Source of the DNA: Nannocystis sp. SCPEA4
GTDB lineage: Bacteria; Myxococcota_A; Polyangia; Nannocystales; Nannocystaceae
Direction: 5' to 3'
Assembly (NCBI RefSeq): GCF_026626685.1
Contig: NZ_JAPNJX010000001.1
Location: 268,752 to 332,751, forward strand
Length of the DNA stretch: 64,000 bases
The translations under genes and the position numbers were made by a program. The number at the start of each line of letters is the position of its first letter. Position 1 is the stretch's first letter. The notes under the pieces were generated by a model. That model ran no database searches and was not told where the DNA came from. It saw only the letters and a list, made by a program, of their open reading frames with translations. Shown one piece after another: positions 1 to 64,000 of this stretch.

Positions 1-837
1 TGCGTCAGGTCCGTCGGCCAGTAGCCGTGGTACGCGCTGTACATGTGCCCGTCGGTGCCGATGCCGTCGTCCGAGGTGTTGTTCATCGGCACCGTCAACC
101 ACAGCGTGTTGATCCCGAGCTCGGTGAAGTACCCGTCCTCGATCTTCGCCGTCACCCCGGCCCAGTCGCCGCCCTGCCAGTCGGCCGCCGTCTCGACCCC
201 GATCAGCGCGTCGTTGCCCGGGTCGCCGTTGTTGAAGCGGTCGACGAACACGAAGTAGATCACCGCGTCGCGCCAGTCGAACTGGCCGTCCTGCGGCGCC
301 CCGCACGAGGCCGCCTCGCAGGTGAACGGGTCGCAGGTCTTCGGCTCGAGCACCGAGTTGTAGCCGCCGAACCCGTCGTCGATCTGCTCGGGGTTGTTCG
401 GGTCGGGGATCCAGCTCATCGACCCGTCGATGCGCAGCTTGTACTGCACCGGGGTGTCCCAGGGGACAGTCACCGTCACGCGCCAGGTCGTCCCGTCGCT
501 CTTCATCGCCGCGCCCTTCGTCCACCCGTCGGGCGCGAAGCTCCCCATGACATCGACCGACGTCTCGCCGTTGTCGGGGTACGTGAACTCGTGGTCGCAG
601 CGCTTCAGCGCGTCGTCGCACATCGGCGGCGGCGGCTCGCCCGTGGTCGGCTCGCCCGTGGTCGGCTCGGGCCCGCCCGTGGCGTAGCCGGTCACGTTCC
701 CGCCCTGGGACGGGTCGTACGGCATCGTGCTCGGCGGCATCGTCACCGAGTCCGTCGTCTCCGACATGAGCGGCGGATCGGTGCAGCCGACCCACAAGAT
801 CGAAAGGACAGGCAGGATCCGGTGCGAGCGCGACACG
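1..837 (-). CDS. Alpha-amylase family (GH13) lipoprotein, 5' portion; the C-terminus runs off the window start
   Basis: Reverse-strand translation gives QGGDWAGVTAKIEDGYFTELGINTLWLTVPMNNTSDDGIGTDGHMYSAYHGYWPTD (GH13 N-terminal signature, GYHGYW). Upstream there is a lipoprotein-type signal (V)SRSHRILPVLSILWVGC with a GTG start near 837. Not listed in the ORF track because it is open at the window edge. Confidence 0.7.
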
Positions 838-1079
838 CGGCCCCGAGGATGGCGCCTCGGCCGGCTCGCGGTCAAGCGCCCGGCCGCCTCCGACCCGCGC
901 ACGCCGACCTCGGGCCGCGGACGACGCTCCTCGCCGGCCCCGACCGGCCAGGCCTCACGACCACGCCGTTCACATGTCTCTTGGAGCATGTCCAATCAAT
1001 CAGACAGAACGCGCCCGCTGTCGGCCCAGCGCGAGCGTTCCTCCGCCCGGCGACGAGCGGGGGCCCGCGACGCTCGCTG

Positions 1080-1312
1080 CAGGCGGGCACGGAGCGGCGG
1101 ATTTGGGACGCCGGTGGGACACCAGACGCGGTTCAGCGCGCGCAGGCGCCCCGTCCTGCGCGCGCGCGACGAACATGTCCTCAAGAGCATCTTGTCCGCA
1201 GCGACAGGCGCCGAGCACGTGAACCGGTAGGGGCCCGCCGAGCGAGCCGAGCGAGCGACCCAAATCCGCCGCTCCGTGCCCGCCGTCACCCAGTTCTTCC
1301 GGGCCCCGCGCC
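1080..1312. repeat. MITE-like repeat element, copy A (~200 bp core flanked by ~26-30 bp perfect terminal inverted repeats)
   Basis: Left TIR ggcgggcacggagcggcggatttggg (1083-1108). Right TIR cccaaatccgccgctccgtgcccgcc (1259-1284) is its exact reverse complement. The internal sequence is homologous to copies at 5687-5902 and 35391-35584. Confidence 0.8.
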
Positions 1313-1338
1313 CTCGCACGCGCCAAACCCAGCCGCGT

Positions 1339-2256
1339 TCACCCCGGCCCGAAGTCCTGGCGATAGCTGCCGCGCTCGATGTCCTCGACCAGCCCCGGCC
1401 GCGACGGGCGCCAGCCGAGCGCTCGCGCGTGCGTCGCTCGCACCCGGCTGTTGGACGCCAGCCCCATGGCCGCGGCCTCCTCGCCGAGCGCCGCGATCGC
1501 CTCGGCCAGCGGCCACGACGTCGTGCGGTCGCCGAACCCGAGCAGGTGCGCGATCGCCAGCGCCACCTCGCGCAGCGACGTCTCGCCGTTCTCGGCGAAG
1601 AAGAAGCTACCGGGCTCGGCCTTGTCGATCACCAGCGTGTACAGGTCGACGAGGTCGTCGATGTGCACGTTCGACCAGATGTTGCGACCCTCGCCGATGT
1701 ACACCCCGGCGCCGCGCTGCTGCGACTCGCGGATCAGCATCGGCACCTGGATCGAGTCGCGCTTGCTGCCGGTGCCGCGGCCGTAGATCATCGTCGGGCA
1801 CACCACGATGCTGCAGATCCCCTGGTGGGCCGCGTCGAGGACGAAGCGGTCGATGGCCACGCGCGCCGCCTTCGCCGGCACCGGCGTGAACGGCGTGTCG
1901 TCGGTGAACACCTGCTCCGACCGCTCGCCCGTGCCGACGTCGGCCACGATCGACGACCCGCTGGTGTGTACCAGCGTCTTGCCGCTCCCGCGCATGCCGT
2001 CGACCAGCGCCTCGACCGCCGCGCGGTGATCCGCGTCGGCCGTGTTGATCACCAGGTCGGCCTCGTCGGCCAGGCGCACCAGGAGGTCCGTATCGTCGAG
2101 CCCGCCGATCACCGGGCGCACCCCTGTCGCCTCCACGCGCGCCGCGCTCGCCGGATCGCGGACCAGGCCCATCACCTCGTAGCCGTCCTGCACCAGCCGT
2201 CGCGCCACCGAGCCGCCGATATAACCGGAAACACCTGTCACGAATGCACGCTTCAT
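1339..2256 (-). CDS. NAD(P)-dependent epimerase/dehydratase (NmrA/SDR-like) family protein
   Basis: MKRAFVTGVSGYIGGSVARRL Rossmann GxxGxxG motif at the N-terminus. The ORF 1339..2343 was trimmed to this Met. Divergent from a LysR gene. Confidence 0.75.
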   Translation of the reverse strand: MKRAFVTGVSGYIGGSVARRLVQDGYEVMGLVRDPASAARVEATGVRPVIGGLDDTDLLVRLADEADLVINTADADHRAAVEALVDGMRGSGKTLVHTSGSSIVADVGTGERSEQVFTDDTPFTPVPAKAARVAIDRFVLDAAHQGICSIVVCPTMIYGRGTGSKRDSIQVPMLIRESQQRGAGVYIGEGRNIWSNVHIDDLVDLYTLVIDKAEPGSFFFAENGETSLREVALAIAHLLGFGDRTTSWPLAEAIAALGEEAAAMGLASNSRVRATHARALGWRPSRPGLVEDIERGSYRQDFGPG

Positions 2257-2348
2257 CTCGCTGCTCCTGTACCGCGAGCATGGTGTGTTCCTGCGCAGCA
2301 TGGTAGTGTGATTGCTGGCACATCGCCTGTGCCTGAAAGGCAAAGCCC

Positions 2349-3236
2349 GTGGACCTGTCGCCGCAACTCCACGCGTTCGTCCGCAGCGTGCGGGCGGGCA
2401 GCTTCAGCGCCGCCGCGCGCGAGGCCGGCACCACCCCCTCGGCCTTCAGCAAGCAGGTCGCGCGGCTCGAGCAGAAGCTCGGCGTACCCCTGGTCATGCG
2501 CAGCGGCCAGGGTCTGCAGCCGACTCCCGAGGGCGAGGCCCTGTTCGCGCGGGTGCAGCGGGCCTTCGACGACATCACCGACGCCTGCGAGGAGGCCGCC
2601 CGCGCCACCGGCCCGCGCGGGCAGGTCCGCATGAGCGCCCCGGTCGAGCTCGGCCACGCCTGGCTGGTCCCGCGCCTGCCTGCCCTTCACCGCGCGCACC
2701 CGCAGATCGCCGTCACGCTCGAGCTCGCCGACCGCTTCGTCGACCTTCACGCCGAGCAATTCGACCTCGCCCTGCGCGTCGGCGGCGAGGGCGACGGCCG
2801 GCTGGTCCAGCGGCGGCTCGGTCGCCTGCGCCGCTGCTTCTGCGCCACCCCGGCCTACCTCAAGGCCCATGGCGTTCCGCGCACCCCCGAGGCCCTCGCG
2901 GGCCACCGCCTGCTCGCCATCCTCCGGGCCGGCCGGCGCGTCGCCTGGGAGCTGCCCGGCGGCGGGCGCCTCACCCCGCAGGGCCCCGTCGCCAGCGACA
3001 GCAACGAGGCCCTGCGCCAGCTCGCGCTCGCCGGCATGGGCATCGCCTGGCTGCCCGACGTCACGATCGCCGCCGACCTCAAGCGCGGCGCCCTGCGCCA
3101 GCTCTTCGCCGACACCCCCGAGGAGCCCGGCCTGCCGATCCAGCTCGTGTTCCCGCAGAGCCGCCTGCTCGCCCCGCGCGTCCGCGCCGTCGTCGACTTC
3201 CTCGTCGCCGCCGCCCGCAGCACCATGTCCGCATGA
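2349..3236 (+). CDS. LysR-family transcriptional regulator
   Basis: N-terminal HTH FSAAAREAGTTPSAFSKQVARLEQKLGVPLVMRSGQG, typical LysR. LysR substrate-binding domain follows. Divergently arranged with the SDR gene. Confidence 0.85.
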   Translation: MDLSPQLHAFVRSVRAGSFSAAAREAGTTPSAFSKQVARLEQKLGVPLVMRSGQGLQPTPEGEALFARVQRAFDDITDACEEAARATGPRGQVRMSAPVELGHAWLVPRLPALHRAHPQIAVTLELADRFVDLHAEQFDLALRVGGEGDGRLVQRRLGRLRRCFCATPAYLKAHGVPRTPEALAGHRLLAILRAGRRVAWELPGGGRLTPQGPVASDSNEALRQLALAGMGIAWLPDVTIAADLKRGALRQLFADTPEEPGLPIQLVFPQSRLLAPRVRAVVDFLVAAARSTMSA

Positions 3237-3401
3237 ACATGTCCTGATGGCCATGTTCCTCGGAACGGCACGCAGCGAAGTCCGCAGGAATCTGTCCCGA
3301 GGGACACATGGCACGCACAACAGCAATGCCCTTTTCGTAATTCAGATCACCAAACTTGCAATTTGGCGGTAACGGCGCCTCCGTGATAGCTTCGGCCCGA
3401 C

Positions 3402-4007
3402 ATGACCGTCGATCCGGCACGCTTCGGGCGTACGGCCGCCGTCCTGGCCCGCGGCCCGCTCGGCTTGCTCGCGCTGTGCCTCGTGTTCTCGTACGGCGTC
3501 GCCAACATGTTCGGCAGCCTCGCCGTCGCCCACCTCACCCCCGGGCAGCGCGACGTCCTGCTCGGATTCGTGGTCGTGTTCCCGTTCGTCGTGTTCGCCG
3601 GATTGTTCCGCCTGATCACCCACCATCACACCAAGCTCTACGCCCCCGCCGACTTCCGCGACGAGCGCCACTTCGTCGCCGTCGGCCGCCGCTCGCCCGA
3701 GCGCCTCACCCCCGTCAGTTCGCCCGCGCTCGTCGAGCCGGTCGTCCACGGCGACGACTTCGTCATGATCGACGTCGCCCCGCCCGCCAACACCGCCCCG
3801 CGCTCCCTGTGCGGCTTCTGGACCCGCGACCGCGAGACCTACTACGTCACCCGCCAGGGCCTCGTCTACCTCCTGCGCTCCCCCGCCCAGCAGGCCCAGA
3901 TCACCCGCGTCGACGCCCTCCCCGACGGCTGCAGCCCGATCGCCAGCCAGCACTGCGACTCGGCGTTGTGCGCCCTCGCCGAGGTCGCCGACTCGCGCGC
4001 CGGCTGA
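3402..4007 (+). CDS. Hypothetical membrane protein
   Basis: GC3 about 95% with C bias in this frame. Two predicted hydrophobic helices. No recognisable family. Confidence 0.5.
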   Translation: MTVDPARFGRTAAVLARGPLGLLALCLVFSYGVANMFGSLAVAHLTPGQRDVLLGFVVVFPFVVFAGLFRLITHHHTKLYAPADFRDERHFVAVGRRSPERLTPVSSPALVEPVVHGDDFVMIDVAPPANTAPRSLCGFWTRDRETYYVTRQGLVYLLRSPAQQAQITRVDALPDGCSPIASQHCDSALCALAEVADSRAG

Positions 4008-4189
4008 CCAAACGGAAATGTTCATTCGGACATGTCTGTGACGACATGTCTGATCGCCCGGGGCGCCTCATGACCTTGCCGTCTGCGCATGACCAATGAG
4101 ACATGTCTAGATAATCATCTTCTCCACGTCTCCGCCGACGGCGCCAGCGGAGCTCGCATGCATCGACCTGCGCCAGCATCGCCGGAGAT

Positions 4190-4824
4190 TCACGGACTCG
4201 CGGCCCGTTCGCACCGCGCGGTGTAGCTGCGCATCAGCTCGGCGAGCTCTGGCGAGTGGTGCGGTTCGGCCGCGCGGAGCTGGCGCTCGACCAGCGCGAG
4301 GCGCTCGTCGGCAGCGAGGCCGCGGAGTTGGTCGGCGACCTCTGCCAGCCCGCCGGCCTCGACGCCCAGTTCCTCCCGCGCCTCAATCTCGGCCACGATC
4401 GCTCGCGCCTCGCCGGCGATCACCGCGTCGAGCTGCTGCGAGCATGGGACACCCGGCGCGGGGAAGCGGTCGAGGCCGTCGGCCACATGCTCGAGCAGGT
4501 GCACGACGCGCGCCACGCTGACCTGCACGGGCGCCGATCGATCGAGCACCAGCACGCCTCCGGCACGCACGCTGCCGAGCTCCCGGCCGCCGAAGCAGAT
4601 CCTGTAGTCGCGCAGCCCCAGCCGCGCCAGCGCGCGTGCCCCGGATCGGTGTTCGTCACGCCGGCGAGCAACGTCGCAGCGCGCGACGGATCGGCGACAG
4701 TGCTCTCGGGGCAGCCCGCCGTCGGGCTCGCGGGCCGATCCGCGCCCGCCTTCACCGGCTCGCCGCAGCCGGGCAGCGCCGCCGCCAGGACGAAGCTCAG
4801 GACGCGGTGCCGGCGGACATGCAC
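4190..4824 (-). pseudogene. Putative lipoprotein, apparently frameshifted (two overlapping minus-strand frames)
   Basis: Frame A (4420..4824) starts with a classic lipoprotein signal MHVRRHRVLSFVLAAALPGCGEP but degenerates after ~60 aa. Frame B (4190..~4640) carries protein-like sequence to the stop. The frames meet near a CCCC run at ~4630. Confidence 0.35.
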
Positions 4825-4901
4825 GGTGCGATGATAGCCTGCGAGCGCCCGCCCGCGCAGCCGCCGTTGCTGCCACCGCCGGCGACGTGTAGCATCGAAC
4901 G

Positions 4902-5510
4902 ATGCTTATCGCTCCATCTTATCGCTTCGCGGGCAAGTGGTGTGCGGCCGCCCTGCTCGCGCTCCTCGCCGCGACGAGCGGCCTCGCCCGGGCCGACGTC
5001 GTCGTCGAGCCGGAGAGCTGCCCCGACGGCGCGACCCCGAACGCCTGTCACAGCGGCCCGTTCTGCAGCCCGCAGGATTGCAGCAACGACCCGACCTGTC
5101 CCGAAGGCAAGGTGTGCCAGGCGGTCGAGAAGTGCGCCCAGTCCTTCGAGTGCGGCGGCGGCCTCACGACCGGCGCTGGCGGCGACCTCCTCGACGACAT
5201 CGTCGGCGAGTGCGGCGAGGGGGGCACCTGCGCCAAGGGGACGTGCAAGATGTTCAAGCTGTGCGTCTCGGAGAGCGCGACGACCAGCGACACCGCCGGC
5301 AGCAGCTCCGTCACGGGCTCCGGCTCCGGCGACTCGACCGCGAGCGGCGGCTCCAGCGGCTCCAGCTCGGGCTCCGGCGACTCGGCGAGCAGCGGCGGCA
5401 CGCCGACGAAGCCCCTCGGCTGCGACGGCTGCCGCGCCAGCGAAGACGGCACGCCCGCGCTGATGCTGCTCGCGTCGCTCGGCCTGATACTGCGCCGGCG
5501 CCGACGATGA
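4902..5510 (+). CDS. Secreted Cys/Gly/Ser-rich protein with a C-terminal MYXO-CTERM sorting signal
   Basis: N-terminal signal peptide. The C-terminus GCDGCRAS...ALMLLASLGLILRRRRR (Cys motif + TM helix + Arg cluster) matches the MYXO-CTERM architecture. Confidence 0.7.
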   Translation: MLIAPSYRFAGKWCAAALLALLAATSGLARADVVVEPESCPDGATPNACHSGPFCSPQDCSNDPTCPEGKVCQAVEKCAQSFECGGGLTTGAGGDLLDDIVGECGEGGTCAKGTCKMFKLCVSESATTSDTAGSSSVTGSGSGDSTASGGSSGSSSGSGDSASSGGTPTKPLGCDGCRASEDGTPALMLLASLGLILRRRRR

Positions 5511-5683
5511 CTCCGTGTGAACGCGCTCGCCCGCGTTCGATCGAGCTCGCAGCACAGCCAATCCACCCACGCCATCAACCTGTCCCCAAGACCACCCTGT
5601 CCAAAGAGACAGCGCCTCGTACACGAGCACCAGCGCACGCCCCTCCCCGCCCGGCCACGAGCGGGGCCCGCGACGATCGTCGA

Positions 5684-5902
5684 GAGGCGGGCACGGAGCG
5701 GCGGATTTGGGACGCCGGTGGGACGGAGACGCGGTTCAGCGCGCGCAGGCGCCCGTCTCCCCCCACGCGAGCAACCTGTCCTCAAGACCATCCTGTCCAA
5801 AGAGACAGCGCCGAGCACGTGAACCGGTAGGGGCCCGCCGAGCGAGGGACCCAAGTCCGCCGCTCCGTGCCCGCCGTCACCCAGTTCTTCCGGGCCCCGC
5901 GC
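5684..5902. repeat. MITE-like repeat element, copy B; a partial internal copy lies immediately upstream (~5565-5612)
   Basis: Left TIR 5687-5712 and right TIR 5850-5875 (1 mismatch). The internal caacctgtcctcaagaccatcctgtccaaagagacagcgccgagcacgtgaaccggtagggg is homologous to copy A. The right end overlaps the stop codon of the TetR gene. Confidence 0.8.
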
Positions 5903-6641
5903 CTCCGGACGAGCGAAGCTCTCCGGACTCCGCGCCTGCGGACGAGCGAAGCTCTCCGGACTCGGCCCCCGTGCCTCCGGACGAGCGAAGCTCTCCGGAC
6001 CCCGAACCTCCGGACGAGCGAATCTCCCCGGACTCGCCGGCCCCCTCGATCGCCCCGTAGAGCAACCGAGCCGCCCGAGCCACCTGCTCCACCACCGTCT
6101 CCGGCCCGTGCAGTTCCGCCGTCCAGCCGACCAGGCGAGAGAACCACACGTCCTGCAGGACCGCCAGCATCTCGAGCTCCGTCGCCGTCACCGGTCCCTC
6201 GTCGCGGCCGCGGATCGCCCCCACGATCAGCTCCATCAGCGCGCTGTGGAAGCGGTGCAGTCGTTCGGCCAGCGCGTTCTCTCCCGTCGCCGCCGAGCGG
6301 ATCACCGCGCGTCCCAGATGCGGTCGTGCGCACAGCGTCTCGGTCAGCGCTGCGAAGCACTCGATCAGGCGGTCGAGGCGGGTCGCGCCGGGGAGAGGTG
6401 CGTCGCCGAAGCGCTCGCGCAGCGCCACCAGCTCGAGCGACAGCACTCCGACCAGCAGGTCTTCCTTGCTGCGGAAGCGCTTGTAGACCGTGCCCAGGGC
6501 CACGCCGGACGCCTGGGCCACATCGCGCAGGCGCACGGCCGAGAACCCGCCGGACTCGGCGAGTCGGACTGCCGCGTCGAGGATTCGGCGGGCGCGGTCG
6601 TCGACGAGGGTGAGCTCGCCGGGGATCGGGGCAGCCGTCAT
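5877..6641 (-). CDS. TetR/AcrR-family transcriptional regulator with a repetitive C-terminal tail
   Basis: HTH ILDAAVRLAESGGFSAVRLRDVAQASGVALGTVYKRFRSKEDLL. The C-terminal ~50 aa is (SGELRSSGG)n, encoded by 30-bp tandem repeats. Lies downstream of the P450 on the same strand. Confidence 0.8.
   Translation of the reverse strand: MTAAPIPGELTLVDDRARRILDAAVRLAESGGFSAVRLRDVAQASGVALGTVYKRFRSKEDLLVGVLSLELVALRERFGDAPLPGATRLDRLIECFAALTETLCARPHLGRAVIRSAATGENALAERLHRFHSALMELIVGAIRGRDEGPVTATELEMLAVLQDVWFSRLVGWTAELHGPETVVEQVARAARLLYGAIEGAGESGEIRSSGGSGSGELRSSGGTGAESGELRSSAGAESGELRSSGGAGPGRTG
5890..6045. repeat. Tandem direct repeat, ~30-bp unit x ~4-5 (cggacgagcgaagctctccggac...)
   Basis: Seen directly in the sequence. 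It encodes the SGELRSSGG repeats of the TetR C-terminus on the minus strand. Confidence 0.8.
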
Positions 6642-6674
6642 GTCTCCCCGGTGTATGCGGCTCGGGGGCACGCG

Positions 6675-8057
6675 TCAACGCTTCGCTTCGACGCGAACGA
6701 GGACCCCGTGGCGGGGCCGCATCGTGATCTGGAATTCCTGCGCGATCCGGGCCTGCGGGCTCAGCGACAGGCGGAAGCGCTGGGCGATCATCGCCAGCAC
6801 CAGCGTCCCTTCGAGCAGCGTGAAATGATTGCCGATGCACATTCGCGGACCGGCGCTGAACGGGATGTAGGCCAGCTTGTGCCGACCTTGCGCCTGACCT
6901 GGCAGAAAGCGCGCGGGTTCGAAGCGCTCGGGTTCGTCCCAGAAGCGCGGGTCGCGGTGCATCAAGAACGGCACGTACAGCACGCGATCGCCCGGGTGGA
7001 CCCGGTGGCCGGCGAGTTCGGTCTCGGCCACGATGTCGCGCCCTCCGCTCCAGGTCGGCGGGTACAGCCGCAGCGACTCTTGCAGCACCGCCTTCGTGTA
7101 CGACAGCGTCGTCTGCACGTCCTCGGCGGTCGGCACGCGTCCATGGAGCGCATCGACCTCCGCGATCAAGCGGTCCCACACCTCCGGATGCGTCCCCAGC
7201 AGGTAGAACGTCCACGCCAGCGCGATCGCCGTCGTCTCGTGGCCTGCCAGGAAGAACGTCACGATCTCGTCCCGCACCAGCCGTGGGTCGAGCGGCGCCC
7301 CCTGTTCGTCGCGCGCGTTCAGGTACGCCGCCAGCAGATCGTCGCCGTGCGTCCCTGCCGCCCGGCGGCGCGAGATGATCTCGAACGTCACCTCGTCGAG
7401 CGTCCGCAGCGCCTTGCGCAGGCGCAGGTTGCCCGGCGTCGGCCAGTGCAGCGGCAGCTGCAGCATCTGGTTGCCGCGGCCCGACACCTGCTCGAGCGCC
7501 ACCGTGAACGCCTCCGCCGACTCGCCCACGCGCGCGCTGAGGTCGAGGCTGAAGAGCGTCTCGCCGATGATCTCCATCGCCAGCGCCAGCAGCTCCTTGT
7601 ACACGTCGAACTCGTCGCCGACCTTGTAGCGCTGCGTCCACGTCGTCAGCGTCCGCTCCGTCAGCCGCGTCATCTTGCCCGCCAGCGCCGCCACGCTGCC
7701 TTTATTGAAACTCGGCTGGGCGATCCGGCGTTCGCGCCGCCACAGCTCGCCCTCGCTGGTCAGGATCCCGTCGCCGACCAGCACGCGGATCGAGTCGTAC
7801 GTGTCGCGCTTGCCGTACGAGTCCTTGTCCGTCAGCAGGATCTGCTCGACCGCGTCGGGGTGCAGCGCCACGAACAGCGAGTGCTTGCCGACGCACAGAC
7901 GAAAGAAGTCGCCGTGCTTCTGCCGCGCCGCCTCGACCACCGGCATCAGCCCGTGGCGGGTGAGCATCGGCAGGTGGCCGAACACCGGCCACCGCGACGG
8001 CGTGGGGATCGAGTCGATGGGCGGCGGCGAGACACGGTCGAGCAGGGCTTGCAGCAC
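6675..8057 (-). CDS. Cytochrome P450
   Basis: Heme-binding loop FSAGPRMCIGNHF, AGHETT I-helix motif, ExxR. GTG start preceded by GAGG. Confidence 0.9.
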   Translation of the reverse strand: MLQALLDRVSPPPIDSIPTPSRWPVFGHLPMLTRHGLMPVVEAARQKHGDFFRLCVGKHSLFVALHPDAVEQILLTDKDSYGKRDTYDSIRVLVGDGILTSEGELWRRERRIAQPSFNKGSVAALAGKMTRLTERTLTTWTQRYKVGDEFDVYKELLALAMEIIGETLFSLDLSARVGESAEAFTVALEQVSGRGNQMLQLPLHWPTPGNLRLRKALRTLDEVTFEIISRRRAAGTHGDDLLAAYLNARDEQGAPLDPRLVRDEIVTFFLAGHETTAIALAWTFYLLGTHPEVWDRLIAEVDALHGRVPTAEDVQTTLSYTKAVLQESLRLYPPTWSGGRDIVAETELAGHRVHPGDRVLYVPFLMHRDPRFWDEPERFEPARFLPGQAQGRHKLAYIPFSAGPRMCIGNHFTLLEGTLVLAMIAQRFRLSLSPQARIAQEFQITMRPRHGVLVRVEAKR

Positions 8058-8073
8058 GGAGATTCGTCCTCTG

Positions 8074-8107
8074 TGAAACGCGTTCTACACACCTAGAACA
8101 CGTTTCA
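8074..8107. promoter_or_regulatory. Imperfect inverted repeat (candidate TetR-type operator) immediately upstream of the P450 start
   Basis: tgaaacgcgttctac-acac-ctagaacacgtttca, 15-bp arms with 2 mismatches. AT-rich relative to the genome. Lies between the putative promoter and the RBS of the P450-TetR transcription unit. Confidence 0.4.
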
Positions 8108-8330
8108 TTTTCAGGCAAGAGGCCATCTCGCGCGATGGCGAGCATTCCTGCCCCGGCGCCAGCCCCAGCCGCCATGACGCCCTTTCCGTCGCGTCCGATC
8201 GCCTCGATTTTCGCGCGCGAATCCGCCCCGCGCGCAGTCGACCAGGTGAACCGCACGTCCTCGTCGCCATCGGCATGTCCCAGAGGACATGTCCTTCAAA
8301 TCGCCATGACATGTCTCGAGAGACAGCCCC

Positions 8331-10469
8331 TCACAAGCACGGGTCGCCGGCCGGCAGCAGCACCCGCAGCGAGCGCGGCGCCATCGCCACCTCCGCGCCC
8401 GGTGTCACCTCGAGCTGCTCCCCCGTCAGCGCGTCCACGTACGAGCCTGCCTCGAAGGACATGTCCTCGAGCGCGATCGCCCCCGCCTGCCCCGCGCGCC
8501 ACGCCAGCACCAGCGCGCGCTGCCCCTCCGGCGTCGCCCGCTCGAACGCGTACGCCTCGCCCTCGGCCACCAGCGCCCGCCGTTCGCCGCGCAGCAGCGC
8601 CGGCGAGCAGCGGCGCAGCTGCCCGAGCCGGCGCGTCGTCGCCAGCAACTTCGCTTGCGGCGCCATCAACGCGTCGACCGCCGGCATCACCCGCCGGCAG
8701 TCGGGGTCGTTGCCGCCGGCCAGTCCGACCTCGTCGCCGTAGTAGATCACCGGCAGCCCCGGCAGCGTCAGCACCAGCCCAAGCGCCAGCGCCTGGCGCT
8801 CGTACGGCTCCGCCGCGACCGGCTGCGGCTCCGGGCTGGCCCATGGGTCAGGTGCCGTCCCGCCCGCCGCCTCCGACAGGAACCGCGTCGTGTCGTGGTT
8901 CCCGATCATCCGCGCCAGCGTCCCGCCGCTGCCGGCCGTCTTGGCCTCGACCGCGAGCAGCGACGTCTCGACCGCCTCGAACCCCGCCGACTCGTGGGCC
9001 ACCGCGTCGCGCAGCGCCCACATCAGCGGGAAATCGAACACGCTGTCGAGCCCTTCCGGCCCGAGGTAGTAGCGGATCACCTCGATCCCGCCCGCCCCCG
9101 GCCCCGTGAACACCTCGCCGACGAAGAAGCTCGCCTCGCGCGGCGCCAGCCGCTCGCGCACCTCCGCCGCGATCCGGCGCGTCGCCGCCCGCGGCATCAT
9201 CGGCACCGCGTCGATCCGCATCCCGTCGACGTCGAATTCCTCCATCCACCACACCGCGTCCTCGTAGGCCCAGCGCAGCGCCTCCGGCCGCTCGAGCCGC
9301 AGATCGGGCAGGTACGGCGTGAACCAGCACGTCTGGATGTAGCGCCCCCAGTCGCAGCTCCCGAGCCCGCACACACATGTCGGATCGGACCTGTTCCAAA
9401 GGTCCTCCGCCGCGTGCGTCACATAGCGCTCGTTGGCCTCGTACACGTGGTTCGGCACCAGGTCGAGCAGCACCCGGATCCCCCGGGCGTGCGCCGCCGC
9501 CACCAGCGAGCGCAGCGCCGCCTCCCCCCCGATCCGCGGATCGACCGCGCGCGACTCGAGCGGCCAGTAACCGTGATAGCCCTCGTAGAGGTGCCCGTCG
9601 CCGCGGCCCTCGCGGGCCTCCGTCGGGTTCACGTACACCGGCGACAGCCACAGCGCCGTCGCCCCGAGCGCCGCGATCGACTCGAGCTCCGCCTCGATCC
9701 CGTCGAGCGTCCCGCCCGCGCGCCCGCCCGGGCTCGCCGGCGGCGCCAGCGTCGCCCCGCCGGGCCCGCGGAAGCGATCGATCATCACCTGCACGAGCAC
9801 GCCCTCCTGCGGTCGGGCCGCCGCAGGCTCGACCCATCCGACCACCCGCGCCCGCGCCTCGCGACCGGCGCGATCGACCGCCACCAGCTCGAGCGAGTGC
9901 TTGCCGCGAGGCAGCCCCGCGCGCTCGATCGTGATCGACCCGCTCGCCGGATCGATCACCGCCGGCACCACCGTCCCGTCGCTCGCACGGCCCTCCGCGC
10001 GCTGCAGCGGCGAGCCGTCGGCCCCGGCCAGCAGCCGCGCCGACGCCGACCACGTCCCGGCAGGCGTCGCCTCGACCGCGTCGACCACCAGCTCCGGCTG
10101 CGCACAATCGGCGATCCGCAGCAGCGACACCTCGAGGTCGTCCTGCTCGCGCCAGAACGTCGTTAGCGGGTTGTGCTCGTCGACGCGATCGACCCCGTCC
10201 TCGACGATCAGGTAGCCGTATTCGCCGGGCGGCAGCTCGAGCTGCGCCACCTGCCACTGCGGGTCCTCGGCGCTGGTCCGCAGCGGCACCCCGGGCACGT
10301 ACCACGCGTTCCACGAGCCCACGATCTCGAGCGACCCCCCGGCCCGAAGCGGCTGCGCCCACACCGTCACCGTGCAGTCGCGCCGCGGTGGCGCCGCATC
10401 CTCGCAAGCGGCGAGCCCGACCGCGATCGCCGCGGCCATCACTCGGACGTGCCGACCTCCCCCGCGCAT
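8331..10469 (-). CDS. Alpha-amylase family (GH13) lipoprotein with an N-terminal accessory domain
   Basis: LAAC lipobox. The GH13 motifs LWLSPVY, GYHGYW and LLDLVPNHV are present. Confidence 0.85.
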   Translation of the reverse strand: MRGGGRHVRVMAAAIAVGLAACEDAAPPRRDCTVTVWAQPLRAGGSLEIVGSWNAWYVPGVPLRTSAEDPQWQVAQLELPPGEYGYLIVEDGVDRVDEHNPLTTFWREQDDLEVSLLRIADCAQPELVVDAVEATPAGTWSASARLLAGADGSPLQRAEGRASDGTVVPAVIDPASGSITIERAGLPRGKHSLELVAVDRAGREARARVVGWVEPAAARPQEGVLVQVMIDRFRGPGGATLAPPASPGGRAGGTLDGIEAELESIAALGATALWLSPVYVNPTEAREGRGDGHLYEGYHGYWPLESRAVDPRIGGEAALRSLVAAAHARGIRVLLDLVPNHVYEANERYVTHAAEDLWNRSDPTCVCGLGSCDWGRYIQTCWFTPYLPDLRLERPEALRWAYEDAVWWMEEFDVDGMRIDAVPMMPRAATRRIAAEVRERLAPREASFFVGEVFTGPGAGGIEVIRYYLGPEGLDSVFDFPLMWALRDAVAHESAGFEAVETSLLAVEAKTAGSGGTLARMIGNHDTTRFLSEAAGGTAPDPWASPEPQPVAAEPYERQALALGLVLTLPGLPVIYYGDEVGLAGGNDPDCRRVMPAVDALMAPQAKLLATTRRLGQLRRCSPALLRGERRALVAEGEAYAFERATPEGQRALVLAWRAGQAGAIALEDMSFEAGSYVDALTGEQLEVTPGAEVAMAPRSLRVLLPAGDPCL

Positions 10470-10565
10470 CGGCCCCAGCGTATCACGCCGGGCTCTTCTG
10501 CTGGCCGCCGCGTGCAGCCCCGTGCGCGTCTGCCTTGTGGTGCTACGGGTTTCACGGAGCCACTC

Positions 10566-10874
10566 ATGCAGTCACAACAGATGATCCAGGCCCTCGCGCA
10601 GATCACCTCGGACTTCCGCCGCGGCGACCTCGACGCCGCCTATCAGGGCTATCGCGACCTGTTCAGCAGCCCCGCCTTCAACCAGGGCAGCGCCGACGAT
10701 CGGCGACAGGCGCTGCGGCAACTCGTCTACACCCAGGGTGCCCCGACCCAGTTCACCCGGACCATGCGGGTCGCCCACGACGCCGCGCTCGGGCCGATCC
10801 AGGCCCTCGTCGCCGAGCAGGACGACCCGGCCGACCGCGAGATGCTGCGCCTCTGCAAGACTCGTCTGACGTAG
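10566..10874 (+). CDS. Small hypothetical protein (102 aa)
   Basis: High GC3 in frame. No homology recognised. Lies between the amylase and porin genes. Confidence 0.4.
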   Translation: MQSQQMIQALAQITSDFRRGDLDAAYQGYRDLFSSPAFNQGSADDRRQALRQLVYTQGAPTQFTRTMRVAHDAALGPIQALVAEQDDPADREMLRLCKTRLT

Positions 10875-10931
10875 CCCGCGATCCACGCTCGACAACCGTC
10901 GTCGCTTCGGAGTACCACTTGCGACGACGCC

Positions 10932-12566
10932 GTGCGCCGCGATCTTCGTCCTGTCCTGTCCCTCGCCGTCGCGTTCCTCGGCGCCGCCGTATCGCCTGCG
11001 GCCGCCGCCCAGAGCCCGTCCGCGCCGCCGACCACCTCGCAGCCGACCGCCTCGACGCCGCCGGTCACCCCGGCACCGACCGAAGCTGTCCCTGCGGACA
11101 GCCCGACGGAGGTCGCCACCGAGCCGGAGCCCGCGCCCGCCGAGGCCACCCCGCGCGAGGAGCCTGCCCCCGCGCCCGTGCCCGAGCCAGCCGTCAAGCC
11201 GGAGAAGAAGCCGGCCGCCAAGGGCCCGCACCCGCACGATCCCAACAGCCCCCCGGGCCTCGCCGACGGCTTCCACTTCGGCTCCTACGGCCGCGTCATC
11301 GCCGGCGGTGATGCGGCAGGTCGGGCCGGGCGCAACGGCGACATCGTCGCCCGCGGGTCACGGCTCGACGAGGCCAACTACGCCGAGCTCGAGCTGCGCC
11401 GCGAGGACTACTGGAAGTCGACCGGCGCCTACACGCGGATCGTCGCCACCACCGCCTTCGCCAACCCGATCTTCCACTACAACGGCCAGTTCGCCGCCTC
11501 GCTGGCGATCCGCAACCTCTACCTCGAGGTCCGCAATGCCGGCGTCAAGGGCCTGTCCTTTTGGGCAGGTTCACGCATGTACCGCGGCGACGACATCTAC
11601 CTGCTCGACTTCTGGCCGCTCGACAACCTCAACACCATCGGCGGCGGCGTCGGCTACACCTTCAAGACCGGCACCGAGCTCAAGTTCCACGCCGGCCTCA
11701 ATCAGCCGACCGATCCGTACTATCGCCAGACCATCCTGCGCCCGCCCACCTACAATCAATTCGGGCAGGCCGAGGTCGCGATCCTCGATCGCCAGAAGCT
11801 GGTCAGCAGCGTCAAGCTCAGCCACGTCTGGCCGGTCGGCGAGAGCGGCGGCATCAAGGGCATCCTCTACGGCGAGCTGCACTACGTGCCCGAGGGCCAG
11901 CGCGAGGTCGAGAGCAAGGTCTACGAGCAGGTCCCCAAGGACAAGGGCTTCGTCGGCGGCGCCCAGGTCGGCGCCTTCACCGGCAAGCGCAGCACCTACG
12001 TCAACCTCACCGCGCGCTTCGCCTCCGGCCTGGCCGCCTATGGCGAGCTCAATGCACCCCGGCAGCTGCGGCCCGATCGCCTGACCACCGGCGCCTACGA
12101 ATTGCTCGTCACCCTCAGCGGCAACTGGGAGCGCGGCCCGTTCGGCCTGCTCATGGGCTCGTATTATCGCCAGTTCCGCAACGCCAGCCGCTCGCTCGAC
12201 TGGGACGACCTCAACGAGGGCATCGTCATCGCCCGCCCGCAGGTGTGGTTCGCCAAGATCGCCGGCGTCGCGCTCGAGGCCTCGTATCAGGCCCAGCAGC
12301 GCGGCGTCGCCACCGAGGCCGAGCCCAACCTGTTCAAGCCCGTGTTCGCGCAGATGGGCCGCTTCGGCCTGATCCCCTTCATCACCCCGGGCGGCCCCGG
12401 CGCGTTCCAGCGCCCGCACATCCGCCTGATCTATCTCCTCACCGTGCGCGACGCCGGCGCGCGCTCGTTCTACCCGGCCGACGACAAGTTCGCCCGCCGC
12501 GGCGTCGATCACTTCATCGGCGTCGGGGCCGAATGGTGGTTCGGCTCGACCAGTTACTTCCGCTGA
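10932..12566 (+). CDS. Maltoporin (LamB)-like outer-membrane carbohydrate porin with a Pro/Ala/Thr-rich N-terminal linker
   Basis: Signal peptide. GFHFGSYGRV / SRLDEANYAELELRRE / SFWAGSRMYRGDDIYLLDFWPLDNLNTIGGGVG align with E. coli LamB DFHGYARSG / YRLGNECETYAELKLGQE / [30 protein letters not shown]. Confidence 0.7.
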   Translation: MRRDLRPVLSLAVAFLGAAVSPAAAAQSPSAPPTTSQPTASTPPVTPAPTEAVPADSPTEVATEPEPAPAEATPREEPAPAPVPEPAVKPEKKPAAKGPHPHDPNSPPGLADGFHFGSYGRVIAGGDAAGRAGRNGDIVARGSRLDEANYAELELRREDYWKSTGAYTRIVATTAFANPIFHYNGQFAASLAIRNLYLEVRNAGVKGLSFWAGSRMYRGDDIYLLDFWPLDNLNTIGGGVGYTFKTGTELKFHAGLNQPTDPYYRQTILRPPTYNQFGQAEVAILDRQKLVSSVKLSHVWPVGESGGIKGILYGELHYVPEGQREVESKVYEQVPKDKGFVGGAQVGAFTGKRSTYVNLTARFASGLAAYGELNAPRQLRPDRLTTGAYELLVTLSGNWERGPFGLLMGSYYRQFRNASRSLDWDDLNEGIVIARPQVWFAKIAGVALEASYQAQQRGVATEAEPNLFKPVFAQMGRFGLIPFITPGGPGAFQRPHIRLIYLLTVRDAGARSFYPADDKFARRGVDHFIGVGAEWWFGSTSYFR

Positions 12567-12594
12567 CGCGGACTGTCGCGAACGGAGGCACCCC

Positions 12595-14553
12595 ATGCAA
12601 TTCCGACTCCTCGCATTCGCCCCCGCGCTCCTCGCCGCCGCCGGCTGCCTGCACTTCGACACCCTCGAGGAGCCGGTCAAGGTCGCCACCCACGCCCAGG
12701 ACTGGCGCGAGGCCGTCATCTACCAGGTCCTCATCGACCGCTTCGACGACGGCGACGACGGCAACAACTATTTGCTCGACCGCGAGAACATGGCCCGCTA
12801 CCACGGCGGCGACTGGATCGGGCTCGAGAACCGGCTCGACTACATCCAGGAGCTCGGCGTCAACACTTTGTGGATCTCGCCGGTCATCAAGAACATCGAG
12901 ACCGACGCCAACGTCGACGGCTATCACGGCTACTGGGCCGTCGACCTGACCCAGCCGAACGCCCACTTCGGCAACCTCGACGATCTGCGCAGCCTCGTCC
13001 AGGCCGCGCACGAGCGCGACATGCTGGTCGTGATCGACATCGTCGCCAATCACATGGGTCAGCTGTTCTTCTACGACATGAACCTCAACGGCGTGCCCGA
13101 CATCCTGCTGCAGGGCACCGGCACCCGCCCGCAGGGCACCCCGGTGCCGCCCGGCTTCGATCAATCGGGCTTCACCCACATCACCGAGTACGACCCCGAC
13201 TTCAACCCCGGCGGCGTCCAGGCCTTCACCTCGCTGGGGCCCGCCGGCCCGGCGCCGATCATCTTCCCCTTCGATCCGAAGAGCGGCCACGTCACCCCGA
13301 TGCCGGCCATCTTCCAGAACCCCGACGTCTACAACCGCAAGGGTCGCACCTTCAATTACGACGACCCGCAGCAGCTCCTCACCGGTGATTTCCCCGGCGG
13401 CCTGAAGGACGTCAACACCACCCGCTGCGACGTCAAGCAGGCGTTCGTCGACTCGTACGCGCGGTGGATCGAGCTGACCGACGCCGACGGCTTCCGCATC
13501 GACACCGTCAAGCACGTCGAGCGCGAGTTCTGGCGCTACTTCACCCAGCGCGTGCGCCAGCGGCTGGCGGCCCAGGGCAAGACGAAGTTCTTCATGTTCG
13601 GCGAGGCCTTCGACGGCCGCGACGAGCTGGTCGGCTCGTTCACCAAGAACGACCTCCCGAGCGACGAGGAGCTCGCGCGCGAGAACTCGTGCGACGACGG
13701 CCCCAAGCTCACCGGCGACCAGCTCGACAGCGCCTTCTACTTCCCGCAGCACTACCAGGTGTTCCGCGACGTGTTCCAGGACGCCGCCTCGACCGACCGG
13801 ATCGCCACCTTGTGGGCCAACAAGACCGTCAATTACGGCACCGTCGCCCCGGCCGCCAGCGCCGGCGTCGCGCCCCACAAGGTCCTCGTCAACTTCATCG
13901 ACAACCACGACGTCGCCCGCTTCCTCTACTTCGCCCGCGCGCGCGTCGACGCCGACCCCGCGTTCGCCGGCAAGTCGCTGCGCGACAAGGAGCTGCGCCT
14001 GCGCGCCATGCTGCAGAACGCCCTCCTCATGCTCATGACCGCCGAGGGCATCCCGTGCCTCTATTACGGCACCGAGCTCGAGTACCGCGGCGGCAACGAC
14101 CCGAGCAACCGCGAAGACATGTGGCGGCCCTACCCCTATTTGGGCGACACCGCCGCCCCGCCCGCGTTCGACACCACCGGCCCGACCTTCGTCTTCACCA
14201 AGAAGCTGATCGAGATGCGCAAGAAGCTGGCCGCCCTGCGCCGCGGCGACACCACGGTCGTGTGGTCGACCTCGCGCACCGGCGACGAGTCCGACGCCGG
14301 GATCTTCGCGTTCGAGCGCGCCGGCGGCGACGCGGGCGGCAACTATGCGCTCGTCGTGTTCAACACCAACCAGAACCACGACAGCCGCACCGCCTTCGAC
14401 GGCACCACCATGACCACCTCCGCGCCCGCCGGCGCTGTCCTGGTCGACGTGCTGGGCGGCAACAAGCAATACACCGTCGGGGCAGGCGGTGCGCTCGACC
14501 TCACCCTCCCGCCGGTGTCCGGCATGCTCCTGGTCCCGCAGCAAGACGTCTGA
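12595..14553 (+). CDS. Alpha-amylase family (GH13) lipoprotein
   Basis: Lipoprotein signal MQFRLLAFAPALLAAAGC. GGDWIGL...LGVNTLWISPV...GYHGYWAVD...VVIDIVANHMG. Confidence 0.85.
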   Translation: MQFRLLAFAPALLAAAGCLHFDTLEEPVKVATHAQDWREAVIYQVLIDRFDDGDDGNNYLLDRENMARYHGGDWIGLENRLDYIQELGVNTLWISPVIKNIETDANVDGYHGYWAVDLTQPNAHFGNLDDLRSLVQAAHERDMLVVIDIVANHMGQLFFYDMNLNGVPDILLQGTGTRPQGTPVPPGFDQSGFTHITEYDPDFNPGGVQAFTSLGPAGPAPIIFPFDPKSGHVTPMPAIFQNPDVYNRKGRTFNYDDPQQLLTGDFPGGLKDVNTTRCDVKQAFVDSYARWIELTDADGFRIDTVKHVEREFWRYFTQRVRQRLAAQGKTKFFMFGEAFDGRDELVGSFTKNDLPSDEELARENSCDDGPKLTGDQLDSAFYFPQHYQVFRDVFQDAASTDRIATLWANKTVNYGTVAPAASAGVAPHKVLVNFIDNHDVARFLYFARARVDADPAFAGKSLRDKELRLRAMLQNALLMLMTAEGIPCLYYGTELEYRGGNDPSNREDMWRPYPYLGDTAAPPAFDTTGPTFVFTKKLIEMRKKLAALRRGDTTVVWSTSRTGDESDAGIFAFERAGGDAGGNYALVVFNTNQNHDSRTAFDGTTMTTSAPAGAVLVDVLGGNKQYTVGAGGALDLTLPPVSGMLLVPQQDV

Positions 14554-14559
14554 CGATTC

Positions 14560-15633
<1,074 letters not shown>

Positions 15634-15677
15634 GCATGTTTTCAAGGGCCTGTCGATACGCGCATGTCCGTCCGGAC

Positions 15678-17873
15678 ATGCGCCAACGAACAGGCTCTCT
15701 CGGACATGTCCTCTGCGCCGCGTTCGCGCTGCTGGCCGCCCTCGCCCCCGCCCTCGCCCGGGCCGACGACCTGCGCCTGTGGCACGCCTACCGCGACGCC
15801 GAGGCCGCCGCCCTGGTCGAGGTCGTCGAGCGCTTCAGCGCGGCGACCGGCCACCGCGTCGAGCTGCTGGCCGTCGCCCACGAGAGCTTCGCCAGCAAGC
15901 TGGCGGCGACCATCCCGCGCGGCCAGGGCCCCGACGTCTTCATCGACTCGCACGAGCGCCTCGGCGACTACCGCCAGCGCGCCCTCGTCGGCCCGGCTAC
16001 TGCGGCGCTCGACGCAGCCGACGTCTACTCGGCGCAGTCGCTGGCGGCGGTCACCCAGGACGGCGTCGTCTGGGGCGTGCCGCTGAGCGCCAAGTCGGTC
16101 GCGCTGTTCGTCAACGCCGGTCTCGTCGGACATGTCCCGAAGACCCTGGAGGAGATCGCCGCGCTGTCGCTGCCCACCGGCGTCTACCCGCTCGCCTACG
16201 AGGCCCAGAGCGCCTACGGCCACATGCCGCTGCTGGCGGCCTTCGGCGGGCGCATGCTCGCCGAGGACGCGTCCTTCGGCTTCGTCGGGCCGGCTGCCGA
16301 GCGCTCGCTGGCGTTCGCGCGCGAGCTCGCCGAGCGCGGCGCCGTCCCGCGCGACGCCGACGGGGCGCTCGTCGCCGACCTGTTCCGCAGCGGCCGAGCG
16401 GCCTTCGCCATCAGCGGCCCTTGGCTGGTCGGCGATCTCGCGCAGGTGGGCTTCGCCTGGCGCGTCGTCCCGCTGCCCATCGTCGCCGAGACCGGCCTGC
16501 CGATGCGCCCGCCGCTGACCGTCGAGGCCGCCATGCTGTCGCCGCAGGGCGCCGCGAAGCATGCCGCGCTGGCCCTCGCCCGCGCCCTGGGCAGCGCCGA
16601 CGCGGCCGAGCTGCGCCAGCGCCAGGCCGGCACCCTGTCCGTGAGGACAGACGTACCTGTCCCCGAGGACAACCCCGTCCTCGCCGGCTTCCGCGCCCAG
16701 GCCGAGCTCGCCGAGCCGATGTCGGCCGACCCGGCGATGCGCTCGACCTGGGAGCCGGCCTTCCGCGCGATCCGCAAGGTCCTGCGCGGCCAGGCCGACC
16801 CCGCCGAGGCCCTCGCCGAGGCCGCGCACCGCTTCGCCGACGTCCGCCGCCCGCCGCCGGCAGCCGCCTCGCCGACCCCCGCGCTCCTGTTGCTCGGCCT
16901 CGGCCTCCTGCTCGTCGCGTTCCACCTGGTCCGCCGCGCCCGCGACCCCGACGCGCGCCAGGCCCTGCGCCGCTCGCTGCCCGCCTACCGCTACGTCGCC
17001 CACAGCGTCGTCGTCGTCGGCCTGCTGGTGTTCGTCCCGCTGATCGTCGGCGCCGCCACCTCGCTGTTCGCCGGCCGTCCCGGCGAGGGCTACTACGTCG
17101 GCCTCGCCAACTTCTTCGAGATCCTCACCGCCCGCGGCGGCCCCTTGCTCGCCACCGGCTCGTTCTGGTTCGTCCTCCTCGTCACCTTCCTGTGGACGGC
17201 CGTCAACGTCGTCCTCCATCTCGGCATCGGCCTCGCGCTCGGCCTCGTGCTGTCGCGCCCGACCCTGCGCCTGCGCGCGCTCTACCGCGTGCTCCTGATC
17301 ATCCCCTGGGCCGTCCCCAGCTACGTCACCGCCCTGGCGTGGAAGGGCATGTTCCACCAGCAGTTCGGCGCCGTCACCGGCCTGATTCACGCCGTCAACG
17401 ACGTGTTCGGCACCAGCGTCGAGCCGATCGCCTGGTTCTCGCGCTTCGCAACCGCCTTCGCCGCCAACGTCGCCACCAACGTGTGGCTCGGCTTCCCCTT
17501 CATGATGGTCGTCACCCTCGGCGCGCTCACGGCCGTGCCCGCCGACGTGCTCGAGGCCGCCGAGGTCGACGGCGCCTCGCGCTGGCAACGCCTCACCCGC
17601 GTCACCTTGCCGGTGATCCGCCCCGCCCTCGCCCCGGCCGTCACCCTCGGCGCGATCTGGACCTTCAACATGTTCAACGTCGTGTTCCTCGTCTCGGGCG
17701 GCGACCCCGACGGCGCGACCGACATCCTCGTCAGCGAGGCCTACCGCTGGGCCTTCACCCGCGAGGCCCAGTACGGCTACGCCGCCGCCTACGCCGTCCT
17801 GATCTTCCTGCTCCTGCTCGTCACCACCCGCCTGCCGGCCTGGTTGGCCCGCCGCTCGGAGGCCGCGCGATGA
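15678..17873 (+). CDS. Fused maltose/maltodextrin-binding protein (MalE-like) and permease (MalF-like), a single ~731-aa polypeptide
   Basis: Signal peptide MRQRTGSLGHVLCAAFALLAALAPALARA. The MalE C-terminal region ...MSADPAMRSTWEPAFRAIRKVLRGQADPAEALAEAAHRFA aligns with E. coli MalE ...[31 protein letters not shown]. It continues without a stop into TM helices and the EAA-loop permease region (VLEAAEVDGASRWQRLTRVTLPVIRP). Confidence 0.7.
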   Translation: MRQRTGSLGHVLCAAFALLAALAPALARADDLRLWHAYRDAEAAALVEVVERFSAATGHRVELLAVAHESFASKLAATIPRGQGPDVFIDSHERLGDYRQRALVGPATAALDAADVYSAQSLAAVTQDGVVWGVPLSAKSVALFVNAGLVGHVPKTLEEIAALSLPTGVYPLAYEAQSAYGHMPLLAAFGGRMLAEDASFGFVGPAAERSLAFARELAERGAVPRDADGALVADLFRSGRAAFAISGPWLVGDLAQVGFAWRVVPLPIVAETGLPMRPPLTVEAAMLSPQGAAKHAALALARALGSADAAELRQRQAGTLSVRTDVPVPEDNPVLAGFRAQAELAEPMSADPAMRSTWEPAFRAIRKVLRGQADPAEALAEAAHRFADVRRPPPAAASPTPALLLLGLGLLLVAFHLVRRARDPDARQALRRSLPAYRYVAHSVVVVGLLVFVPLIVGAATSLFAGRPGEGYYVGLANFFEILTARGGPLLATGSFWFVLLVTFLWTAVNVVLHLGIGLALGLVLSRPTLRLRALYRVLLIIPWAVPSYVTALAWKGMFHQQFGAVTGLIHAVNDVFGTSVEPIAWFSRFATAFAANVATNVWLGFPFMMVVTLGALTAVPADVLEAAEVDGASRWQRLTRVTLPVIRPALAPAVTLGAIWTFNMFNVVFLVSGGDPDGATDILVSEAYRWAFTREAQYGYAAAYAVLIFLLLLVTTRLPAWLARRSEAAR

Positions 17874-17997
17874 TCCCCCGCGAGCACCCTGCCACGAGGC
17901 TCTTCGAGCCTGCCCCTACGGCCATGTCCTCAGGGTCATGCCTCTCACGACATGCCCTGACGACCATCCCACCCCCCCTCACCGTCGAGGTCCGCCC

Positions 17998-18876
17998 ATG
18001 AGCGCCTCCGGTCAGGGCCGCCGGGTCAGCCTCGCCGAGTCGATCGGCGCCCACCTGCTGCTGATCGTCGCCGTCGCGTTCGCCCTCTACCCTGTCCTTT
18101 GGGTCATCTCGCTCGCGTTCTCCGGCGCCGTCGAGCCGACCGCGCGGGTGATCCCGGTCCCGATCGAGCCGACCCTCGAGCACCTGCGCGGCGTCGCCTT
18201 CTCGACCCTCGAGGTGCCCGGCGGCCCCGATCGGTGGTTGTTCGGCCTGCAGCTCGCCAACTCGATCGTCATCAGCCTGGCGACCGCGCTGGTCGGCGTC
18301 ATCATCGCCGTGCCGACCGCCTACGCCCTGGCCCGCTTCGAGTTCGTCGGCAAGGACTCGGGCGTGCGCGCGCTGCTGGCCACGCAGATGTTCCCCGCGG
18401 TCGCCAGCGCGATCCCCCTCTACATCATCCTCGACGGCCTCGGCCTGCTCGGCACCCGCTCGGGCCTGGTCCTCTGCTACGCCACCACCGCCGTCCCGTT
18501 CGCCATCTTCCAGCTGCGCGGCGCCTTCGAGACCATCCCGCGCGACCTCGAGGAGGCCGCGATGGTCGACGGTGCGACCCGCTTCGAGGCCTTCCTCAAG
18601 GTCGTCCTGCCCGCCGCGCGCCCCGCCATCGCCGTCACCGCGCTGTTCGCCTTCATGAGCGCCTACAACGAGTTCGTGCTGGCCCACACCATGCTCGGGC
18701 GCGAGGAGATGTACACCGTCCCGGTGGTGCTGCAGCGCTACATCTCCGAGTTCAGCGCCGACTGGCCCAAGTTCGCCGCCGGCTCGCTGATCGTCTCGAT
18801 CCCGGTGATGATCCTCTTCTACATCGCCCAGCGCCACCTCATCGCCGGCCTCACCGCCGGCGGCGTCAAGGGCTGA
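17998..18876 (+). CDS. malG: ABC sugar permease, MalG-like
   Basis: Six TM segments. EAA motif LEEAAMVDGATRFEAFLKVVLPAARPA. The upstream 60 nt of the ORF (from 17938) overlaps a palindromic-motif cluster, so the later Met was chosen. Confidence 0.85.
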   Translation: MSASGQGRRVSLAESIGAHLLLIVAVAFALYPVLWVISLAFSGAVEPTARVIPVPIEPTLEHLRGVAFSTLEVPGGPDRWLFGLQLANSIVISLATALVGVIIAVPTAYALARFEFVGKDSGVRALLATQMFPAVASAIPLYIILDGLGLLGTRSGLVLCYATTAVPFAIFQLRGAFETIPRDLEEAAMVDGATRFEAFLKVVLPAARPAIAVTALFAFMSAYNEFVLAHTMLGREEMYTVPVVLQRYISEFSADWPKFAAGSLIVSIPVMILFYIAQRHLIAGLTAGGVKG

Positions 18877-18879
18877 CGG

Positions 18880-20960
18880 GCGAGCGGCCGGGCGCGAGTA
18901 CATCGTTCCGAACATTTGGCCTGCAAACCCGTTCAGGACGCAAGAGTGCGGGATAACTGCGTTGACAAGCGGGACAGACTCGCTCTAACTCAGGACGATC
19001 GCTCGCCTCCAAAGATCGGCTCCCTCGACAAAGAAGACCTCGCAGACACGTGCGAAGAAGGTATCTGAGAAATCTTCCCGGAAGGTGCTTGACCAATCTC
19101 GGCCCTCTGCCGCCCCCACGTATCATGCAGCCTTCGATGCTCGGAATGATCTTGCCATTCACACTCACAATGCCCGCCTCCTCTTCGCATTGGAAATCCG
19201 ATTCGGGATCGACGACATTCATTCCGCAGCCATCAATTCGCTGACAGATGGTCCGGACGACAAGAAGTGCGACTTAATTCACATTGACCGCGAACAGGGC
19301 TTTGCCGTAATCGCGCAGGCACACGAAAGAAAGAAGGGGAGAGCGGCAGGCTCGGCGAACAAAGCCAGCGACCTCAACACTGCGATTTCGTGGGCCCTCG
19401 GCGAAGAGTTAGATACCCTCCCCAAGCAGATCAAGGAAGCTGCACGTGAACTTCGTGACGCCATCAACGACCAGAGCATCACGCGACTACACGTATGGTT
19501 CGTTCATGGAGCCGCAGAGTCTTCAAATGTACGAGATGAGTTGCGCGCGGTCGAGCGGAATCTGAAACGCCTTATCAGAGATCACAACTGGGCAAAGCTC
19601 GAGACTGAAGTAACAGAAGTTGGGAGCAAGACCCTTGAGGAATGGTACTCAGCGCTGACATCTACAATCCAGGTCGGAGATAAGTTTGAGGTCAAAGTTC
19701 CCGGCGGCTATGTCATCAAAGACGCCGACAATGAATGGGAGGCCGCCGTTACGTCTGTTCCGCTATCTTGGATTCGGGAGGTTTTCCGGCGTCATCGAAG
19801 CAAGTTGTTCTCGGCAAACATTCGTGGATACTTGGGCGTTCGAGACACAGACGAGAACATCAACAATGGGATCAAGAGCACAGCAGTACGTGATCCTTCG
19901 AAGTTCTGGGCCTACAACAACGGCCTAACAGCGCTGGTCCACCGGTTCGAGTTTGATCCTGACTCCCCCTCAAAGCTACTCGTACTCCACGGTTTATCGG
20001 TAGTCAATGGCGCACAGACGACTGGCGCAATTGGCAACATTCCGGACGACATCAGCCCGGACGCCATGGTATCCATTCGCTTTGTCCGCACGACGGACAC
20101 CAGCATCGTACACAACATCATTCGGTACAACAACAGCCAGAACAGAGTTAACGCGTCAGATTTCCGCAGCAACGATAAAATCCAGCGCAGACTGCGGGAT
20201 CAGTTTAAGAGTCTGGATCCAGACATTGTATACCCCGGTGGGCGCCGCGGAGGGGAGTCTGACGCGATGGCTCGCTCCAAGAAGGATTATCTAATTCCCT
20301 CCGATTCCGCTGCACAAGCATTGGCGGCATTTCATCAAGAGCCAGGTTTGGCGTATTTACAGAAAGGACAGATCTGGGAAGATAACGAAACCTATCATAG
20401 ATTCTTCAATGACAAGACGACAGCATCGCACATTGTCTTCGTATTCTCGCTACTGCGTGCGGTCGAGAAAGCAAAATCAGAACTGCGCGAAAGAGCACAT
20501 AGAAACGAGATGACAGAGATCAATGAACGCGCGTACAATTTCTTCCTGGGCCGCGGTGCAACATATTTGCTGATAGCGGCCATCGGAAAGTGCCTGGAGA
20601 CGTTTGCGAAGAAAAGAATCCCAGAAACATTCAGAGTCTCATTTGGGAACGCGCGGTATCAAAGCGCCGTATCCTTCTGGAATCCAATCGTAGAGATTAG
20701 CCTTGCGGGGTGTGGCGTTCTCCAGCCTGCTGTCGATGCCAGACTGAAAGACAGTGCTGTGAAGGATGCATTGGGAAAGTTTCAGCAATTGATCGAGATG
20801 ACCAAACAGGCGAACATTTCGATCTACAATGAGTTCACTCGAAAGATCAAAATCGACTAGTGCGGCGGTCCCCCCGCAGATGCCTACTCCGCTCCCACGG
20901 CTGGGCTTGGCGCTCGTTTTCGCCCATGTGCAATTGGCGGATCTTCACACCAGCCGGTGA
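18880..20960. mobile_element. Low-GC (~50% vs ~72% host) island, ~2 kb, with no integrase or tRNA visible; carries a single AIPR gene
   Basis: Abrupt compositional shift visible in the raw sequence between malG and the S9 peptidase gene. Codon usage is AT-ending, unlike the flanks. Confidence 0.6.
19085..20860 (+). CDS. AIPR-family abortive-infection (phage resistance) protein
   Basis: 591 aa. Segments typical of AIPR (PF10592): RGYLGVRDTDENINNGIKSTAVRDPSKFWAYNNGLTALV, LSVVNGAQTTGAIG, IIRYNNSQNRVNASDFRSND. An N-terminal DGPDDKKCDLIHIDRE block is also present. Confidence 0.7.
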   Translation: MLDQSRPSAAPTYHAAFDARNDLAIHTHNARLLFALEIRFGIDDIHSAAINSLTDGPDDKKCDLIHIDREQGFAVIAQAHERKKGRAAGSANKASDLNTAISWALGEELDTLPKQIKEAARELRDAINDQSITRLHVWFVHGAAESSNVRDELRAVERNLKRLIRDHNWAKLETEVTEVGSKTLEEWYSALTSTIQVGDKFEVKVPGGYVIKDADNEWEAAVTSVPLSWIREVFRRHRSKLFSANIRGYLGVRDTDENINNGIKSTAVRDPSKFWAYNNGLTALVHRFEFDPDSPSKLLVLHGLSVVNGAQTTGAIGNIPDDISPDAMVSIRFVRTTDTSIVHNIIRYNNSQNRVNASDFRSNDKIQRRLRDQFKSLDPDIVYPGGRRGGESDAMARSKKDYLIPSDSAAQALAAFHQEPGLAYLQKGQIWEDNETYHRFFNDKTTASHIVFVFSLLRAVEKAKSELRERAHRNEMTEINERAYNFFLGRGATYLLIAAIGKCLETFAKKRIPETFRVSFGNARYQSAVSFWNPIVEISLAGCGVLQPAVDARLKDSAVKDALGKFQQLIEMTKQANISIYNEFTRKIKID

Positions 20961-21016
20961 ATCCAACCCGCGGTCAGCGCATTCCAAGCCTGGAACCCTC
21001 AGCCCTGGAGAATTTC

Positions 21017-23110
21017 ATGCGCCGTCCTCTGCTCCTGACCGTCGGCCTCGCCCTCGCCGGCTGTAGCGGCCCGTCCGCCGAACCCACCCCGGCCAAGCCC
21101 GCGGCCGCCAAGCCCACGCCGGCGGCCGCGCCGCCCGCCGCCGCCGCCGCGCCGGAGCTCATCCCGCGCGAGGCGCTGTTCGGCAACCCCGAGCGGGCCA
21201 ACGTGCAGATCAGCCCTGACGGCAAGTACCTCAGCTGGGTCGCGCCGGTCGACGGCGTGCTCAACGTCCACGTCGCGCCGGCGAACGAGCCCGCCAAGGC
21301 GCGCGCCGTCACCAGCGACAAGGCGCGAGGCATCGTCCAGTACTTCTGGACCTTCAAGCCCGACACCCTGCTGTACCTGCGCGACACCGGCGGCGACGAG
21401 GACTTCCACCTCCACGCCGTCGACCTCGCCAGCGGCCAGAGCCGCGACCTCTCGCCGTTCCCCAAGACCCGCGCGCAGGTCAACGGCGTCAGCCACCTGC
21501 ACCCCGAGTCCGTGCTCGTCAGGATGAACGACCGCGACCCTCAGTGGCACGACCTCTACCGCGTCGACCTCGCCACCGGCGAGCGGACCCTGCTCGCCCG
21601 CAACGACAGCAAGATCGCCGGCCACATCACCGACTCCGACTTCAAGCTGCGCCTCGCCACGCGCTCGCGCGAAGACGGCGGCATCGACGTCCTCCAGCCC
21701 GACGGCAAGAACGGCTGGAAGGAGCTCGAGCAGATCCCGTTCGACGACTCGCTGAGCACCGGCTACGGCGGCTTCACCACCGACGGCAAGACCGCCTACC
21801 TCCGTGAGTCGCGCGACCGCAACACCATCGCCCTCTACGCGGTCGACCTCGACACGCGCGAGCGGAAGCTCGTGTTCGAAGATCCGCGGGCCGACATCAG
21901 CGGCGTGCTGGCCGACCCGAAGACCGGCGTGGTGCAGGCGGTCGCCGCCAACTACTTGCGCGAGGAGTGGAAGGCGGTCGACCCCGGCATCGAAACCGAC
22001 CTCAAGAAGCTGCAGGCGCTCGGTCCCGGCGTGATCAGCGTCGGCGCGCGCACGCTCGACGACAAGACCTGGATCGTCACCTACTCGGCCGCCGAGGCGC
22101 CCGCGACCTACTACCGCTACGACCGCGGGGGCGAGCCGCAGAAGTTGTTCTCGGCCCGCCCCGCGCTCGACGGCAAGCCGCTGGTGAAGCAGTGGCCGCA
22201 GGAGATCCCGTCGCGCGACGGCCTCACGCTGGTCAGCTACCTCAGCCTCCCGCTGCAGGCCGACCCCGACCAGGACGGCAAGGCCAACACGGCCGTCCCG
22301 CTGGTGCTCTACGTCCACGGCGGCCCGTGGGGGCGCGACACCTACGGCTACGCCCCCTCGCCGCAGTGGCTGGCCAACCGCGGCTACGCGGTGCTGCAGG
22401 TCAACTATCGCGGCTCGACCGGCTTCGGCAAGGACTTCGTCAACAAGTCCAACTACGAGTGGTCGGGCAAGATGCACGACGACCTGCTCGACGCCGTCAA
22501 GTGGGCCGTCAAGCAGGGCGTCACCACCGAGGACCAGGTCGCGATCATGGGCGCCAGCTACGGCGGTTACGCCACCCTGGTCGGCCTGACATTCACGCCC
22601 GACACCTTCAAGTGCGGCGTCGACGTCGTCGGCCCGTCCAACCTCAACACCCTGTTCGCCACCTTCCCGGCCTACTGGGCCAGCTTCATGCAACAGTGGT
22701 ACGGCCGCGTCGGCGACTCGCGCACCGACGAGGGCAAGAAGCAGCTGCTCGAGCGCTCGCCGATCAGCCGCGTCGACCGCATCAAGAAGCCGCTGCTGAT
22801 CGCCCAGGGCGCCAACGACCCGCGCGTCAGCCAGGCCGAGAGCGACCAGATCGTCACCGCCATGCAGGCGAAGAAGATCCCGGTCACCTACGTGCTGTTC
22901 CCCGACGAGGGCCACGGCTTCGCCCGCCCGGAGAACAACAAGGCCTTCACCGCCGTCGCCGAGGGCTTCCTCGGCGCCTGCCTCGGCGGCCGCGTCGAGC
23001 CGATCGGCAAGGACTTCACCGGATCGAGCATCACCGTCCCCGCCGGCGCCGACGGCGTATCCGGCCTGACCGCGGCCCTGCAGTCGCACACGCAGCAGAT
23101 CAAGAAGTGA
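21017..23110 (+). CDS. S9-family serine peptidase (prolyl oligopeptidase / dipeptidyl-peptidase type) lipoprotein
   Basis: Signal MRRPLLLTVGLALAGC. Catalytic GASYGGY and C-terminal alpha/beta hydrolase domain (DEGHGF). The ORF 20957.. was trimmed to the signal-peptide Met. Confidence 0.85.
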   Translation: MRRPLLLTVGLALAGCSGPSAEPTPAKPAAAKPTPAAAPPAAAAAPELIPREALFGNPERANVQISPDGKYLSWVAPVDGVLNVHVAPANEPAKARAVTSDKARGIVQYFWTFKPDTLLYLRDTGGDEDFHLHAVDLASGQSRDLSPFPKTRAQVNGVSHLHPESVLVRMNDRDPQWHDLYRVDLATGERTLLARNDSKIAGHITDSDFKLRLATRSREDGGIDVLQPDGKNGWKELEQIPFDDSLSTGYGGFTTDGKTAYLRESRDRNTIALYAVDLDTRERKLVFEDPRADISGVLADPKTGVVQAVAANYLREEWKAVDPGIETDLKKLQALGPGVISVGARTLDDKTWIVTYSAAEAPATYYRYDRGGEPQKLFSARPALDGKPLVKQWPQEIPSRDGLTLVSYLSLPLQADPDQDGKANTAVPLVLYVHGGPWGRDTYGYAPSPQWLANRGYAVLQVNYRGSTGFGKDFVNKSNYEWSGKMHDDLLDAVKWAVKQGVTTEDQVAIMGASYGGYATLVGLTFTPDTFKCGVDVVGPSNLNTLFATFPAYWASFMQQWYGRVGDSRTDEGKKQLLERSPISRVDRIKKPLLIAQGANDPRVSQAESDQIVTAMQAKKIPVTYVLFPDEGHGFARPENNKAFTAVAEGFLGACLGGRVEPIGKDFTGSSITVPAGADGVSGLTAALQSHTQQIKK

Positions 23111-23462
23111 GCGCCTGCCGGGCACGCCCGGCCCGAGCGGGTCGCTGTCGCACACGCAGCGCCGCACGAGGTGAGCGCCTGCCGATCTTGCAACCGGCGC
23201 GACCCGGGCGGTCGAAGCTCGCGCCGGCGGCACGGCCCATCGCCTCGACCATCCTCGCGTCTCCCGAATTGTCGAGCCCGCGAGGCGGGATCGACCGCAG
23301 CGTGTGCAGGCGTTAAGCGCCTCCTTGCCGCGGAGCCCCCCGCGGTGAGTCGACCTCGAGCGACCTCTCGCCGCCTCCGCGCGGATGCGACCTGCCCCTT
23401 GAGCCAGGGCCATCCTCCGCTCCTGTCCCAAAGACCAGGCGGCGCACCGCTCGCGCACGGTT

Positions 23463-25730
23463 TTGCTATCGTCGCCCTCCGTGCCCGAGACGGAGCCCTC
23501 AGAGGCCGCGCGAGGTTCCCCCCCCGACCCCGCCGCGGCGGCAAGCAGTGCGACCTCGACGCGGCCGACCGGCGCACACCGGATCGCCAGCGCCGAGGCG
23601 ACCGGCTTCTTCGACGCGCTGCCGCACGGCACCGTGCTGATGCGGCTGTGGGCCCGCTTCGGCCTGCTCATGGGCCAGCAGCTGGCCCGGGTCGTGCGCG
23701 ACGACCACGTGTTCCTGATCGTCATGGCCGCGGTCGTCGGCACCACCAGCGGGATCGCGGCCGGCGCGTTGCTGGCGTGGATCGACTACGCCTTCCGCCT
23801 GTTCCCCCGGCCCGAGGAGAGCAGCGCGCTGGTCCGCTGGGCCGCGGTCATCGGCGTCCCGGTGCTGGGCGGGCTCGCGGCCGGCGGCCTGCACTTCGTG
23901 CTGCGGCGGATCATCCAGCAGCCGCTGGTCCAGAGCATCCCCGCCGTGATCGAGGCCATCGCCCGCAAGCAGGGCACCATCCGCGGGCGCCAGGCCGTCA
24001 TCGCCGGCGTCGGCACCGGCATCACGATCGGCAGCGGCGGCTCGTGCGGGCACGAGGGTCCGAGCGTCGCCATCGGCGCCGCCGTCGGCAGCGTGCTGGC
24101 CCGCTTCTTCGGCCTGCGCATGCGCTGGCACCTGGCGATGGTCGGGGCCGGCTGCGCCGGCGGCCTCGCGGCGGCCTTCAACGCCCCGCTGGCCGGCGTC
24201 GTGTTCACCGTCGAGATCGTGTTCGGCGGCGCCATCGGCGGCAACATCGGCACCATGTCGGTGTTCGTACCGCTGATCGTCGCCGCGGTCGCCGGCACCT
24301 TCACCTCGCACGCGATCCGCGGCGAGCACCTGACCTTTGCGACAGTCCAGCACGGCGACGCCATGCTCGCCGAGATGGGCCTGTTCGTCGCCCTCGCCGC
24401 GCTCGCCGGGGTGCTCGGCACGCTCATGGGCCGGGCCGTCATCGGCATGACGAAGTGGTTCCAGACGCTGAAGGCCCCCGTCCTGCTCAAGCCGGCGCTC
24501 GGGGCCCTGGGCGTCGGTGTGCTCGCCGCCGTCGTCTCCAACGACGTCCTCGGCGGCGGTCTGCCCACCATCAACGAGGCGCTGCAGGGGCATCTGGGCT
24601 GGCAGCTCGCGCTCGCGCTGCTCGGCCTCAAGATCGTCGCCACCGCGCTGACCGTCGGCAGCGGCGGCTTCGGCGGCGTGTTCACGCCCTCGCTGTACAT
24701 CGGCGCCTGCCTCGGCACCGTCGTCGGCGCGCTCGCCAACTTCGCGCTCGGCCCCGCCGCCGAGTCGACCGCCGCCTACGCGCTCGTCGGCATGGGGGCG
24801 ATCTTCGCCGCCACGATGCAGGCCCCGCTGACGCCGATCGTGATGATCTTCGAGCTCACCCGCGACTACAAGCTCATCCTCCCGCTGATGCTCGGCTGCA
24901 TCCTCGCGGTGTTCGTGGCCCGCCGCATGTCGCCGCGCAGCCTGTTCCAGGAGGTCCTCCACCAGCAGGGCGTGGTGCTCGGGCACGAGGCCGAGGTCGA
25001 GGTCATGAAGCGCGGCCACGTCGCCGACCTCATGCGCCCGCCCCCGCGCCCCCTGTCCGAAGGGACAGGCGCCGCCGAGGTCCGGCGCGTCGCCCTCGAC
25101 GAGGGCCGCTCGCCGTTCGTCGTCGACGACACCGGCGCCGTGGTCGGCTTCATCGACGCCGACCTGCTGGCCAAGCGCGTCCTCCACGGCGACGTCCCGG
25201 CCGACGCCGCCGCGCGCGACCTCATGTCCGACGTCCAGCTCGCCCTCCTCTACCCGACCGACACCCTCGCCGGCGCGATGCTGGCCTCGGCGCGGGCCGC
25301 TACCGAGGTCCTGCCGGTCGTCGACCACGAGCGCCGGCTCGTCGGCGTCATCCGCCGCGGCGACCTGCTCGCCCACTACAGCGACAAGGTGCTCGGCCAG
25401 CAGGAAGAGGCCGTGCACATGCACACCACCGGCGGCGCCGTCCACGGCCACGAGGTCGGCCTCGGCAAGGGCATGATCCTCGACCACATCGTCGTCGGCC
25501 GCCGCTGGGCCGGCCGCACCCTCGCCGACCTGGCCCTGCGCTCCCAGACCGGCTCCACCGTGGTCGAGTGGCTGCGCGGCGACGCCCCGCTGGCGCTCGA
25601 CCCCAACGCCCCGCTGCAGCACAACGACGTCCTGGCGATCGTCGGCACCCGCGAGCAGATCCTCGCCGCCCGGCGCATGGGCCCGACCCACCCCGGCGTG
25701 CCGGTCACGCCGCCGCCGATGCGATCTTGA
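23463..25730 (+). CDS. ClC-family chloride channel/transporter with C-terminal CBS pair and TrkA-C (RCK_C) domain
   Basis: GSGGSCGHEGPSV selectivity motif. GKEGP-like motifs. Two CBS domains, then a GMILDHIVVGRRWAGRTLADLALRSQTGSTVV RCK_C domain. The start may be an internal Met (~23640). Confidence 0.85.
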   Translation: MLSSPSVPETEPSEAARGSPPDPAAAASSATSTRPTGAHRIASAEATGFFDALPHGTVLMRLWARFGLLMGQQLARVVRDDHVFLIVMAAVVGTTSGIAAGALLAWIDYAFRLFPRPEESSALVRWAAVIGVPVLGGLAAGGLHFVLRRIIQQPLVQSIPAVIEAIARKQGTIRGRQAVIAGVGTGITIGSGGSCGHEGPSVAIGAAVGSVLARFFGLRMRWHLAMVGAGCAGGLAAAFNAPLAGVVFTVEIVFGGAIGGNIGTMSVFVPLIVAAVAGTFTSHAIRGEHLTFATVQHGDAMLAEMGLFVALAALAGVLGTLMGRAVIGMTKWFQTLKAPVLLKPALGALGVGVLAAVVSNDVLGGGLPTINEALQGHLGWQLALALLGLKIVATALTVGSGGFGGVFTPSLYIGACLGTVVGALANFALGPAAESTAAYALVGMGAIFAATMQAPLTPIVMIFELTRDYKLILPLMLGCILAVFVARRMSPRSLFQEVLHQQGVVLGHEAEVEVMKRGHVADLMRPPPRPLSEGTGAAEVRRVALDEGRSPFVVDDTGAVVGFIDADLLAKRVLHGDVPADAAARDLMSDVQLALLYPTDTLAGAMLASARAATEVLPVVDHERRLVGVIRRGDLLAHYSDKVLGQQEEAVHMHTTGGAVHGHEVGLGKGMILDHIVVGRRWAGRTLADLALRSQTGSTVVEWLRGDAPLALDPNAPLQHNDVLAIVGTREQILAARRMGPTHPGVPVTPPPMRS

Positions 25731-25912
25731 GGACATGTTCCTGAGGACATGGCTTTCGCAACAGTCTAGAAAGGGCATGTCCCAAGGACATCCCGCGACG
25801 GACGTCCTGCTCGACCGTGTCGTGACGCCCCACCACTGCCACCGCACCTCGACGGCCGGGCCGACGAAGCCAGGTCCCCGCCGAGCCGCTCGCTCCGCCA
25901 GCGTCGCTCGTC

Positions 25913-26428
25913 GTGACGCCTCACGACAAAACGCGCTACCCTCCGCCCGTGCCGCACGACGCCCAGGGCTGGATCGACGCGCTTCACCTCGTCCCGCACC
26001 CCGAGGGCGGGCACTACCGCGAGACCTACCGGGCCGGGCTCGCCGTCGAGCGCGACGGCCAGTGGCGCAGCGCCTCGACCGCGATCTACTACCTCCTGCG
26101 CCACGGCGAGCGCTCGCGGCTGCACCGGATCCGCAGCGACGAGCTGTGGCACTTCCACGCCGGCGATGGGCTCCAGGTCCACGTGTTCGACGCGCGGGGC
26201 CACGCCGTCATGCGGCCCGGCCTCGACCTCGCGGCCGGCGAGGCCCCCCAGCAGTGGGTGGCCGCCGGCGCGTGGTTCGGCGCCGAGGTCGAGCGGCCGG
26301 GCGGCTGGGCGCTCGTCGGCTGCACCGTCGCCCCGGGCTTCGAGTTCGCCGACCTCGAGTTCGCCGACCGCGACGCGCTCCTCCGCGCCCACCCGGCCCA
26401 CGCCGACGTCATCGCCCGCCTCGCCTGA
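25913..26428 (+). CDS. Cupin-fold protein, DUF985 (YML079w-like) family
   Basis: WIDALHLVPHPEGGHYRETYR at the N-terminus is the family signature. Confidence 0.7.
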   Translation: MTPHDKTRYPPPVPHDAQGWIDALHLVPHPEGGHYRETYRAGLAVERDGQWRSASTAIYYLLRHGERSRLHRIRSDELWHFHAGDGLQVHVFDARGHAVMRPGLDLAAGEAPQQWVAAGAWFGAEVERPGGWALVGCTVAPGFEFADLEFADRDALLRAHPAHADVIARLA

Positions 26429-26548
26429 AGCTCGCGGTCACGCGCGTGCGGCCCTGAATATTCCTCGGGAACCTCGCCGCGGCGGCGCTGTCTGCCGCTC
26501 CCGAGCGACGCGCGTGCGGCCGGTGGCGGCCGACATGTCCGTCGCGAC

Positions 26549-27109
26549 ATGTCCATTTCGCCAGCTGACTATTCGCTGCCATCGGAGGACCCCGCCGTGC
26601 CCACCCGCAAGCCGCCCGAGGAAGAGACCGTCCAAGCCGACCTCCTGCCCGTCATGAACATCATGTTCTTGCTGATCCCCGCCCTGCTGCTGGCGATGGA
26701 GTTCGCCAGCATGGCCCAGATCTCGGTCGCCGTCCCGCGCACCGTCAGCGAGGTGACCGCGCGGCCGAAGGATCCCAGCCAGCCCGAGCTCGGCTTCAAG
26801 GTGGCGATCGGCCGCGACGGCTTCCGCACCCGCTCCGGCGGCGCCGACGCCGGCCCCGGCACGATCCCCCTGAACGGCGGCGACTACGACTACGCCGCCC
26901 TCGCCGCCGCCGCCCGCGACCTCAAGCAGCTGTTCCCCACCGAGTCGACCGTCACGATCACCGCCGAGGGCGACGTGCCGATGGACGTCCTCGTCCGCAC
27001 CATCGACGTCCTCCGCGGCGACAGCTGCAAGCTCGGCGGCTGGGCCCGCGGCGAGCAGCCGGGCGACGGCTGCCTGTTCTGGACGCCCGTGATCGAGAGC
27101 GTCGGCTGA
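26549..27109 (+). CDS. ExbD/TolR-family biopolymer transport protein (solo, no ExbB/TolQ adjacent)
   Basis: Single N-terminal TM LPVMNIMFLLIPALLLAM followed by a periplasmic domain. The ATG lies inside a GACATGTCC motif, so the start is uncertain (alternative GTG ~26597). Confidence 0.65.
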   Translation: MSISPADYSLPSEDPAVPTRKPPEEETVQADLLPVMNIMFLLIPALLLAMEFASMAQISVAVPRTVSEVTARPKDPSQPELGFKVAIGRDGFRTRSGGADAGPGTIPLNGGDYDYAALAAAARDLKQLFPTESTVTITAEGDVPMDVLVRTIDVLRGDSCKLGGWARGEQPGDGCLFWTPVIESVG

Positions 27110-27344
27110 GCCCGTCGCCTCCTGCTCCCCGAGCGTCAACCCGCCCGAGGCCCCGGCCCGGGCGCGCCGATCATGGATGTCTCATGAGACATGTCCATGC
27201 GAACATCTCACTTCTCGGCGCGGTGACGCTCGTCGCGGTCGCGGCACTAGCGGCAACGCCGCGCGCGCCCTTGCCACTTCAGGCGCCGCGAGGCCGACGG
27301 CGATCGTCCTGGCGCGTTCTCGCGCCATGGGCGCTCTCGCGCCC

Positions 27345-27680
27345 TCAGTACTCCTCGACCCACTCCGCCACGGGCGTGCCCTCGCCGGCGTGGCGCTCGA
27401 GGATGACCGGCAGCTTTTCCTCGGTCACCCCCGGATAGAACCCGCGTCCGCTGACGTCGCGGGGCTCGACGTCCCCGTTCTCGCCGGGGGCCAGCGGCCT
27501 CACGAACACGTTGGGCCCCTCGCTGCAGCGGCCGAAGCAGTTGTAGGCGACCACGTGGCAGCGCGGCTTCAGCCCGGGGTCGGCCGCGATCCCCGCCTTG
27601 AGCAGCGTCACCAGGCGCTCGCTCTCATGGGTGATGCCGCAGCTCGGCCCGTCGCAGACGAGGATCTGAAACCTTCGCAT
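27345..27680 (-). CDS. Thioredoxin-like [2Fe-2S] ferredoxin
   Basis: ILVCDGPSCGI...CHVVAYNCFGRCSEGPNVFV cysteine pattern of NuoE-like 2Fe-2S ferredoxins. Confidence 0.7.
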   Translation of the reverse strand: MRRFQILVCDGPSCGITHESERLVTLLKAGIAADPGLKPRCHVVAYNCFGRCSEGPNVFVRPLAPGENGDVEPRDVSGRGFYPGVTEEKLPVILERHAGEGTPVAEWVEEY

Positions 27681-27778
27681 GGCGCCCGGGCCTTGTAGCG
27701 AACAACGCCCAGGCCCCGCAAGTCGCCCGTCTGCCGGTTTTTTGGCGGTCCGCGGTCCGGCGAGTAGCGTCTCGCTCC

Positions 27779-30328
27779 ATGATCGGATCCCCGGAGCCTG
27801 GCGTGCGCAGCGGCTCGCGCCGAACCTCGCAAGCCGGGCCGCGGGCCGGCTGCTCGTGCGAGCTCCTGCTCTCGCTGTGCGCCGCCGACTCGGTCCAGGG
27901 CGTCCTGGCCGCGCACGGCCTCGACGTCGCCCGCCTGCGCGCCGTCGTCGACGAGCTGCACGCCGAGGTCGAGACCGAGCCGGCCGACTGGCGCCTGCGG
28001 ATCACCCAGCGCGGGGGCCGCGCCGCCGATCCCGACCTCGACCTCCTGCTCGCCCTCGTCCGCTCCGCCGACTCGCACGCCTACCAGCTGCTCGAGCGGG
28101 CCGGCGCCGCCTGCGGCGCCCTGCGCAAGCTGTTGATCGACCGCCTGCGCGCGCTCGAGGCCGCCGCGCTCACCGGGACAGGTCCCTCGCGCCATGTCGC
28201 ATCGGCCATGTCCTCCGAGACAGCCATGCCGCGGCGCCCCGTCGTCCAGCGCATGTCGACCCTCGCCGCCCCCGGCGAGCGCCCGGTCCGCCGCTCGCTC
28301 GCCGACGGCCGCGCAGGCGACATGTCCCCGCGGACAGGCGCCAGCGACGCCCAGCCCCGTCCCGCCCGCGGCGGCGCCCGCACCTGGCCCGAAGGCCAGC
28401 CTGCCACGCGCTCGCCTCGACCCACCGACGTCCGCACCTGGCCGGAAGACCATCCGGCCCGCGCCCGCCTCGACGCCGCCCGCACCTGGCCCGAAGACCA
28501 GCCCGATTCGCCGCGCCTGCTCACGCGCGCGCCGACCCGCACCCAGCCGCGCCTGCCCGTCCGGCCCGAGCCGGGCCGCCCGTCGGCCCTGTCCCTCAAG
28601 CCAGGTCCCAACGCCCAGGTCGCGCCGGCCAGCGAGCCCGAGCCGCGCCCGGCCCCCGCGCCCCAGCCCGAGGCCCGCAGCCACCGCCTGAGCCCGATCG
28701 ACCCGTCGGCCCTGCCGCCGCTGCACGGCCGCGAGGGCGAGCTGGCGCGCCTCGCCGACGCCGTCCTGCGCCGCTCGCCGCGCCCGCCGCTGCTCGTCGG
28801 TCCGGCCGGCAGCGGCCGCACGCTGGTCGCCAAGCACCTCGCCGGCCTGCTGCACCAGCCGGTCTTCTACCTGTCCGCGACCCGCTACGAGGACGAGGAC
28901 GGCCTGCGCGCCGACCTCGCGGCGATCGCCAAGCAGGGCGGCGTCGCCATCCTCGACGACCTCGACCGCCTCGGCGGCGACGGTCCGCCGGCGCTGCTCG
29001 GCGCCCTCGCCAAGGCCTGGTCTTCGGGACAGCCGCCGATCGTCGCCGTCGCCTCGCCCGAGGGTCAGGCCCGCCTGTGCGCCTGGGCCCCCGGCCTGGC
29101 CGCCGCCCTCGACCTCGTCACCCTCCAACCGCTCGAGGGCGACGACCTGCGCGCCGCCGTGGCCGCCGCCGCGCCCGCGGTGCTGGCCCAGCACGGCCTG
29201 TCTCTCGGGTCATGTAGCCGCCTGGCCGAGCTCGTGCGCCTGTCCGACCGCTTCCTCGCCGGCCTGGCCCAGCCCGGCCGCAGCCTCGACCTGCTCGACC
29301 TCGCCTGCGCCCGCACCGCCCGCGAGGGCCGCGGCGCCGTCCAGCGCGACACCTGGGTCGACATCGTCTGCGAGCGCAGCGGCGTCCCGCGCGAGCGCCT
29401 CGAGGGCCAGGGCCACCAGGACATGCTCGAGCTCGAGGCCGAGCTCGCGCGCAAGGTCGTCGGCCACGAGCACGCCCTCGCCGCCATCGCCCAGCTGATC
29501 CGCAGGAACCGCGCCGGCTTCGGCTCGCAGCGCCCGATCGCCACCGTCCTCCTGCTCGGCCCCAGCGGCGTCGGCAAGACCGAGATCGCCAAGGCCCTGT
29601 GCGGGGCCCTGTTCGACCGCCCCGACGCGTTCGTCCGCCTCGACATGAGCGAGTACGCCGAGGCCCACGCGGTCGCGCGGATCGTCGGCGCCCCGCCCGG
29701 CTACGTCGGCCACGAGCAGGGCGGCGCGCTGACCGACCCACTGCTCAAGCAGCCGCACTGCGTCGTCCTCCTCGACGAGATCGAGAAGGCCCACCGCGAC
29801 GTCCACCAGCTGCTGCTGCAGGTGTTCGACGAGGGCCGCCTCACCGACGGCCGCGGCCGCACCATCGACTTCCGCCACGCCGCGATCATCATGACCTCGA
29901 ACCTCGGCGCCACCTGCCTCGACGCCACCGGCGACGCCCGCCTCGACGAGGCACGCGTGCTCGAGGCCGCCCGCGCCGCCTTCCCGGTCGAGCTGTGGAA
30001 CCGCATCGAGGCCCCGCTGGTGCTCCACCCGCTCGGCGGCGAGCAGCTGGCCCGGATCTGCGCCCGCCTGGTCCGCGCCTCCTCCGACCGCCTGCTGCGC
30101 GAGCGCGGCATCCGCTACCGCCTCACCGAGGCCGCCACCCGCCACGTCGTCTCGCTGTGCGGAAAAGACATGTCCCTTGGGGCACGTCCCTTGCGACATG
30201 TCCTTACGCGCAGCGTCGAGGCGCTCCTGGCCGACGCGATCCTGCGCGGCCAGATCCGCGCCGGCATGCAGGTCGAGGTCGACCTCGACCTCCACGGCGC
30301 GCTGTGCCTGCTGGCCTCGCGCGCCTAG
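27779..30328 (+). CDS. ClpA/ClpB-family (Hsp100) AAA+ ATPase-like protein with a degenerate first AAA module and a repetitive linker
   Basis: Clp_N-like N-terminus. Then a low-complexity (RTWPEDQP)n linker. AAA-1 has Walker A GPAGSGRT. AAA-2 has GPSGVGKTEIAKAL, VVLLDEIEKAH, sensor, and a C-terminal GARPLRH motif. Confidence 0.75.
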   Translation: MIGSPEPGVRSGSRRTSQAGPRAGCSCELLLSLCAADSVQGVLAAHGLDVARLRAVVDELHAEVETEPADWRLRITQRGGRAADPDLDLLLALVRSADSHAYQLLERAGAACGALRKLLIDRLRALEAAALTGTGPSRHVASAMSSETAMPRRPVVQRMSTLAAPGERPVRRSLADGRAGDMSPRTGASDAQPRPARGGARTWPEGQPATRSPRPTDVRTWPEDHPARARLDAARTWPEDQPDSPRLLTRAPTRTQPRLPVRPEPGRPSALSLKPGPNAQVAPASEPEPRPAPAPQPEARSHRLSPIDPSALPPLHGREGELARLADAVLRRSPRPPLLVGPAGSGRTLVAKHLAGLLHQPVFYLSATRYEDEDGLRADLAAIAKQGGVAILDDLDRLGGDGPPALLGALAKAWSSGQPPIVAVASPEGQARLCAWAPGLAAALDLVTLQPLEGDDLRAAVAAAAPAVLAQHGLSLGSCSRLAELVRLSDRFLAGLAQPGRSLDLLDLACARTAREGRGAVQRDTWVDIVCERSGVPRERLEGQGHQDMLELEAELARKVVGHEHALAAIAQLIRRNRAGFGSQRPIATVLLLGPSGVGKTEIAKALCGALFDRPDAFVRLDMSEYAEAHAVARIVGAPPGYVGHEQGGALTDPLLKQPHCVVLLDEIEKAHRDVHQLLLQVFDEGRLTDGRGRTIDFRHAAIIMTSNLGATCLDATGDARLDEARVLEAARAAFPVELWNRIEAPLVLHPLGGEQLARICARLVRASSDRLLRERGIRYRLTEAATRHVVSLCGKDMSLGARPLRHVLTRSVEALLADAILRGQIRAGMQVEVDLDLHGALCLLASRA

Positions 30329-30362
30329 GCGATCGCCGCGTCGCGTGGTACCGTGCGGCGCG

Positions 30363-30740
30363 GTGGCGTCCGCCCTCATCATCGACGCCGACGCGCGGCT
30401 GACGATCCGCCTGGCGACGATCCTCGCCGCCCGCTCGCTGCCGGCCGCGGTGCTCGTCGATCCCCGCGAGGCCGTCGCGTGGGTGCGGACCTACGCGCCC
30501 GCGCTCGTGCTGCTGCGCGTCGAGCTGCCGGGCACCTCCGGCTTCGCGGTGTGCAACCGCCTACGACGCGACGACGACACCCGGGCGATCCCGCTCATCC
30601 TGTACGGCTCCGAGGTCCCACCCGAGGTCTTCGACGGCCACAGCAAGCTGCGCACCCGCGCCACCGCCTACTTGCACGTGCCCTTCGATCCCGCCCGCGT
30701 CCACGCCGCCGTCGCCGCGTGCCTGTCCGTCAGCGCGTGA
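30363..30740 (+). CDS. Stand-alone pseudo-receiver (CheY-like fold lacking the phospho-acceptor Asp)
   Basis: ALIIDAD...LVLLRVELPGTSGFAVCNRLRRDDDTRAIPLILYG. The position of the phospho-Asp is Arg. Paralogous to the N-terminal domain of the next gene. GTG start assumed. Confidence 0.6.
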   Translation: MASALIIDADARLTIRLATILAARSLPAAVLVDPREAVAWVRTYAPALVLLRVELPGTSGFAVCNRLRRDDDTRAIPLILYGSEVPPEVFDGHSKLRTRATAYLHVPFDPARVHAAVAACLSVSA

Positions 30741-30897
30741 AGCCGGCGCGCACCTCGCGGTGACCGCGCGACGATCGTCGTCGCAAGAGCCTCGTCGCAG
30801 GCGGCGGCACCGACCCGTCGAACGTCGTTATGCAGGCCCCCAGGGACCGGCCCCTCGCCCCTGGTGGAAGCGAGCAAGGCCGGATATTTTGAGCCAC

Positions 30898-32679
30898 GTG
30901 CACTCAGCGCTGATCATCGACGCGGACGGCAAGACCCCGGCCACCCTCAAGAACATCCTGGCCCCGTACGGCTTCGAGTTCACGATCACCGAGAACGGGC
31001 CTGAAGCTGTCAACGTCGCGCGCCAGGCCGCGCCGGACATCATCTTTTTGCGCGCCGAGCTGCCGCTGACCTCCGGCTTCTCGGTGTGCAACCGCCTGCG
31101 ACGCCACGAGGACACCAAGCGGATCCCGCTCATCATGTACTCCTCGAACGTCAGCGAGGACGTGTTCGAGCAGCACCGCAACCTCAAGACCCACGCCGAC
31201 GACTACCTGCGCCTGCCGCTCGACGAGGGCCGCCTGATCTCGGCGATCCGCCCCGTCCTGCCGATCGGCGAGGCAAAAGCCGGCGCCGACGCCCCGCCCG
31301 GCCCCGGCGCGCGGCCCGGCTCGGGCGCGAACCCGCCCGCCGCCGCGCCCGCCAAGCCGGTCCGCTCGCCGCGTCCGAAAGAGCGCCTCGAGATCGAGCT
31401 GCGCGACCCGCCCGCGCGCACCGGCGAGAGCCGGCAGCAGTTCGAGCAGGAGTTCGAGGGTGGCTTCAGCGCCCTGCAGGACGAGCCCTCGAGCGCCCTC
31501 CCGCGCGAGGGCTCCGGCGCCGTCCCGCCGCCCGACTCCGAGATGTCCGACGCCACCATGGCCGCCGGCGGCTTCAAGGCCCAGCGCGAGGTGCTGCAGC
31601 TCAAGAGCCAGCTCAACGCGCGCAGCCGCGAGATCCTGACCCTCAAGGACGAGCTCGAGTCGCGCGAGCGCACCATCCTCGACTCGAAGAAGCTCCAGCG
31701 CGAGCTGCAGGCTCAGATCAGCGAGCTCGAGAACCAGGTGCTCGCCGCCCAGGAGCAGATCCTGTCCTCGCGCGAGGCCGTCGAGGCCTCGGTGCGCGAC
31801 AAGCAGACCGCGCTCAAGCGCGAGGAGGGCGTCAAGACCCGCCTCGAGGTGCTGCAGAAGAAGCTCAAGGACACCGAGACCGAGTTCGCCGCCGTCCGCG
31901 CCCAGAACGCCCAGGACCGCGACAAATCCGCCATCGCCCTCGCCGAGGCCCATCAGCGCGTCGAGCTTCAGGCCCAGACCATCACCGAGCTCGAGGCCGA
32001 GCGCGAGCGCCTGAACGCGCAACTGCTCGAGTCCAGCGGTCAGGTCACCAGCCTCGTCGACGGCTTCGAGGGCGCGCGCAAGAGCGTCGCCGACCTCGAG
32101 GCGCAGCTCGAGCAGCACCGCCAGGAGATGGAGCGCGTCCTCGCCGACGCGGAGATCGAGCGGGTCGCCGCGCTCGAGTCACTGGCCCGCCAGCACCAGT
32201 CCGAGATCGACGACCACGAGCAGGACCACCGCGCCACCGTCAACCAGCTCCACGGCCAGATCGCGACCCTGCGCGACCAGGCCCAGCAAGAGCGCGAGCG
32301 CGTGTCGCAGACGATCATGGAGACCGAGGAGAACGCCCGCCTGCAGATCAGCCAGCTGACCCAGACGCTGGCCGCCACCGAGGAGGCGGCGCGGCGGGAG
32401 ATCCAGCAGCTGCAGCAGACGCTGGCGCAGGCCGAGGAGACCGCCCGCGGCGAGATCGGCGCGCTGCAAGGCGCCCTCGCCGACAGCCGCGCCCAGGCCG
32501 AGGACGCGGCCGCCGACGCCAACCGTCGCATCGCCGGCCTCGAGCATCAGGTCGACGAGCTCGGCGCCCAGCTCGATCGCTCCGAGACCCTGCTGGCCCG
32601 CCGCCGCGACGCCGCCCAGCGCGCCCAGCAAGCGCTCGCCGTCGGCCTCAAGCTGCTCGAAGACGACGACCAGACCTGA
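30898..32679 (+). CDS. FrzS/AglZ-like protein: N-terminal pseudo-receiver + ~450-aa coiled-coil
   Basis: N-terminal domain IIFLRAELPLTSGFSVCNRLRRHEDTKRIPLIMYSSNVSEDVFEQHRNLKTHADDYLRLP resembles the FrzS pseudo-receiver (…HRKLKAHADEY…). The remainder is heptad-rich Q/E/L/R coiled coil. The start could be GTG 30898 or TTG 30889. Confidence 0.65.
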   Translation: MHSALIIDADGKTPATLKNILAPYGFEFTITENGPEAVNVARQAAPDIIFLRAELPLTSGFSVCNRLRRHEDTKRIPLIMYSSNVSEDVFEQHRNLKTHADDYLRLPLDEGRLISAIRPVLPIGEAKAGADAPPGPGARPGSGANPPAAAPAKPVRSPRPKERLEIELRDPPARTGESRQQFEQEFEGGFSALQDEPSSALPREGSGAVPPPDSEMSDATMAAGGFKAQREVLQLKSQLNARSREILTLKDELESRERTILDSKKLQRELQAQISELENQVLAAQEQILSSREAVEASVRDKQTALKREEGVKTRLEVLQKKLKDTETEFAAVRAQNAQDRDKSAIALAEAHQRVELQAQTITELEAERERLNAQLLESSGQVTSLVDGFEGARKSVADLEAQLEQHRQEMERVLADAEIERVAALESLARQHQSEIDDHEQDHRATVNQLHGQIATLRDQAQQERERVSQTIMETEENARLQISQLTQTLAATEEAARREIQQLQQTLAQAEETARGEIGALQGALADSRAQAEDAAADANRRIAGLEHQVDELGAQLDRSETLLARRRDAAQRAQQALAVGLKLLEDDDQT

Positions 32680-32713
32680 CCTATCCTGAAGGTCATCTGC
32701 GAGGATCGATCGC

Positions 32714-34456
32714 TTGAGCGCCGACCGCATCCACGGCGACACCGCCAACCTGAAGAGCAGCCAGTCGCGCGCCCTCCAGCGCCTCGGCGAGCGCCGCGTC
32801 CCCGCCGACCGCGTCATCTCGGCCGCCCTCGCGCGCGACCTGCTCGACCTCTCGCACCAGCTCGGGCGTCAGCTCGGCCTCTTCATCGACCGCCGCGGCC
32901 AGGTCGAGCGCGTCATCCTCGGCGACGCGCACAGCCTCAGCCTGCCCGAGTTCGCCCGCGTCCGCGGCGCGCTCGGCCGCTTGCGCGGCATCCGCCTGAT
33001 CGTCACGCACCTCGTGCCCGACCCGCTCACGCGCGAGGAGCTGGCCGACCTCGCCAAGCTGCGCCTCGACCTCGTCGCCGCCGTGCACCGCGGTCCCGCC
33101 GGCATCCAGCTCGACCTCGCCAGCCTCACCCCTGCTGCGCCCGGAGCCGCCGAGGTGTTCACGCTGCGGACCTGGCCGAGAGTACCTGTCTCGACGCTCA
33201 GCCGCGACCTGTCGACGCGACCCGACGAGGAGACGCCCCCGCCGGCCGACGCGCCGGACCTGCCGATCGACTTCACCGGCTTCATCCGCGAGCTCGAGGC
33301 CAAGCTCGTCGCCGCGACCACCGACGCGCGGGCCGAGGCGCGCGGCACCAAGGCGACCGCGCTGATGATCCACGGCGGCGGCCCCGAGGTCCCGGCGCGG
33401 ATCTCCGAGCTGCGCGAGCTGTGCCGCACCGCCGGCATCCAGCTGATGGACCTCGTGACCCAGCGGCGCCCGCAACCCGACCCGCGCACCTTCTTCGGCC
33501 ACGGCAAGCTGCGCGAGGTCATCGTCCGCGCGCTCGAGCAGGACTGCGAGCTCCTGATCTGCGACCCCGACCTCACGCCCTCGCAGGCCCACGCGATCGC
33601 CGAGGAGACCGAGCTCAAGGTCATCGATCGCACCACGCTGATCCTCGACATCTTCGCCCAGCACGCTCGCAGCGCCGATGGCAAGCTGCAGGTCGAGCTG
33701 GCCCAGCTGCGCTACATGTTGCCGCGCATGGTCGGCAAGGGCACCGCGATGTCGCGGCTGGCCGGCGGGATCGGCGGGCGCGGCCCCGGCGAGACCAAGC
33801 TCGAGATCGATCGCCGCCGCGCCAAGGAGCGCATCAACGCGTTGACGCGCCGCCTCGACGAGCTGCGCCAGCGTCGCGACCAGCGCCGCGCGCTACGCCG
33901 CAGCACCAACGTCCCGGTGGTCGCGATCGTCGGCTACACCAACGCCGGCAAGTCGAGCCTGCTCAACACGGTGACCCAGAGCGAGGTCCTGGCCGAGAAC
34001 AAGCTGTTCGCCACCCTCGACCCGACCGTCCGCCGGATCCGCTTCCCCGAGGACCGCGAGGTCGTCCTGCTCGACACCGTCGGCTTCATCCGCGACCTCC
34101 CACCGGCCCTGCTGCAGGCGTTCAGCGCCACCCTCGAGGAGGTCGCCGACGCCGACCTGCTGCTGCTCGTCGTCGACGCCAGCGACCCCGATCGCGACCA
34201 GCAGCGCGCCGCCGTCGAGGCGATCCTCGGCGACCTCGGCGCCGGCAAGGTCCCGCGCCTCGTCGTGTTCAACAAGTGCGACCTGCTCGCGCCGGAGGAG
34301 CTGGCCGCTCGCCGCGAGGACGCCGGCCCCGACACCTTCTTCATCAGCGCGATCGACCGCCGCAGCACCTTCCCGCTCATGCACGCCATCGAAACTCACC
34401 TGTGGGAGCGCGGAATGATCGAGCGCGCGGCCACGTTCACGGGTGAAGAGCCCTGA
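32714..34456 (+). CDS. hflX: GTPase HflX with a ~200-aa N-terminal extension
   Basis: HflX N-domain plus G-domain G1 [22 protein letters not shown] start in the ORF track. Confidence 0.9.
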
Positions 34457-35331
34457 TGTCCGCCCCCGAGCTCGACCTCGGCCTCGCCGCCCTCCTCGGC
34501 GCCCTCCAGGGCGTGGCCGAGTTCCTGCCGATCTCCTCGTCCGGCCACCTCGCCCTGGCCCAGCGCGTCGCCGGCCTCGACGCCGGCGCCGGCGGCCACT
34601 CGTTCAACATCGTCGTCCACGCCGGCACCCTGCTGGCCGTCCTGATCCACTACCGCGGCGACCTGCTCGCGCTGGCCCGCGCCGTTTTGCGTCCAGGACA
34701 TGTCCCCGAGCGCATGCCCGATACGCCAGGCTCGGAGGGACATGTCCCCTCGAGCAGCTCGCCGACCGACGCGCGGGCGCTGCTGCTCGCGCTCGTCATC
34801 GGCACCTTGCCGCTGGCCGCCGCCCTCGCCCCGCCGGTCGAGAACCTCGTCATCGCCGCCGAGCACCACCCCAAGGCCATCGGCGCCTGCTTCCTCGTCA
34901 CCGCGGCGATGCTGGGCCTGGCCGAGTGGCTGACCCGCAAGCGCCGGCGCCCGCAGGAGGTCCCGCGGCCGCTGCAGGCGCTGCTCATCGGCCTCGCCCA
35001 GCTCGTCGCCATCCTGCCCGGCATCTCGCGCAGCGGCTCGACGATCGCCGCCGCCATGGGCCTCGGCCTCGGCCGCCTGCCGGCCGCGCGCTTCTCGTTC
35101 CTGCTGGCGATCCCCGCCATCCTCGGCGCCTCGCTCAAGGAGGCGCTCGACCTGATGAAGGAGGGCCTGCCCGCCGTCGACCCGCTCGCCTTCGTCGTCG
35201 GCTTCTTCGTCAGCTTCGTCGTCGGCGTCGCCACCCTGCGCGTGCTGTTGGTCCTGCTCGTCCGCGTCGGCGTGGTGCCCTTCGTGCCCTACCTGGTCGT
35301 CCTCGGCCTCGCCGTCCTGGCTCTCGGTTAG
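34456..35331 (+). CDS. uppP: Undecaprenyl-diphosphatase (BacA/UppP)
   Basis: [17 protein letters not shown] motifs. Colinear with E. coli UppP except for a ~12-aa longer loop encoded by two GGACATGTCCCC copies. Confidence 0.85.
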
Positions 35332-35384
35332 GCGCCTGTCTGAGCCAAGCGCGCGACCGAAGACGCGGGGCCGTGGAGAGCTGG

Positions 35385-35590
35385 GTGACGGCGGGCACGG
35401 AGCGGCGGAGCGGGTCCCTCGCTTTCGGCGGGGCCCTCCCAGGCAACGTGCTCGGCGCCCTCGGGCTTCGATGTTGATCTGTCGTTGAGGACAGGTTCGT
35501 TCGTGCCTGGCGGACGATGGCGCCTGCGCGCGGTTGCCTGCGGCCCCTCCCGCCGGCGTCCCACTCCGCCGCTCCGTGCCCGCCTGCGAA
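35385..35590. repeat. MITE-like repeat element, copy C (inverted internal orientation relative to A/B)
   Basis: TIRs ggcgggcacggagcggcggagcgg (35391-35414) and ccactccgccgctccgtgcccgcc (35561-35584). The internal sequence is the reverse complement of the copy A/B core. Confidence 0.7.
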
Positions 35591-35905
35591 GAGCGTCGCC
35601 GGCCCCGCTTGTCGCCATGCGGCGAGCGCGGCACCACCGACTGCGGTGTCGCATGCGCCATGTCCAAGAGGACATGCTCTCCGGGACAACGTGCTCGGCG
35701 CCCTCGGGCTTCGATGTTCATCTGTCGTTGAGGACAGGTTCGTTCGTGCCTGGCGGACGATGGCGCCTGCGCGCGGTTGCCTGCGGCCCCTCCCGCCGGC
35801 CCCGCTCGTCGCCTGGCGGTGAGCGCGGCACCACCGACTGCGTGTCGCACGCGCCATGTCCACGAGGACATGCTCTCCGGGACAGAGCGTGCTCCGTCGA
35901 GCATG
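35445..35905. repeat. Tandem duplication, 241-bp unit x ~1.9, overlapping copy C and extending toward the queA stop
   Basis: aacgtgctcggcgccctcgggcttcgatgtt...ccatgtccaagaggacatgctctccgggac recurs at 35445 and 35686. The second unit lacks the TIR. Confidence 0.7.
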
Positions 35906-35915
35906 GCCCCTGCGC

Positions 35916-36941
35916 TCAGAGGCGCGTGAGCAGCATGCAGTCGCCGTACGAGTAGAAGCGATAGCCGGCGGCCACCGCCTCGGCGTAGGCCGCGAGCACG
36001 CGCTCGCGCCCGCCGAGGCAGCACACCAGCATCAGCAGCGAGCTGCGCGGCAGGTGGAAGTTCGTGACGATCGCGTCGACCACCTTGAACTCGAAGCCGG
36101 GCGCGATCACCAGGTCGGTCGTGCCGGAGAACGGCGCGATCTCGCCGGCGCGGGCGACTGCCTCGAGGGCGCGCGTTGCCGTGGTGCCGACGGCCACCAC
36201 CGGCCGGCCCTCGGCCTTCGCCGCCGCGATCCGGCTCGCGGCCGCCGCGTCGAGCTCGACCCGCTCGGCGCCGACCTTGTGCTCGCGGACATCCTCGGCC
36301 TCGAGCGGCAGGAACGTGCCCGGCCCGACGTGCAGCGTCACCCGCACGACGTCGAGCTGCGCCAGCACCTCGGGCTCCCAGTGCAGTCCGGCCGTCGGCG
36401 CGGCCACCGAGCCCGGCTGCGCCGCGTAGGTCGTCTGGTAGCGCGACGCGTCCTCGTCGGTCGGCCCCGCGGGCCGGCGGATGTACGGCGGCAGCGGCAC
36501 CTCGCCGCGACTGGTGAGCGCGCCCATCCACTCGCCGGCCTCGACGCAGAACACCCGCGCCCGCGGGTCGACGGCGTCGGGCTCGACGTAGCGGGCCGCC
36601 CACTCGCCGCAGCGCACCACGTCGCCGGCCCGCAGCCGCTTGGCCCCGCGGACCCACGCGCGGAACGTCTGCCCCGGCAACAGCCCCGGCCGCGGATCGC
36701 AGACCAGCAGCTCCAGCTCGCGCCCGTTGTGCAGCACCCGCAGCCGCGCCGGCACCACCCGCGAGTCGTTGACCACGACCAGCGCGCGCGGGTCGAGGAA
36801 GCGCGGCAGCTCACGCGCATGCGCGTGGACCGGCGCCCCCGCGTCGCGCTGCACCAGCATGCGGGCATCGCCCCGCCGCGCCGCCGGCGTCTGGGCGATC
36901 TGCTCGGGCGGCAACACGTAGTCGTAGGCTTCGGGACCCAT
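35916..36941 (-). CDS. queA: S-adenosylmethionine:tRNA ribosyltransferase-isomerase
   Basis: Full-length colinearity with QueA (MGPEAYDYVLPPEQIAQTP...GTTATRALE...). The ORF was trimmed to the conserved N-terminus. Confidence 0.9.
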   Translation of the reverse strand: MGPEAYDYVLPPEQIAQTPAARRGDARMLVQRDAGAPVHAHARELPRFLDPRALVVVNDSRVVPARLRVLHNGRELELLVCDPRPGLLPGQTFRAWVRGAKRLRAGDVVRCGEWAARYVEPDAVDPRARVFCVEAGEWMGALTSRGEVPLPPYIRRPAGPTDEDASRYQTTYAAQPGSVAAPTAGLHWEPEVLAQLDVVRVTLHVGPGTFLPLEAEDVREHKVGAERVELDAAAASRIAAAKAEGRPVVAVGTTATRALEAVARAGEIAPFSGTTDLVIAPGFEFKVVDAIVTNFHLPRSSLLMLVCCLGGRERVLAAYAEAVAAGYRFYSYGDCMLLTRL

Positions 36942-37021
36942 CGCTCGCGCGCGGGTTTTGACACACCCCCGCCGCCGCACACAAGTGGTCCGCGCCGCGC
37001 GACAGTGCCATCCTCGCCGCA

Positions 37022-38386
37022 GTGTCCGCCCGCACGCTCCTCGCCGCCGCCTCCCTCGCCCTGCTCGCCCTGGCGCCCGCGTCGGTCCGCGGCGGCGAGT
37101 CGAGCGCCGAGCGCCTGCACCGCAAGGGCGTGCACTGCATGGAGGAGATCGAGCGCCGCGACTGCGCGATCGAGCACTTCGAGGCGCTGCTCGACGAGCG
37201 CACCGATCGCCGCGAGCTGGTCACCGACGGCCTCCTGCGCCTCGTGAAGCTGTACGAGAAAGAGGATCGACCCGAGGACCTCAAGGCCGCGCTGCGCCGC
37301 TTCTGGGACGCCGGCAAGACCGACACCCGCCGCGGCCACCTGCCCTACACCGCCCGCTTCCTGCCGAAGGACTTCGACGTCGTCTTCCACGCCCACATGC
37401 AGCGCCTCATGGCCGCGCCGCTGGCCAAGCAGCTCGACGAGATCGCCGAGTACGTCATGACCTGCGACCCGCACGTGCGCGACCAGCTCGACGACGTCCG
37501 GATCTTCCGCAAGGCCCAGCGCAAGGCCCGAGAGACAGGTGTGACTGTCCAAAAGGCCATGTCCGACGTCGTCGCCGAGGAGAAGAAGCGGACCGAGGCG
37601 TACAAGAAGCGGCGCGCCCAGGCCGAGGCCGAGGGACGCCCGCGCCGGCCAGAGCCGGTGTTCGCCGACGCCACCTGCCAGGTCGCGCGCGCCCTCGGCG
37701 ACGACACCGCGGCCGTCTGGACCCGCGGCGCGTTCGCCCTCGCGCACGGCGACTTCACCCGCTCCGCCGCGATCATCGAGATCCCCGACCTCGCCGCCAA
37801 GCTCGAGGCCGCGGTCGCCGCCGGCCGCCTGCTCCCCCGCGGCGAGCGAGCCTATGCGCTCACGCCGCTGCGCTACCACGGCGGCGAGGTGCTGCTGCGC
37901 GTGCTCGACGGCGGCGAGCTGGTCGTCGCGCCGCCGGCTGTCATGAACGAGATCGCCGCCAACTACGCCCGCGGCAAGCGCACGCTGCCCCGCGAGGTCG
38001 ACCGCCTCGTCGTCGGCGTGCCGGTCGACGCCGGCTTCTTCGCCGTCGCCACCGAGGCCGCCGTCCGCGAGCTCGGCTTCGGCGGCATGTCGAAGGGCCG
38101 CCGCGGCCTGCTCCAGCTGCTGCTGCCGCGCCCCGAGGGCCTGCAGATGGCCGGCGTGGCCCACGAGTACTTCGGCTTCTTCCTCCGCATGCCGACGGAC
38201 ACCCCGCTCAAGGCCGGCGCGCTCGTCGAGATCGTCCAGCGGATGATCGCCAACCAGGCCGAGGCCGACTCCGAGAGCGCCGACTTCCTGCGCCTGCTCG
38301 ACGTGACTCAAGCCACGGACAAGCGCGCGCTCCTCCTGTCGTACGTCATGTCGCGCCGGCAGATCGAGACGATCGTGCTGCGCTGA
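37022..38386 (+). CDS. Secreted hypothetical protein (454 aa)
   Basis: Signal peptide (V)SARTLLAAASLALLALAPASVRG. High GC3. No family recognised. Confidence 0.55.
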   Translation: MSARTLLAAASLALLALAPASVRGGESSAERLHRKGVHCMEEIERRDCAIEHFEALLDERTDRRELVTDGLLRLVKLYEKEDRPEDLKAALRRFWDAGKTDTRRGHLPYTARFLPKDFDVVFHAHMQRLMAAPLAKQLDEIAEYVMTCDPHVRDQLDDVRIFRKAQRKARETGVTVQKAMSDVVAEEKKRTEAYKKRRAQAEAEGRPRRPEPVFADATCQVARALGDDTAAVWTRGAFALAHGDFTRSAAIIEIPDLAAKLEAAVAAGRLLPRGERAYALTPLRYHGGEVLLRVLDGGELVVAPPAVMNEIAANYARGKRTLPREVDRLVVGVPVDAGFFAVATEAAVRELGFGGMSKGRRGLLQLLLPRPEGLQMAGVAHEYFGFFLRMPTDTPLKAGALVEIVQRMIANQAEADSESADFLRLLDVTQATDKRALLLSYVMSRRQIETIVLR

Positions 38387-38396
38387 GCGGCGAGGC

Positions 38397-40112
38397 GTGG
38401 CAGTCTTGTCCCCCGTGGCGACCCCCCTGTCGGCCCTCTCGCTGATCGCCTGGCTCGCGCTCGCCGGCGCGGCACCTGGCGGTTCGAGCATGTCCATTGG
38501 CGCAGGTCCTGGCGGCCAGGTGCGTTCGGACATGTCCGAACGGCCAGGCCCGCTCCTGGCCCTCGCGCCGGCCCGCGGCGGCAAGGCCAAGGCCCCCGCC
38601 CCCGAGCCCGCTCCGGCCCCCGCCCCGCCGGCCTACGGCCCCGAGCAGGCCCGCGCCGACATCGAGCTCGTGCTCACCGGCCGCGGCCAGGACTACCTGC
38701 AGGCCCGCGCGCGGCTCGAGCAGCACCCGACCGTCGCCGCGCCCCTGGTCACCGCGCGCATGACCGCCACGCCCGCCCCCACCGCCGTCGAGCAGCGCCG
38801 CCTGCTCGCGCTGCTCGGCGGCATCGCCCGCCCCGAGGACGTCCCGCTGTTCGCCGACGCCATGCGCCGCGACGTCGCCGCCGCGGCCAAGCAGTCGCAG
38901 GAGCAGGGCATCGAGCTGCCGGCCGCCGAACCATGGCGCCAGATCCTGCGCGCCCAGGGCCCTGCGGCCGCGCCGGCGCTCACCGGGCTCGTGGGGGAGA
39001 AGTCGTTCAGCGAGGAGCTGCGCGGCCTCCTGCTCGCCGACCTCGTCGCCGTCACGCCGGCCGACAAGCTGCCCGAGCTCGTCGCGCTGGTCGGCCTCGG
39101 CGCGCCGAGCCTGCGCGCCGCGCTGCGCCAAGCGATCGCTCGCCGCGCGCACGCGTCCGCCGACGAGCGGGCCCAGCTCGTGCGGGTCGTCGACGCCGCG
39201 ATCGAGGCCCGCGAACCGGCGCGCCTGCCCGGCCTCGTGCTGCTGCGCGCCGCGATCGGCGGCAGCGACGACGGCGTGTTCACCCAGCGCGCGGCCGCCC
39301 TCGCCGAGGACGCGGCCGCCGAGTTCGCCGCCCGCGTCGCCGCGCTCCGCGTGCTCGTCGCGCGGCGCAGCGACCCCGCGGCGCAGACGGTGCTGGCGCG
39401 CCTCGCCGAGCAGCACCTGCCCGCCGACAAGCGCGTCGAGCTGCGCAGCGAGATCCTCGGCAGCCTCGCCCTCGCCGGGCTCGAGCCCGGCCCTGCCGCC
39501 GCCGTCGTCGACCGCCTGCAGCTCACCGGCGCCGACGCGCCGCGGGTCGCCGTCGCGGCCTTCTCCGTCGCCACCTTGCCGGCCGACGGCGCCTGGCTCG
39601 ACGCTAGCCAGCGCCACGCCTGGCCCGAGGTCCGCGCCGCCGCGCTCGCCCGCGTCGACGGCCCGTGCTCGCCAGGCATCCTCCGCCGGCTGCGCGACGG
39701 CACCAGCACCTCGGGCAACACCTTCGAGACCGACGCCACCGTCGCGCGCGAGGTCATCGCCGCGCTCGGCCGCTGTGGGGGTCCCGACGCCTTCGCCGCG
39801 CTGCAGGCCGTCGTGGTCGACGCCAATCAGAACGTCGACCGACGGGCCGAGGCCGCGCGCCAGCTCGTCGATCGCCACGGCAGCGCCGGCGCCGACGTCG
39901 TCGCCGCCGTATTGCGCAGCACCGACGACCTCGCGGTCGCGCTCCGCCTCGTGCGCGCCCTGCAGCGCTGGCCCGACGACAAGGCGCCCCCCTCCGACGG
40001 CGTGCGCCAGGCCCTGTGCGCCGCGAGCAAGCGCCAGGAGCTGGCCACGATCGCCCAGCGGGCCGTCCGCGGCCTGTTCCCCGACCTCGACGACCCCTGC
40101 GCGGGCAACTGA
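38397..40112 (+). CDS. HEAT/ARM-like repeat protein, probably exported
   Basis: Alpha-helical Ala/Leu-rich repeats (…LVALVGLGAPSLRAALRQAIARRA…). The N-terminal ~45 codons contain the palindrome ttcggacatgtccgaa, so the true start may be the Met at ~38530. Confidence 0.5.
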   Translation: MAVLSPVATPLSALSLIAWLALAGAAPGGSSMSIGAGPGGQVRSDMSERPGPLLALAPARGGKAKAPAPEPAPAPAPPAYGPEQARADIELVLTGRGQDYLQARARLEQHPTVAAPLVTARMTATPAPTAVEQRRLLALLGGIARPEDVPLFADAMRRDVAAAAKQSQEQGIELPAAEPWRQILRAQGPAAAPALTGLVGEKSFSEELRGLLLADLVAVTPADKLPELVALVGLGAPSLRAALRQAIARRAHASADERAQLVRVVDAAIEAREPARLPGLVLLRAAIGGSDDGVFTQRAAALAEDAAAEFAARVAALRVLVARRSDPAAQTVLARLAEQHLPADKRVELRSEILGSLALAGLEPGPAAAVVDRLQLTGADAPRVAVAAFSVATLPADGAWLDASQRHAWPEVRAAALARVDGPCSPGILRRLRDGTSTSGNTFETDATVAREVIAALGRCGGPDAFAALQAVVVDANQNVDRRAEAARQLVDRHGSAGADVVAAVLRSTDDLAVALRLVRALQRWPDDKAPPSDGVRQALCAASKRQELATIAQRAVRGLFPDLDDPCAGN

Positions 40113-40114
40113 AG

Positions 40115-41395
40115 ATGGCCACCGACAAGCCCAGGCTCCGCAAGGTCGAGCGCGTCGCGCTGCAGCGCGGCGACGAGGCGCTGATCGTCCTGCGCGACCC
40201 GACCGGCCTCAGCGAGCAGGTGGCCTTCCCGCAGGAGGCCTCCGTCATCCTCGACGCGCTCGACGGCCAGCGCACCGTGCCGCAGCTGCGCCAGTCGCTG
40301 GCGATGCGCGGGATCATCGACATCCCGCTCGCCGACCTCGAGGCCCTGGTGCGCGACCTCGAGAGCGCCGGCTACCTCGACGACGACGCCTTCCGCGCCC
40401 GCTGGGAGGCCATCCACCGCGAGTTCCTGGCCAATCCGGTGAGGCGGCCGCGCTGGGCCGGCCTGCTCTACCCCGACGACCCGACGGCCCTCGGCGCCGC
40501 CCTGGCCGCCGCGCTACCTGACCCTTCGGCCAGGCTCGCCGACGCCAGCGAGATCCTCGGCGTGCTCCTGCCGCACCAGCCGCTGCCGGGCACCGGCGCC
40601 GCGCCGCCCGACGCCGCCGTCCACGCCGCCGCCGGGCTGAGCGACGAGGTCCTGCGCGGCCTGCCGCGCGCCCGCGACATCGACCTCGTCGTCGTCGTCG
40701 GCACCGACTACCACCCCGGCCTGCAGCCGTTCGTCATCACCGACAAGCGCTACGCCACCCCGCGCGGCGAGCTGGCCAGCGACCCGGCGCTGGTCCGCGC
40801 GCTCGACCGCCGCCTGCCGTGGATCCGGCGCGAGGAGATCCGCCACCGCGAGGCGCTGAGCCTCGAGCTCGCCGCGGCTGTCCTTCAGCACCTGTACGAT
40901 GGAGCATGTCCTCCCGTACTCCCGGTGCTGTGCGGCCCGGGCGCGATCGAGCTCGACGACGGCGGCCCGGTCGAGAGCTTCCTCGCCACCATGGAACATG
41001 TCCTCGAGGACAGGCGCGTGCTCTGGTGGGTGACCGCCGAACTCGGCCACGAGGGGCCCGCCTACGGCCGCCCGCCGCTGACGCGGGAGCGGGCCGCTGC
41101 CCTGGTGGCCCGCGACCGAGCCTGCCTGGCCGCCCTGGCCGACGCGCGGCCCGAGCAGCTGGAGCGCTGCTGCAAGGGCGTCCCGGGCCTCGACCCGCCG
41201 AGCGGCACCGCGGCCCTCGTCACCGCTGCGCGTCTGTTCCCTGTCGGCTACGGGGCCGACCTCGTCGCTTACGCGTCTGGCCGCCCGGTCGGTCCCGACG
41301 ACGGGTGGGTCGGCCTCGGCGGGGTCCGCTTCACGCGGCCCGCCGACACCGGCGACGACGACGACTTCAGGCCCGCGAGCCCGCGAGCCTCATGA
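40115..41395 (+). CDS. PqqD-like (RiPP recognition element) domain fused to a MEMO1/AmmeMemoRadiSam-B-like domain
   Basis: N-terminus VERVALQRGDEALIVLRDPTGLSEQVAFPQEASVILDALDGQRTVPQLRQSL...DLEALVRDLESAGYL is colinear with PqqD (…ILELVDGRRDVAAI…). Then WAGLLYPDDPTAL resembles the Memo family AG(S)FYP motif. Confidence 0.55.
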   Translation: MATDKPRLRKVERVALQRGDEALIVLRDPTGLSEQVAFPQEASVILDALDGQRTVPQLRQSLAMRGIIDIPLADLEALVRDLESAGYLDDDAFRARWEAIHREFLANPVRRPRWAGLLYPDDPTALGAALAAALPDPSARLADASEILGVLLPHQPLPGTGAAPPDAAVHAAAGLSDEVLRGLPRARDIDLVVVVGTDYHPGLQPFVITDKRYATPRGELASDPALVRALDRRLPWIRREEIRHREALSLELAAAVLQHLYDGACPPVLPVLCGPGAIELDDGGPVESFLATMEHVLEDRRVLWWVTAELGHEGPAYGRPPLTRERAAALVARDRACLAALADARPEQLERCCKGVPGLDPPSGTAALVTAARLFPVGYGADLVAYASGRPVGPDDGWVGLGGVRFTRPADTGDDDDFRPASPRAS

Positions 41396-41960
41396 TCTGC
41401 TCGACGGCCTGCTCGACCGTCAGCGGGATCCGTCCCTGCGGGTCGACCGACGCCTGGGCCGCCAGCCCGTAGATCACGGCGATGATGCCGCGAGCCACCA
41501 CCTGCGGGTCCCCGGCCAGCACGCCCTGCTCCACGCCGCGGCGCACGATCTCGGCGTAGGCGCTGCGCATCTCGGCGAACGTCTTCTCGAGCTTCTCGCG
41601 GTACTCCTGGATCTGGCCCGACATCGTCACCAGCAAGTTGCAGAGCTTGGCCTCGTCGCCGTGCTCCACGAACAGGCGGAGGTGGTTGGCCGCCACCTGC
41701 GCGAGCGCCCGGTCGGCCGGCAGGTCCGGCGGGACGTCCGCCGCCCAGCGCTCTTGCAGGGCCAGGAGCTGCGCGTCCAGGATGTCGTGGAACAGCGACT
41801 CTTTGGCCTTGTAGTGGAAGTAAACCCCGCCCTTGCTGAGGCCGGCGTCGCGGGCGATATCCAGGAGCCGCGTCGAGGAGTAGCCGCGGCGCACGAAGCA
41901 CCGCGTCGCCGCAGCCCTGATCTGCTGCTTGCGCTGGTCGTCGATCTTCTGGCGTGTCAT
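41367..41960 (-). CDS. TetR-family transcriptional regulator
   Basis: HTH IRAAATRCFVRRGYSSTRLLDIARDAGLSKGGVYFHYKAKESLF. The 3' end overlaps the convergent upstream gene by 29 bp. Confidence 0.8.
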   Translation of the reverse strand: MTRQKIDDQRKQQIRAAATRCFVRRGYSSTRLLDIARDAGLSKGGVYFHYKAKESLFHDILDAQLLALQERWAADVPPDLPADRALAQVAANHLRLFVEHGDEAKLCNLLVTMSGQIQEYREKLEKTFAEMRSAYAEIVRRGVEQGVLAGDPQVVARGIIAVIYGLAAQASVDPQGRIPLTVEQAVEQIMRLAGSRA

Positions 41961-42284
41961 CGCTGCTCCCCACCCTCCCGGCGCCTGGCCAGCGCCCCCG
42001 GCCTCCACGCTAACGGAGACCCCCACCGGTCTGTAAAGCCGCCTCGCACCCTCACAGACGACGGGTGATAATGGCCCTCTCGCCGCGAACGGCCGCGTAG
42101 AGGTGGCCTGGCCGCCGGATCGGCCCTTGTGCGGTGCGCGGGCGGTATCGGCCCTCGCACGCGTCGATCTCCGTCGCCGTGAGCTCGCTGCTGGCGGGCG
42201 ATGCCGCCCCGCGCGAGGCTACCCCTTGGCCCGACCCCCTCCTGAATAAGACACTAAGTCGCGCGTCCTGGACGCCGAGGTTTT

Positions 42285-42839
42285 ATGCGCAAGCTCCTTC
42301 CGGTCTTCATGGCCATCGCCTTCTCGCTGCCCGCCTGCTCCTTCTCGTATTCGTCGTCGAGCCGCTCCGGAACGGCGCCAGGCACCACCAACGGGACGAA
42401 GAACGGCAAGGGCAAGCCGGCGCGCCAGGCCGCGGTCGACACGTCGAGCACACCTGCTCCGGCTCCCGCTGCCAAGCCCGCCCCCAAGCCTGCCCCCGAG
42501 CCCGAGCCCGCCACCACCACTCCCGAGCCCGCGCCGGAGCCGACCGAAGAGCCCACGCCGGGCCGCGCCACCGACCCCAAGCCGGGCCGCGCCACCGACC
42601 CCAAGCCGGGCCGCGCCACCGACCCCACGCCGGCCCGCCTCGATCCGGCGACCCAGGTCGCCCCGCGTGACGGCACGCAGAAGGCCGGCCTCAGCCTCAC
42701 TACCGGCGAGTCCAAGCCCAAGACCAGCACCATCTCCAACGGCGGCGCTGCGCCCACGACCAAGCCCGCCACCCTGACCGGCACCCCCAAGCCGACCGAG
42801 CCGCCCAAGAACGGGGCCAAGCTGGCCGCGCCGCAGTGA
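42285..42839 (+). CDS. Pro/Thr/Ala-rich lipoprotein with 3 perfect 24-bp tandem repeats (PGRATDPK x3)
   Basis: Lipobox LPAC. The repeats ccgggccgcgccaccgaccccaag x3 at ~42553-42625 are seen in the sequence. Confidence 0.55.
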   Translation: MRKLLPVFMAIAFSLPACSFSYSSSSRSGTAPGTTNGTKNGKGKPARQAAVDTSSTPAPAPAAKPAPKPAPEPEPATTTPEPAPEPTEEPTPGRATDPKPGRATDPKPGRATDPTPARLDPATQVAPRDGTQKAGLSLTTGESKPKTSTISNGGAAPTTKPATLTGTPKPTEPPKNGAKLAAPQ

Positions 42840-42870
42840 GCCGGCGACCGTTCGTCCGCCCTCAGTGAAC

Positions 42871-42902
42871 GAAGGGCCATGACCGCAAGGTCATGGCCCT
42901 TC
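42871..42902 (+). terminator. Intrinsic terminator-like hairpin after the lipoprotein gene
   Basis: gaagggccatgacc-gcaa-ggtcatggcccttc, a perfect 14-bp stem, followed by attcat. Confidence 0.6.
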
Positions 42903-42996
42903 ATTCATGTCCGCGGGGACAGCTCTCAGGAGCGCGAGCCGGCGGCGGCTCGAGCCGCGGTCGGCCGGCTGGCTGCCATGTCCCCCGGGACAGCTC

Positions 42997-43656
42997 TCAG
43001 GAGCGCGAGCCCGTGCGCGCGTGGGCGCGGCGGCCGGGCACGTCGGCGCGCTGCATCGGCGCCGGCGGCAGCTCGAGCCGCGGGTCGGCCGGCTGGCTGC
43101 GGCGCAGCACGTCGAGCGAGACCTCGTCGAACTCGTCGTCGGCGTCGTCCTCCTCGAGGTCCTCACGGGCGGTGAAGCGGCGGCGGAGGATCAGCGCCTC
43201 GTCGGCCGCGTCGGCCTCGTCGCCCATCTCGCCGAGCTCCTCCTCGTCGACCTCGTCGAGCTCGGCCGGATCGGCGCTCGGCGGCTCGAGCTCGAGCTGG
43301 GCCGGGCTGGCGCGCCGCTTGCGAGCCGCGGGGGCGGACTTGCCGGCCGGGGCGTTGAGGCTCGCGCGCAGCTCGACGCCCGGACGGAAGTCGATCGTGA
43401 AGGCCGCATCGATCGTCATCGGCTCGAGCGTCCGCGGGTTGACGCCCTTGCGAGCGGAGCGCTTCTTCTTGGTGAAGGTGCCGAAGCCGGGGAACGTGAA
43501 GCGCGGGCTCTGGGCCCGCGTCACCCTCGCCTTGACGAAGTAGGCGGCCATCTCCCCGAACGCGATCTCGAGGATCTGCTGCACGCACTTCTTCGTGATG
43601 TCCGGCGGCAGATCACGGTTGCGTGCGATTTTTTCGATGAGTTCAGCCTTCGTCAT
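42997..43656 (-). CDS. HU/IHF-family DNA-binding protein with a long acidic/low-complexity C-terminal tail
   Basis: N-terminal ~90 aa MTKAELIEKIA...FPGFGTFTKKKRSARKGVNPRTLEPMTIDA has the HU fold signature. The tail overlaps ~72-bp repeats at 42906-43105. Confidence 0.7.
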   Translation of the reverse strand: MTKAELIEKIARNRDLPPDITKKCVQQILEIAFGEMAAYFVKARVTRAQSPRFTFPGFGTFTKKKRSARKGVNPRTLEPMTIDAAFTIDFRPGVELRASLNAPAGKSAPAARKRRASPAQLELEPPSADPAELDEVDEEELGEMGDEADAADEALILRRRFTAREDLEEDDADDEFDEVSLDVLRRSQPADPRLELPPAPMQRADVPGRRAHARTGSRS

Positions 43657-43872
43657 CGCGTCGCCACAGAAACGTGACTGTAGAAGTGGCGACGCGAACC
43701 GTCAACTGTACTGCCGAACAGCATCAGCAGCTGACGTGACGATCATCGCTGAAAACTGGACTACAGAAATTTCACAACGCGGATCGGTAGCGGCGCGCGC
43801 GACCCACTTCTCCACAGCTCTTCGCGCGTGAAAATCCGTCGCGCATCCGGGCATTGCATGTGCATGACGCGA

Positions 43873-44560
43873 TCAACTTCGCAGCACGCGCAGCGCTCGC
43901 TCGAGGTCCGACATCACCGTGTCGTCGGCCGGGTTTCGCTGCCCCGGAGGGAGTTCACCCTCGCGTCGGATCACGTACGACGGATGATACGTGACGTGAA
44001 GTGGGATCTGCAGGCCTGCACCTGGGTCGTCGTAGGTCCAACGACGGTTGCGCATCTGTGCCAACTTCAGATCCTGCTCGGTGCCGATCAGCAACATCCC
44101 CGCGTACCTGCCGAGCGCCACGATCACCGCGGGGCGGATCGCCCGGATCTGGGCGCGCAGGAACGGCGAGCACTTCTCGATCTCGTCGGCGGCCGGTTCG
44201 CGGTTGCCGGGCGGCCGGCACTTCAGCACGTTGGCGATGTAGACCTGCTCGCGCTTCATGCCCAGGCGCTCGATCCACTGCGTCAGCCGCCGGCCGGCCG
44301 CGCCGACGAACGGCTCGCCGCGCCGATCTTCGTCCGCGCCGGGCGCCTCGCCGATGAACATCACCCGCGCGTTGGGGTCGCCGACGCCGAATACAATGTT
44401 CGTGCGGGTCTTCGAGAGCTTGCAGCGGGTGCAGTCGCCGACGTTACGGGCCCGTAAGTACTCGAGCTTCTGCGCCGGCGTCCACGCCTGAGCCTGCGCG
44501 CGCAGCGAGGCATCGCCGGCCGGGCGCGGCGCGCCCTCGGCCGCACGCGGCGGTGCGCCC
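43873..44560 (-). CDS. Uracil-DNA glycosylase, family 4 (start uncertain; the ORF stays open upstream through a tandem-repeat region)
   Basis: [47 protein letters not shown]...HVTYHPSYV are family-4 UDG motifs (4Fe-4S Cys, GEAPG, HPS). Confidence 0.75.
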
Positions 44561-44619
44561 TGATCCGCCAGCGGCAGGCTGACCGTCCGGGGCCGCGGCG
44601 ACGGCTCCGCGGGCTGCTG

Positions 44620-45080
44620 GTTGACCGTGCGAGCGCGCGGCGGCTCCGCGGACGGCGGGGTCGCGGCGCGTGATCTCGGTGCCTCTTGCGGCGGCGACGA
44701 CTCCCAGTCTGCAGAGCCCCGCTGCGCGCGCCCTCGCGTCGTCTCCTGCGGCGGCGACTCCCGCTGCGCGCGCCCGCGTGTCGTCTCCGGCTGCGACGAC
44801 TCCCAGTCCCCGGAGCCCGGCTGCGCGCGCCCGCGTGTCGTCTCCTGCGGCGGCCACGGCTCCCAGTCTCCGGGGTCGGGCTGCGGCGACGGCTCCCAGT
44901 CCTCGGGGCCCGGCTGCGCGCGACCGCGTGTCGTCTCCTGCGACGGCTCCCAGTCCGCAGGGCCCGGCTGCGCGCGCCCTCGCTTCGTCTCCTGCGGCGG
45001 CGGCCCCGAGGCCGCCGGGCCCGGTTGTGTGCGCGCTCGCGGCTCGGACTCGCGGGCGGATCTGGCCTGGTCTTCGGGCC
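44620..45080. repeat. Degenerate tandem repeat array, ~45-90-bp units x ~6-7
   Basis: Units of the form cctgcggcggcgactcccagtc...ggctgcgcgcgcccgcgtgtcgtct. On the minus strand they translate to (PQETTRGRAQ...DWEPS)n, either an N-terminal extension of UDG or an intergenic array. Confidence 0.7.
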
Positions 45081-45323
45081 ATGTCGGTGCGCGCACGCCC
45101 GCGGCGGCGCGATCGGTCACCTGTCCGGACGACCAGGTGCTGTCCGGAGCGGGCGATCGCTCCTCCGGCGCGGAACTCGGCGCGCCGGCGCGACGCGGAG
45201 AGGACGCGGCGGACACGTACGCCAAACCCCGGAACTCCCGGAGGTGGCGCAGGTGGGCGGCGAACTGAACCGCCAGCCGCCGGGTCGCGTCGCGTCGATC
45301 GCCTTCCACTGCGAGATCCTCCG

Positions 45324-46642
45324 TCAGCTCGTCGCGGCCAGCGCGTCGAGCAGCCAGGCCGCCAGCGCCGCCTTGGCGATCGGCGGGCCCGAGGCGCGCA
45401 CGGCGATCGCGTCGCCGTCGCGCGCCAGCAACAGGCCGGCGTTGGTCGCCGACGCGAAGCCGACCCCGGGCGCGCCGACGCGGTTGACGAAGATCGCGTC
45501 GGCGCCCTTGGCCCGCAGCTTGGCCGAGCCGAGCCGGATCAGCTCCTGCTGCAACCTGTCCTCGGGGCCATCCTCGACCGTCTGCGCGGCGAACCCGAGG
45601 AAGCGCGAGCGCGGGGCGCCCGGCGCCGCGCCGCGGCCGAAGCGGGCCGTCAGCGCGGCGAGGATGTCGGGCGCCGCCCGCCAGCCGAGCGTCGGCAGCG
45701 TCGCCAGCAGCTCCACCTTCTCGAGCTTGCGCGCGGCGCCGCCGTCGATCTCGAGGTCCTGCACCGCCGCCACCATGGCCACCCAATCACATGGCCCTTG
45801 AGACAGCTCGTTCTCCAGCGCCGCCTGCATCTCGGCCGCGGTCTCGACGTCGACGCGGCGCACCCCCGCCGGGGTGACCAGCTCGACCGGCCCGGCCACG
45901 AGCGTCACCGCGGCGCCGGCGCGCTGGGCCGCCTCGGCCAGCGCGAAGCCCATCGCCCCGGTCGACGCGTTGGTGACGAAGCGGACCGGATCGATGTACG
46001 TGCGCGTCGGCCCGGCCGACACCAGCACGCGCTTGCCGGCCCACGGCCCGCGGCTCGCTGCGCCGACGCCGAGCCGCGCCAGCGCGGCGGCGACGATCAG
46101 CGGCGGGTCGATCATGCGGCCCTCGCCGATCCACCCGCACGCCAGCTGCCCGCGATCGGGCCCGACGAACTCGGCCCCGCGGGCGCGCAGCGTCGCCAGG
46201 TTGTCCTGCGTGGCCGGGTGGCGCCACATGTTGGTGTTCATCGCCGGCGCCCACAGCACCGGCGCGCGCGTGGCCAGCAGCACCGTCGCCGCGAGGTCGT
46301 TCGCCAGCCCGTGGGTCGCGCGCGCCAGCAGGTCGGCGGTGGCCGGCGCGACGACCACCAGGTCGGGCCAGTCGGCGAGCTCGATGTGGCCGACGTGGCC
46401 CTCCTCCTCCGGATCGAGCAGGCGCGTGCGCACCGGCCGGGTCGAGACCGTCGCCAGCGACAGCGCGCTGACGAACGCCTCCGCCGCCGGCGTCATCACC
46501 ACCTGGACCTCGCAGCCGGCGGCGACGAACGCCCGCACCAATTCCGGCGCCTTGTAGGCCGCGATCCCGCCGCTGACGATCAGCAGGACGCGACGGCCCC
46601 GCGGACGTGTCCCCTGGGACATGTCCGTGGCGCCAGCCTCGG

Positions 46643-46646
<4 letters not shown>
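45324..46646 (-). CDS. coaBC: Bifunctional phosphopantothenoylcysteine decarboxylase / phosphopantothenate-cysteine ligase
   Basis: Flavoprotein domain [20 protein letters not shown]...PAMNTNMW, then CoaB domain. The alternative Met at 46622 lies inside a GGACATGTCC motif. Confidence 0.9.
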
Positions 46647-47800
<1,154 letters not shown>

Positions 47801-47804
47801 GTCT

Positions 47805-48569
47805 TTAGCTGTTCTTGGAGACAGGTACTTCGGGACAGGGCGCTTCGGACCTGTCCCCAGAGTCAGCATTCACGGCGGCCGCGGCGGCGTTGTCGGCGTA
47901 GCCGGGCGCGGCGTCGACGTAGCCGGCGCGGACCAGGGCCTCACGGGTGAGCGCGGGCGCGGCAGCCCGGCCGGCCTCGGCCTCGGAGCCGAGCAGGCGG
48001 GCGACGTAGCGCGCCAGCAGGTCGACCTCGAGGTTGAGCGCGTCGCCCACCTTCAGGTCGGCCAGGGTCGTGGCCGCGAGCGTGTGCGGGATCAGGCCCA
48101 CGGCGAACCCGCGCGGGTCGACGGCGTTGACGGTGAGGCTGACGCCGTCGACGCACACGCTGCCCTTGACCGCGATGTAGCGGGCCAGCTCGGCCGGGAC
48201 GTCGAACCACATCTCGACCGCGTCGCCGCGGGCGACCCGGCTGCGCACGCGCGCCAGGCCGTCGACATGGCCAGACACGAGATGACCGCCGAGCGCGTCG
48301 CCGAGCCGCAGCGCCGGCTCGAGGTTGACGCGGCTGCCCGGCCGCAGTTCGCCGAGGGTGGTGACCGCGAGCGTCTCGAACGCGGCTTCGACAGTAAAGT
48401 CGTTGGCGGTCGAGGCGACCACGGTGAGACACACGCCCGAGATCGCGACGCTGGCGCCGAGGCTGCGATCGCCCTCCGACAGCGCGTAGCGGATCACGAA
48501 GGTGCGTCGCTGCGCGCCAGGGATCACGCGCTCGACCGTGCCGACGCCGCGCACGAGGCCGGTGAACAT
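47805..48569 (-). CDS. ribE: Riboflavin synthase (alpha subunit) with a ~50-aa C-terminal extension
   Basis: MFTGLVRGVGTVERV...GHLVSGHVDG lumazine-binding repeats. The tail ...ADSGDRSEAPCPEVPVSKNS is encoded by palindromic-motif DNA. Confidence 0.85.
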   Translation of the reverse strand: MFTGLVRGVGTVERVIPGAQRRTFVIRYALSEGDRSLGASVAISGVCLTVVASTANDFTVEAAFETLAVTTLGELRPGSRVNLEPALRLGDALGGHLVSGHVDGLARVRSRVARGDAVEMWFDVPAELARYIAVKGSVCVDGVSLTVNAVDPRGFAVGLIPHTLAATTLADLKVGDALNLEVDLLARYVARLLGSEAEAGRAAAPALTREALVRAGYVDAAPGYADNAAAAAVNADSGDRSEAPCPEVPVSKNS

Positions 48570-48629
48570 GCGGGGGTTATGGCACAGATCACCGGCCGGT
48601 GCGACGGCCCGCAGAGCCCGCCGGATGCG

Positions 48630-49865
48630 TCAGATCTCGCGTCCTGCGGGATCGTCGGCGGCGTTCGCCGGCGGGCCGAGGACGGTCAGGCCGTCGACCC
48701 CGACGTCGGTGCGCAGCAGCGGACGAAGCCGCGTGGCGTCGGCGACCGCCGCGACCTTGAGGCCGGCGGCCGCGGGTCGTCCGTCACCCAGCACGATCGG
48801 CGCATGGAACCAATAGAACCGCTGCCACGCGGCGGCGGCGACGAAGCTGGCGATCATCCGCCCGCCGCCCTCGACCAACAGCGAACGTAGCGGCAGCTTG
48901 CCCAGCGCCTGCAACGCGCCGGCGACGTCGACCCGGCCCTCGGCGTCGCCGTCGAGCTCGATGCGCCGCAGGCCGAGCTCCTCGACCGCCCGCTGCGCCG
49001 CGGCGGGAGCGCGGCTGGTGTGCAGCACCACGGTGCCCGGCCGCAGCAACGTCGGCCGGCGCACCGCCCCGGCCACACGCAGCCCGCTGTCGAAGATCAC
49101 CGGCAGCGGGTCGACGCCGGTCACCATGCGCACCGACAGCGCGGGATCGTCGCGCAACACGGTATCGGCGCCCACGGCGATCGCGTGGTGACGGGCGCGC
49201 AACCAGTGTCCGAGGCGCCGCGCCGGCTCGCCGGTGATCCACTTGCTGTCCCCCGAGCCAGCCGCGATCTGGCCGTCGAGCGACGACGCGATCTTCAGCG
49301 TGACGAACGGCAGCCGCGTCCTCTCGTGGTGCAGGTAGTGCTCGTGCGCAGACGCGCACGCGCCCGCGAGCACGCCCTCACGCACGCGAAGGCCGGCCGC
49401 GCGCAGCAGTTCGATCCCCCGACCGCCGGCGTGCACCGCGGGATCGAGGCTGCCGATCACGACCTCGGCGACGCCGGCGGCGATCAGCGCCCCGGTGCAC
49501 GGCGGCGTGCGGCCGAAGTGCGAGCACGGCTCGAGCGTGACGTAGACCGTCGCCCCGCGCGCGGCCTCGCCGGCCTGCTGCAGCGCGGCGACCTCGGCGT
49601 GCGGGCCTCCGGTGACCGCGCTGCGCCCGGCGCCGACGACCTTCTCGCCCTGCACGACGATCGCGCCGACGCACGGGTTCGGGTAGGTCGCGCCGGTGCC
49701 CGAGCGGGCCAGCGCCACGGCCGCGCCCATCAGTCGCACGTCGCGCGCTGCCGGCGACTCGTCTGCGACCGGCGCGCTCGCCAGCGCCGCTGCGATCGCC
49801 CTCGGGCCGTCGTCTGCGGTCCCGCTCGCGCCGCCGAGCAGGTCAGCGAGCTCGGGGTGGATCAA
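48630..49865 (-). CDS. ribD: Bifunctional diaminohydroxyphosphoribosylaminopyrimidine deaminase / 5-amino-6-(5-phosphoribosylamino)uracil reductase
   Basis: PNPCVGAIVV...HAEVAAL...LEPCSHFGRTPPC deaminase motifs plus a reductase domain. Conservation begins ~45 codons in. The true start may be ~49736; the TTG at 49865 overlaps the nrdR stop. Confidence 0.9.
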   Translation of the reverse strand: MIHPELADLLGGASGTADDGPRAIAAALASAPVADESPAARDVRLMGAAVALARSGTGATYPNPCVGAIVVQGEKVVGAGRSAVTGGPHAEVAALQQAGEAARGATVYVTLEPCSHFGRTPPCTGALIAAGVAEVVIGSLDPAVHAGGRGIELLRAAGLRVREGVLAGACASAHEHYLHHERTRLPFVTLKIASSLDGQIAAGSGDSKWITGEPARRLGHWLRARHHAIAVGADTVLRDDPALSVRMVTGVDPLPVIFDSGLRVAGAVRRPTLLRPGTVVLHTSRAPAAAQRAVEELGLRRIELDGDAEGRVDVAGALQALGKLPLRSLLVEGGGRMIASFVAAAAWQRFYWFHAPIVLGDGRPAAAGLKVAAVADATRLRPLLRTDVGVDGLTVLGPPANAADDPAGREI

Positions 49866-50479
49866 TTCACCTCGCTCTCCGGCGACGCAGCCGGCGCGGA
49901 CCTGTCCCCAGAGTCAGCCTCGTCCTCGCCCTCGGGGAAAGCCGCCAGCCGGGTCGGCGCGCTGAGTTGGATCTGCCCGCGGGCGTCGATCTCGAACAGC
50001 GTGCGCTGGCCCTCGGGGCTGGTGTGCGCGGCCTTCTCCATCTCGTTCAGCAGGTGCACGAACTCGTCGACCGCCTGGTACTCGCCGTGGGTGGCGACGT
50101 AGCGCACGTAGGCGACGGCGTCGAGCGGGCGCAGCAGGCGGAGGATCCGGTCGGCGATCTCCTCGGCGCGGATCTCCTTCTCTCCGCGCGTCGCGGCCCA
50201 CAGCTCGACCACGCCGAGCAGCGCCTCGATCTGCTCGTCATCGACGGGGCGCTTGCGGCAGACCGCCTGCAGCGAGGCGCGGATCTTGTTGCGATCGAAC
50301 AGCTGCTTGCCTCCGCCGCGCTTGAGCACGATCGGCGGCGTGGTCTCGATGCGCTCGTAGGTGGTGAAGCGGTGGTTGCAGTCGAGGCACGCGCGGCGCC
50401 GCCGGATCGCACCGCCGTCCCGACTCTCCCTCGAGTCGAGGACCTTGATGCTCCCGCTGCGGCAGACCGGGCAGAGCAA
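49862..50479 (-). CDS. nrdR: Transcriptional repressor NrdR with a ~55-aa C-terminal extension
   Basis: MLCPVCRSGSIKVLDSRESRDGGAIRRRRACLDCNHRFTTYE zinc ribbon + ATP-cone. The extension ...EADSGDRSAPAASPESEVN is encoded by the same 21-bp motif found at the ribE 3' end. Confidence 0.9.
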   Translation of the reverse strand: MLCPVCRSGSIKVLDSRESRDGGAIRRRRACLDCNHRFTTYERIETTPPIVLKRGGGKQLFDRNKIRASLQAVCRKRPVDDEQIEALLGVVELWAATRGEKEIRAEEIADRILRLLRPLDAVAYVRYVATHGEYQAVDEFVHLLNEMEKAAHTSPEGQRTLFEIDARGQIQLSAPTRLAAFPEGEDEADSGDRSAPAASPESEVN

Positions 50480-50480
50480 C

Positions 50481-50921
50481 CTACCCCCCGGGCTCCAGCT
50501 TCTCGACTCGCCGGGCGTGGCGCCCCCCGGCGAAGCGGGCGTCGAGGAAGGTCCTGAGCAGGACCTTCGCCAGTTCGACGCCGACGACCCGCGCGCCCAG
50601 ACAGAGCACGTTGGCGTCGTTGTGTTCGCGGGCCATCGCCGCGCTGAACGGATCCATCACCACCGCGGCGCGGATGCCCGCCTGCTTGTTGGCGGCCATG
50701 GCCATGCCCTGACCTGTCCCACAGACCAGGAGGCCGAGCGAGCCCGGCTCGGCGCGCACGTGACGGGCGACCTCGACCGCGACGTCGGGGTAGTCGACCG
50801 ACTCGCTGGCCGCGGCCGGTCCGCTCTCGCTGGCGACCTCGTGGCCGAACGCGGCCACGGCGGCCGCGAGCTCGCGCCGGAGGTCGATCGCCGCGTGGTC
50901 GCTGCCGAGGTGCACGCGCAT
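50481..50921 (-). CDS. rpiB: Ribose-5-phosphate isomerase B (RpiB/LacAB family)
   Basis: MRVHLGSDHAA...LLVCGTGQGMAMAANKQAGIRAAV. The ORF 50481..51371 was trimmed to this Met; the upstream part is out-of-family. Confidence 0.8.
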   Translation of the reverse strand: MRVHLGSDHAAIDLRRELAAAVAAFGHEVASESGPAAASESVDYPDVAVEVARHVRAEPGSLGLLVCGTGQGMAMAANKQAGIRAAVVMDPFSAAMAREHNDANVLCLGARVVGVELAKVLLRTFLDARFAGGRHARRVEKLEPGG

Positions 50922-50928
50922 GGTCGGT

Positions 50929-52167
50929 CTAGCCTGCCCGCTTGAGCACGAGGCACGCGTTGGTGCCGCCGAAGCCGAAGCTGTTGGAGAGGGCGACGTC
51001 GACCGCGACGCGGCGCGCCTCGTGCGGCACGTAGTCGAGGTCGCAGTCGGGGTCGGGGTCGTCGAGGTTGATGGTCGGCGGAAGCACGTTGTGGTGCAGC
51101 GCGAGGGCGCAGATCGCCGCCTCGAGCCCGCCGGTGGCCCCGAGCAGGTGGCCGTGCATCGACTTCGTCGACGACACCGCCAGCTTGCGCGCGTGCTCGC
51201 CAAACACCGCCTTGATCGCGCCGGTCTCGGTCGCGTCGGCGCTGGTCGAGGTGCCGTGCGCGTTGATGTAGCCGACCGTCTCGGGGGCGAGGCCCGCGTC
51301 GCGCAACGCGAGCCGCATGCACCGCTGCGCGCCCTCGCCGTCGGGCGACGGCGCGGTGATGTGGTGCGCATCCGAGGTCGCCGCGTAGCCGACGATCTCG
51401 GCGTAGATCCGGGCCCCGCGGGCCTTCGCGCGCTCCCACTCCTCGAGGATCACGAGACCGGCGCCCTCGCTGAGGACGAAGCCGTCGCGGCTGAGGGTGA
51501 ACGGCCGCGACGCCTTGGTGGGCTCGTCGTTGCGGGTCGACAGCGCGCGCATCGACGCGAACCCGCCGACCGCCAGCGGCGACACCGTGGCCTCGGTGCC
51601 GCCGGCGATCATCACGTCGGCGCCGCCGCGGGCGATCAGGTGGAACGCCTCGCCGATGCTGTGCGCACCGGTCGAGCAGGCCGACACGTGGCTCATGTTC
51701 GGCCCGCGGTAGTTGTGGCGGATCGAGATCTGCCCGGGCGCGAGGTTGACGATGATCGCCGGCACGAAGTACGGGCTGATGCCGAGGCGCGGGCCCTTCT
51801 CGCGCAGCGAGTCGTGCGTGGCCTCGAGGACCGGCAGACCGCCGAGGCCGGCGCCGACGTAGACGCCGAAGCGCTCGGGGTCGTCGGGCGAACCGAGCTG
51901 CGCGTCCTCGACGGCCATCGCCGCGGCCGCGATCGCGTACTGGATGAAGAGGTCCATCTGCCGGACCTCCTTCTTGGCGATCCAGCGGGTCGGATCGAAG
52001 TTCCGGACCTCACCCGCGATCCGCGTCGACAAGTTGCTGGCGTCGAACCGCGTGATCGGCCCGATCCCCGACTGCCCTGCGCACAAGCTCCGCCAGTTGT
52101 CGTCGTTGCCGACGCCCAGCGGGCTGATGAGCCCCACTCCCGTGATCGCGACCCTGCGCCCCGTCAC
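50929..52167 (-). CDS. fabF: Beta-ketoacyl-ACP synthase II
   Basis: Active-site Cys in [16 protein letters not shown] and the GHLLGATG His motifs. Full-length FabF colinearity. Confidence 0.95.
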
Positions 52168-52174
52168 AACGACC

Positions 52175-52420
52175 TCAGGCCTTGCGGCGCGCGCGGATGT
52201 AGCTCACCGCGTCACCGACGGTCTTGATGTTCTCGACCTCTTCGTCGGGGATCTTGATCTCGAAGTGCTCCTCGAAGGCGAGGACGAGCTCGACGATCGC
52301 CAGCGAGTCGGCGCCGAGGTCGTCGGTGAAGATCTTGTCCAGCGTGCAGTCCTCGGGCTTCACGTCGAGCTGCTCGCGCACGATTTCGATGACCTGCTTC
52401 TCGATGTCGGATGTCGTCAT
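52175..52420 (-). CDS. acpP: Acyl carrier protein
   Basis: 81 aa. DSL phosphopantetheine attachment motif ([11 protein letters not shown]). Confidence 0.95.
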
Positions 52421-52474
52421 GGTGGTAGTTCCCTCTCAGGACGGGTCACAAGCGGCGCACTAAATACGGAGGCT

Positions 52475-53272
52475 TCACATGCGCAGGCCGCCGTTGATCG
52501 CGAGGACTTGCCCCGTGATGTAGGCGGCGGCCGGCGCGGCCAGGTAGGCCACGGCCTCGGCGACCTCTTCGGGTCGACCGATCCGGCCCAGCGGGATCTG
52601 CTTGAGCAGCGCCTCGCGGGCCTCGCCGTGGACGCTGGCGGCCGTCATGTCGGTCTCGAAGAAGCCCGGCGTGACGGCGTTGACGGTGACGCCACGGCTG
52701 GCGAACTCGCGGGCGAGCGAGCGGGTCAGGCCGAGCATGCCGGCCTTGGCGGCGGCGTACATCGCCTGGCCGGCGTTGCCCTGCTCGCCGATCACGCTGC
52801 TGATGTTGATGATGCGGCCGTCGGCCTTGGCCTTGAGCAGCTGGCGAGCGGCCGCCTTGGCGCAGAAGAACGCGCCCTTGAGGTTCACGTCGAGGACGCG
52901 CTGGAAGTCGGCCGCGGAGGCGCGCATCAGCAGGGCGTCGATCGAGATCCCGGCGTTGTTGACGAGGATGTGCAGGCCGCCGAGCTCGGCGGCGATGCGC
53001 TGCACGCCGGCCTCGACCGCGGCCGCGTCGGCGACGTCGAACCCGTACGGCCGGGCCGCGCCGCCCTCGCCGACGATCTCGTCGCACAGCTCGCGGGCCG
53101 CGTCCTCGCGGGCGGCGTAGTTGACGGCGACGCTCGCCCCGCGCTGCGCGAGCAGCTTGGCGATCGCCCGCCCGATCCCTCGCGACGCGCCGGTCACGAG
53201 CGCGACGCGCCCGGTGAGCGCGAGCGACGGCGGCAGCGCCCGGGGCTGGGTATTGGCTTCGAGGCCCGACAC
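52475..53272 (-). CDS. fabG: 3-oxoacyl-ACP reductase
   Basis: [22 protein letters not shown], and a catalytic triad (S...Y-x3-K) that aligns with SDR FabG, YAAAK. Position within the fab operon. Confidence 0.9.
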
Positions 53273-54255
53273 TAGGTGCCGAGCTTTAGCACATCGAGGT
53301 CCGCCGGGGAACCGACGGCGGCGAGCGAGAAGCCCTTGTCGATGCGTTTAATCAAGTTGCAGAGCACTTTGCCGTGCCCGAGCTCGAGCCCGCGAGAGAT
53401 ATCCATGCGTATCACCGTTCGCACGGACGCCTCCCAGCGGACGCGGCCGGTGATCTGACGAACGAGTCGATCGCGGACGTCCTGCGCCCCGCCGCTCGTC
53501 GGATACGGCTCGGCATCGACGTTCGCGATCACGGGCGCACGCGGCGCGGCGATGTCCATCGTCGCCAACGCCTCGGCCACCCGCTCGGCCGCGGGCTGCA
53601 TCAGCGCGCAGTGGAACGGCGCCGACACGTTGAGCTTCATCGCTCGCGCCTTGTTCTCCTTGGCGCGCGCGACCACCCGCTCGACCGCCGCCGCGTGCCC
53701 GGCGATCACGATCTGTCCGCCGCCGTTCTCGTTCGCGGGGCTCACGACCTCGCCCCCGGTGCTCGCTTCTTCGCACCACTGCTCGAGCGCGAGCGGGTCG
53801 GCGCCGATCACCGCCGCCATCGCGCCCACGCCCGCGGGCACGGCCTCCTGCATGGCGAGCCCGCGCAGGCGCACCAGCTTGACCGCGTCGACGAACGTCA
53901 GCGCGCCCGCGGCGACCAGCGCCGAGAATTCACCGAGGCTGTGACCGAGCAGCGCGGCCGGCTGCAGCCCGAGCTCGCTCGTGACCACCGTCCACACCGC
54001 GATGCTGCAGGTGAGGATCGCCGGCTGGGTGTTGGCGGTCTGGGCCAGCGCCTCGGCCGGGCCCTCGAAGCACAGCCGCGACAGCGACTCGCCGAGCGCG
54101 TCGTCGGCCTCGGCGAACACGCGTCGCGCGGCGGGAAACGCCTCAGCCAGCGCCTTGCCCATCCCGGGCTCCTGGCTGCCCTGGCCGGGGAACAGGAACG
54201 CGAGCGGCCGGGCGACCCCAGCCGAGGAGCTGTCTGAAGAGACATGTTCGTTCAT
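53272..54255 (-). CDS. fabD: Malonyl-CoA:ACP transacylase
   Basis: [19 protein letters not shown] active-site Ser motif. Confidence 0.9.
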
Positions 54256-55313
54256 GCAGGTGAATCCTCGCGCTTGGCGGCGGCGAACAGCTCGCGGTGA
54301 TCGCCGATCGCGGCCCGCAGCGCCGGCGTGAGGTCGCGCGCCGCGTAGTCGGCGGCGATCCGGATCCCGCGGGCGAGCGCCTTCGGTCCGGCGCCGCCGT
54401 GACAGATGATCGCCACCCCGTCGACGCCGAGCAGGGGCGCGCCGCCGTAGGTGTCGGGGTCGAGCTGCTCGCCGAGGCTGCGGAAGGCCGGGCGCAGGAT
54501 CAGCCCGCCGAGGCGGGTGCGCGCGGTCTTCATCACCGCGGCGCGCAGGAACCCGACGATGCCGCCGGCGGTCCCCTCCATCACCTTGAGCGCGACGTTG
54601 CCCGTGAACCCGTCGGTGACGATGACGTCGACCGTGTCTTTAAAGAAGTCCTTGCCCTCGACGTAGCCGTGGAACGAAAACGCGGGGCTCGGGTGGGCGG
54701 ACAGCAGGCGGTGGGCCGCGCGGGTGAGATCCGTGCCCTTGCCCTCCTCGCTGCCGTTCGACAGCACGCCGACGCGCGGCGTGACCCCGTGCACGGTGCG
54801 GGAGAAGATCGCCCCCATCACCGCGAACTGCACGAGGTTGATCGGCTTGCAGTCGACGTTCGCGCCCATGTCGATGAGCACGCACGGGCCGCCCTTGGGC
54901 CGCGGGAAGCTCGAGACGATCGCCGGACGGTCGATGCCCTTGAGCCGGCCGAAGCGGAACAGCCCGCACGCCAGCATCGCGCCGGAGTTGCCGGACGAGA
55001 CCACGGCCGCGGCCTGGCCGCGCCGGACCAGGTCGAAGCACACCAGCATCGACGCGTCGGGCTTGGAGCGCACCACCTTGGAGGGCGTGTCCTCCATGGT
55101 GATCACCTCCGACGCGTGATGGACGGTGATGCCGTCCTCGCCGTCGTAGCGAGTGACCCCGAGGAGCGCGAGCTGCGGCATGAGCCGTGCCCGATCGCCG
55201 ACGAGGATCACCTCTTGCCCGGCGCGCGCGGCGAGGACTGCGGCCTCGACCTCGACGAAGGGACAGTGATCACCGCCGAAGGCGTCGAGCGCGATCTTCC
55301 TCGTCGCCGCCAC
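54252..55313 (-). CDS. plsX: Phosphate acyltransferase PlsX
   Basis: Full-length PlsX colinearity (ALDAFGGDH...GLVLKS-like motifs). Overlaps the fabD start by 4 nt. Confidence 0.9.
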   Translation of the reverse strand: MAATRKIALDAFGGDHCPFVEVEAAVLAARAGQEVILVGDRARLMPQLALLGVTRYDGEDGITVHHASEVITMEDTPSKVVRSKPDASMLVCFDLVRRGQAAAVVSSGNSGAMLACGLFRFGRLKGIDRPAIVSSFPRPKGGPCVLIDMGANVDCKPINLVQFAVMGAIFSRTVHGVTPRVGVLSNGSEEGKGTDLTRAAHRLLSAHPSPAFSFHGYVEGKDFFKDTVDVIVTDGFTGNVALKVMEGTAGGIVGFLRAAVMKTARTRLGGLILRPAFRSLGEQLDPDTYGGAPLLGVDGVAIICHGGAGPKALARGIRIAADYAARDLTPALRAAIGDHRELFAAAKREDSPA

Positions 55314-55320
55314 CTCTTGC

Positions 55321-55506
55321 TTACTCTTGCGCGATCGTGATCACCTCACGGCCCTTGTAGTGGCCGCAGGCCGGGCACACGTGGTGGCTACGCACGCGCT
55401 CCTGGCAGTTCGGGCAGGCGACGAGGGTCGGCGCCGAGCGCTTGTCGTGGTGGGCGCGCCGCATGTCGCGGCGGGACTGGGACTTCTTCTTCTTGGGGAC
55501 AGCCAT
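55321..55506 (-). CDS. rpmF: 50S ribosomal protein L32
   Basis: [55 protein letters not shown], 61 aa. Extracted from the longer GC-frame ORF 55321..55875. Confidence 0.9.
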
Positions 55507-55627
55507 GGCACAAAACCGCCTTGGAAGCGGGGGCGGGAGTCTAGCGCTTTTCCCGGCGCCACAATCGGCGCAGGGGGCGGTAGGGCGCCCCGGGGACCTG
55601 AGATAACTCAAGCCCTCGAGGCGAAGA

Positions 55628-56533
55628 TCACTGCTTCTTCTTGCTGGGAGGCTTCTTGGAGGACTTGCTCGCCGACTTGGTCTTGCCGGCGGACGACTTG
55701 GCCGCCGGCTTGCCCGCGGCCGACTTGGCCGTCGGTTTGGCCGCCGATCTCCCGGCCGGCTTGCCCGACGACCTGGGGATCGGCTCGGGCTCCGGCTCGA
55801 ACCCGGGATCGAAATCGTCGACGCCAGGAATAGGACCGGCGAACTCCAGGTTGTCGGCCCCGGTGTCGTCGTCATCGCCCACGCCGGAGTCGGCGAGCTG
55901 CTTCAGGGCCGCTTGCCACGAGCTCGTGGGCTTGGCCGGCTCCTCGAGGTCGGCGTCGGCGGCGATCGGCACCTGGGCGTCGACCGCCCCGCACGCCGCG
56001 CACGGCCCCAGCGGCTGACCGTTCAGCTCGGCGCCGCAGCGCATACACAGGCCGCGGCACGCCTCGCCGTACGCGCACAGCGCCCGGATCGGATACGACA
56101 GCAGCACCTGCTCGGTGATCAGCGGCCGCAGGTCGATGCGCGTGCCCGAGAAGCTGCGCTCGTCGGGCGACTCGGTCTCGGTCTCCTCGTCGTCGGCGTC
56201 GCCGACGCGATCGCGGACGAAGTGCACACAAATCTCGCCGCCGGCCGAGACCGCGGCCGGCGCCAGGCAACGGGCGCAGGGGACGCTGTAGCCGCCCTGG
56301 ATCGAGCCGCGGACCAGGTAGCTGCTGCCCTCGCCGATCGGCGTGACCTCGAGCTTGGTGGATCCGGCACTCGTGACCTCCGCGTCGGTGTGCGCCAGCA
56401 CCGTCGCCATCCACGGCGCCGGAAGCTCCGCCTGGATGTCGTAGGGGCCCGGCCCCGAGCGGGCCAGGGCCACGAGATCGAGGTCAAGCTCCGGCGGGAG
56501 CTGCGTGCCGTCGTCGCGGGTCGTGGCCTTCAT
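55628..56533 (-). CDS. yceD: DUF177 (YceD-like) protein with a Lys/Ala/Ser-rich C-terminal tail
   Basis: CxxC...CxxC motifs (CARC...C; CMRCGAEL...CAACGA). Conserved position upstream of rpmF-plsX. Confidence 0.75.
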
Positions 56534-56635
56534 CCGGCCGCATGTAGCGCGTGGCGCCAGGGCTGTCAAACCGCCGCCAGCCCGGATCCATTCCCCGCCA
56601 GCCCCGGATCCTCCTGAATCCTTCTGGATCCTTCT

Positions 56636-56665
56636 GTTGACACGGCAAACGTGGATTGGCTATTG
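56636..56665 (+). promoter_or_regulatory. Candidate sigma70-like promoter for the giant repeat protein gene
   Basis: TTGACA (56636-56641) - 18 nt - TATTGC (56660-56665). Preceded by four ggatcc(t)t direct repeats. Speculative. Confidence 0.25.
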
Positions 56666-56874
56666 CCTCCCGGCCCTTGGTCGCCTCTGAGCCCACTGCG
56701 CGCCTCGGAGGCGCCGACGCGAGTCCCCAGCTCGACGCGCCCGGCGACGTCCCGGTCGTCGGCGCCGTCATCCACACGCGCGTCGCCACAGTGTCCGCCT
56801 GCCTGATCGGCGCCTGTCTGATCGGACTTGTCCCTCGGGACAGCCACGCCGCGCGCCCCGTCCCGCAGCTCGGC

Positions 56875-59800
56875 ATGGTCGCCTCGACCGGCGCGCCGAC
56901 CTGGCCGGCCCTGCACGCCGCGCCCGGGCTGCGCCCTGCCGACCTGGTCGCCGGCCTCGGCGCGCCGCTGCTGCTCGCCCCGCCGCGCACCACCCCGCGG
57001 CGCCTGACCGGCGGCCAGGCCGAGCCGCCCGCCGGCGAGCCGCCTGCGAGCGAGCCGCCCGCGAGCGAGACGGCCGCGCCGGTCGAGCCTGTCCCTGAGG
57101 ACATGCCCGCTCAGCCAGGGCCTTCGGGACCTGGCCCGACGGGCAGCCCGCTGACGCGGCCGACCCCGAACCTCGCGCCGCCGCCGAGCGGCGACGATCT
57201 CCAGGCCGGTGACGAGGAGGTCGCGCCGGCGCCGGAGCCGACCAACGACAACGCCCCGCCGGTGACGGTGCTGGTGCCCGAGCCGGAGAAGCCCGACCCG
57301 ACCGACGAGGTCCCGCGCTTCCTCAAGGGCAAGAGCGTCCCGCCGTTCTGGATCGACCGCACCTACACGACGCACCGCACGCGCGCGCTGACGCTGCCGC
57401 CGCTGTTCTTCGACCGCCGCGGCACCGCGACCCATCCGGAGAAGCTGTTCCACTTCAACCTGTCCTTAACGACAGGTTGGTACAGCCAGCGCACGGCCAA
57501 GCGGCGGTGGTTGTCGCCGGCGATCCTGTTCTTCGGCTCGTTCAGCGAGCGCACCAGCGGCTGGGGCGCGGTCGCGCTGCTGATGGGCTACAAGCGGGTC
57601 GGCGAGCAGTTCAGCTTCGGCCAGTTCCCGTTCGTGTGGCGGTGGGGCAACAAGTCGGTCAAGAACCTGATCGTCGTCCCCTTCCACTACCACCAGAAGA
57701 CGCCCGACAGCATGCGCGGCTTCTCGGCGGTGCTGTTCTGGTACGGCCACAAGAACACCACCGACAAGGACCCGCTCAACGACCTGCGCTACTTCGTCGG
57801 CTTCCCGCTGTTCTACCGCGTGACCCGCGGCCCGAGCACCGTCAACGTCGGCGTCCCGCTCTACGTCGGCGGGCAGAACAAGGCCCGCGGGGTCAAGTGG
57901 CACACGGTGCTGCCGTTCGTGCACTGGCAGTCGAGCGAGTACGGCAACCGCAAGGACCTGTGGACGCTGCTGTACGTGCAGCGCAGCGACAAGGCCCGCA
58001 GCCTGCGCGCGTGGGCCGTCCCGCCGCTCCTCACGTTCTCGCACCAGACCCCGACGCGCAAGCTGTTCTCGGCCACGCCGCTGGTGTGGCGCGCCGAGAA
58101 CCGCGACCGCGGCAGCGTCGCCTGGTCGGCGTTCCCGTGGGTCAGCTACCGCGACCCGGAGCAGCGCAACCGCGTGCTGTTCCCGCTGTTCTGGCAGTTC
58201 GGCGACCTGAAGGCCGGCGTCACCAGCAGCGTGTTCGTCCCGCTGCTGTACGCGCGCAAGAGCCCGCAGGACACGCGGGTCTACACCCTGCTCGGAGGCG
58301 GTCGCGCCGGCAAGGACGGCCGCTGGGGCTTCGGCATCACCCCGCTGCTGACGTTCGTGCGCAACGAGCCGGGCGGCAAGAGCTTCCAGGTCGTCACGCC
58401 GCTGTTCGGCCACTCGCACGACCCGAGCGCCTACGACGGCAAGGGCTCGCGCACGCTGTCGGCCGGCGTGCTCGGCTTCTACCGCCGCCGCGGCGAGCGC
58501 TGGGACGCCGGCCTCGCCCCGCTCGCGTTCGTCGGCCGCGACGGCACCCGCTCGTACCAGACCATCACCCCGCTGTTCTGGCACCGCCGCGACACCGACC
58601 CGGCCAAGCCGAGCGACCTGTGGGTGCTCGGCCCGATCTACGCCAAGAAGGTCAAGTCCGGCGGGCACGGCGGCCTCGCACCGCTGGTGTTCGCCGGCCG
58701 CGACGACAAGTTCCGCTACGGCATCGTCCCGCCCTTGCTCTTCGGACATGTCCACGACGTCGAGGCCCAGCGCGCGCTGACGGTGTCGCCGCTGTTCGCC
58801 CGCAGCAAGGGCCCCGACCACCGCACGATCGGCGTGCTCAACCTGTTCTGGGACGTGAAGCGCGCCGGCGACGAGCGCCACACCGCGCTGTTCCCCCTCT
58901 TCTACCGGCGCCAGAAGGACGGCAAGGCGCTCACCCTCACCCCGCTGGGCGGCGCCTACCGCACGCCGGAGCAGCGCACCTGGTCGGCCGCGGCGCTCCT
59001 GTACGGCTTCCGCGGCTACAAGGATCCGGTCCGCCGCGGCTTCGGCCTGATCCCGCTGGTGTTCTACGATCGGCGCAAGGTCGAGGGCGGCGTCGCCAGC
59101 AACCTCGTCGTCGCGCCGCTGTTCGCCCGCCACCGCGCGCCCACCGAGGACCTCGACATGTGGTCGCCGCTGGTCTGGCGCACCGCCACCCGCGGCGAGA
59201 AGCCGCGCAAGAACCTCGCGGTCGTCCCGTTCTACTTCCGCCAGCGCCAGCCCGAGGGCATCGACGTCGACGCCGGCCTGCTGCTGCCGTTCTTCTACAG
59301 CCGCGACAAGGTCCGGCGCACGCACACGCTCATCGCCGGCCCGGCGTTCCACCGCCTCACCCGCACCTCGCTCAACGCCGGCGTGGTCCCGGTCTACTGG
59401 TGGATGGACTCGGCGGAGAAGCGGCGCCTGATCTCGCTGCCGCTCATCTTCCACCAGGCCGACAAGGGGAAGAACGAGCACACCACCATCGCCGTGCCGT
59501 TCTGGTTCGACCGTCAGCGGGCCAACGGTCGCCGCTCGTGGGTCGCGTTCCCGTTCGTCGTCGGCGTCAAGGGTCAGTTCAACTTCACGCGCTTCAGCCT
59601 GACCCCGCCGATCTTCTTCGACTTCTTCCGCCTGCACAAGAACTACCGCTTCACCGGCGTGGTCCCGTTCGCGTTCCGCTACCAGAAGTGCGGCTTCCGC
59701 GAGGAGGACGACGATCGTTGCCGCTACACGCTGTGGGGCTCGTGGCCGTTCTTCCTCTACGGCAAGGACGGCAAGGGCCGCACCAGCCACGGCGCGTTGA

Positions 59801-60723
59801 TGCTCTACTACTTCGACAAGGACCCGGGCGGCCGCCGGTTCCTCACCTTGCTGGGCGGCGCCAACGTGCGGCCCGGCGAGCGCCTCACCTGGTACGCGCT
59901 CAACTTCGGCCACACCACCACGCGGCAGTTCAAGACCACCGTCTTCTTCCCGCTGTTCTTCCGCAAGGCCTACCGCACCAAGGATCGCAGCACCACCGTC
60001 GTGCTGCCGCCGCTGTTCGTCGGCGCCCACCGCGAGGACTACCGGTGGTTCCAGGCCGGGCTGATGGTCTGGAACTTCCGCCGGCCGCACAAGGTGACCA
60101 CCGTGGTCGCGCCGCCGCTCTTCTACACCGCGCACAGCTACGCCGAGCGGCGCATGACCTGGCTCTTGCCGCTGTTCCTGCGCGACAACAACTGGGCCAA
60201 GGACACCACCTTCACCAGCGTCTTCCCGGCCCTGGTGTTCCAGCGCCGGCGCGGCCAGGACAACGACTGGGTCCAGTTCCCGCTGATCTGGCACATCGAG
60301 CGCGGCGAGAACTCGGGCACCTTCGGCGCCTTCTTGTGGTGGGACATCCGCCGCAAGGGCCGCGTCACCCAGGTCGTGCCGGCCATCTGGGCCCGCCAGC
60401 GCGGGCGCGGCCGCGAGACCCAGGTCATCGGCCCCGGCCTCGGCTGGTGGTGGCGCACCGAGCAGACGATCAGCGACGCCAAGGGCGACGGCATCGGCGT
60501 CAAGAAGGGCCTCCACTGGCGCGCCCTGTTCGGCCTCATCGGCGGCGGCAACGACGGCGCGCAGCGCTACTTCTCGCTGTTCGGCGGCCGGATCCCCCTG
60601 CGGCCCAAGGCCGTGTGGGAGCCGCGACGCAAGCGCCTCAAGGCCCAGACCCCCGCCGCGCCCAAGGCCCTGCCCCCGGCCGCGCCCAAGGCCCCGGTCG
60701 AGCCCGCCCAGCCCAAGCCCTGA
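56875..60723 (+). CDS. Large (~1280 aa) basic protein composed of ~50 tandem ~22-residue repeats centred on an aromatic-x-P-L-F motif; uncharacterised family
   Basis: GC3 ~97% in this frame over 3.8 kb. Repeats such as LAPLAFVGRDGTRSYQTITPLFWHRRDTD, LAPLVFAGRDDKFRYGIVPPLLFGHVHD, ALFPLFYRRQKDGKALTLTPLGGAYRT. Pro/Ala-rich N-terminal ~170 aa. The start could lie upstream (ORF opens at 56656). Confidence 0.7.
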   Translation: MVASTGAPTWPALHAAPGLRPADLVAGLGAPLLLAPPRTTPRRLTGGQAEPPAGEPPASEPPASETAAPVEPVPEDMPAQPGPSGPGPTGSPLTRPTPNLAPPPSGDDLQAGDEEVAPAPEPTNDNAPPVTVLVPEPEKPDPTDEVPRFLKGKSVPPFWIDRTYTTHRTRALTLPPLFFDRRGTATHPEKLFHFNLSLTTGWYSQRTAKRRWLSPAILFFGSFSERTSGWGAVALLMGYKRVGEQFSFGQFPFVWRWGNKSVKNLIVVPFHYHQKTPDSMRGFSAVLFWYGHKNTTDKDPLNDLRYFVGFPLFYRVTRGPSTVNVGVPLYVGGQNKARGVKWHTVLPFVHWQSSEYGNRKDLWTLLYVQRSDKARSLRAWAVPPLLTFSHQTPTRKLFSATPLVWRAENRDRGSVAWSAFPWVSYRDPEQRNRVLFPLFWQFGDLKAGVTSSVFVPLLYARKSPQDTRVYTLLGGGRAGKDGRWGFGITPLLTFVRNEPGGKSFQVVTPLFGHSHDPSAYDGKGSRTLSAGVLGFYRRRGERWDAGLAPLAFVGRDGTRSYQTITPLFWHRRDTDPAKPSDLWVLGPIYAKKVKSGGHGGLAPLVFAGRDDKFRYGIVPPLLFGHVHDVEAQRALTVSPLFARSKGPDHRTIGVLNLFWDVKRAGDERHTALFPLFYRRQKDGKALTLTPLGGAYRTPEQRTWSAAALLYGFRGYKDPVRRGFGLIPLVFYDRRKVEGGVASNLVVAPLFARHRAPTEDLDMWSPLVWRTATRGEKPRKNLAVVPFYFRQRQPEGIDVDAGLLLPFFYSRDKVRRTHTLIAGPAFHRLTRTSLNAGVVPVYWWMDSAEKRRLISLPLIFHQADKGKNEHTTIAVPFWFDRQRANGRRSWVAFPFVVGVKGQFNFTRFSLTPPIFFDFFRLHKNYRFTGVVPFAFRYQKCGFREEDDDRCRYTLWGSWPFFLYGKDGKGRTSHGALMLYYFDKDPGGRRFLTLLGGANVRPGERLTWYALNFGHTTTRQFKTTVFFPLFFRKAYRTKDRSTTVVLPPLFVGAHREDYRWFQAGLMVWNFRRPHKVTTVVAPPLFYTAHSYAERRMTWLLPLFLRDNNWAKDTTFTSVFPALVFQRRRGQDNDWVQFPLIWHIERGENSGTFGAFLWWDIRRKGRVTQVVPAIWARQRGRGRETQVIGPGLGWWWRTEQTISDAKGDGIGVKKGLHWRALFGLIGGGNDGAQRYFSLFGGRIPLRPKAVWEPRRKRLKAQTPAAPKALPPAAPKAPVEPAQPKP

Positions 60724-60817
60724 TCGGCGCCGGCCGCCGTCTCGAGCAGGGGATGGCTGGCCGCGACGAGCAGTCACGCCTTGCGAATGCAAGGAGGATG
60801 ACAATGCACAGACGACG

Positions 60818-60858
60818 CGTGTGGGCGCGATGCGGTGCACCCGCATCGCGCCCACACG
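60818..60858. terminator. Strong hairpin between convergent genes (likely bidirectional terminator)
   Basis: cgtgtgggcgcgatgcgg-tgcac-ccgcatcgcgcccacacg, a perfect 18-bp stem, followed by tcattctt. Confidence 0.55.
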
Positions 60859-60922
60859 TCATTCTTAGCTCGCGGCCACGAGGGCCCCGGGCGGGCGCCC
60901 GGAGCCCGCGTCACGCCGCTGC

Positions 60923-62665
60923 TCACATCGGCTGGACGCCGCAGTCGTCGACCTCGCTCGGGATGCAGCCCTCGCAGTCCCAGCGGAAGTTGTCGATCAG
61001 CGCCGCGGTCGACAGGTACTGGTCGGACATGTCGGCGAGGAAGAAGCCGACCGTGATCTCGGCGCCCGGCTGCACGCCGCCCTTGGCGGTGAACCAGTCG
61101 GAGCAGGCGTGGCTCTCGAAGCCGGTGCCGGACAGCTGCGGCTCGTTGTTGGTGTAGCCCTGCTGGATGAAGTACGGGTCGAGCGCCGTGATGGTGATCG
61201 GCAGGCCCTTGGTCGGGTCGTTCGGGTCCGGGATGAAGGTGACGTTGCCGCTGTACGGGTCGACCGGCGGGTTCGCGTTCGGGTTGTCGGGCGTCGGATC
61301 GACCTGGTAGGCGATCAGCAGGTCGTTGAACGACGAGTCGACCCACGTCGGCCACTCGGCCGAGCAGAACGCGAACTCGAAGGTGTAGCCGAAGGTCCCG
61401 GGCGGCACGACGGTCTTGAAGCTGAAGTAGATGCGGTCGTTGCCGTCGGCGTAGGTCATCTCCCACTGCGCCTGGATGGTGTCGGAGCAGTCGTTGTCGC
61501 CGGCGCCGTTGTCGCAGTTCTTGAAGGGGGTGCCGCCGGCGCCGTTGTTGCTGCCGTTGACGGCCTTGAACGGCAGGGGCAGCGGCATGTCGTCGGGGTT
61601 GCCGTTGTCGGTGGTGCCCTGGTTGTTGGGCGCCTCGATCACGACGCCCTCGCCGTTCGGCGGCGCGATCTCGCCGTTCGAGATGATGAGGAAGGCGTTG
61701 CCCTCGCGCGGGCTGTAGAGGCGCTGCGGCGGCGTGTTCGCGTCGTTGTCGTGATCGTACGTGTAGTTGCCGTAGCCCTTCGTCACCTGCCAGCTGACGT
61801 TGACCGGGTTCGAGTGCTGGAAGTCGGTCGTGACGATCGAGTTGGCGAGCGTATCGTTGCAGATACCGATCGCCTTCAGCATGTTGGTCTTGTCGCCCTT
61901 GTTGCTGATCACGTCGGGCGCGTCGTCGCACACGATGTAGTTGGCCGGGGCCTGGCAATTCGCCGGGAAGAACGTGGTGCAGTTGTTGAGGCAGAAGTCA
62001 CCGGGGCCGCCGTCGACCTGGTTGCCGTCGTCGCACTCCTCGCCGCGCTCCTTCTTGCCGTTGCCGCACATCGGCGGCGTCAGCGTGCAGTCGGGCTCGC
62101 AGCCGTCGCCCGGCACGTCGTTGCCGTCGTCGCACGCCTCGGGGTTCTCGGTCATGCCGTTGCCGCAGTCCTGCGTCGGCGTCGCGGTCTGGCAGTCGGC
62201 GCTGCACTCGTCCCCGTCCTCGGTGTTGCCGTCGTCGCACGCCTCGCCCTGCTCGACGTTCATGTTGCCGCACACCGCCGTGACGTTGCAGGTCGGCTCG
62301 CAGCCGTCGCCGGGCACGTCGTTGCCGTCGTCGCACTCCTCGGCGCCCTCTTGCACGCCGTTGCCGCACTCCGGCGTCACGGCGGTATCACCCTCCGTGT
62401 CCGCCGCCGTCGTCGTCGTGCCGTCGGTCGTGCCCTGGGTCTCGCCCATGCTCACGCCCGTCGTCGGCGTCGTCGTCGTCGTCGGCCCGGCATCGCTGTC
62501 CGAGTTGCTGCCGGGCGTCGGGTTGTTGGTGGTGATGTTCGTCGAGGCGTCTCCTTCGGTCTGGTTGACGCCGGTCACGTTGTCCACGCTGTCGCCGCAG
62601 GCGACCAGCGCGGTGGCACAGAGGCCGGTGGAGAGCAGTCGTACGATGGGAGTCTTCATGGTCAT
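60923..62665 (-). CDS. Secreted lipoprotein with four 'Myxococcus cysteine-rich repeats' and a conserved ~330-aa C-terminal domain
   Basis: Lipobox LVACG. Repeats CGNGVQEGAEECDDGNDVPGDGCEPTC etc. (C-x-E-x-CDDGN-x-GDGC). The C-terminus ends ...FRWDCEGCIPSEVDDCGVQPM. Confidence 0.8.
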   Translation of the reverse strand: MTMKTPIVRLLSTGLCATALVACGDSVDNVTGVNQTEGDASTNITTNNPTPGSNSDSDAGPTTTTTPTTGVSMGETQGTTDGTTTTAADTEGDTAVTPECGNGVQEGAEECDDGNDVPGDGCEPTCNVTAVCGNMNVEQGEACDDGNTEDGDECSADCQTATPTQDCGNGMTENPEACDDGNDVPGDGCEPDCTLTPPMCGNGKKERGEECDDGNQVDGGPGDFCLNNCTTFFPANCQAPANYIVCDDAPDVISNKGDKTNMLKAIGICNDTLANSIVTTDFQHSNPVNVSWQVTKGYGNYTYDHDNDANTPPQRLYSPREGNAFLIISNGEIAPPNGEGVVIEAPNNQGTTDNGNPDDMPLPLPFKAVNGSNNGAGGTPFKNCDNGAGDNDCSDTIQAQWEMTYADGNDRIYFSFKTVVPPGTFGYTFEFAFCSAEWPTWVDSSFNDLLIAYQVDPTPDNPNANPPVDPYSGNVTFIPDPNDPTKGLPITITALDPYFIQQGYTNNEPQLSGTGFESHACSDWFTAKGGVQPGAEITVGFFLADMSDQYLSTAALIDNFRWDCEGCIPSEVDDCGVQPM

Positions 62666-62864
62666 GGGTCCTCGGGTCTAAGGATCGCGGCCCGCCCACG
62701 CACGCGTGCGCGAACCAACGGAGTCGACCGTAGCGTTTCGGATCGCGAGCGATCGATCAAGCGTGCAAGTCCGCGACGCGCGTCGTCGTGCCAACAAATT
62801 TCACCCGCGAAAACATCGGTGCGCGCCGCCTCGCCGGAGCGACCCGCGCCTCATGCCACAAGAC

Positions 62865-62957
62865 TCACATCGGCTGCACGCCGCAGTCGTTGACCTCGTT
62901 CGGGATGGGAACCTCGCAATCCCACCGGACGTTGTCGAGCAGCGCCACCGGGGTCGG
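62865..62957 (-). pseudogene. C-terminal fragment (~30 codons) of a third paralogue of the Cys-rich-repeat lipoprotein
   Basis: Translates to ...PVALLDNVRWDCEVPIPNEVNDCGVQPM, matching the C-terminus ...AALIDNFRWDCEGCIPSEVDDCGVQPM of the 60923..62665 gene. No upstream coding body remains. Confidence 0.5.
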
Positions 62958-63127
62958 CGCGACGGGTCCCATCCTACGAATCGCCGCGCGACCGCGATGA
63001 TTCGCCGCGATTGCGCGGGAGACGACAATGCACAGACGTCTCGCGCGCGGGGAGCTCGCACGCACTGCGAGCGCAAGCATCATTTCGCCTGCGGCCACGA
63101 GGCCCCGGGCGGGTGCCCGGGGCCGCG

Positions 63128-64000
63128 TCACGCCGTGGTGATCACATCGGCTGGACGCCGCAGTCGTCGACCTCGCTGGGGATGCAGCCCTCGCAGTCCC
63201 AGCGGAAGTTGTCGAGCAGCGCCGCCGTCGACAGGTACTGGTCGGACATGTCGGCGAGGAAGAAGCCGACCGTGATCTCGGCGCCCGGCTGCACGCCGCC
63301 CTTGGCGGTGAACCAGTCGGAGCAGGCGTGCTGCTCGAAGCCCGTGCCGGCCAGCTGCGGCTCGTTGTAGGTGTAGCCCTGCTGGATGAAGTACGGGTCG
63401 AGCGCCGTGATGGTGATCGGCAGGCCCTTGGCCGGGTTGTTCGGGTCGGGGATGAAGGTGACGTTGCCGCTGTACGGGTCGACCGGCGGGTTCGCGTTCG
63501 GGTTGTCCGGCGTCGGGTCGACCTGGTAGGCGATCAGCAGGTCGTTCCACTGGGTGTCGACGAAATTCGGCCACTCGGCCGAGCAGAACGCGAACTCGAA
63601 GGTGTAGCCGTAGGTCCCGGCCGGCACGACGGTCTTGAACGTGAAGTAGATGCGGTCGTTGCCGTCGGCGTTGGTCATCTCCCACTGCGCCTGGATGGTG
63701 TCGGAGCAGTCGTTGTCGCCGACCCCGTTGTCGCAGTTCATGAACGGCGTGCCGCCGGCGCCGTTGTTGCTGCCGTTGACGGCCTTGAACGGCGGAGGCA
63801 GCGGCATGTAGTCGGGGTTGCCGTTGTCGGTGGTGCCCTGGTTGTTGGGCGCCTCGATGACGACGCCCTCGCCGTTCGGCGGCGCGATCTCGCCGTTCGA
63901 GATGATCAGGAACGTGCTGCCCTCGCGCGGGCTGTAGAGGCGCTGCGGCGGCGTGTTCGCGTCGTTGTCGTGATCGTACGTGTAGGTGCCGTAGCCCTTC
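63128..64000 (-). CDS. Paralogue of the Cys-rich-repeat lipoprotein, C-terminal domain only (the N-terminus lies beyond the window end)
   Basis: About 85% identical at the protein level to the C-terminal domain of 60923..62665 (…TFEFAFCSAEWP…DNFRWDCEGCIPSEVDDCGVQPM). The 3' flank (~150 bp) is also duplicated. Confidence 0.75.
   Translation of the reverse strand, partial: EGLRHLHVRSRQRREHAAAAPLQPARGQHVPDHLERRDRAAERRGRRHRGAQQPGHHRQRQPRLHAAASAVQGRQRQQQRRRRHAVHELRQRGRRQRLLRHHPGAVGDDQRRRQRPHLLHVQDRRAGRDLRLHLRVRVLLGRVAEFRRHPVERPADRLPGRPDAGQPEREPAGRPVQRQRHLHPRPEQPGQGPADHHHGARPVLHPAGLHLQRAAAGRHGLRAARLLRLVHRQGRRAAGRRDHGRLLPRRHVRPVPVDGGAARQLPLGLRGLHPQRGRRLRRPADVITTA

Follow-up and report, generated by a model that had tools for sequence, protein, structure and literature searches.

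A dyad-symmetric DNA motif, apparently undescribed, recurs in Nannocystis and concentrates at gene 3′ ends

Introduction

The 64,000-nt stretch of Nannocystis sp. SCPEA4 DNA analysed here (the window) carries a family of short palindromes between and inside its genes. An earlier note had put the 10-mer GGACATGTCC first in this family and had suggested either a REP/BIME-like element or a very abundant protein-binding site. Here we ask what the repeated unit is, how its copies arise, where they lie relative to genes and what may read them.

Results

Copy number and geometry

Over-representation of the TGTCC/GGACA motif in the window was confirmed. GGACATGTCC had been claimed at least nine times against about 0.05 expected per 64 kb. 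Exactly nine copies were found (8285, 8457, 15702, 16128, 34696, 34738, 38528, 46617 and 58744), the positions first given being off by 0-8 nt, and dinucleotide shuffles gave 0.05. The dyad TGTCC-N4-GGACA occurred in 17 exact copies versus ~0.1 expected. At ≤1 mismatch the dyad reached 39 copies (about 1.6-1.7 expected) and GGACATGTCC 32 copies (1.7 expected), in agreement with the earlier view that the excess lies beyond chance, and one-mismatch variants were ~14-fold enriched, not depleted. The individual variants quoted before are real as well, at 3293, 25054, 56829, 40999, ~38525 and ~15662, albeit 2-13 nt from where they had been placed; the intergenic clusters are present, and a family built on TGTCC/GGACA half-sites, also inside genes, was borne out. 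This over-representation falls within the 15-300-fold range of HIP1-type short palindromes. Extrapolated from the window and the sampled loci, which is how any genome-wide figure is to be read, it would amount to thousands of copies per Nannocystis genome.

The primary unit is the two-fold-symmetric dyad, while GGACATGTCC, enriched as it is, represents the junction between two units. At ≤1 mismatch the order TGTCC..GGACA gave 39 matches with a spacing of N4 and 0-3 with each other spacing from N0 to N12; the reverse order GGACA..TGTCC gave 32 matches at N0 and 0-3 at any other spacing. The consensus is C(A/C)TGTCC-N4-GGACA(T/G)G, with a fixed spacer length and a free spacer sequence (36 different kinds among 39 sites at ≤1 mismatch). 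It contains no CATG within the dyad TGTCC-N4-GGACA. Dyads abut exactly, which results in GGACATGTCC at the junction and in tandem arrays with a strict 14-bp period, for which this self-complementary 10-mer is the building block. Since the flanks of each arrangement hold the other one in degenerate form, the sites form a lattice. Partnered half-sites numbered 82 in the window and solo half-sites 70, versus 81 solo expected by chance; the excess is confined to exactly spaced dyads, and single half-sites are at chance level.

Period-14 arrays were also recovered by an independent tool, TRF, which reports period 14 at 3222-3256. This is part of an array across the stop codon of the LysR gene (3226, 3235, 3240) that is followed by an exact dyad at 3293 (3222-3306 in total). 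An exact dyad adjoins an exact GGACATGTCC at 8276-8294, 37-55 nt past the stop of the minus-strand amylase gene, and the 16-bp palindrome TTCGGACATGTCCGAA lies with a one-mismatch dyad at 38528-38546, identical in N. bainbridge. Local copy families with common flanks were found at 35661/35857, at 42908/42979 and at 5598/5794, the last being two copies of the one-mismatch dyad TGTCCaaagAGACA (5598-5611 and 5794-5807) within a repeated ~200-bp unit; such families also occur in L167/L197.

Sites inside genes

The motif is a DNA-level signal, and its copies were made in place by point substitutions. In 49.5 kb of confident coding DNA we observed 10 and 7 exact sites, where synonymous-codon shuffles gave 0.09 and 0.65, and the sites are located in continuous, conserved reading frames. 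Their retention is paid for with rare codons and, in some cases, with changed amino acids. The peptide L-S-V-R-T, for example, is encoded here by CTG TCC GTG AGG ACA and in a site-less relative by CTC TCG GTG CGC ACC; three species with 50% amino-acid identity have all retained T-ending codons at one site; and third codon positions are A/T in 28% of cases within half-sites versus 4.3% gene-wide. In 13 loci, coding DNA holds 152 of the 296 near-consensus matches.

Exact dyads are found in an alpha-amylase-family gene (455-468), the LamB-like porin gene (11087-11100) and the CLC-channel gene (25054-25067), and together with a junction in the Memo-like gene (40994-41012, identical in N. bainbridge). 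The gene for a 1348-aa protein carries a junction with an exact dyad (56824-56842) and an exact dyad with a degenerate junction (57090-57108). In the ClpA/B-like gene, five one-mismatch matches and one exact dyad occupy the disordered linker (28176-28336), and a period-14 array lies near the 3′ end (30166-30203). Lone copies of GGACATGTCC occur in coding DNA at 8457-8466 and, in the frame GGA CAT GTC, at 58744-58753; the same frame is used by two copies in the bacA/uppP gene (34696-34747). In malEF one GGACATGTCC falls in the signal-peptide codons (GGA CAT GTC, 15702-15711) and is not present in relatives, another was created by the amino-acid changes DR to GH (16128-16137), and two exact dyads use the rare codons AGG, ACA and CCT (16636-16671).

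Position relative to genes

Motif density follows gene 3′ ends. In 13 loci, eight of them found by a motif search blind to gene context, convergent gaps had 9.3 matches/kb (14 of 19 gaps occupied), tandem gaps 4.5 (24 of 67) and divergent gaps 0.69 (2 of 27), compared to 0.75 in coding DNA (Fisher's test for convergent versus divergent gaps, p = 4e-6). Since divergent gaps do not exceed coding DNA in density, simple tolerance fails to explain the ~12-fold excess in convergent gaps. Matches in tandem gaps have a median position 27.5 nt past the stop, and arrays of 3-6 units start 5-20 nt past stop codons, so that regularly spaced clusters occupy 3′ or intercistronic DNA and not promoters, as described for REP/BIME.

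A degenerate junction and dyad (GAACATGTCC; TGTCCgcagCGACA) lie 133-168 nt past the epimerase-gene stop (1171-1206). Degenerate arrays begin 12 nt past the stop in a convergent gap (TGTTCattcGGACATGTCT, then more GACATGTC copies; 4019-4112), 1 nt past the CLC-gene stop (25731-25790) and 78 nt past the exbD stop (27178-27205), and a degenerate junction with a dyad is found 47 nt past the malEF stop (17920-17938). The 584-bp convergent gap between bacA and queA holds four dyads (35480, 35661, 35723 and 35857; 35480-35870), and the convergent gap after the HU-like gene two exact dyads (42908-42992), whose spacers differ in N. bainbridge. Between malK and malEF an exact dyad has extended arms (GCGCATGTCC-gtcc-GGACATGCGC; 15665-15678, fold z = -4.5). 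The array CGACATGTCCgtcgCGACATGTCC between the cupin and exbD genes (26531-26554) is kept in L081, and the array GGACGTGTCCcctgGGACATGTCC is located at the ribBA/coaBC junction (46603-46626, fold z = -4.55). GGACCTGTCC occurs at 47847-47856 and, near the 3′ end of nrdR, at 49898-49907, both within a common 23-nt block.

It had been suggested that the sites often overlap start codons. With gene starts taken from our own codon-usage caller they lie instead past stops and between convergent genes and avoid divergent promoter gaps; in a related annotated contig the ExbD and MalG starts are 43-60 nt downstream of the motif. Since the motif contains ATG, it offers false starts to ORF finders.

Distribution among genomes

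The motif is Nannocystis-specific and iterated genome-wide. About one match per kb was present in N. exedens, N. pusilla, N. bainbridge and environmental relatives, and every Nannocystis genome sampled was positive. Seven loci from at least five Nannocystis genomes had 0.83-1.76 matches/kb versus ~0.05/kb by chance, so the motif is not restricted to the window; it is such a restriction that the earlier note would have taken as refutation. Scans of Paraliomyxa, Sorangium and 1.27 Mb from other bacteria gave the motif at chance level only. Individual sites are kept across three species. Half-sites were 96-97% identical versus 88% for the background in the comparison with N. bainbridge, and 72-80% versus 90% in that with an N. 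exedens-like contig. The foreign-looking AIPR island (50-56% GC) has zero copies, and no transposase genes were found in the 64-kb window.

Sequence versus structure

Between orthologous sites the spacers drift while the half-sites persist. This and the following observations lead us to infer that sequence rather than structure is read in the dyad, which is most likely recognised in duplex form. Compensatory stem changes were seen in 8 of 145 double-mismatch dyads, with ~5 expected, which gives no covariation. Pairing beyond 5 bp is absent in 22 of 44 dyads, the conserved core comprises 14-18 bp, and stand-alone GGACATGTCC is enriched although it is unable to form a useful hairpin. In some arrays, folding nevertheless gives strong hairpins (z = -4.5).

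A function of the motif as intrinsic (Rho-independent) terminator was rejected, as the sites have no GC-rich hairpin followed by a U tract. Over 60 kb, 14 terminator-like sites of this type were counted with 15.5 expected, no excess, and none of them coincided with a motif site.

Discussion

A literature search for the TGTCC-N4-GGACA dyad found no published description, and the dyad apparently corresponds, as a hitherto undescribed element, to the REP, HIP1 and DNA-uptake repeats known from other bacteria. Its arrays resemble, as a likeness only, MetJ metboxes and Fur hexamer arrays, the tandem operators of polymerising repressors, in having short symmetric units head-to-tail, an exact register and neighbouring dimers that presumably touch. 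Those repressors have few, promoter-located operators per genome, whereas the Nannocystis motif avoids promoters and by extrapolation has thousands of copies. GGACATGTCC is also identical to a textbook example of the p53 response-element half-site RRRCWWGYYY; two such half-sites, a short spacer apart, are occupied by a dimer of dimers. We know of no p53-family proteins in bacteria, and the identity is a coincidence of sequence.

The reading that we prefer, if tentatively, is a REP/BIME-like 3′-end element in which the dyad is read as duplex DNA by a hypothetical dimeric, array-forming protein. This abundant protein would bind the dyad and also pair tail-to-tail, and thereby line up along the arrays. 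Arrays directly 3′ of stop codons, which between convergent genes are often two-sided, would act in the manner of REP/BIME as boundaries occupied by protein, where transcription units end or are insulated or local supercoiling is managed. Isolated in-gene copies would belong to the same set of binding sites but be occupied less. Several observations count against this reading. In a 14-bp register neighbouring dimers sit ~120 degrees apart around the helix, an uncommon arrangement for proteins that bind cooperatively; a motif driven by another force would likewise give the 2:1:0 ratio of convergent, tandem and divergent gaps if it were simply best tolerated in 3′ DNA; some arrays form strong hairpins; and conservation is uneven, being above background for N. 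bainbridge and below it for the N. exedens-like contig.

A self-DNA tag spread by molecular drive, like neisserial DUS, Pasteurellaceae USS and cyanobacterial HIP1, appears rather unlikely to us. An uptake, recombination or repair protein would prefer the dyad, copies would accumulate by point mutation where tolerated, and paired copies past stop codons would be a by-product or have a secondary terminator function. Such a tag fits the ~1/kb in coding and non-coding DNA alike, the in-place origin by substitution (amino-acid changes included), the genus specificity and the copy-free, foreign-looking AIPR island, and HIP1 is reported in preprints to be linked to transformation. The picture for DUS is the same: a spacing of ~1.1 kb, an intergenic excess, a location 'just after the stop codon' and, where two copies lie close together in inverted orientation, action as terminators (PMC2397512). 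With DUS and USS of Neisseriaceae and Pasteurellaceae the motif shares a density of ~1/kb, genus or family 'dialects', genic copies and an excess past stops as close inverted pairs. However, DUS and USS are asymmetric words of 9-12 nt, each recognised by itself, whereas in Nannocystis solo half-sites are at chance (70 vs 81 expected) and only exactly spaced dyads are enriched. Phased multi-unit arrays are unnecessary for a tag, and the ~12-fold convergent-gap excess is beyond simple tolerance. HIP1 (GCGATCGC) is a short cyanobacterial palindrome whose frequency exceeds expectation by two orders of magnitude; it lies within and between genes, is conserved between genomes, and is argued to be under selection and tied to nucleoid structure (PMC5861425). 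The Nannocystis motif is likewise an over-represented short palindrome within and between genes, but differs in sequence and phylum and is a bipartite dyad with a spacer, phased arrays and a strong concentration at gene 3′ ends.

It is improbable that the copies are REP/REPIN-type hairpins. On that view a RAYT-like tyrosine transposase would copy single-stranded DNA or RNA stem-loops from place to place in the genome, and in transcripts these would work either as 3′ stabilisers or as terminators without U. Published REPs and BIMEs are protein-binding, linked to termination and RAYT-dependent, with proposed roles in termination, chromosome organisation and protein binding, and those of Enterobacteria and Pseudomonads are, like the Nannocystis motif, lineage-specific, high-copy short palindromes in regular clusters, placed in transcribed 3′ or intercistronic DNA (PMC2817692). 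The absence from promoter gaps, the BIME-like arrays, the loci that fold well and the local copy families with common flanks agree with this. REP/BIME are, however, strictly extragenic and spread by transposition, whereas 152 of 296 matches (13 loci) are coding, 36 of 39 spacers are distinct, substitutions at orthologous codons and not insertions gave rise to the in-gene half of the copies, and duplicate families are few and local. The REP/BIME stem-loop is an imperfect palindrome of ~20-40 nt; here the core covers only 14-18 bp, its four central nt are free, and half of the dyads stop at a 5-bp stem (22 of 44 lack longer pairing, though some arrays reach z = -4.5); arrays of a self-complementary 10-mer have a 14-bp period, and compensatory covariation is absent. 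A hairpin also leaves the strict 4-nt loop and stand-alone GGACATGTCC unexplained. The earlier suggestion of a REP/BIME-like or abundant protein-binding site was in the right neighbourhood, but one defining feature of REPs does not apply, because roughly every second copy is in coding DNA and was created there by substitutions. The binding protein is hypothetical.

A binding site for a global transcription factor of the classical type, such as a CRP/FNR-like dimer that has a 5-4-5 operator and controls a large regulon from promoters, would account for a dyad with fixed spacing, a free spacer and retained orthologous sites, but is very improbable: the sites are not concentrated in promoter regions (2 of 27 divergent versus 14 of 19 convergent gaps), copies run by extrapolation to thousands per genome with many in genes, and multi-unit arrays come after stop codons. 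We give equally little credence to a whole dyad without a reader, left by passive repair or mutation bias (very-short-patch-repair-like) or by a methyltransferase or restriction history on ACATGT, which suits the enrichment in coding and non-coding DNA and the common near-cognate variants. Bias on a short word, however, cannot give a motif in two parts that allows a single spacing and forms phased arrays; besides, the dyad lacks CATG and one-mismatch variants are enriched and not depleted.

Returning to the protein-read 3′-end element, its furthest extension would be a genus-specific lattice, a doubtful but possible reading in which a putative DNA-binding protein recognises TGTCC half-sites, pairs in two modes and polymerises at 14-bp intervals. 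If this is true, arrays at the ends of transcription units would, in a genome of 72% GC that would lack hairpin-plus-U terminators, be terminators or insulators that depend on a factor and act in both directions, or else topological barriers, and the scattered sites of the same protein would have been imposed on coding sequences against codon usage.

Results

The most over-represented pentamer in the window (71.5% G+C) is GGACA/TGTCC, with 152 observed and 81 expected occurrences. Pairs of these half-sites were counted in all arrangements: TGTCC-N4-GGACA, hereafter the dyad, was found 17 times and GGACA-N0-TGTCC nine times, other spacings 0–3 times, and a direct-repeat peak with a 14-bp period was also present. 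With at most one mismatch (near-consensus hits) the two arrangements numbered 39 and 32, against 1.6 and 1.7 expected. The 10-mer GGACATGTCC, the palindrome at the junction of two abutting dyads, occurs exactly at 8285, 8457, 15702, 16128, 34696, 34738, 38528, 46617 and 58744, nine copies compared to 0.05 expected from dinucleotide-preserving shuffles of the window. This confirms the over-representation claimed in the earlier note, whose positions were up to 8 nt off. Chance or base composition as the cause was ruled out by dinucleotide shuffles, an order-3 Markov simulation and synonymous-codon shuffles.

A partner in either arrangement was found for 82 of the 152 half-sites, while 70 are solo, compared to ~81 by chance. 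Since solo half-sites match the chance expectation, the unit is the pair and not the word, which rules out a single-word motif. The extended consensus is C(A/C)TGTCC-N4-GGACA(T/G)G, its four central bases being unconstrained (36 different spacers in 39 sites). Degenerate outer half-sites flank GGACATGTCC at the exact N4 distance and GGACA/TGTCC-like sequences flank the dyad, so that all sites are pieces of one lattice, (TGTCC-N4-GGACA)n, whose units abut and give the 14-bp period. Tandem Repeats Finder independently reported period-14 arrays at 3222–3256 and 30167–30203 and, with up to 4.7 copies, in related contigs.

The window also contains other repeats. A non-coding unit of ~200 bp occurs twice (1100–1340 and 5690–5900), part of it also near 35540–35600, and is adjoined by 33-nt tandem repeats (CGGACGAGCGAAGCTCTCCGGACT..., 5858–6036) in a 1.16-kb gene-free gap; together they represent a second repeat family, tied to the dyad only by one degenerate copy that it carries. 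A 243-bp unit is tandemly duplicated at 35433–35826 (151 nt aligned, 89% identity) within the 584-bp convergent bacA/queA gap, which has no alignment to Nannocystis bainbridge. Tandem repeats with periods of 42–93 nt (44689–45061) lie in the 959-bp stretch between a uracil-DNA-glycosylase-like gene and coaBC, where no gene was called and an overlapping ORF had no Pfam match. Two paralogous neighbour genes on the minus strand (60923–62665 and 63142–63999), one with DUF4215 repeats, have a 300-nt block in common (60865–61164 and 63084–63383, 89% identity) as well as internal ~100-nt repeats, with the near-motif GGACATGTCG in each. On the given strand C strongly outnumbers G (24,817 versus 20,956), and the skew is negative throughout the profiled 18–22 kb except in a low-GC island.

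Gene calling relied on a codon-usage model with Pfam checks, and gene starts are approximate. The 49.5 kb of confident coding sequence contain 10 dyads and 7 copies of GGACATGTCC, whereas synonymous-codon shuffles within genes yield 0.09 and 0.65. Together with sites built of synonymous rare codons, these shuffles rule out a cause at the peptide level. In the malE-malF fusion the peptide L-S-V-R-T is encoded by CTG TCC GTG AGG ACA in the window and in two close relatives, and by CTC TCG GTG CGC ACC in a relative without the site. The site at 16128 was made by a change from D-R to G-H, and in another gene a T-ending codon (GCT or GAT) precedes GTC CTN TGG GAC ATG in three species at an amino-acid identity of only 50%. 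Third codon positions are A or T in 28% of cases within half-sites versus 4.3% gene-wide. Because no insertion is involved, the sites arise by substitution. The dyad is a DNA-level signal that originates in place.

The dyad is associated with gene 3′ ends. Its context was counted in 13 mutually non-orthologous loci, eight of them found via the motif itself in a search blind to gene context. Hit density is 9.3/kb in convergent gaps (14 of 19 occupied), 4.5/kb in tandem gaps (24 of 67), 0.69/kb in divergent gaps (2 of 27) and 0.75/kb in coding DNA; by Fisher's test, convergent and tandem gaps differ from divergent ones with p = 4e-6 and p = 0.005, respectively. This 2:1:0 pattern is the expectation for one array per gene 3′ end. 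In tandem gaps the median distance is 27.5 nt from the upstream stop to the first hit and 53.5 nt from the last hit to the next start, and in 17 of the 24 occupied gaps the hits are nearer the stop. Arrays of 3–6 units start 5–20 nt past stop codons. In the window, post-stop arrays or sites follow the LysR, CLC, amylase, malK, malEF and exbD genes, and the convergent bacA/queA and HU-gene gaps likewise carry sites. Hairpin-plus-T-tract terminators were not above chance in 60 kb (14 versus 15.5 expected).

The HU/IHF-family gene (42997–43656, minus strand) encodes 219 residues compared to 90 for the domain, and directly past its stop codon stand two exact dyads with GCTCTCAGGAGCGCGAGCC after each one. 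One 23-nt block, GCTGACTCTGGGGACAGGTCCG, is found in identical form on the minus strand at 47835–47857 and 49886–49908, ~40 nt ahead of the ribE and nrdR stop codons; both products have C-terminal extensions of 40–50 residues past their Pfam domains. A ClpA/B-like AAA+ protein (27803–30328) has a long low-complexity proline/arginine-rich linker with a cluster of dyad sites and ~50-nt repeats (28375–28506) encoding ...TWPE(G/D)(Q/H)P.... In malEF (15678–17873) one frame encodes a MalE-like solute-binding protein and, fused to it, a MalF-like permease. Conservation of this fusion reaches from Nannocystis to Sorangium, with 530 homologues at E ≤ 1e-30.

The trait is genus-level in Nannocystis. 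The earlier note had named confinement to the window as an outcome that would refute its observation; the motif was found in other Nannocystis loci. In N. bainbridge, whose QueA is 92% identical to that of the window, the syntenic 21-kb locus contains 7 + 6 exact sites, while loci of other bacteria, 1.27 Mb in total, had none. Loci of N. exedens, N. pusilla and Nannocystis sp. GCA_016714285, picked via an unrelated gene, have 0.99–1.66 near-consensus hits/kb compared to 1.11/kb in the window, and a non-syntenic metagenomic relative (MalEF identity 79%) has 0.83. Two 21–22 kb loci of GCA_016714285 differ more than fourfold (L084, 0.22; L273, 0.99 hits/kb), which shows an uneven spread of the motif in this genome. 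It is present only at chance level in Paraliomyxa miuraensis, an 11.1-Mb relative, and Sorangium cellulosum So ce56, and likewise in an uncultured 'Nannocystis' MAG with 64% GC. A metagenome scan for the array pattern gave at least 120 matches; those listed were mostly contigs of 70–77% GC, and among them the cytochrome c peroxidase of one motif-rich contig marks it as Nannocystis-like. By extrapolation, a genome of 11–12 Mb would hold several thousand exact and ~10,000 near-consensus copies.

The 2.1-kb island at 18877–21016 (50–56% G+C in a 72% G+C genome) encodes an AIPR (abortive-infection phage-resistance) protein (19085–20860). It has no dyad hit and is absent from an N. exedens-like contig, which suggests a defence gene of recent acquisition. 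The 66 hits in viral contigs of IMG/VR were either isolated and attributable to chance or belonged to dense local GGGGACA/TGTCCCC iteron clusters, the latter rejected as a phenomenon different from the dispersed Nannocystis motif. These clusters span 0.3–1.5 kb in L104, L110, L117 and L145 (and L149, L119, L085), contigs of 61–73% G+C. In four viral contigs they flank an ORF of ~400 aa, followed by a protein of ~185 aa and another of ~665 aa that weakly resembles FtsK/SpoIIIE, and look like iterons or a mobile-element transfer locus. The flanking proteins had no Pfam match and gave no lead to a protein that reads the dyad.

The window and N. bainbridge share 87% nucleotide identity. Of 11 exact sites, 7 recur as exact sites at the orthologous position and 3 with a single-base difference, their spacers being different. 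Half-site identity in coding DNA is 96–97% versus a background of 88%. In the comparison with the N. exedens-like contig this identity falls under background, which indicates site turnover, and in intergenic gaps arrays are retained even where the alignment fails. Half of the dyads have no pairing past the 5-bp arms and flank complementarity is marginal. Compensatory changes were seen in 8 of 145 double-mismatch dyads in 167 kb (~5 expected); as neither measure exceeds expectation, stem covariation was rejected. Some arrays fold strongly (z = −4.5), and Rfam gave no match at gathering thresholds across the whole window. The loop does not vary in length, and GGACATGTCC is also enriched in stand-alone form, in which it has no real hairpin potential. 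The limited pairing, few compensatory changes, rigid loop, enriched stand-alone GGACATGTCC and free spacers suggest that the base sequence is read. We therefore favour a symmetric protein that would read the duplex over selection for a stem-loop.

Discussion

Full-text literature searches returned no description of the Nannocystis dyad, only p53 papers and unrelated work; GGACATGTCC is known only as a p53 half-site, which is a coincidence. We rate the dyad as belonging with the lineage-specific iterated palindromes. It resembles HIP1 (PMC5861425) in its hyper-abundance and presence inside genes, but is bipartite, phased and 3′-biased. The U-tract of intrinsic terminators is not a feature of the dyad.

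Our tentative interpretation, possible rather than probable, is that a putative dimeric protein reads the dyad, may also pair tail-to-tail and would line up along the arrays, which could act like REP/BIME elements at transcription-unit ends. A self-DNA tag like DUS or HIP1, spread by molecular drive, is an unlikely alternative. Comparable density, copies in genes and post-stop pairs are shared with the neisserial DUS (PMC2397512), but the uptake signals known so far consist of one asymmetric word each, a feature that the dyad lacks. Still less probable is a REP-type hairpin mobilised by RAYT: the location fits, but the coding copies, free spacers and missing covariation do not, and the dyad is neither 'extragenic' nor a 'transposed copy' as REPs are. 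A promoter-acting regulator and a passive repair bias both fit poorly and are very improbable.

The dyad combines traits that are usually separate: the 3′-end arrays of REPs, the in-gene palindrome of HIP1, and the in-place origin and post-stop pairs of uptake sequences. This combination offers a fresh system for the old question of whether repeats of this kind exist as signals selected by the cell or result from molecular drive. The ATG inside the motif misleads gene callers on start codons, and the dyad bears on the engineering of these natural-product producers, in terminator design and the choice of DNA for transformation. Metagenomic contigs can be assigned to Nannocystis by its presence, and it marks native versus foreign DNA, as in the dyad-free AIPR island. 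At the extrapolated copy number, the dyad would rank among the most abundant sequence signals in these genomes.

Follow-up and report, generated by a model that had tools for sequence, protein, structure and literature searches.

The window, a 64-kb stretch of the genome of Nannocystis sp. SCPEA4, carries a solitary AIPR-family gene between two native genes. The left neighbor encodes a MalG-like ABC transporter permease (17938..18876, + strand; PF00528 and NF008231) and is the last gene of a sugar-ABC operon. It shares 90-97% nucleotide identity with six other Nannocystis genomes, and its NF008231 MalG score of 177 bits lies under the equivalog cut-off of 261. The right neighbor encodes a lipoprotein of the S9 prolyl-oligopeptidase family (21017..23110, + strand; PF00326, E = 2e-45). 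Its start is the ATG at 21017 and not the GTG at 20957; this start is kept in the relatives, across which it aligns together with the signal MRRPLLLTVGLALAGC.

Between these genes the GC content in 200-nt windows falls from 0.69-0.79 to 0.47-0.57, from about 18900 to about 20950, and this block is the only 1-kb bin of the window with a GC below 0.65. The segment 18891..20911 has a GC of 0.528, around 8.6 standard deviations under the mean of the other 2-kb windows (0.723, sd 0.023, minimum 0.669). An earlier note, made from the sequence alone, had described a sharply bounded block of about 2 kb and 50% GC in a myxobacterial chromosome of about 72% GC, and both the block and the type of host were correctly recognized. 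The note had also stressed AT-ending codons. The codon usage of the AIPR gene is indeed clearly unlike that of its neighbors, with a GC3 of 0.591 versus 0.955 for the MalG-like gene, 0.971 for the peptidase gene and a mean of 0.93 over the 37 native-looking frames of the window, but its codons are mixed and not mainly AT-ending.

The exact extent of the foreign segment was given by comparison with relatives. In all six other Nannocystis genomes in which the locus was found, including N. radixulma, whose flanks are 97% identical to the window at the nucleotide level, the MalG-like and S9 peptidase genes are adjacent and the island is absent. In a blastn alignment with N. radixulma (L001), homology stops at 18890 (L001 position 7866) and resumes at 20912 (L001 position 7956), and a matching gap is seen by blastn with the five others (L073, L002, L003, L004, and L052). 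The strain-specific segment is thus 18891..20911 (2021 bp, no strand assigned), slightly inside the limits of 18880 and 20960 first proposed. In its place the relatives have a spacer, of which about 89 bp, including the genus-wide motif ACGAAACACAATGCACATA, has been lost from the window. The location between malG and the peptidase gene therefore stands as the note had it, but the event was a replacement and not a clean insertion.

Within the segment, the low-GC block proper spans 18911..20860. Its first part (18911..19084, + strand, GC 0.55) is presumably the promoter and leader of the AIPR gene itself. A weak TTGACA-18-TAACTC match is found at 18962..18991, no site in 18911..19084 passed the rules of our promoter scan, and an Rfam search of the island, this region included, returned no match. 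The last 51 bp, from the stop codon to the point where homology resumes (20861..20911, no strand assigned), have a GC of 0.75 and may be either native or foreign. These 51 bp were also considered as native spacer, and their local alignments to the spacers of the relatives scored no better than shuffled sequences.

The segment is an islet specific to this strain and of recent acquisition, made up of one gene and its own upstream region. Recent acquisition had been proposed before, and the ancient-gene alternative then set against it failed, the island being absent from six of six relatives and its composition unameliorated. It is extremely improbable that the AIPR gene is ancestral in Nannocystis, an old resident lost from the relatives rather than a recent import. 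Since all six relatives are without the island and all have the conserved spacer motif, this would take six independent precise deletions, each restoring a common motif that the window has lost. The GC3 (0.59 versus 0.93) shows no amelioration, and the nearest homolog, on an unrelated contig, is only 60% identical. Against these points stand the small comparison set (seven genomes) and the 51-bp stretch at 20861..20911, which is GC-rich like native DNA.

We then consider how the islet may have entered. The flanks are collinear with those of the six Nannocystis genomes (84-97% identity), so there are no extra genes at the locus; no integrase and no target duplication were found at the island, no tRNA in the 64-kb window, and no vestige of further foreign genes in the adjoining 7 kb to the left and to the right. 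Searches for direct and inverted repeats at the junctions gave only low-identity chance pairs, none of which brackets the island. These searches and the collinear flanks bear out the earlier statement that integrase, tRNA and obvious direct repeats are missing. An integrase-mediated island, a prophage and a transposon were rejected, with no recombinase gene, no tRNA or att target and no bracketing repeats. An integron cassette at a secondary site was rejected as well: the 51-bp 3' flank folds like its shuffles (z = -0.04) and contains no inverted repeat. DNA folding at both junctions was no better than that of shuffled sequences. The flanks of 17 AIPR loci were compared for common sequence, which could betray a cassette or att site not otherwise visible; matches occurred only among contigs that are duplicates or close relatives of each other. 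The left junction corresponds to a point within a hairpin that N. radixulma has in its empty site, after the stop of the MalG-like gene, but this hairpin reaches no more than z = -1.2.

The replaced spacer and the lack of any integrase, tRNA, inverted repeat or target duplication suggest that the insertion is recent and arose by illegitimate recombination. Non-site-specific recombination would have placed the islet just 3' of the MalG-like gene's stop codon and removed about 89 bp of ancestral spacer, and the sequence immediately upstream of the peptidase gene would have stayed intact. This putative mechanism is read from the junctions alone, as the nearest relative of the gene is only 60% identical and a donor was not found: the best segment in a scan of metagenomes was no closer than 55%, and the Logan contigs that carry the 60%-identical homolog (P0001) resemble the window in the coding sequence only.

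The island encodes a single intact open reading frame of 591 codons (19085..20860, + strand), as the earlier note had stated. Its product is identical to NCBI MCY1053678.1/WP_267679956.1 and matches both PF10592 and the AbiU profile. The assignment to the AIPR family, for which the note had proposed an HMM search, was confirmed by a PF10592 score of 126.9 bits (cut-off 25, E = 1.7e-36) over residues 242-504. NCBI already names the product "AIPR family protein", and this label is correct. That the nuclease domain is hidden by the public annotation proved only half right: a separate RefSeq record of 351 aa coexists with the full 591-aa record.

Three parts can be distinguished in the protein. 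The N-terminal domain (about residues 20-190; 19142..19651, + strand) has a PD-(D/E)xK nuclease fold of the FokI/Mrr type, with D59, K60, D63, Q78, K93, H141, and E152 as invariant residues; D59, D63, Q78, and K93 are found in 120 of 120 sequences. The Pfam-defined AIPR core (residues 242-504; 19808..20596, + strand) contains the motifs NxRxYxG, FWxYNNGxT, VNGAQTTG, YNNSQN, DFRSND, and GGRRGG. In the alignment of 120 sequences, the window protein included, NxRxYxG, WxYNNGxT, VNGxQT, YNNSQN, and DFRSND form invariant columns. The C-terminal domain is all-helical (about residues 405-591; 20297..20857, + strand). It has no conserved Rx4-6H motif of a HEPN four-helix domain, and a HEPN-containing AIPR protein of the kind described in PMC3506569 was rejected for this protein. 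The putative active site is non-canonical, as Q78-x-Y/H80 takes the position of (D/E)xK, and it may therefore not be catalytic. FokI/Mrr-type cleavage domains have the lysine of (D/E/Q)xK where the window protein has Y/H80; the invariant K93 on the next helix may substitute for it. No sequence-level match to a FokI/Mrr family was obtained, and nothing above noise came from Pfam searches (E <= 10) with the first 240 and the last 185 residues. A Foldseek search of the full-length model against the PDB returned no match with E <= 0.001, and sequence and profile searches of the PDB found no solved AIPR relative and no family member with a solved structure.

The island may also be what is left of a larger mobile element or defense island, the AIPR gene being its last cargo, no longer functional and damaged at the 5' end; we regard this as unlikely. 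The GTG start lies straight after GGAAG with zero spacing, which counts against the explanation favored below. Upstream of it the frame continues with a K/R/S/T-rich reading without a canonical start codon, and this K/R-rich extension resembles the N-terminal tails of the homologs. A decaying remnant would also fit the 351-aa RefSeq record and the 13 deviations of the window protein at positions conserved in at least 90% of the sequences, where the median is 3. But the 591-codon frame is uninterrupted, all 50 positions invariant among 120 homologs are retained, and the AF2 model is confident along the whole length. Most of the 13 deviations are common to P0001 and some to P0015, so they mark a clade and not decay. 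Nor do the 7 kb on each side hold any other foreign-gene remnant.

The closest characterized system is AbiU (AbiUi/AbiU1 of Lactococcus lactis; PADLOC PDLC02357; Dai et al. 2001), likewise a single chain of about 590 aa with no required partner. The order of the parts is also alike: a restriction-endonuclease-like domain with a D-G-x-x-D-strand motif comes first, the AIPR core follows, and the C-terminus is helical. The window protein is a single-chain AIPR protein of AbiU-like architecture. It shares with AbiU the restriction-endonuclease-like fold and the single-gene organization, there being no second foreign gene in the island. As an independent result, the AF2 model of Lactococcus AbiUi was reported to resemble FokI (PMC13064643). 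The two proteins are nevertheless distant and come from different host phyla. The PADLOC AbiU HMM matches the window protein with 121 bits (E = 1.8e-35), partially, over profile positions 123-463 of 537, whereas it gives 590 bits with a Lactococcus plasmid protein (positions 1-532); direct alignment shows 25% identity, in residues 241-443 of the core only. MzaE of the five-gene MZA system (NF041935, PDLC02207) has the AIPR core in common (E = 1e-16 to 3e-14, residues 204-370). Identity with MzaE was rejected, the score being 60.7 bits for an equivalog cut-off of 1050 and mzaABCD not being adjacent; a literature search on Mza/MzaE returned unrelated papers only. Single-chain type IV enzymes of the GmrSD/BrxU/SspE type, which join a DUF262 sensor/NTPase to a nuclease, have a C-terminal HNH/DUF1524 domain; here the nuclease is N-terminal and of the PD-(D/E)xK type, and NGAQT stands at the place of the DUF262-type DGQQR motif. 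A relation in fold to these enzymes did not reappear when the domain was taken in isolation.

The 2315 full-length homologs share 44-60% identity with the window protein. Eight homologous loci from different phyla (those examined were from Bryobacteraceae, Azospirillum, Microcoleus, a Nannocystis MAG, Methylomirabilis, Moorella, and a Klebsiella phage) have no conserved neighbor in common. This, together with the treatment of AbiU as a single-gene system (PMC13064643), contradicts, for this clade, the earlier expectation that partner genes should normally be present. Some associations speak for a defense role: the Methylomirabilis gene has GmrSD_N and HigBA as neighbors, the Moorella gene Mrr_cat and an integrase fragment, and AbiU1/AIPR has been linked with restriction-modification systems (PMC3506569, PMC2292703). 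It is quite unlikely that the protein, instead of defending autonomously, serves a host DNA-modification or restriction pathway whose genes lie elsewhere in the genome, for example as a DndB-like regulator or a restriction-modification accessory. Restriction-modification, dnd, and mza genes are not adjacent at this locus, nor at most of the homologous loci that were inspected, the score with the MzaE equivalog is far under its cut-off (60.7 versus 1050 bits), and the matches to the ParB-like fold (DGQHR-DndB/DUF262 superfamily) vanish when the AIPR half is modeled alone.

The variable cargo region of P2-like (Peduoviridae) prophages of Klebsiella holds AIPR genes of this clade, which align over 98% of the length at 44.6% identity. 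There they occupy the interval from gpA/DinI to the portal gene as solitary defense-type cargo of an identifiable prophage; around the window copy there is no mobile-element context at all. Relatives of the window protein were found at 41 IMG/VR loci, a further association with defense. In several phyla the gene stands alone between housekeeping genes, with a GC persistently under that of the host. Such lone copies, the nuclease fold of a single gene and the missing mobile-element machinery and target duplication would all suit a selfish nuclease gene that inserts itself, in the manner of an addiction module or a free-standing homing endonuclease, and whose position reflects its own mobility and not selection for phage defense. 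This is very unlikely, as near-identical copies are absent from other genomes (best match 60%), the window holds one copy, unrelated loci have no flank or target sequence in common, family members occur in recognized prophage defense hotspots, and homing requires a homologous recipient site, none of which is apparent.

Taken jointly, a recent islet formed by illegitimate recombination and a stand-alone anti-phage sensor-nuclease are probably the best explanation. The anti-phage role is suggested by family membership and the association with hotspots. The AIPR core and the C-terminal domain, rich in invariant N, Q, R, T, and S, would recognize a phage-specific nucleic-acid cue; the N-terminal nuclease would thereby be enabled to cut DNA, and the cutting would block phage transcription or replication, an effect comparable to the delay in phage transcription that has been reported for AbiU of Lactococcus. 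We know of no member of the clade of about 585-aa AIPR proteins for which protection against phage has been shown. An AIPR gene from a P4 hotspot of E. coli was cloned (pFR77), but the seven systems for which protection was reported do not include it, and the reported effect of the Lactococcus AbiU type is modest, with an efficiency of plating of 0.1-0.01 (PMC13064643). A bolder reading, which we consider unlikely, is that the whole clade consists of autonomous single-gene sensor-nucleases with the core as a new nucleic-acid or nucleotide sensor, that lone low-GC insertions represent an unrecognized route of single-gene transfer, and, in its boldest form, that the nuclease aids its own insertion.

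For the SCPEA4 genome this is an ordinary accessory gene, a candidate anti-phage gene of a common and annotated kind. It is also a clean natural case of a defense-type gene gained as a naked single-gene insertion, with exact junctions and an empty site in a 97%-identical relative, and it contrasts with the view that defense systems hardly ever move without a mobile element (PMC10121019). Abundant as they are, AIPR proteins lack a solved structure, and the core found here has no solved structural relative; the domain map and the invariant D59, D63, Q78, and K93 provide concrete targets for mutagenesis.

Over 200-nt windows the GC content is 0.47-0.57 from about 18900 to 20950, compared with 0.69-0.79 before and 0.66-0.79 after, and the islet makes up the only two 1-kb bins with a GC below 0.65 in the 64-kb window. 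The segment 18891..20911 has a GC of 0.528 whereas the other 2-kb windows have a mean of 0.723 (sd 0.023, minimum 0.669), confirming the low-GC block of about 2 kb with sharp edges described in the earlier note. The block also holds, as claimed there, one 591-aa AIPR gene. Its single long ORF, at 19085..20860 on the + strand, starts with GTG, and the product matches PF10592 (AIPR) over residues 242-504 with E = 1.7e-36 and 126.9 bits (gathering score 25). The product is a genuine member of the AIPR family. With PADLOC it matches AbiU (E = 1.8e-35, residues 112-475) and, more weakly, MzaE. The codon usage is indeed unlike that of the flanks, with a GC3 of 0.591 for the AIPR ORF versus 0.955 for the MalG-like gene, 0.971 for the peptidase gene and a mean of 0.93 over 37 native-looking frames.

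The exact 591-aa sequence is found at NCBI as MCY1053678.1 / WP_267679956.1, 'AIPR family protein [Nannocystis sp. SCPEA4]'. A second RefSeq record of the gene, WP_276598626.1, runs for 351 aa from an internal TTG (window 19805..20860); its start coincides exactly with the beginning of the Pfam AIPR model and the whole nuclease-fold domain is left out. Immediately upstream of the GTG, 32 in-frame codons without a stop (18989..19084) encode a K/R/S/T-rich peptide (LRTIARLQRSAPSTKKTSQTRAKKVSEKSSRK) like the basic N-terminal tails of the homologs P0001, P0003 and P0015, and no ATG, GTG or TTG occurs within this stretch. Perhaps the AIPR ORF has lost its original start, or else translation begins at a non-canonical codon.

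Relatives were collected by a scan with the peptidase as query, keeping one genome per species, and six Nannocystis genomes were returned. By blastn of window 12001..27000, the flanks are collinear in all six, with an identity of 97% in N. radixulma and 84-93% in N. pusilla, N. punicea, RBIL2, N. bainbridge and N. exedens, and none of them has a counterpart of 18891..20911. The homology to N. radixulma ends at window 18890 (position 7866 of its locus, L001) and restarts at window 20912 (L001 7956), 2021 bp of the window occupying the place of 89 bp. A 19-nt motif, ACGAAACACAATGCACATA, is kept in the spacer between the MalG-like and peptidase genes of the six species (L001 7900-7925 and the equivalent spacers of L073, L002, L003, L004 and L052), the remaining spacer having diverged. 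This motif, a possible regulatory element of the mal-like operon or the peptidase gene, is found nowhere in the 64-kb window even with three mismatches allowed. The replacement of 89 bp by 2021 bp and the loss of the motif therefore indicate an insertion with simultaneous deletion of the ancestral spacer. The left junction lies 10-14 bp past the MalG-like stop codon, inside a stem-loop of the empty site that is statistically unremarkable (z = -1.2), and no target-site duplication was found at the junctions. The genus-conserved 105 bp next to the peptidase start are intact in the window. At the right end of the segment, 51 bp (20861..20911) have a GC of 75% and align to the relatives no better than shuffled sequence.

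The recent acquisition proposed in the earlier note is borne out by the absence of the islet from the six genomes. As the gene is missing from a 97%-identical relative and is unameliorated, a recent gain is the only economical reading. Ancestral presence was rejected, since it needs six losses each restoring the common motif. The nearest relative of the gene has 60% identity at the protein level (P0001) and 64% at the DNA level, the DNA likeness being limited to the coding region. As had been noticed from the sequence, no integrase, tRNA or flanking repeats accompany the block: the entire 64-kb window has no tRNA gene, the only direct or inverted repeats bracketing the block are low-identity chance pairs, no genes or marks of site-specific recombination were seen in or near the segment, and no attC-like structure was found there. 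Entry of a linear piece of DNA of some 2 kb by illegitimate recombination would fit the spacer replacement, the lack of duplication and the break beside a terminator-like stem. Subsequent spread among conspecific strains by homologous recombination in the flanks is possible.

The flanks had been named malG and peptidase; the second name stands. The upstream ABC permease gene (17938..18876) is more safely called 'MalG-like', its score of 177 bits falling short of the MalG equivalog cut-off (261). Further upstream, the mechanical ORF list gives one 1469-aa frame (13464..17873, +) with both a solute-binding-protein domain (SBP_bac_8) and a permease domain (BPD_transp_1). The likely explanation is read-through of malE-like and malF-like genes in a high-GC frame poor in stops, and not a true fusion. 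Downstream, the gene of the S9 prolyl-oligopeptidase-family protein (21017..23110, +) starts at ATG 21017 by alignment with the relatives, which ruled out GTG 20957 and places a lipoprotein-type signal, MRRPLLLTVGLALAGC, at the N-terminus. Outside Nannocystis (loci L005-L042), the closest homologs of this peptidase are in Lysobacteraceae (Luteimonas, Pseudoxanthomonas, Stenotrophomonas), mostly at 65-75% amino-acid identity, and those of other myxobacteria are more distant (Labilithrix 53%, a myxobacterial MAG 55%). These identities hint that the peptidase gene moved between phyla long ago.

At least 2315 homologs of the AIPR protein are in the protein database, and the best 120 were used for the alignment. 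Except for P0002, which is the 351-aa record of the window gene itself, these are full-length (576-619 aa), with 44-60% identity and a query coverage of 96-99%. Named sources are Acidobacteriota, Bacillota, Cyanobacteria, Pseudomonadota, Nitrospirota, Methylomirabilota, Gemmatimonadota (Longimicrobiaceae) and Myxococcota (a Nannocystis MAG). All 50 invariant positions are kept in the window protein, which deviates at 13 of the 145 positions of at least 90% conservation. Since most of these deviations are also in P0001 and P0015 is similarly divergent, the alignment suggests a high-GC-host subclade, not decay.

Modelling with AlphaFold2 from these 120 aligned sequences gave a confident structure, with a mean pLDDT of 90.1 and a pTM of 0.84. 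From the strand-helix pattern of residues 20-180 in this model and the invariant residues, the predicted N-terminal fold is that of a FokI/Mrr-like nuclease; no Pfam family covers the region. D59, D63, Q78, K93, H141 and E152 are invariant (120/120) and K60 nearly so (119/120). D63...Q78-x-Y/H80, with K93 on the following helix, is a non-canonical form of the D...(D/E/Q)xK site, and nuclease activity is plausible, not assured. AIPR proteins are said to carry an N-terminal HEPN domain (PMC3506569), which was not borne out for the window protein. Searching with the full-length model gave weak ParB-like matches (PadC 5.6, BrxU 5.1, sulfiredoxin 5.0), absent with the isolated domain, that fit the link between AIPR and DndB in the literature (PMC3506569, PMC8546572). 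In the proposed mechanism, a nucleic-acid feature specific to the phage would be sensed by the AIPR core and the C-terminal domain, which are rich in invariant N, Q, R, T and S, and its recognition would license the N-terminal nuclease and stop phage transcription or replication.

The architecture is shared with Lactococcus AbiU, although the protein type tested there is distant (25% identity, residues 241-443 only); the PADLOC AbiU profile gives a partial match of 121 bits to the window protein versus a full-length match of 590 bits to a Lactococcus plasmid protein. AbiU is treated as a single-component system and has the sole phenotype recorded for the superfamily, a delay of phage transcription with plating down 10- to 100-fold (PMC13064643). 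Identity with MzaE was rejected (60.7 bits against an NCBIfam equivalog cut-off of 1050). No experimentally validated member of the clade was found in the literature. An AIPR gene of an E. coli P4 hotspot was cloned as pFR77 (Rousset et al.); from their text, we infer that it is not among their seven protective systems.

Gene context was surveyed at eight loci, and in four the AIPR gene stands alone amid housekeeping genes. It lies between a suf operon with Rrf2 and STAS with LpxD in Bryobacteraceae, between AraC and an ABC transporter in Azospirillum, between ThrRS and DUF4058 with YbeY in Microcoleus, and between UbiB and a hypothetical gene in the Nannocystis MAG. Neighbours are of defence type in Methylomirabilis (GmrSD_N, HigBA, DUF433/PIN) and Moorella (Mrr_cat and an integrase fragment). 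The P2-like Klebsiella phage ST11-OXA245phi3.1 carries a full-length homolog of the same clade (L091 4995..6737, 44.6% identity) between the replication endonuclease gpA/DinI and the portal gene, a position that in P2 is the tin/old cargo region; a 225-aa hypothetical gene stands just before it. Homologs in P2-like prophages are variously annotated as hypothetical, AIPR or 'Abi alpha-like', and relatives occur on 41 IMG/VR contigs. The partner genes expected by the earlier note do not apply to this clade, because the surveyed loci have no neighbour in common. The GC of the gene is under that of its surroundings in most compared loci: 0.49 versus 0.68 in Azospirillum (L088 6001..7776), 0.50 versus 0.72/0.63 in the Nannocystis MAG (L083 7001..9640, including an adjoining 251-aa low-GC ORF) and 0.54 versus 0.72 in the host of P0001 (L080 2412..4226). 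A GC lower than that of the host seems to be a trait of the family. Unrelated loci have no flank sequence in common, and no sign of a hidden cassette was seen in the compared flanks.

The earlier interpretation was essentially right and the finding is real. As an accessory gene the islet gene is ordinary: its family is common, and NCBI already names it correctly. What lifts it slightly above the routine is that the AIPR core is still without a structural or mechanistic explanation, that the empty-site comparison is clean and that, defence systems being usually described as mobile-element cargo (PMC10121019), this islet stands wholly without mobile-element context.

Follow-up and report, generated by a model that had tools for sequence, protein, structure and literature searches.

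HIP1, the cyanobacterial palindrome GCGATCGC, is over-represented 15- to 300-fold, occurs both in and between open reading frames, and is conserved at orthologous sites (PMC5861425). This conservation argues for maintenance rather than chance, and the function of HIP1 is still unknown after decades (PMC5861425; PMC4390886). In Rickettsia, palindromic repeat DNA (RPEs) lies in frame in housekeeping genes, at permissive sites, and makes the encoded protein longer (PMC10969869). REP and BIME sequences are short, hairpin-capable, high-copy repeats that form clustered arrays and are concentrated at the 3′ ends of genes. Uptake sequences, such as the USS of Pasteurellaceae and the DUS of Neisseria, can occur as inverted pairs behind genes. 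Many of them lie in open reading frames, with a preference for poorly conserved positions, and shift peptide composition (PMC2817400). Here we describe a 14-nt repeat of Nannocystis sp. SCPEA4 that shares features with each of these systems and is found, among other places, inside the coding sequence of a cell-wall enzyme. The analysis covered a window of 64,000 nt, this being the whole stretch of DNA under study, from a genome with a G+C content of 71.5%.

The gene in question is uppP (positions 34456–35331, forward strand), an open reading frame encoding an undecaprenyl-diphosphatase of the BacA family with 291 amino acids. In a profile search, the protein matched Pfam PF02673 (BacA) with an E-value of 2e-64 and 218 bits, the cutoff being 33.4, and its residues 11–285 cover positions 1–256 of the 257 in the profile. 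UppP is 99% identical to the N. radixulma protein, and a phmmer alignment to the E. coli BacA structures 5OON and 6CB2 gave E-values of about 3e-28. The BacA1 motif (E..LPxSSxGH) is present at residues 21–31 and the BacA2 motif (PGxSRSG) at residues 187–196, with PGISRSG at 188–194; in an alignment of 32 orthologues, the columns of both motifs are invariant or nearly so. The roles of these motifs on re-entrant helices have been described (PMC5852022). An AF2 model of UppP has a mean pLDDT of 85.4 and a pTM of 0.84 and displays a multi-helix membrane fold with 12 helices called; pLDDT values below 50 are found only in the N-terminus and for loop residues 84–100. The assignment of the protein to the UppP/BacA family is secure, and the E. 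coli and Nannocystis proteins have a colinear sequence and both catalytic motifs in common.

Where the two proteins differ is the loop between helices H3 and H4, which in Nannocystis is about 16 residues longer than in E. coli BacA and is built of repeat DNA. The first-pass annotation of this DNA had rightly called the proteins colinear but had put the additional loop at about 12 residues, whereas the phmmer alignment opens about 16 gap positions in the E. coli chain. Codon usage, the AF2 model, and the BacA alignment all support a loop-coding segment at 34690–34764 on the forward strand (UppP residues 79–103). In the model, residues 79–102 are coil and residues 84–100 have a pLDDT below 50. 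When mapped onto BacA, the array aligns to the H3–H4 loop, its insertion point falling between H3 and H4 of the E. coli protein. The BacA crystal structure shows an active site open to the periplasm and places L2-3 and H4′ at that end of the protein (PMC5852022); from this topology, we infer that the H3–H4 loop is cytoplasmic.

Two in-frame copies of a 12-nt palindrome, GGACATGTCCCC, had been reported in this loop, and an exact search bears this out. They lie at 34696–34707 and 34738–34749, both in frame 0 of uppP and both encoding G-H-V-P, with no third copy in the 64-kb window; the number expected in the window is 0.01, and none of 100 shuffles reached two. The gap between them had been given as 25 nt. 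It is in fact 29 nt up to gggacatgtcccc, which begins at 34737, and the start-to-start distance is 42 nt. Of the 25 codons of the loop, eight have A or T in the third position, as do 3 of the remaining 266 codons of uppP (Fisher p=1.3e-7), and codon periodicity is absent over 34665–34785. The reported use of rare codons could be confirmed for CCA, GGA, CAT, and GAT, which, like CGT, each make up 5–12% of their own codon family; it could not for ACG, which accounts for 34% of Thr codons.

The relevant unit is not the 12-nt palindrome, as had been assumed, but a 14-nt lattice. The loop consists of five units on the forward strand, each comprising a 10-nt core similar to GGACATGTCC and a 4-nt spacer, which follow each other with a period of 14 nt from position 34696; the two GGACATGTCCCC copies correspond to its first and fourth units. 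Unit 1 (34696–34709) is an exact palindrome, GGACATGTCC followed by ccga and read as G-H-V-P-E, and is orthologous in other cultured Nannocystis. In unit 2 (34710–34723; GCGCATGCCC followed by gata, read as R-M-P-D, frame +1 type), the CATG is found 14 nt past that of unit 1; the unit is conserved as xxxCATGCCC and reads GGACGTGCCC in RBIL2. Unit 3 (34724–34737; CGCCAGGCTC followed by ggag, read as T-P-G-S-E, frame +2 type) keeps the 14-nt register and is of the CAGG flavour, which is retained among the species compared. Unit 4 (34738–34751; GGACATGTCC followed by cctc, read as G-H-V-P-S) is again an exact palindrome, 42 nt past unit 1, and unit 5 (34752–34765; GAGCAGCTCG followed by ccga) is degenerate and in register, with GGACAGC or GGACAGG in other species.

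As 14 mod 3 equals 2, the frame changes from each unit to the next through 0, +1, and +2, giving GHV(P), DMP or DMS, and TPG, respectively, so that a single core is translated in every frame (GHVP/DMP/TPG). Three units amount to 42 nt or 14 codons, which returns unit 4 to frame 0. The series GHVP...DMP...TPG...GH(A/V)P, which recurs in orthologues, is therefore a translated DNA period and not a protein motif.

The core is by no means confined to uppP. Exact copies of GGACATGTCC are found nine times in the window, compared to 0.05 expected; with at most one mismatch the count is 32 (1.7 expected), and with at most two mismatches it is 90 (27 expected). The dyad TGTCC-N4-GGACA occurs exactly 17 times, compared to 0.02 expected. 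The spacing of the half-sites is highly restricted: TGTCC-Nk-GGACA is found with k=4 (17 times) and k=18, GGACA-Nk-TGTCC is found with k=0 (nine times), 14, and 28, and TGTCC-Nk-TGTCC peaks at k=9 and 23, other spacings being nearly empty. Pairs of matches with up to two mismatches are 14 nt apart in 13 cases, 28 nt in seven, and 42 nt in four. The structure is a strict 14-nt lattice in which the half-sites GGACA|TGTCC alternate, and which can be viewed as the palindrome GGACATGTCC with a 4-nt spacer or as a row of abutting TGTCC-N4-GGACA dyads. The motif frequency is about 1 per kb; in all, about 140 kb of Nannocystis DNA was sampled, and genome-wide numbers are extrapolations from it. Rfam yielded no match in the window at gathering thresholds and none at E≤1 in 34400–36000. 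In the literature, we found GGACATGTCC solely as a p53 half-site, and no account of Nannocystis repeats.

The palindrome had been said to litter intergenic regions. The loop DNA indeed corresponds to a motif dispersed between genes and the nine exact copies of the core make its abundance plain, but 43 of 71 matches (about 60%) lie inside called genes, the density being about 2.7-fold higher outside genes. Of the intergenic matches, 50% fall within 60 nt downstream of a stop codon, compared to 14% of random intergenic positions, and 11% lie within 60 nt of a start. One intergenic copy, recognised as a motif match, is located downstream of uppP (35656–35679, no strand assigned) and reads CGCCATGTCC aaga GGACATGCTC; a second (35852–35875, no strand assigned) lies about 31–50 nt past the queA stop. 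Within genes, a five-unit array on the forward strand (38486–38555) lies in the linker right after the hydrophobic N-terminus of gene 38397–40112; its cores are conserved in six species, and its RNA fold has an energy of −47.1 kcal/mol (z=−3.7). Motif matches reveal another array of about five units, also on the forward strand (57085–57150), in the low-complexity N-terminal region of gene 56656–60723 (EPVPEDMPAQPGPSGP). Further in-frame arrays are found in a Clp linker (28176–28336), in an amylase C-terminus (8457), and inside a Memo domain (40994). A hairpin with a 10-bp stem, also in frame (57456–57479), includes TTA, a codon not used in any of the reference genes. The SCPEA4 genome additionally harbours a dispersed, rod-like palindromic repeat of 216 nt with a dyad at its apex, the copy number of which differs from that in N. 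radixulma.

Three lattice units on the forward strand (30166–30203) lie in a Clp-like AAA+ gene, where they encode KDMSLGARPLRHVL of the ClpB D2-small domain. The DNA reads aGACATGTCC-cttg-GGGCACGTCC-cttg-CGACATGTCC, and KDMSLGARPLRHVL falls within the Pfam ClpB_D2-small match. The lattice overlies GARPL, the conserved sensor-2 segment of Clp/Hsp100 proteins, and does so by means of rare codons at the degenerate positions. The GC3 of the overlay is 0.53, compared to 0.95 for the segment, and A or T is the last base in seven of the 15 codons in all six species examined, which all keep the rare codons. Substitutions among these species are confined to the spacers and the outer core positions, and in this comparison within the genus the length is constant. 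Since the lattice overlies GARPL without a change in length in six species, an origin in place by point substitution is suggested: the sequences are consistent with the lattice having been written onto existing codons, and with a motif that may arise or persist in place in this manner.

We compared cores and spacers in five orthologous arrays, using vetted rows from three to six species. Variable columns make up 41 of 170 core positions (24%) and 32 of 68 spacer positions (47%), a difference that is significant in this small sample (Fisher p=0.001). Hardly any variation is seen in the central CA(T/G)G, despite the change of frame from unit to unit. In the array at 38486–38555, the residues encoded by the spacers vary freely (I/L/Q/S/P) and the cores are fixed. 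With cores kept, spacers free, and the frame irrelevant, the pattern is not attributable to selection on proteins. Core conservation could also be due to continuing gene conversion or biased repair instead of selection.

These observations bear directly on the idea that the His- and Pro-rich GHVP loop peptide is itself functional and the DNA motif a by-product. GHVP or GHAP does recur in many orthologues. However, non-coding DNA and each of the three reading frames contain the 10-mer equally often, spacer-encoded residues are free whereas the third-position nucleotides of the cores are fixed, and the loop is predicted to be disordered and varies greatly in length (see below). Selection on the peptide has, in our judgement, only a very slight chance of being the explanation, and we rejected a protein-level account of the loop on the grounds that the core turns up both outside coding sequence and in three different frames.

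At the RNA level, units 1 and 4 of the uppP array are predicted to pair in a long hairpin (34696–34747, forward strand), extended by CCGAGC/GCTCGG and with 11-nt arms that are 100% complementary. The predicted RNA fold of 34686–34760 has an energy of −32.8 kcal/mol (z=−3.2), and none of 200 shuffles was equally stable. A consensus fold of five species retains a hairpin of units 1 and 2 and an outer stem that includes one compensated pair; the long hairpin of units 1 and 4 is confined to the SCPEA4 strain. One alternative reading is a cis-element specific to the hflX–uppP operon, which might pause translation after H3 through the mRNA structure or act as an operator, the likeness to intergenic copies then reflecting a shared regulator. 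The stability of the predicted fold and its compensated pair, the conservation of the cores across species, and the clustering of rare codons immediately past a transmembrane helix all agree with this. On the other hand, a motif occurring about once per kb is too abundant for a locus-specific signal, the long hairpin is found in only the one strain, and the number and order of units vary widely among species. We consider a locus-specific cis-element decidedly improbable.

Comparison of uppP loci revealed the 14-nt register of the loop in N. exedens, N. punicea, N. bainbridge, and RBIL2, as well as in the metagenomic relatives L068 and L069; the loop of a third such locus, L070, contains one perfect dyad. 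Because units 1–4 are orthologous across the cultured Nannocystis species compared and units are present in the loops of distant relatives, the array must be old. The N. radixulma locus (L001) has 98% DNA identity over 13 kb, and its loop differs by two substitutions, both outside the motif copies. This independent assembly thus has an identical loop layout with both palindromes, and related arrays are found in at least ten independent genomes and metagenomes. A sequencing or assembly artefact, for which nothing in the SCPEA4 window speaks, is therefore a negligible prospect; only the frame breaks in N. pusilla described below may be long-read errors.

Measured between fixed anchors, the loop region comprises 34–36 residues in the outgroups, 56 in SCPEA4, 64 in N. 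exedens, 96 in N. punicea, 107 in N. bainbridge, 125 in RBIL2, and 138 in N. pusilla. The SCPEA4 region is 20–22 residues longer than that in Enhygromyxa and Plesiocystis, and the overall range is about 2.5-fold within cultured species and 4-fold with respect to the outgroups. Unit number and order also vary widely between species. RBIL2 and N. pusilla contain a 51-nt tandem duplication (DPAGHVPADS...) and are distinguished from each other by a 42-nt indel.

The taxonomic range of the loop array follows that of the motif. Six cultured Nannocystis species have 7–12 matches per 13 kb, and enrichment of at least 20-fold is found in these species and in two MAG loci, L013 (four matches) and the short L012 (two matches). 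The loci of Enhygromyxa, Plesiocystis, and other Nannocystaceae have 0–2 matches, that is, none or a chance level, and the lineages without motif enrichment are those with the short UppP loop. The loop is thus specific to the lineage, relatives without the array also being without the motif.

It had further been claimed that the element can insert into, or expand within, coding sequence without disrupting the frame. Expansion in frame is upheld by the 42- and 51-nt steps, but insertion of a discrete element is not. Nor is the frame always intact: in two N. pusilla assemblies it is disrupted within or next to the loop, although an assembly error is possible in both. L009 shows changes of −1 and −2 nt and a TAA codon, and L067 has a 1-nt deletion right after the loop and is annotated with a truncated protein of 247 amino acids. 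These breaks are single- or double-base changes of the homopolymer type and not changes by 14-nt units. A phase-variable contingency locus would switch its frame by slippage in a nearly perfect tandem repeat whose unit is not a multiple of 3 nt; the 14-nt unit has such a length, but the arrays are imperfect.

Transposition of a mobile element of the MITE, RPE, or REPIN type into uppP in frame, and likewise into the other coding sites, has several points in its favour. The loop is an insertion relative to the outgroups, its coding segment is a long imperfect palindrome, the dispersed 216-nt palindromic repeat of the same genome varies in copy number with respect to N. radixulma, and RPEs offer a precedent for in-frame insertion (PMC10969869). 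However, the array has no fixed length, terminal inverted repeats, target duplication, or clean empty site, its length varying continuously, and units 1–4 are orthologous in the cultured species compared, with units also present in the loops of distant lineages. Moreover, the core is read in three frames, so that there is no conserved peptide encoded by an element, and the overlay on the Clp sensor-2 segment shows no change in length among six species. A Pfam scan of 13 further open reading frames in the window identified no transposase, RAYT, methyltransferase, or candidate binding protein; the matches in the scanned frames were to AIPR, Memo, SBP-permease, LamB, HU-like, Dfp, Clp-like ATPase, and amylase. 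We regard transposition of such an element as unlikely.

The reading that we consider probable, taken as a whole, is that of an abundant 14-nt lattice motif, maintained at the nucleotide level, which has expanded locally and in frame in the UppP loop. The lattice is a very abundant short motif, restricted to Nannocystis and a small number of close relatives, that lies both within and between genes, is piled up past stop codons, and is kept at the nucleotide level whatever the reading frame. In UppP, the array occupies the disordered and putatively cytoplasmic H3–H4 loop, far from the periplasm-facing active site, where extra residues are presumably tolerated. It probably dates back to the last ancestor shared by the Nannocystis lineages sampled and would since have gained and lost sequence locally as repeated units were duplicated or deleted, with slippage or unequal recombination between units as the likely cause of the length changes. 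Only changes by a multiple of 3 nt would survive selection, such as 42 nt, which corresponds to three units or 14 codons, and also 51 nt. The loop might nevertheless have acquired a module of several units in a single ancient insertion event.

The evidence points to recognition of the motif as nucleic acid and not as protein. RNA folds of the other arrays have z-values from −2.7 to −9.3, and some copies, such as those at 15660 and 42875, have 10-bp stems that are fully compensated; stems of this kind that deviate from the consensus are GCGCATGTCC-gtcc-GGACATGCGC and GGCCATGACC-gcaa-GGTCATGGCC. A strict scan for 10-bp stems with 4-nt loops yielded 21 matches compared to 6–9 expected, five of which are related to the motif. 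Pairing of the outer five positions was counted 94 times, compared to 84.0 ± 5.9 in permutations, which is marginal (P=0.055), and the numerous CAGG-type units are direct rather than inverted repeats; for these two reasons, the hairpin reading is not established. Inspection of the spacers of 17 dyad sites showed no preference for GNRA or UNCG tetraloops. We would put the chances of a short hairpin in RNA or single-stranded DNA, similar to a REP or a terminator, at about even, and hold a double-stranded site for a dimeric protein tiling the DNA every 14 bp to be possible but rather doubtful. As an explanation, a dimeric protein on the 5-4-5 dyad, for which 42 bp would make about four helical turns, is equally as simple as the hairpin.

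Set beside the known systems, the Nannocystis motif behaves most like HIP1, and we read it as nearer to HIP1, REPs, and uptake sequences than to a transposon. Like HIP1, the Nannocystis palindrome is strongly over-represented (about 180-fold or more), is found in coding and intergenic DNA, and has conserved cores. It is set apart from HIP1, from which it also differs in sequence and phylum, by its strict 14-nt lattice, its tandem arrays and dyad form, its enrichment right past stop codons, and the in-frame length variation to which it gives rise.

With REPs and BIMEs it has in common that it is a short, hairpin-capable repeat present in many copies, which cluster into arrays and accumulate at the 3′ ends of genes. 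However, more than half of the Nannocystis copies lie inside genes, a 14-nt dyad takes the place of the imperfect palindrome of 20–40 nt, and the flanks are c(a/c)...(t/g)g. Identity with REPs is ruled out by the mostly intragenic copies, the lack of a GTAG/CGTC tag, and the lack of a RAYT in the scanned open reading frames. The position of copies past stop codons resembles that of REPs as well as that of inverted pairs of uptake sequences.

As in the case of the RPEs, palindromic repeat DNA is found in frame in a housekeeping gene and lengthens the protein at a structurally permissive place. In contrast to RPEs, which are discrete elements of about 100–150 bp with one frame and a conserved peptide, the 14-nt unit passes through three frames in turn and has long been present in uppP. 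The repeat does not fit the description of a MITE or an RPE, there being neither a discrete element with boundaries, terminal repeats, and target duplication nor a single frame. Similar to the uptake sequences USS and DUS, the motif is specific to a lineage, has a length of about 10 nt and a frequency of about 1 per kb, lies to a large extent in open reading frames, and affects the proteome; USS and DUS, however, are asymmetric, do not form a lattice of fixed period, and tend to use preferred codons, whereas the Nannocystis motif forces rare codons.

The strict 14-nt lattice, the overriding of codons in a conserved ATPase motif, and the role in a hypervariable loop appear to be new. We tentatively raise the possibility of an undescribed genome-wide lattice of about one site per kb, in which selection or drive at the nucleotide level is strong enough to override codon usage even in a conserved ATPase motif, and which seeds hypervariable, disordered linkers of many proteins, including one in an essential cell-wall enzyme. 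If this were true, it would imply an abundant, sequence-specific system for the recognition of nucleic acids that is peculiar to the Nannocystis lineage; candidates would be a protein tiling DNA every 14 bp, with three sites per four helical turns, a factor binding hairpins, or a bias in repair or uptake. A hyper-abundant short motif that is not a classical transposon may create and remodel protein loops in frame, the 14-nt repeat period combining with the 3-nt codon period to give a 14-residue peptide repeat. Phylogenetically far from HIP1, the motif would offer a second system in which hyper-abundant palindromes can be studied, with a lattice that constrains the mechanisms of recognition. 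For the Nannocystis genomes themselves, the arrays would account for low-complexity linkers, islands of rare codons, apparent frameshifts, and annotation errors.

Coding sequences of the window other than uppP also carry units of the 14-nt lattice of half-sites GGACA and TGTCC. In the gene for a Clp-like AAA+ protein (27779-30328), three lattice units at 30166-30203 encode the GARPL segment, a conserved part of the D2-small domain. The stretch uses the rare codons CTT, GCA, CGT, TTG, CGA and CAT, and rare codons are kept over this segment in the six cultured Nannocystis species compared. In the linker of the same gene, a 48/54-nt tandem repeat (28375-28506) gives RTWPE(G/D)(Q/H)P three times and is one more case of a low-complexity linker built from repeats. 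Within the gene at 56656-60723, CAACCTGTCC-ttaa-CGACAGGTTG (57456-57479) forms a hairpin with a 10-bp stem that uses a TTA codon, the frequency of which is 0.0 in the window's 17 reference genes.

In two assemblies of N. pusilla, the frame of uppP, the undecaprenyl-diphosphatase gene, is broken in or beside the loop that holds the in-frame repeat array. Strain Na p29 (locus L009, 6225-6600) shows losses of 1 and 2 nt and an in-frame TAA, and GCA_049060185.1 (locus L067, 1130-1720) a 1-nt deletion, its uppP being annotated as a truncated protein of 247 aa; in a third assembly, that of P0006, the frame is intact. The breaks reflect either pseudogenisation or long-read error. Immediately upstream of uppP, a Nannocystis MAG (locus L013, 5758-5915) has a tandem array of five copies that repeats every ~39 nt, each copy with the perfect dyad cggcTGTCC-cgga-GGACAgctccg.

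Other repeats were seen elsewhere in the window. The identical stretches shared by two adjacent paralogous genes on the minus strand (60923-62665 and 63142-63807) include a copy of the motif with one mismatch (GGACATGTCG, at 61025 in one gene and 63244 in the other), and similar GC-rich hairpins follow downstream at 60883 and 63101. Larger tandem repeats, with periods of 93/54 nt at 44689-45041 and of 72/33 nt at 5889-6036, fall where the sequence shows no clear periodicity of codons. The usual GC3 codon periodicity is missing over ~2.3 kb at 18855-21165, which may be foreign DNA or a defence island; an ORF inside it (19085-20860) has a match at E=1.7e-36 to the Pfam family AIPR, named for abortive infection phage resistance.

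Downstream of uppP lies a dispersed repeat of ~216 nt (35380-35595, plus strand), accompanied by a partial tandem copy (35676-35800), with further copies on the minus strand at 5685-5884 and 1071-1293. It also occurs in N. radixulma (locus L001, 6927-7151), SCPEA4 having one tandem copy more downstream of uppP; none was found in the searched loci of the remaining species, and Rfam gave no match. The repeat, which resembles a MITE or REPIN, has 25-nt terminal arms and is predicted to fold, at -139.9 kcal/mol (z=-5.3), into a single long rod-like hairpin with a lattice-type dyad, TGTCG-ttga-GGACA, at its apex.

Follow-up and report, generated by a model that had tools for sequence, protein, structure and literature searches.

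A 21-nucleotide sequence, GGACCTGTCCCCAGAGTCAGC, occurs twice in the stretch of Nannocystis DNA analysed here (64 kb, hereafter the window), and we found that both copies are imperfect members of a family of short palindromes particular to this lineage. We consider it slightly better than an even bet (a probability of about 0.55) that these palindromes serve as REP-like RNA signals, which are translated where they fall at the ends of ORFs. The repeat, the family, its distribution, its conservation at the nucleotide level, and the reality of the long protein tails that carry the two copies are established; the role of the motif is what we infer from them.

The 21-mer and its palindrome family

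The two copies lie at 49898 to 49918 (copy 1) and 47847 to 47867 (copy 2). The initial annotation had described them as identical, and we confirmed that they are exact copies. No match arose in 100 dinucleotide-preserving shuffles, and allowing up to 3 mismatches revealed no more copies in the window. Each copy lies in a long ORF and on its coding strand (minus), copy 1 in nrdR (49862 to 50479, 205 aa) and copy 2 in ribE, which encodes riboflavin synthase (47805 to 48569, 254 aa). In the 3' part of both ORFs they are read in the same frame (GCT GAC TCT GGG GAC AGG TCC), giving the ADSGDRS previously reported. Copy 1 forms codons 187 to 193 of nrdR and spans −53 to −33 relative to the TTG start of ribD; copy 2 forms codons 235 to 241 of ribE and spans −67 to −47 relative to the ATG of ribBA. 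Direct reading also bore out the claim that the element is stop-free in several frames (five of the six). The genes around the copies form the operon fabF-rpiB-nrdR-ribD-ribE-ribBA-coaBC of a Nannocystis species.

The 21-mer had also been suspected of being a genome-wide element. Among 185,579 species-representative genomes, we found a single exact copy, at the nrdR end of Nannocystis radixulma, and we therefore dropped the idea of a high-copy exact repeat. What is found genome-wide is a degenerate palindrome family of 10 to 14 nt, made up of TGTCC-N4-GGACA hairpins and GGACAKGTCC units that are often arrayed in a 14-nt phase. The 21-mer is a family hairpin with two arm mismatches plus a GGACAGGTCC unit. 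In the sense RNA of copy 1 (GCUGACU-CUGG-GGACAGG-UCC), this appears as an imperfect hairpin fused to a GGACAGGUCC unit; the left arm is CUGACU, the loop CUGG, and the right arm GGACAG, with one A·A mismatch and one U·G pair.

We found about 70 family sites in the window, 20 to 300 times the number expected. TGTCC-N4-GGACA was present 17 times exactly (0.05 expected) and 39 times at no more than one mismatch (1.5 expected), and no spacing other than N4 was enriched in the window. GGACA+TGTCC was present 9 times exactly and 32 times at no more than one mismatch. Counted by type at that tolerance, 39 hairpin-type and 45 unit-type sites were found, versus about 2 to 3 expected. The 14-nt phasing was revealed by TGTCC-N9-TGTCC, and the stems of TGTCC-N4-GGACA often extend to 7 bp; a position matrix showed no conserved flank beyond GGAC/GTCC. 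Solo [AC]TGTCC half-sites were at chance level (42 versus 43.9 expected), so that only palindromic pairs are enriched.

Further family members lie close to the two copies. Two degenerate units at 47819 to 47842 (minus strand) are in 14-nt phase with copy 2; on the plus strand they read AGACAGGTAC (47819 to 47828) and GGACAGGGCG (47833 to 47842), and on the sense strand CCCTGTCCC and ACCTGTCTCC. They contain the rare codons TGT, GTA, and CCT, are translated as ..APCPEVPVS.., and have equivalents in relatives (ETCPKEPVSEDKS and similar). Within this ribE-end array, a hairpin is predicted between GGGGACAGGU and ACCUGUCUCC (z = −1.9). The operon has a third junction motif, GGACGTGTCC-CCTG-GGACATGTCC (46603 to 46626, minus strand; z = −2.7), which lies 17 nt past the ribBA stop, inside the first 15 codons of coaBC, and is conserved in the relatives L008, L001, and L003.

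Distribution, conservation, and possible role of the sites

Non-coding-like sequence makes up 17% of the window but contains about half of the sites, an enrichment of about fivefold, and sites concentrate just past stop codons and at cistron junctions. In seven regions, the motif starts 0 to 6 nt after the upstream stop or overlaps it, and one ORF terminates within a motif array (stop at 3234 to 3236). Sites were present in 17 of 32 tandem or convergent regions and in none of the five divergent promoter regions (region-level p of about 0.04, with the five divergent regions totaling 770 nt). The hairpin that follows the stop of the HU gene is retained in both L008 and L003, and a separate canonical terminator lies downstream of the motif hairpins there. 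The other half of the sites, both 21-mers included, lie inside ORFs at arbitrary positions. Thus, the suggestion that the motif belongs to gene 3' ends held in part: it recurs at gene ends elsewhere in the window, but not exclusively, and not always.

We propose that the motif acts as a nucleic acid, most probably as a REP-like stem-loop in the transcript. Such a stem-loop would mark gene ends and cistron junctions and may influence how mRNA 3' ends form, how the mRNA is processed, how stable it is, or how cistrons are coupled. There is no space between the cistrons in question (nrdR and ribD overlap, and 4 nt separate ribE from ribBA), so the signal would have to lie within the last 20 or so codons of nrdR and ribE and would hence be translated to ADSGDRS. 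Several results are consistent with a signal in RNA. Among the core stem mismatches on the sense strand, G·U was more frequent than A·C (25 versus 11), the arm of the nrdR hairpin changes from U·G to C-G between lineages, and motif arrays folded better than shuffled sequence (z = −2.7 and −3.3). The hairpin of the nrdR copy is weak by itself (−6 kcal/mol; z = −0.8), and the whole nrdR-ribD junction folded no better than shuffled sequence (z = +0.4). A promoter/terminator consensus scan found no terminator-like site and no sigma-70-like promoter at the nrdR-ribD or ribE-ribBA junction, and no T runs follow the motif hairpins. No Rfam family was found in the window at the gathering threshold or in 45000 to 52000 at an E value of ≤10, and ARAGORN found no tRNA. 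The intragenic half of the sites, at arbitrary positions, is unlike classical REPs and counts against a REP-like role.

Conservation was also found inside genes. The coaBC sequence GAT GGC CCC GAG GAC AGG TTG is identical in five lineages. Compared with L005, rare codons were conserved in 4 of 4 cases within motif sites and in 22 of 153 elsewhere (p = 0.0006; the sites are few, with only four informative codons per comparison). A conserved Clp segment, GARPLR, is encoded by a three-unit array using rare codons. We considered whether this Clp-like ORF (27833 to 30328) reads through the array into junk and rejected the idea; coding continues beyond the array, which is part of the conserved ClpB_D2-small domain. 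All relatives with an NrdR at least about 63% identical had 0.56 to 0.83 sites per kb, and no hairpin sites were found in the syntenic 20-kb loci of Pseudenhygromyxa and a more distant MAG. Judged from these genomes, only one clade, consisting of Nannocystis and its near relatives, carries the family, at about one site per kb. Our literature searches turned up only p53 papers and genome announcements; that they yielded no account of the motif is not proof of novelty.

Such conservation raises a broader possibility, which we put forward tentatively and with less confidence than the REP-like signal. The family may constitute an undescribed, clade-restricted "second code," in which a palindrome of fixed geometry is selected at orthologous positions via rare codons, even within conserved protein domains. 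Its reader would be a factor specific to the lineage that binds RNA or DNA and marks gene ends and operon junctions, and the selected motif would shape C-terminal protein sequences.

Alternatively, the palindromes could be double-stranded DNA sites for a lineage-specific dimeric protein, nucleoid-associated or global, that binds cooperatively at 14-bp spacing; the two 21-mers would then be two of its sites. The strict conservation of the half-site sequence itself, beyond complementarity, points this way, as do the 14-bp phasing of the arrays and the constant N4 spacing, in which the spacer sequence is not conserved. GGACAKGTCC units alone are unable to form a hairpin, covariation of flanking pairs is weak, and sites are retained within genes at orthologous positions. 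Non-palindromic variants showed no strand bias, which leaves room for a role at the DNA level. We nevertheless regard DNA binding as unlikely. It does not account for the enrichment behind stops and in convergent and tandem spacers with none in divergent promoter regions, or for the excess of G·U over A·C on the sense strand. It also needs two incompatible half-site geometries (N0 and N4), both of which are enriched, and its binding protein is hypothetical. The abundance of the motif argues against any ordinary regulon. CRP/FNR-type operators, the MrpC site (GTGTC-N8-GACAC), and NrdR boxes were set aside for misfits of geometry or sequence.

We give still less credence to the idea that the motifs are selfish or neutral, whether as remnants of mobile REP- or MITE-type elements or as products of biased repair or conversion, with the identity of the 21-mers reflecting a recent functionless conversion. 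It would fit the limitation of the family to one clade, the near-identity of the copies within the genus alone, and the presence of interspersed repeats of 200 to 240 bp that carry the same hairpins (921 to 1338, 5489 to 5876, and 35332 to 35915). However, the positions are kept across lineages whose proteins are 65 to 80% identical, against a very strong GC3 and codon bias, and synonymous rare codons build arrays inside the conserved Clp domain. Insertion signatures are absent; the ribE and nrdR tails of orthologues have no indels across the motif region, the ribE array included, and all clade A relatives carry a motif at the site.

The two copies do appear to share a recent history. They are identical at 21 of 21 positions here, at 20 of 21 in N. 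radixulma, at 19 of 21 in L001, and at about 11 of 21 in L003 and L010. In these comparisons, near-identity is specific to the genus Nannocystis, and the nrdR version is conserved more widely than the ribE version. Most likely, ribE already had a more degenerate motif site, onto which the older version was copied from nrdR over a short tract (gene conversion).

We think it very unlikely that the 21-mer is a riboflavin-specific regulatory site, that is, an operator or internal promoter element common to ribD and ribBA. Both copies are upstream of riboflavin genes (−33 and −47 from the starts), and the extended 21-mer is confined to these two rib-operon positions, within the genus only, with an identity beyond the generic core (loop and arm deviations) that suggests a specific shared requirement. 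Nor was an FMN riboswitch (RFN, RF00050) found, either in the window at the gathering threshold or in 45000 to 52000 at an E value of ≤10. In contrast, the core is spread over the whole window, about 70 times beside unrelated genes and also at the ribBA/coaBC junction, and the junctions lack a sigma-70-like promoter. Moreover, L003, L005, and L010 have different sequences at the ribE and nrdR sites, and N. radixulma has one exact copy only.

The C-terminal tails of NrdR and RibE

NrdR and RibE are each about 50 residues longer than their classical homologues, as had been claimed. NrdR has a Zn-ribbon at residues 1 to 42 and an ATP-cone from residue 50 to about 137, and solved NrdR structures align to residues 1 to 149/156 of 205 only. 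RibE has 254 residues, and its last lumazine-binding domain (Pfam) extends to residue 183. We found the same ORF structure in N. radixulma (NrdR identical at 204 of 205 residues, RibE 98%) and in several metagenome relatives, which excludes a sequencing artefact. In nrdR, a clade-conserved tail (residues ~150 to 170) is followed by a variable acidic linker, the 21-mer, an SD-like GGAGAGCGAGG for ribD, and the stop. In ribE, the order is a conserved tail peptide (LTREALVRAGYVD, residues 207 to 219), a variable segment, the 21-mer, the motif array, and the TAA stop. The predicted tail peptides are ...EADSGDRSAPAASPESEVN for NrdR and ...ADSGDRSEAPCPEVPVSKNS for RibE.

The initial annotation held that the 21-mer creates these extensions, and this we could not uphold. 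GC3 is 0.9 to 1.0 across the extensions as far as the 21-mer, and coding-type GC3 stops exactly at the 21-mers (47871 and 49919). Tail peptides are conserved as protein in relatives, both in NrdR (SPEGQRTLFEIDARGQI) and in RibE ((V/L)TRExLxRAGY(L/V)), and relatives without the motif in the NrdR tail still have the tail. On this sequence evidence, we conclude that the long tails are genuine, mostly older than the motif copies, and independent of them.

Alignment of orthologues thus showed most of each tail to be conserved as protein; the last 19 to 20 codons, by contrast, look constrained at the nucleotide level. They use the rare codons GCT, TCT, AGG, and TGT; those in the 21-mer account for 1.3% of Ala codons (GCT), 0.8% of Ser codons (TCT), and 1.5% of Arg codons (AGG). 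DRS, DMS, DRF, and DMY alternate across the NrdR and RibE tails of relatives, and Arg (codon AGG) alternates with Met (codon ATG) as GGACAGG does with GGACATG, which is the G/T variation in GGACAKGTCC. AGG encodes the nrdR-site Arg in every DNA-level relative that has Arg there, and a GCTGA(C/G)-N5-6-GGACAGG core with rare codons is present at nrdR in L001, L003, L005, L008, and L010. These observations agree with the earlier suggestion of a nucleic-acid-level repeat that is translated through, and they support the view that ADSGDRS is probably its by-product. The wide conservation of D-R-S in both tails could suggest instead a functional peptide motif under protein-level selection in both proteins. 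We find this highly improbable, since the copies are identical at synonymous positions with the rarest codons, the Arg/Met and Ser/Phe/Tyr/Ala swaps are non-conservative as protein yet track the DNA motif, and the same motif is plentiful in non-coding DNA.

The junctions themselves are tight. The nrdR stop (TGA) overlaps the TTG start of ribD (48630 to 49865, minus strand) by 4 nt, as TTGA here and as NTGA or ATG overlaps in relatives, in which the N-terminal ~40 aa of RibD, including PEL(A/S)(D/E)LL, are conserved. The ribE stop (TAA) is 4 nt ahead of the ATG (47800 to 47798) of ribBA (46643 to 47800, minus strand), which begins MSETT and whose start is kept in all relatives. The alternative offered in the initial annotation, that the tails are untranslated intergenic spacers of 150 to 280 bp wrongly called as ORF ends, can therefore be rejected: GC3 in ribE does fall within and beyond the 21-mer, but there is no in-frame stop, GC3 and protein conservation are of the coding type over most of the tails, and in all relatives the next start codon overlaps or directly adjoins the stop.

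Significance and comparison with known systems

In annotating these 72%-GC genomes, one should treat gene boundaries and terminal residues close to arrays with caution, because a nucleic-acid signal overlaps ORF ends and starts there, introducing spurious ATG codons (GGACATGTCC) and "junk" residues that are translated. This caution does not extend to the long tails of NrdR and RibE, which should be kept. A dense, phased palindrome of one lineage, kept against extreme codon bias in conserved genes, is a clear case of dual coding. Dual coding implies a reader, which could be a DNA-binding protein or a factor for RNA processing or termination. Since the motif is absent from sister genera that have the same operon, comparative genomics could identify this reader, and the nrdR-ribD and ribE-ribBA junctions would be compact test beds.

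The REP/BIME sequences of Enterobacteria and Pseudomonas resemble the family in being short imperfect palindromes, dispersed in high copy and arrayed. They lie in transcribed spacers behind stops, between co-directional or convergent genes, and rarely between divergent genes, a placement that the non-coding half of the Nannocystis sites recalls. REP stem-loops in mRNA stabilise upstream cistrons (malE-malF), and REPs within about 15 nt of a stop codon can lower translation. The Nannocystis core differs in its length (10 to 14 nt versus 20 to 40 nt for REP), its strict 14-nt phase, its roughly tenfold-higher density, and its flanks, in which no GTAG-type sequence was seen. About half of its copies are in ORFs, where they are made of rare codons and keep positions that are orthologous between genera.

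In Mycobacterium tuberculosis, the TRIT motif (described with RNIE) is a sequence-conserved, non-canonical terminator hairpin. It resembles the family described here: both are lineage-specific hairpins with a conserved sequence, occur in high-GC genomes just past stops, and have no U tract. However, the Nannocystis motif is arrayed, is far more frequent, and is also found within genes and at junctions inside operons, at which termination is not to be expected.

The uptake signals DUS (Neisseria) and USS (Pasteurellaceae) are likewise clade-specific and occur about once per kb. Some copies form inverted pairs behind genes, and others are in coding DNA, where they keep to conserved positions and to reading frames that tolerate them. 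They are asymmetric 9- to 12-mers whose single copies are over-represented, whereas only palindromes of fixed geometry are enriched here; the chance-level frequency of solo half-sites led us to reject an uptake signal. Rickettsia palindromic elements are also translated palindromic repeats that add residues to otherwise conserved proteins, but those are insertions of 100 to 150 bp seen as indels, whereas the Nannocystis element is 21 nt at an ancient site with no indel. HIP1 of cyanobacteria (GCGATCGC) is, similarly, a very short palindrome strongly over-represented in the coding and non-coding DNA of one lineage. It is a single octamer, in contrast to the N4 hairpin geometry, 14-nt arrays, and stop-codon association of the Nannocystis family.

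The NrdR and RibE tails

We found exact copies of GGACCTGTCCCCAGAGTCAGC at 47847-47867 and 49898-49918, confirming that two gene tails carry the same 21-mer. No further copies were found in the window at ≤3 mismatches, and dinucleotide-preserving shuffles gave 0/100 matches. Both copies are on the minus (coding) strand, close to the 3' ends of the ORFs for RibE, the riboflavin synthase (47805-48569, minus; 254 aa), and NrdR (49862-50479, minus; 205 aa). They are read in a common frame, GCT GAC TCT GGG GAC AGG TCC, as ADSGDRS. The two genes belong to a minus-strand operon, fabF-rpiB-nrdR-ribD-ribE-ribBA-coaBC, with synteny kept in all relatives recovered. NrdR is identical to that of N. radixulma at 204/205 residues and RibE is 98% identical; by sequence, the source of the window is very close to N. 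radixulma.

The initial annotation proposed that the 21-mer creates the C-terminal extensions or, alternatively, that these are 150-280-bp intergenic spacers. Structure alignment and domain ends showed that both proteins do exceed classical homologues by ~50 residues. Alignment to solved NrdR structures covers residues 1-149/156 only, and in RibE the final lumazine-binding domain stops at residue 183. Third-position GC (GC3) is 0.9-1.0 along each tail and drops only at the 21-mer; segmentation by GC3 puts the end of coding-type sequence at 47871 and 49919, the exact edges of both 21-mers. Directly past the NrdR ATP-cone, SPEGQRTLFEIDARGQI is near-invariant in 32 homologues from Nannocystaceae-like genomes and metagenomes, and the RibE tail peptide (V/L)TRExLxRAGY(L/V) is conserved among 29 homologues compared. 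Relatives without the motif there retain the NrdR tail (ending ...GEPGDAT). There is no in-frame stop ahead of 49862 in nrdR or 47805 in ribE. At the nrdR-ribD boundary, stop and start codons overlap (as TTGA in the window; as GTGA, or with an overlapping ATG farther upstream, in relatives), next to a conserved RibD N-terminus, PEL(A/S)(D/E)LL. The conserved ribBA start, MSETT, follows the ribE stop by 4 nt, and in other lineages the two overlap. Taken together, the GC3, the protein conservation, the lack of stops, and the stop/start overlaps led us to reject both proposals. We concluded that both tails are genuine protein and not products of the 21-mer.

A phased hairpin motif

The 21-mer belongs to a motif family. 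The 64-kb window contains 17 exact TGTCC-N4-GGACA sites, and 39 at ≤1 mismatch (expected, 0.05 and 1.5), with no enrichment of TGTCC/GGACA at other spacings. GGACA joined to TGTCC without a gap (9 exact, 32 at ≤1 mismatch) and TGTCC-N9-TGTCC (5 exact, 24 at ≤1 mismatch) also occur in the window, and the three counts together indicate arrays of GGACATGTCC-N4 with a 14-nt period. The 4-nt spacer is unconserved, and the flanking M/K pair covaries weakly. Solo half-sites numbered 42, close to the 43.9 expected by chance, so enrichment is confined to paired arrangements. The sense strand of the 21-mer, G-CUGACU-CUGG-GGACAG-GUCC, joins a GGACAGGUCC unit to a family hairpin that contains one A.A mismatch and one U.G pair. 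The mismatched A is base 2 of the Asp codon, and C-G replaces U.G as the closing pair in two relatives' loci, L003 and L010.

Measured against the ~16,000 codons of the window, the 21-mer uses rare codons (GCT, 1.3% of Ala; TCT, 0.8% of Ser; AGG, 1.5% of Arg); TGT makes up 8% of Cys codons. The nrdR site reads GCT GA(C/G) nnn nnG GAC AGG in the window, N. radixulma, L003, L010, and two further relatives' loci (L001 and L005), and GAG GAC ATG (TCC/CTC) in clade B relatives. Protein variants across the two tails are D-R-S, D-M-S, D-R-F, D-M-Y, and D-R-A. These swaps are non-conservative as protein, yet in the aligned sequences they track the alternation of GGACAGG and GGACATG. Directly after ADSGDRS, RibE EAPCPEVPVS is encoded by CCCTGTCCC and ACCTGTCTCC, two more motif units phased at 14 nt with the ribE 21-mer; relatives' ribE genes carry equivalent units (ETCPKEPVSEDKS and similar). 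The final NrdR residues (ESE, EGE) overlie a GGAG/GAGG Shine-Dalgarno-like sequence for ribD. The comparison indicates that in nrdR and ribE the last ~20 codons are under constraint at the nucleic-acid level, so the earlier interpretation is supported in part.

About half of the motif sites fall in sequence that is not coding-like, which makes up 17% of the window, and the other half are intragenic without a preferred position. Half-sites were found in 0/5 divergent (promoter-only) regions, 770 nt in total, versus 17/32 tandem or convergent intergenic regions (region-level p ~0.04). In seven regions, the motif begins 0-6 nt past the upstream stop codon or overlaps it. Two hairpins at 42839-42996 (minus; CTGTCC-cggg-GGACAT and CTGTCC-ccgc-GGACAT) start 3 nt past the stop of the HU gene (43000-43611, minus), 5' of a separate canonical terminator with a GC-rich hairpin and a T-rich tail. 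N. radixulma (L008) and L003 also have the HU post-stop hairpin. The third motif pair of the operon, GGACGTGTCC-CCTG-GGACATGTCC at 46603-46626 (minus), lies 17 nt past the ribBA stop, inside the first 15 coaBC codons. N. radixulma, L001, and L003 all keep this pair, for which a strong hairpin is predicted (z = -2.7). The ATG within GGACATGTCC at this junction is a possible alternative coaBC start. The ORF at 2343-3236 (plus) ends within an array at 3225-3260 (plus; ..ACC ATG TCC GCA TGA ACATGTCC TGATGG CCATGTTCC), and the motif provides both its last codons and its stop codon. Within the ORF of a Clp-family ATPase (27833-30328, plus), three phased units at 30166-30207 (plus; GACATGTCC-CTTG-GGGCACGTCC-CTTG-CGACATGTCC) fall in the ClpB_D2-small domain and encode ..DMSLGARPLRHVL.. 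through a run of rare codons; RNA folding of this array gave z = -3.3.

Repeats of ~200-240 bp at 921-1338, 5489-5876, and 35332-35915 share a TCCGCCGCTCCGTGCCCGCC core and motif hairpins CTGTCTctttGGACAG...GGACAGGTTG, with two tandem copies (196-nt period) at 5.5-5.9 kb and two copies 243 nt apart at 35.3-35.9 kb. These interspersed repeats may be MITE-like elements that carry the motif. Segments of ~300 nt at 60865-61164 and 63084-63383 (also 62865-62950) are 89% identical and lie in neighbouring minus-strand paralogues, both of which have a GGACATGTCG unit at 107 nt from the stop codon. Other tandem repeats lie at 44689-45061 (six copies, ~42-93-nt spacing, encoding a Pro/Ala/Ser-rich low-complexity stretch) and 5858-6034 (four copies, ~33-39-nt spacing). 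A low-GC island at 18877-21028 (50-55% GC versus ~72% elsewhere) contains a gene for an AIPR-family protein (PF10592; 19085-20860, plus; 591 aa); this is probably an abortive-infection or defence gene gained by horizontal transfer.

Proposed role and its rivals

The motif is most likely a REP-like RNA stem-loop signal, given its post-stop and junction placement, its absence from divergent regions, its fixed tetraloop geometry, and its sense-strand G.U excess. Core stem mismatches comprise 25 G.U versus 11 A.C, which is weak evidence for RNA pairing. The signal would influence 3'-end formation, processing or stability, or how cistrons are coupled. With no intercistronic space in the operon, it would be embedded in the final codons of both nrdR and ribE and hence translated.

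Several observations make an RNA role less certain. The nrdR copy folds weakly, the nrdR-ribD junction folds no better than shuffled sequence, non-palindromic variants show no strand bias, many sites lie deep within genes, and GGACAKGTCC units are unable to fold alone. The main rival is that a lineage-specific DNA-binding protein reads the motif. Motif density is 0.56-0.83 per kb (~0.03 expected) in all relatives with NrdR at least ~63% identical. No hairpin-type sites were found in the syntenic 20-kb loci of Pseudenhygromyxa sp. WMMC2535 (L026) and a distant Deltaproteobacteria MAG (L027), which share yceD-rpmF-plsX-fab-rpiB-nrdR-ribD-ribE-ribBA-coaBC with the window and have different NrdR and RibE tails. 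These two loci set the motif's phylogenetic limit.

A neutral or selfish origin is less likely. Rare codons were conserved at 4/4 positions within motif sites versus 22/153 elsewhere in comparison with L005 (p = 0.0006) and at 4/4 versus 39/97 in comparison with L001 (p = 0.03), both small numbers; orthologous-position sites, a further sign of selection, occur in fabF, coaBC, and a Memo-like gene as well as in nrdR and ribE, and coaBC keeps the same codons, GAT GGC CCC GAG GAC AGG TTG, in five lineages. A riboflavin-specific operator is also less likely, given some 70 core-motif sites beside unrelated genes across the 64 kb. The same holds for a peptide-level motif, set beside the non-conservative tail swaps, and for miscalled spacers, set beside the conserved tail protein.

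Origin of the copies and relation to known systems

The ribE and nrdR copies match at 21/21 positions in the window, 20/21 in N. radixulma (TCC for TCT), 19/21 in L001, and ~11/21 in L003 and L010, where the ribE site has other motif variants (CAGGTGTCC, GGACATGTAC). The nrdR version is widely conserved among relatives. Among 185,579 representative genomes, we found one exact copy of the 21-mer only, at the nrdR end of N. radixulma. Loop and arm deviations are also common to the ribE and nrdR copies, as is a GCGCC past a 3-nt indel. This extra identity is therefore a genus-level event, for which the best explanation is that a short tract of the nrdR version was copied onto a motif site already present in ribE. 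Family membership and this probable conversion account for the identical 21-mers, and the pair is a modest curiosity. The more interesting result, which merits follow-up, is a dense, clade-restricted, phased palindrome kept inside coding sequence.

The motif does not fit an intrinsic terminator (it has no T tract), an uptake sequence (solo copies are not enriched), or an RPE-type insertion (there is no indel at the motif site). We found no description of the motif in the searchable literature, which is not proof of novelty. The motif would work most like REP/BIME elements and TRIT, sequence-conserved non-canonical terminator hairpins. It differs from both in its very short core and strict 14-nt phasing, in having no GTAG-like flank, in a density ~10x higher, and in its frequent placement inside ORFs at conserved positions.
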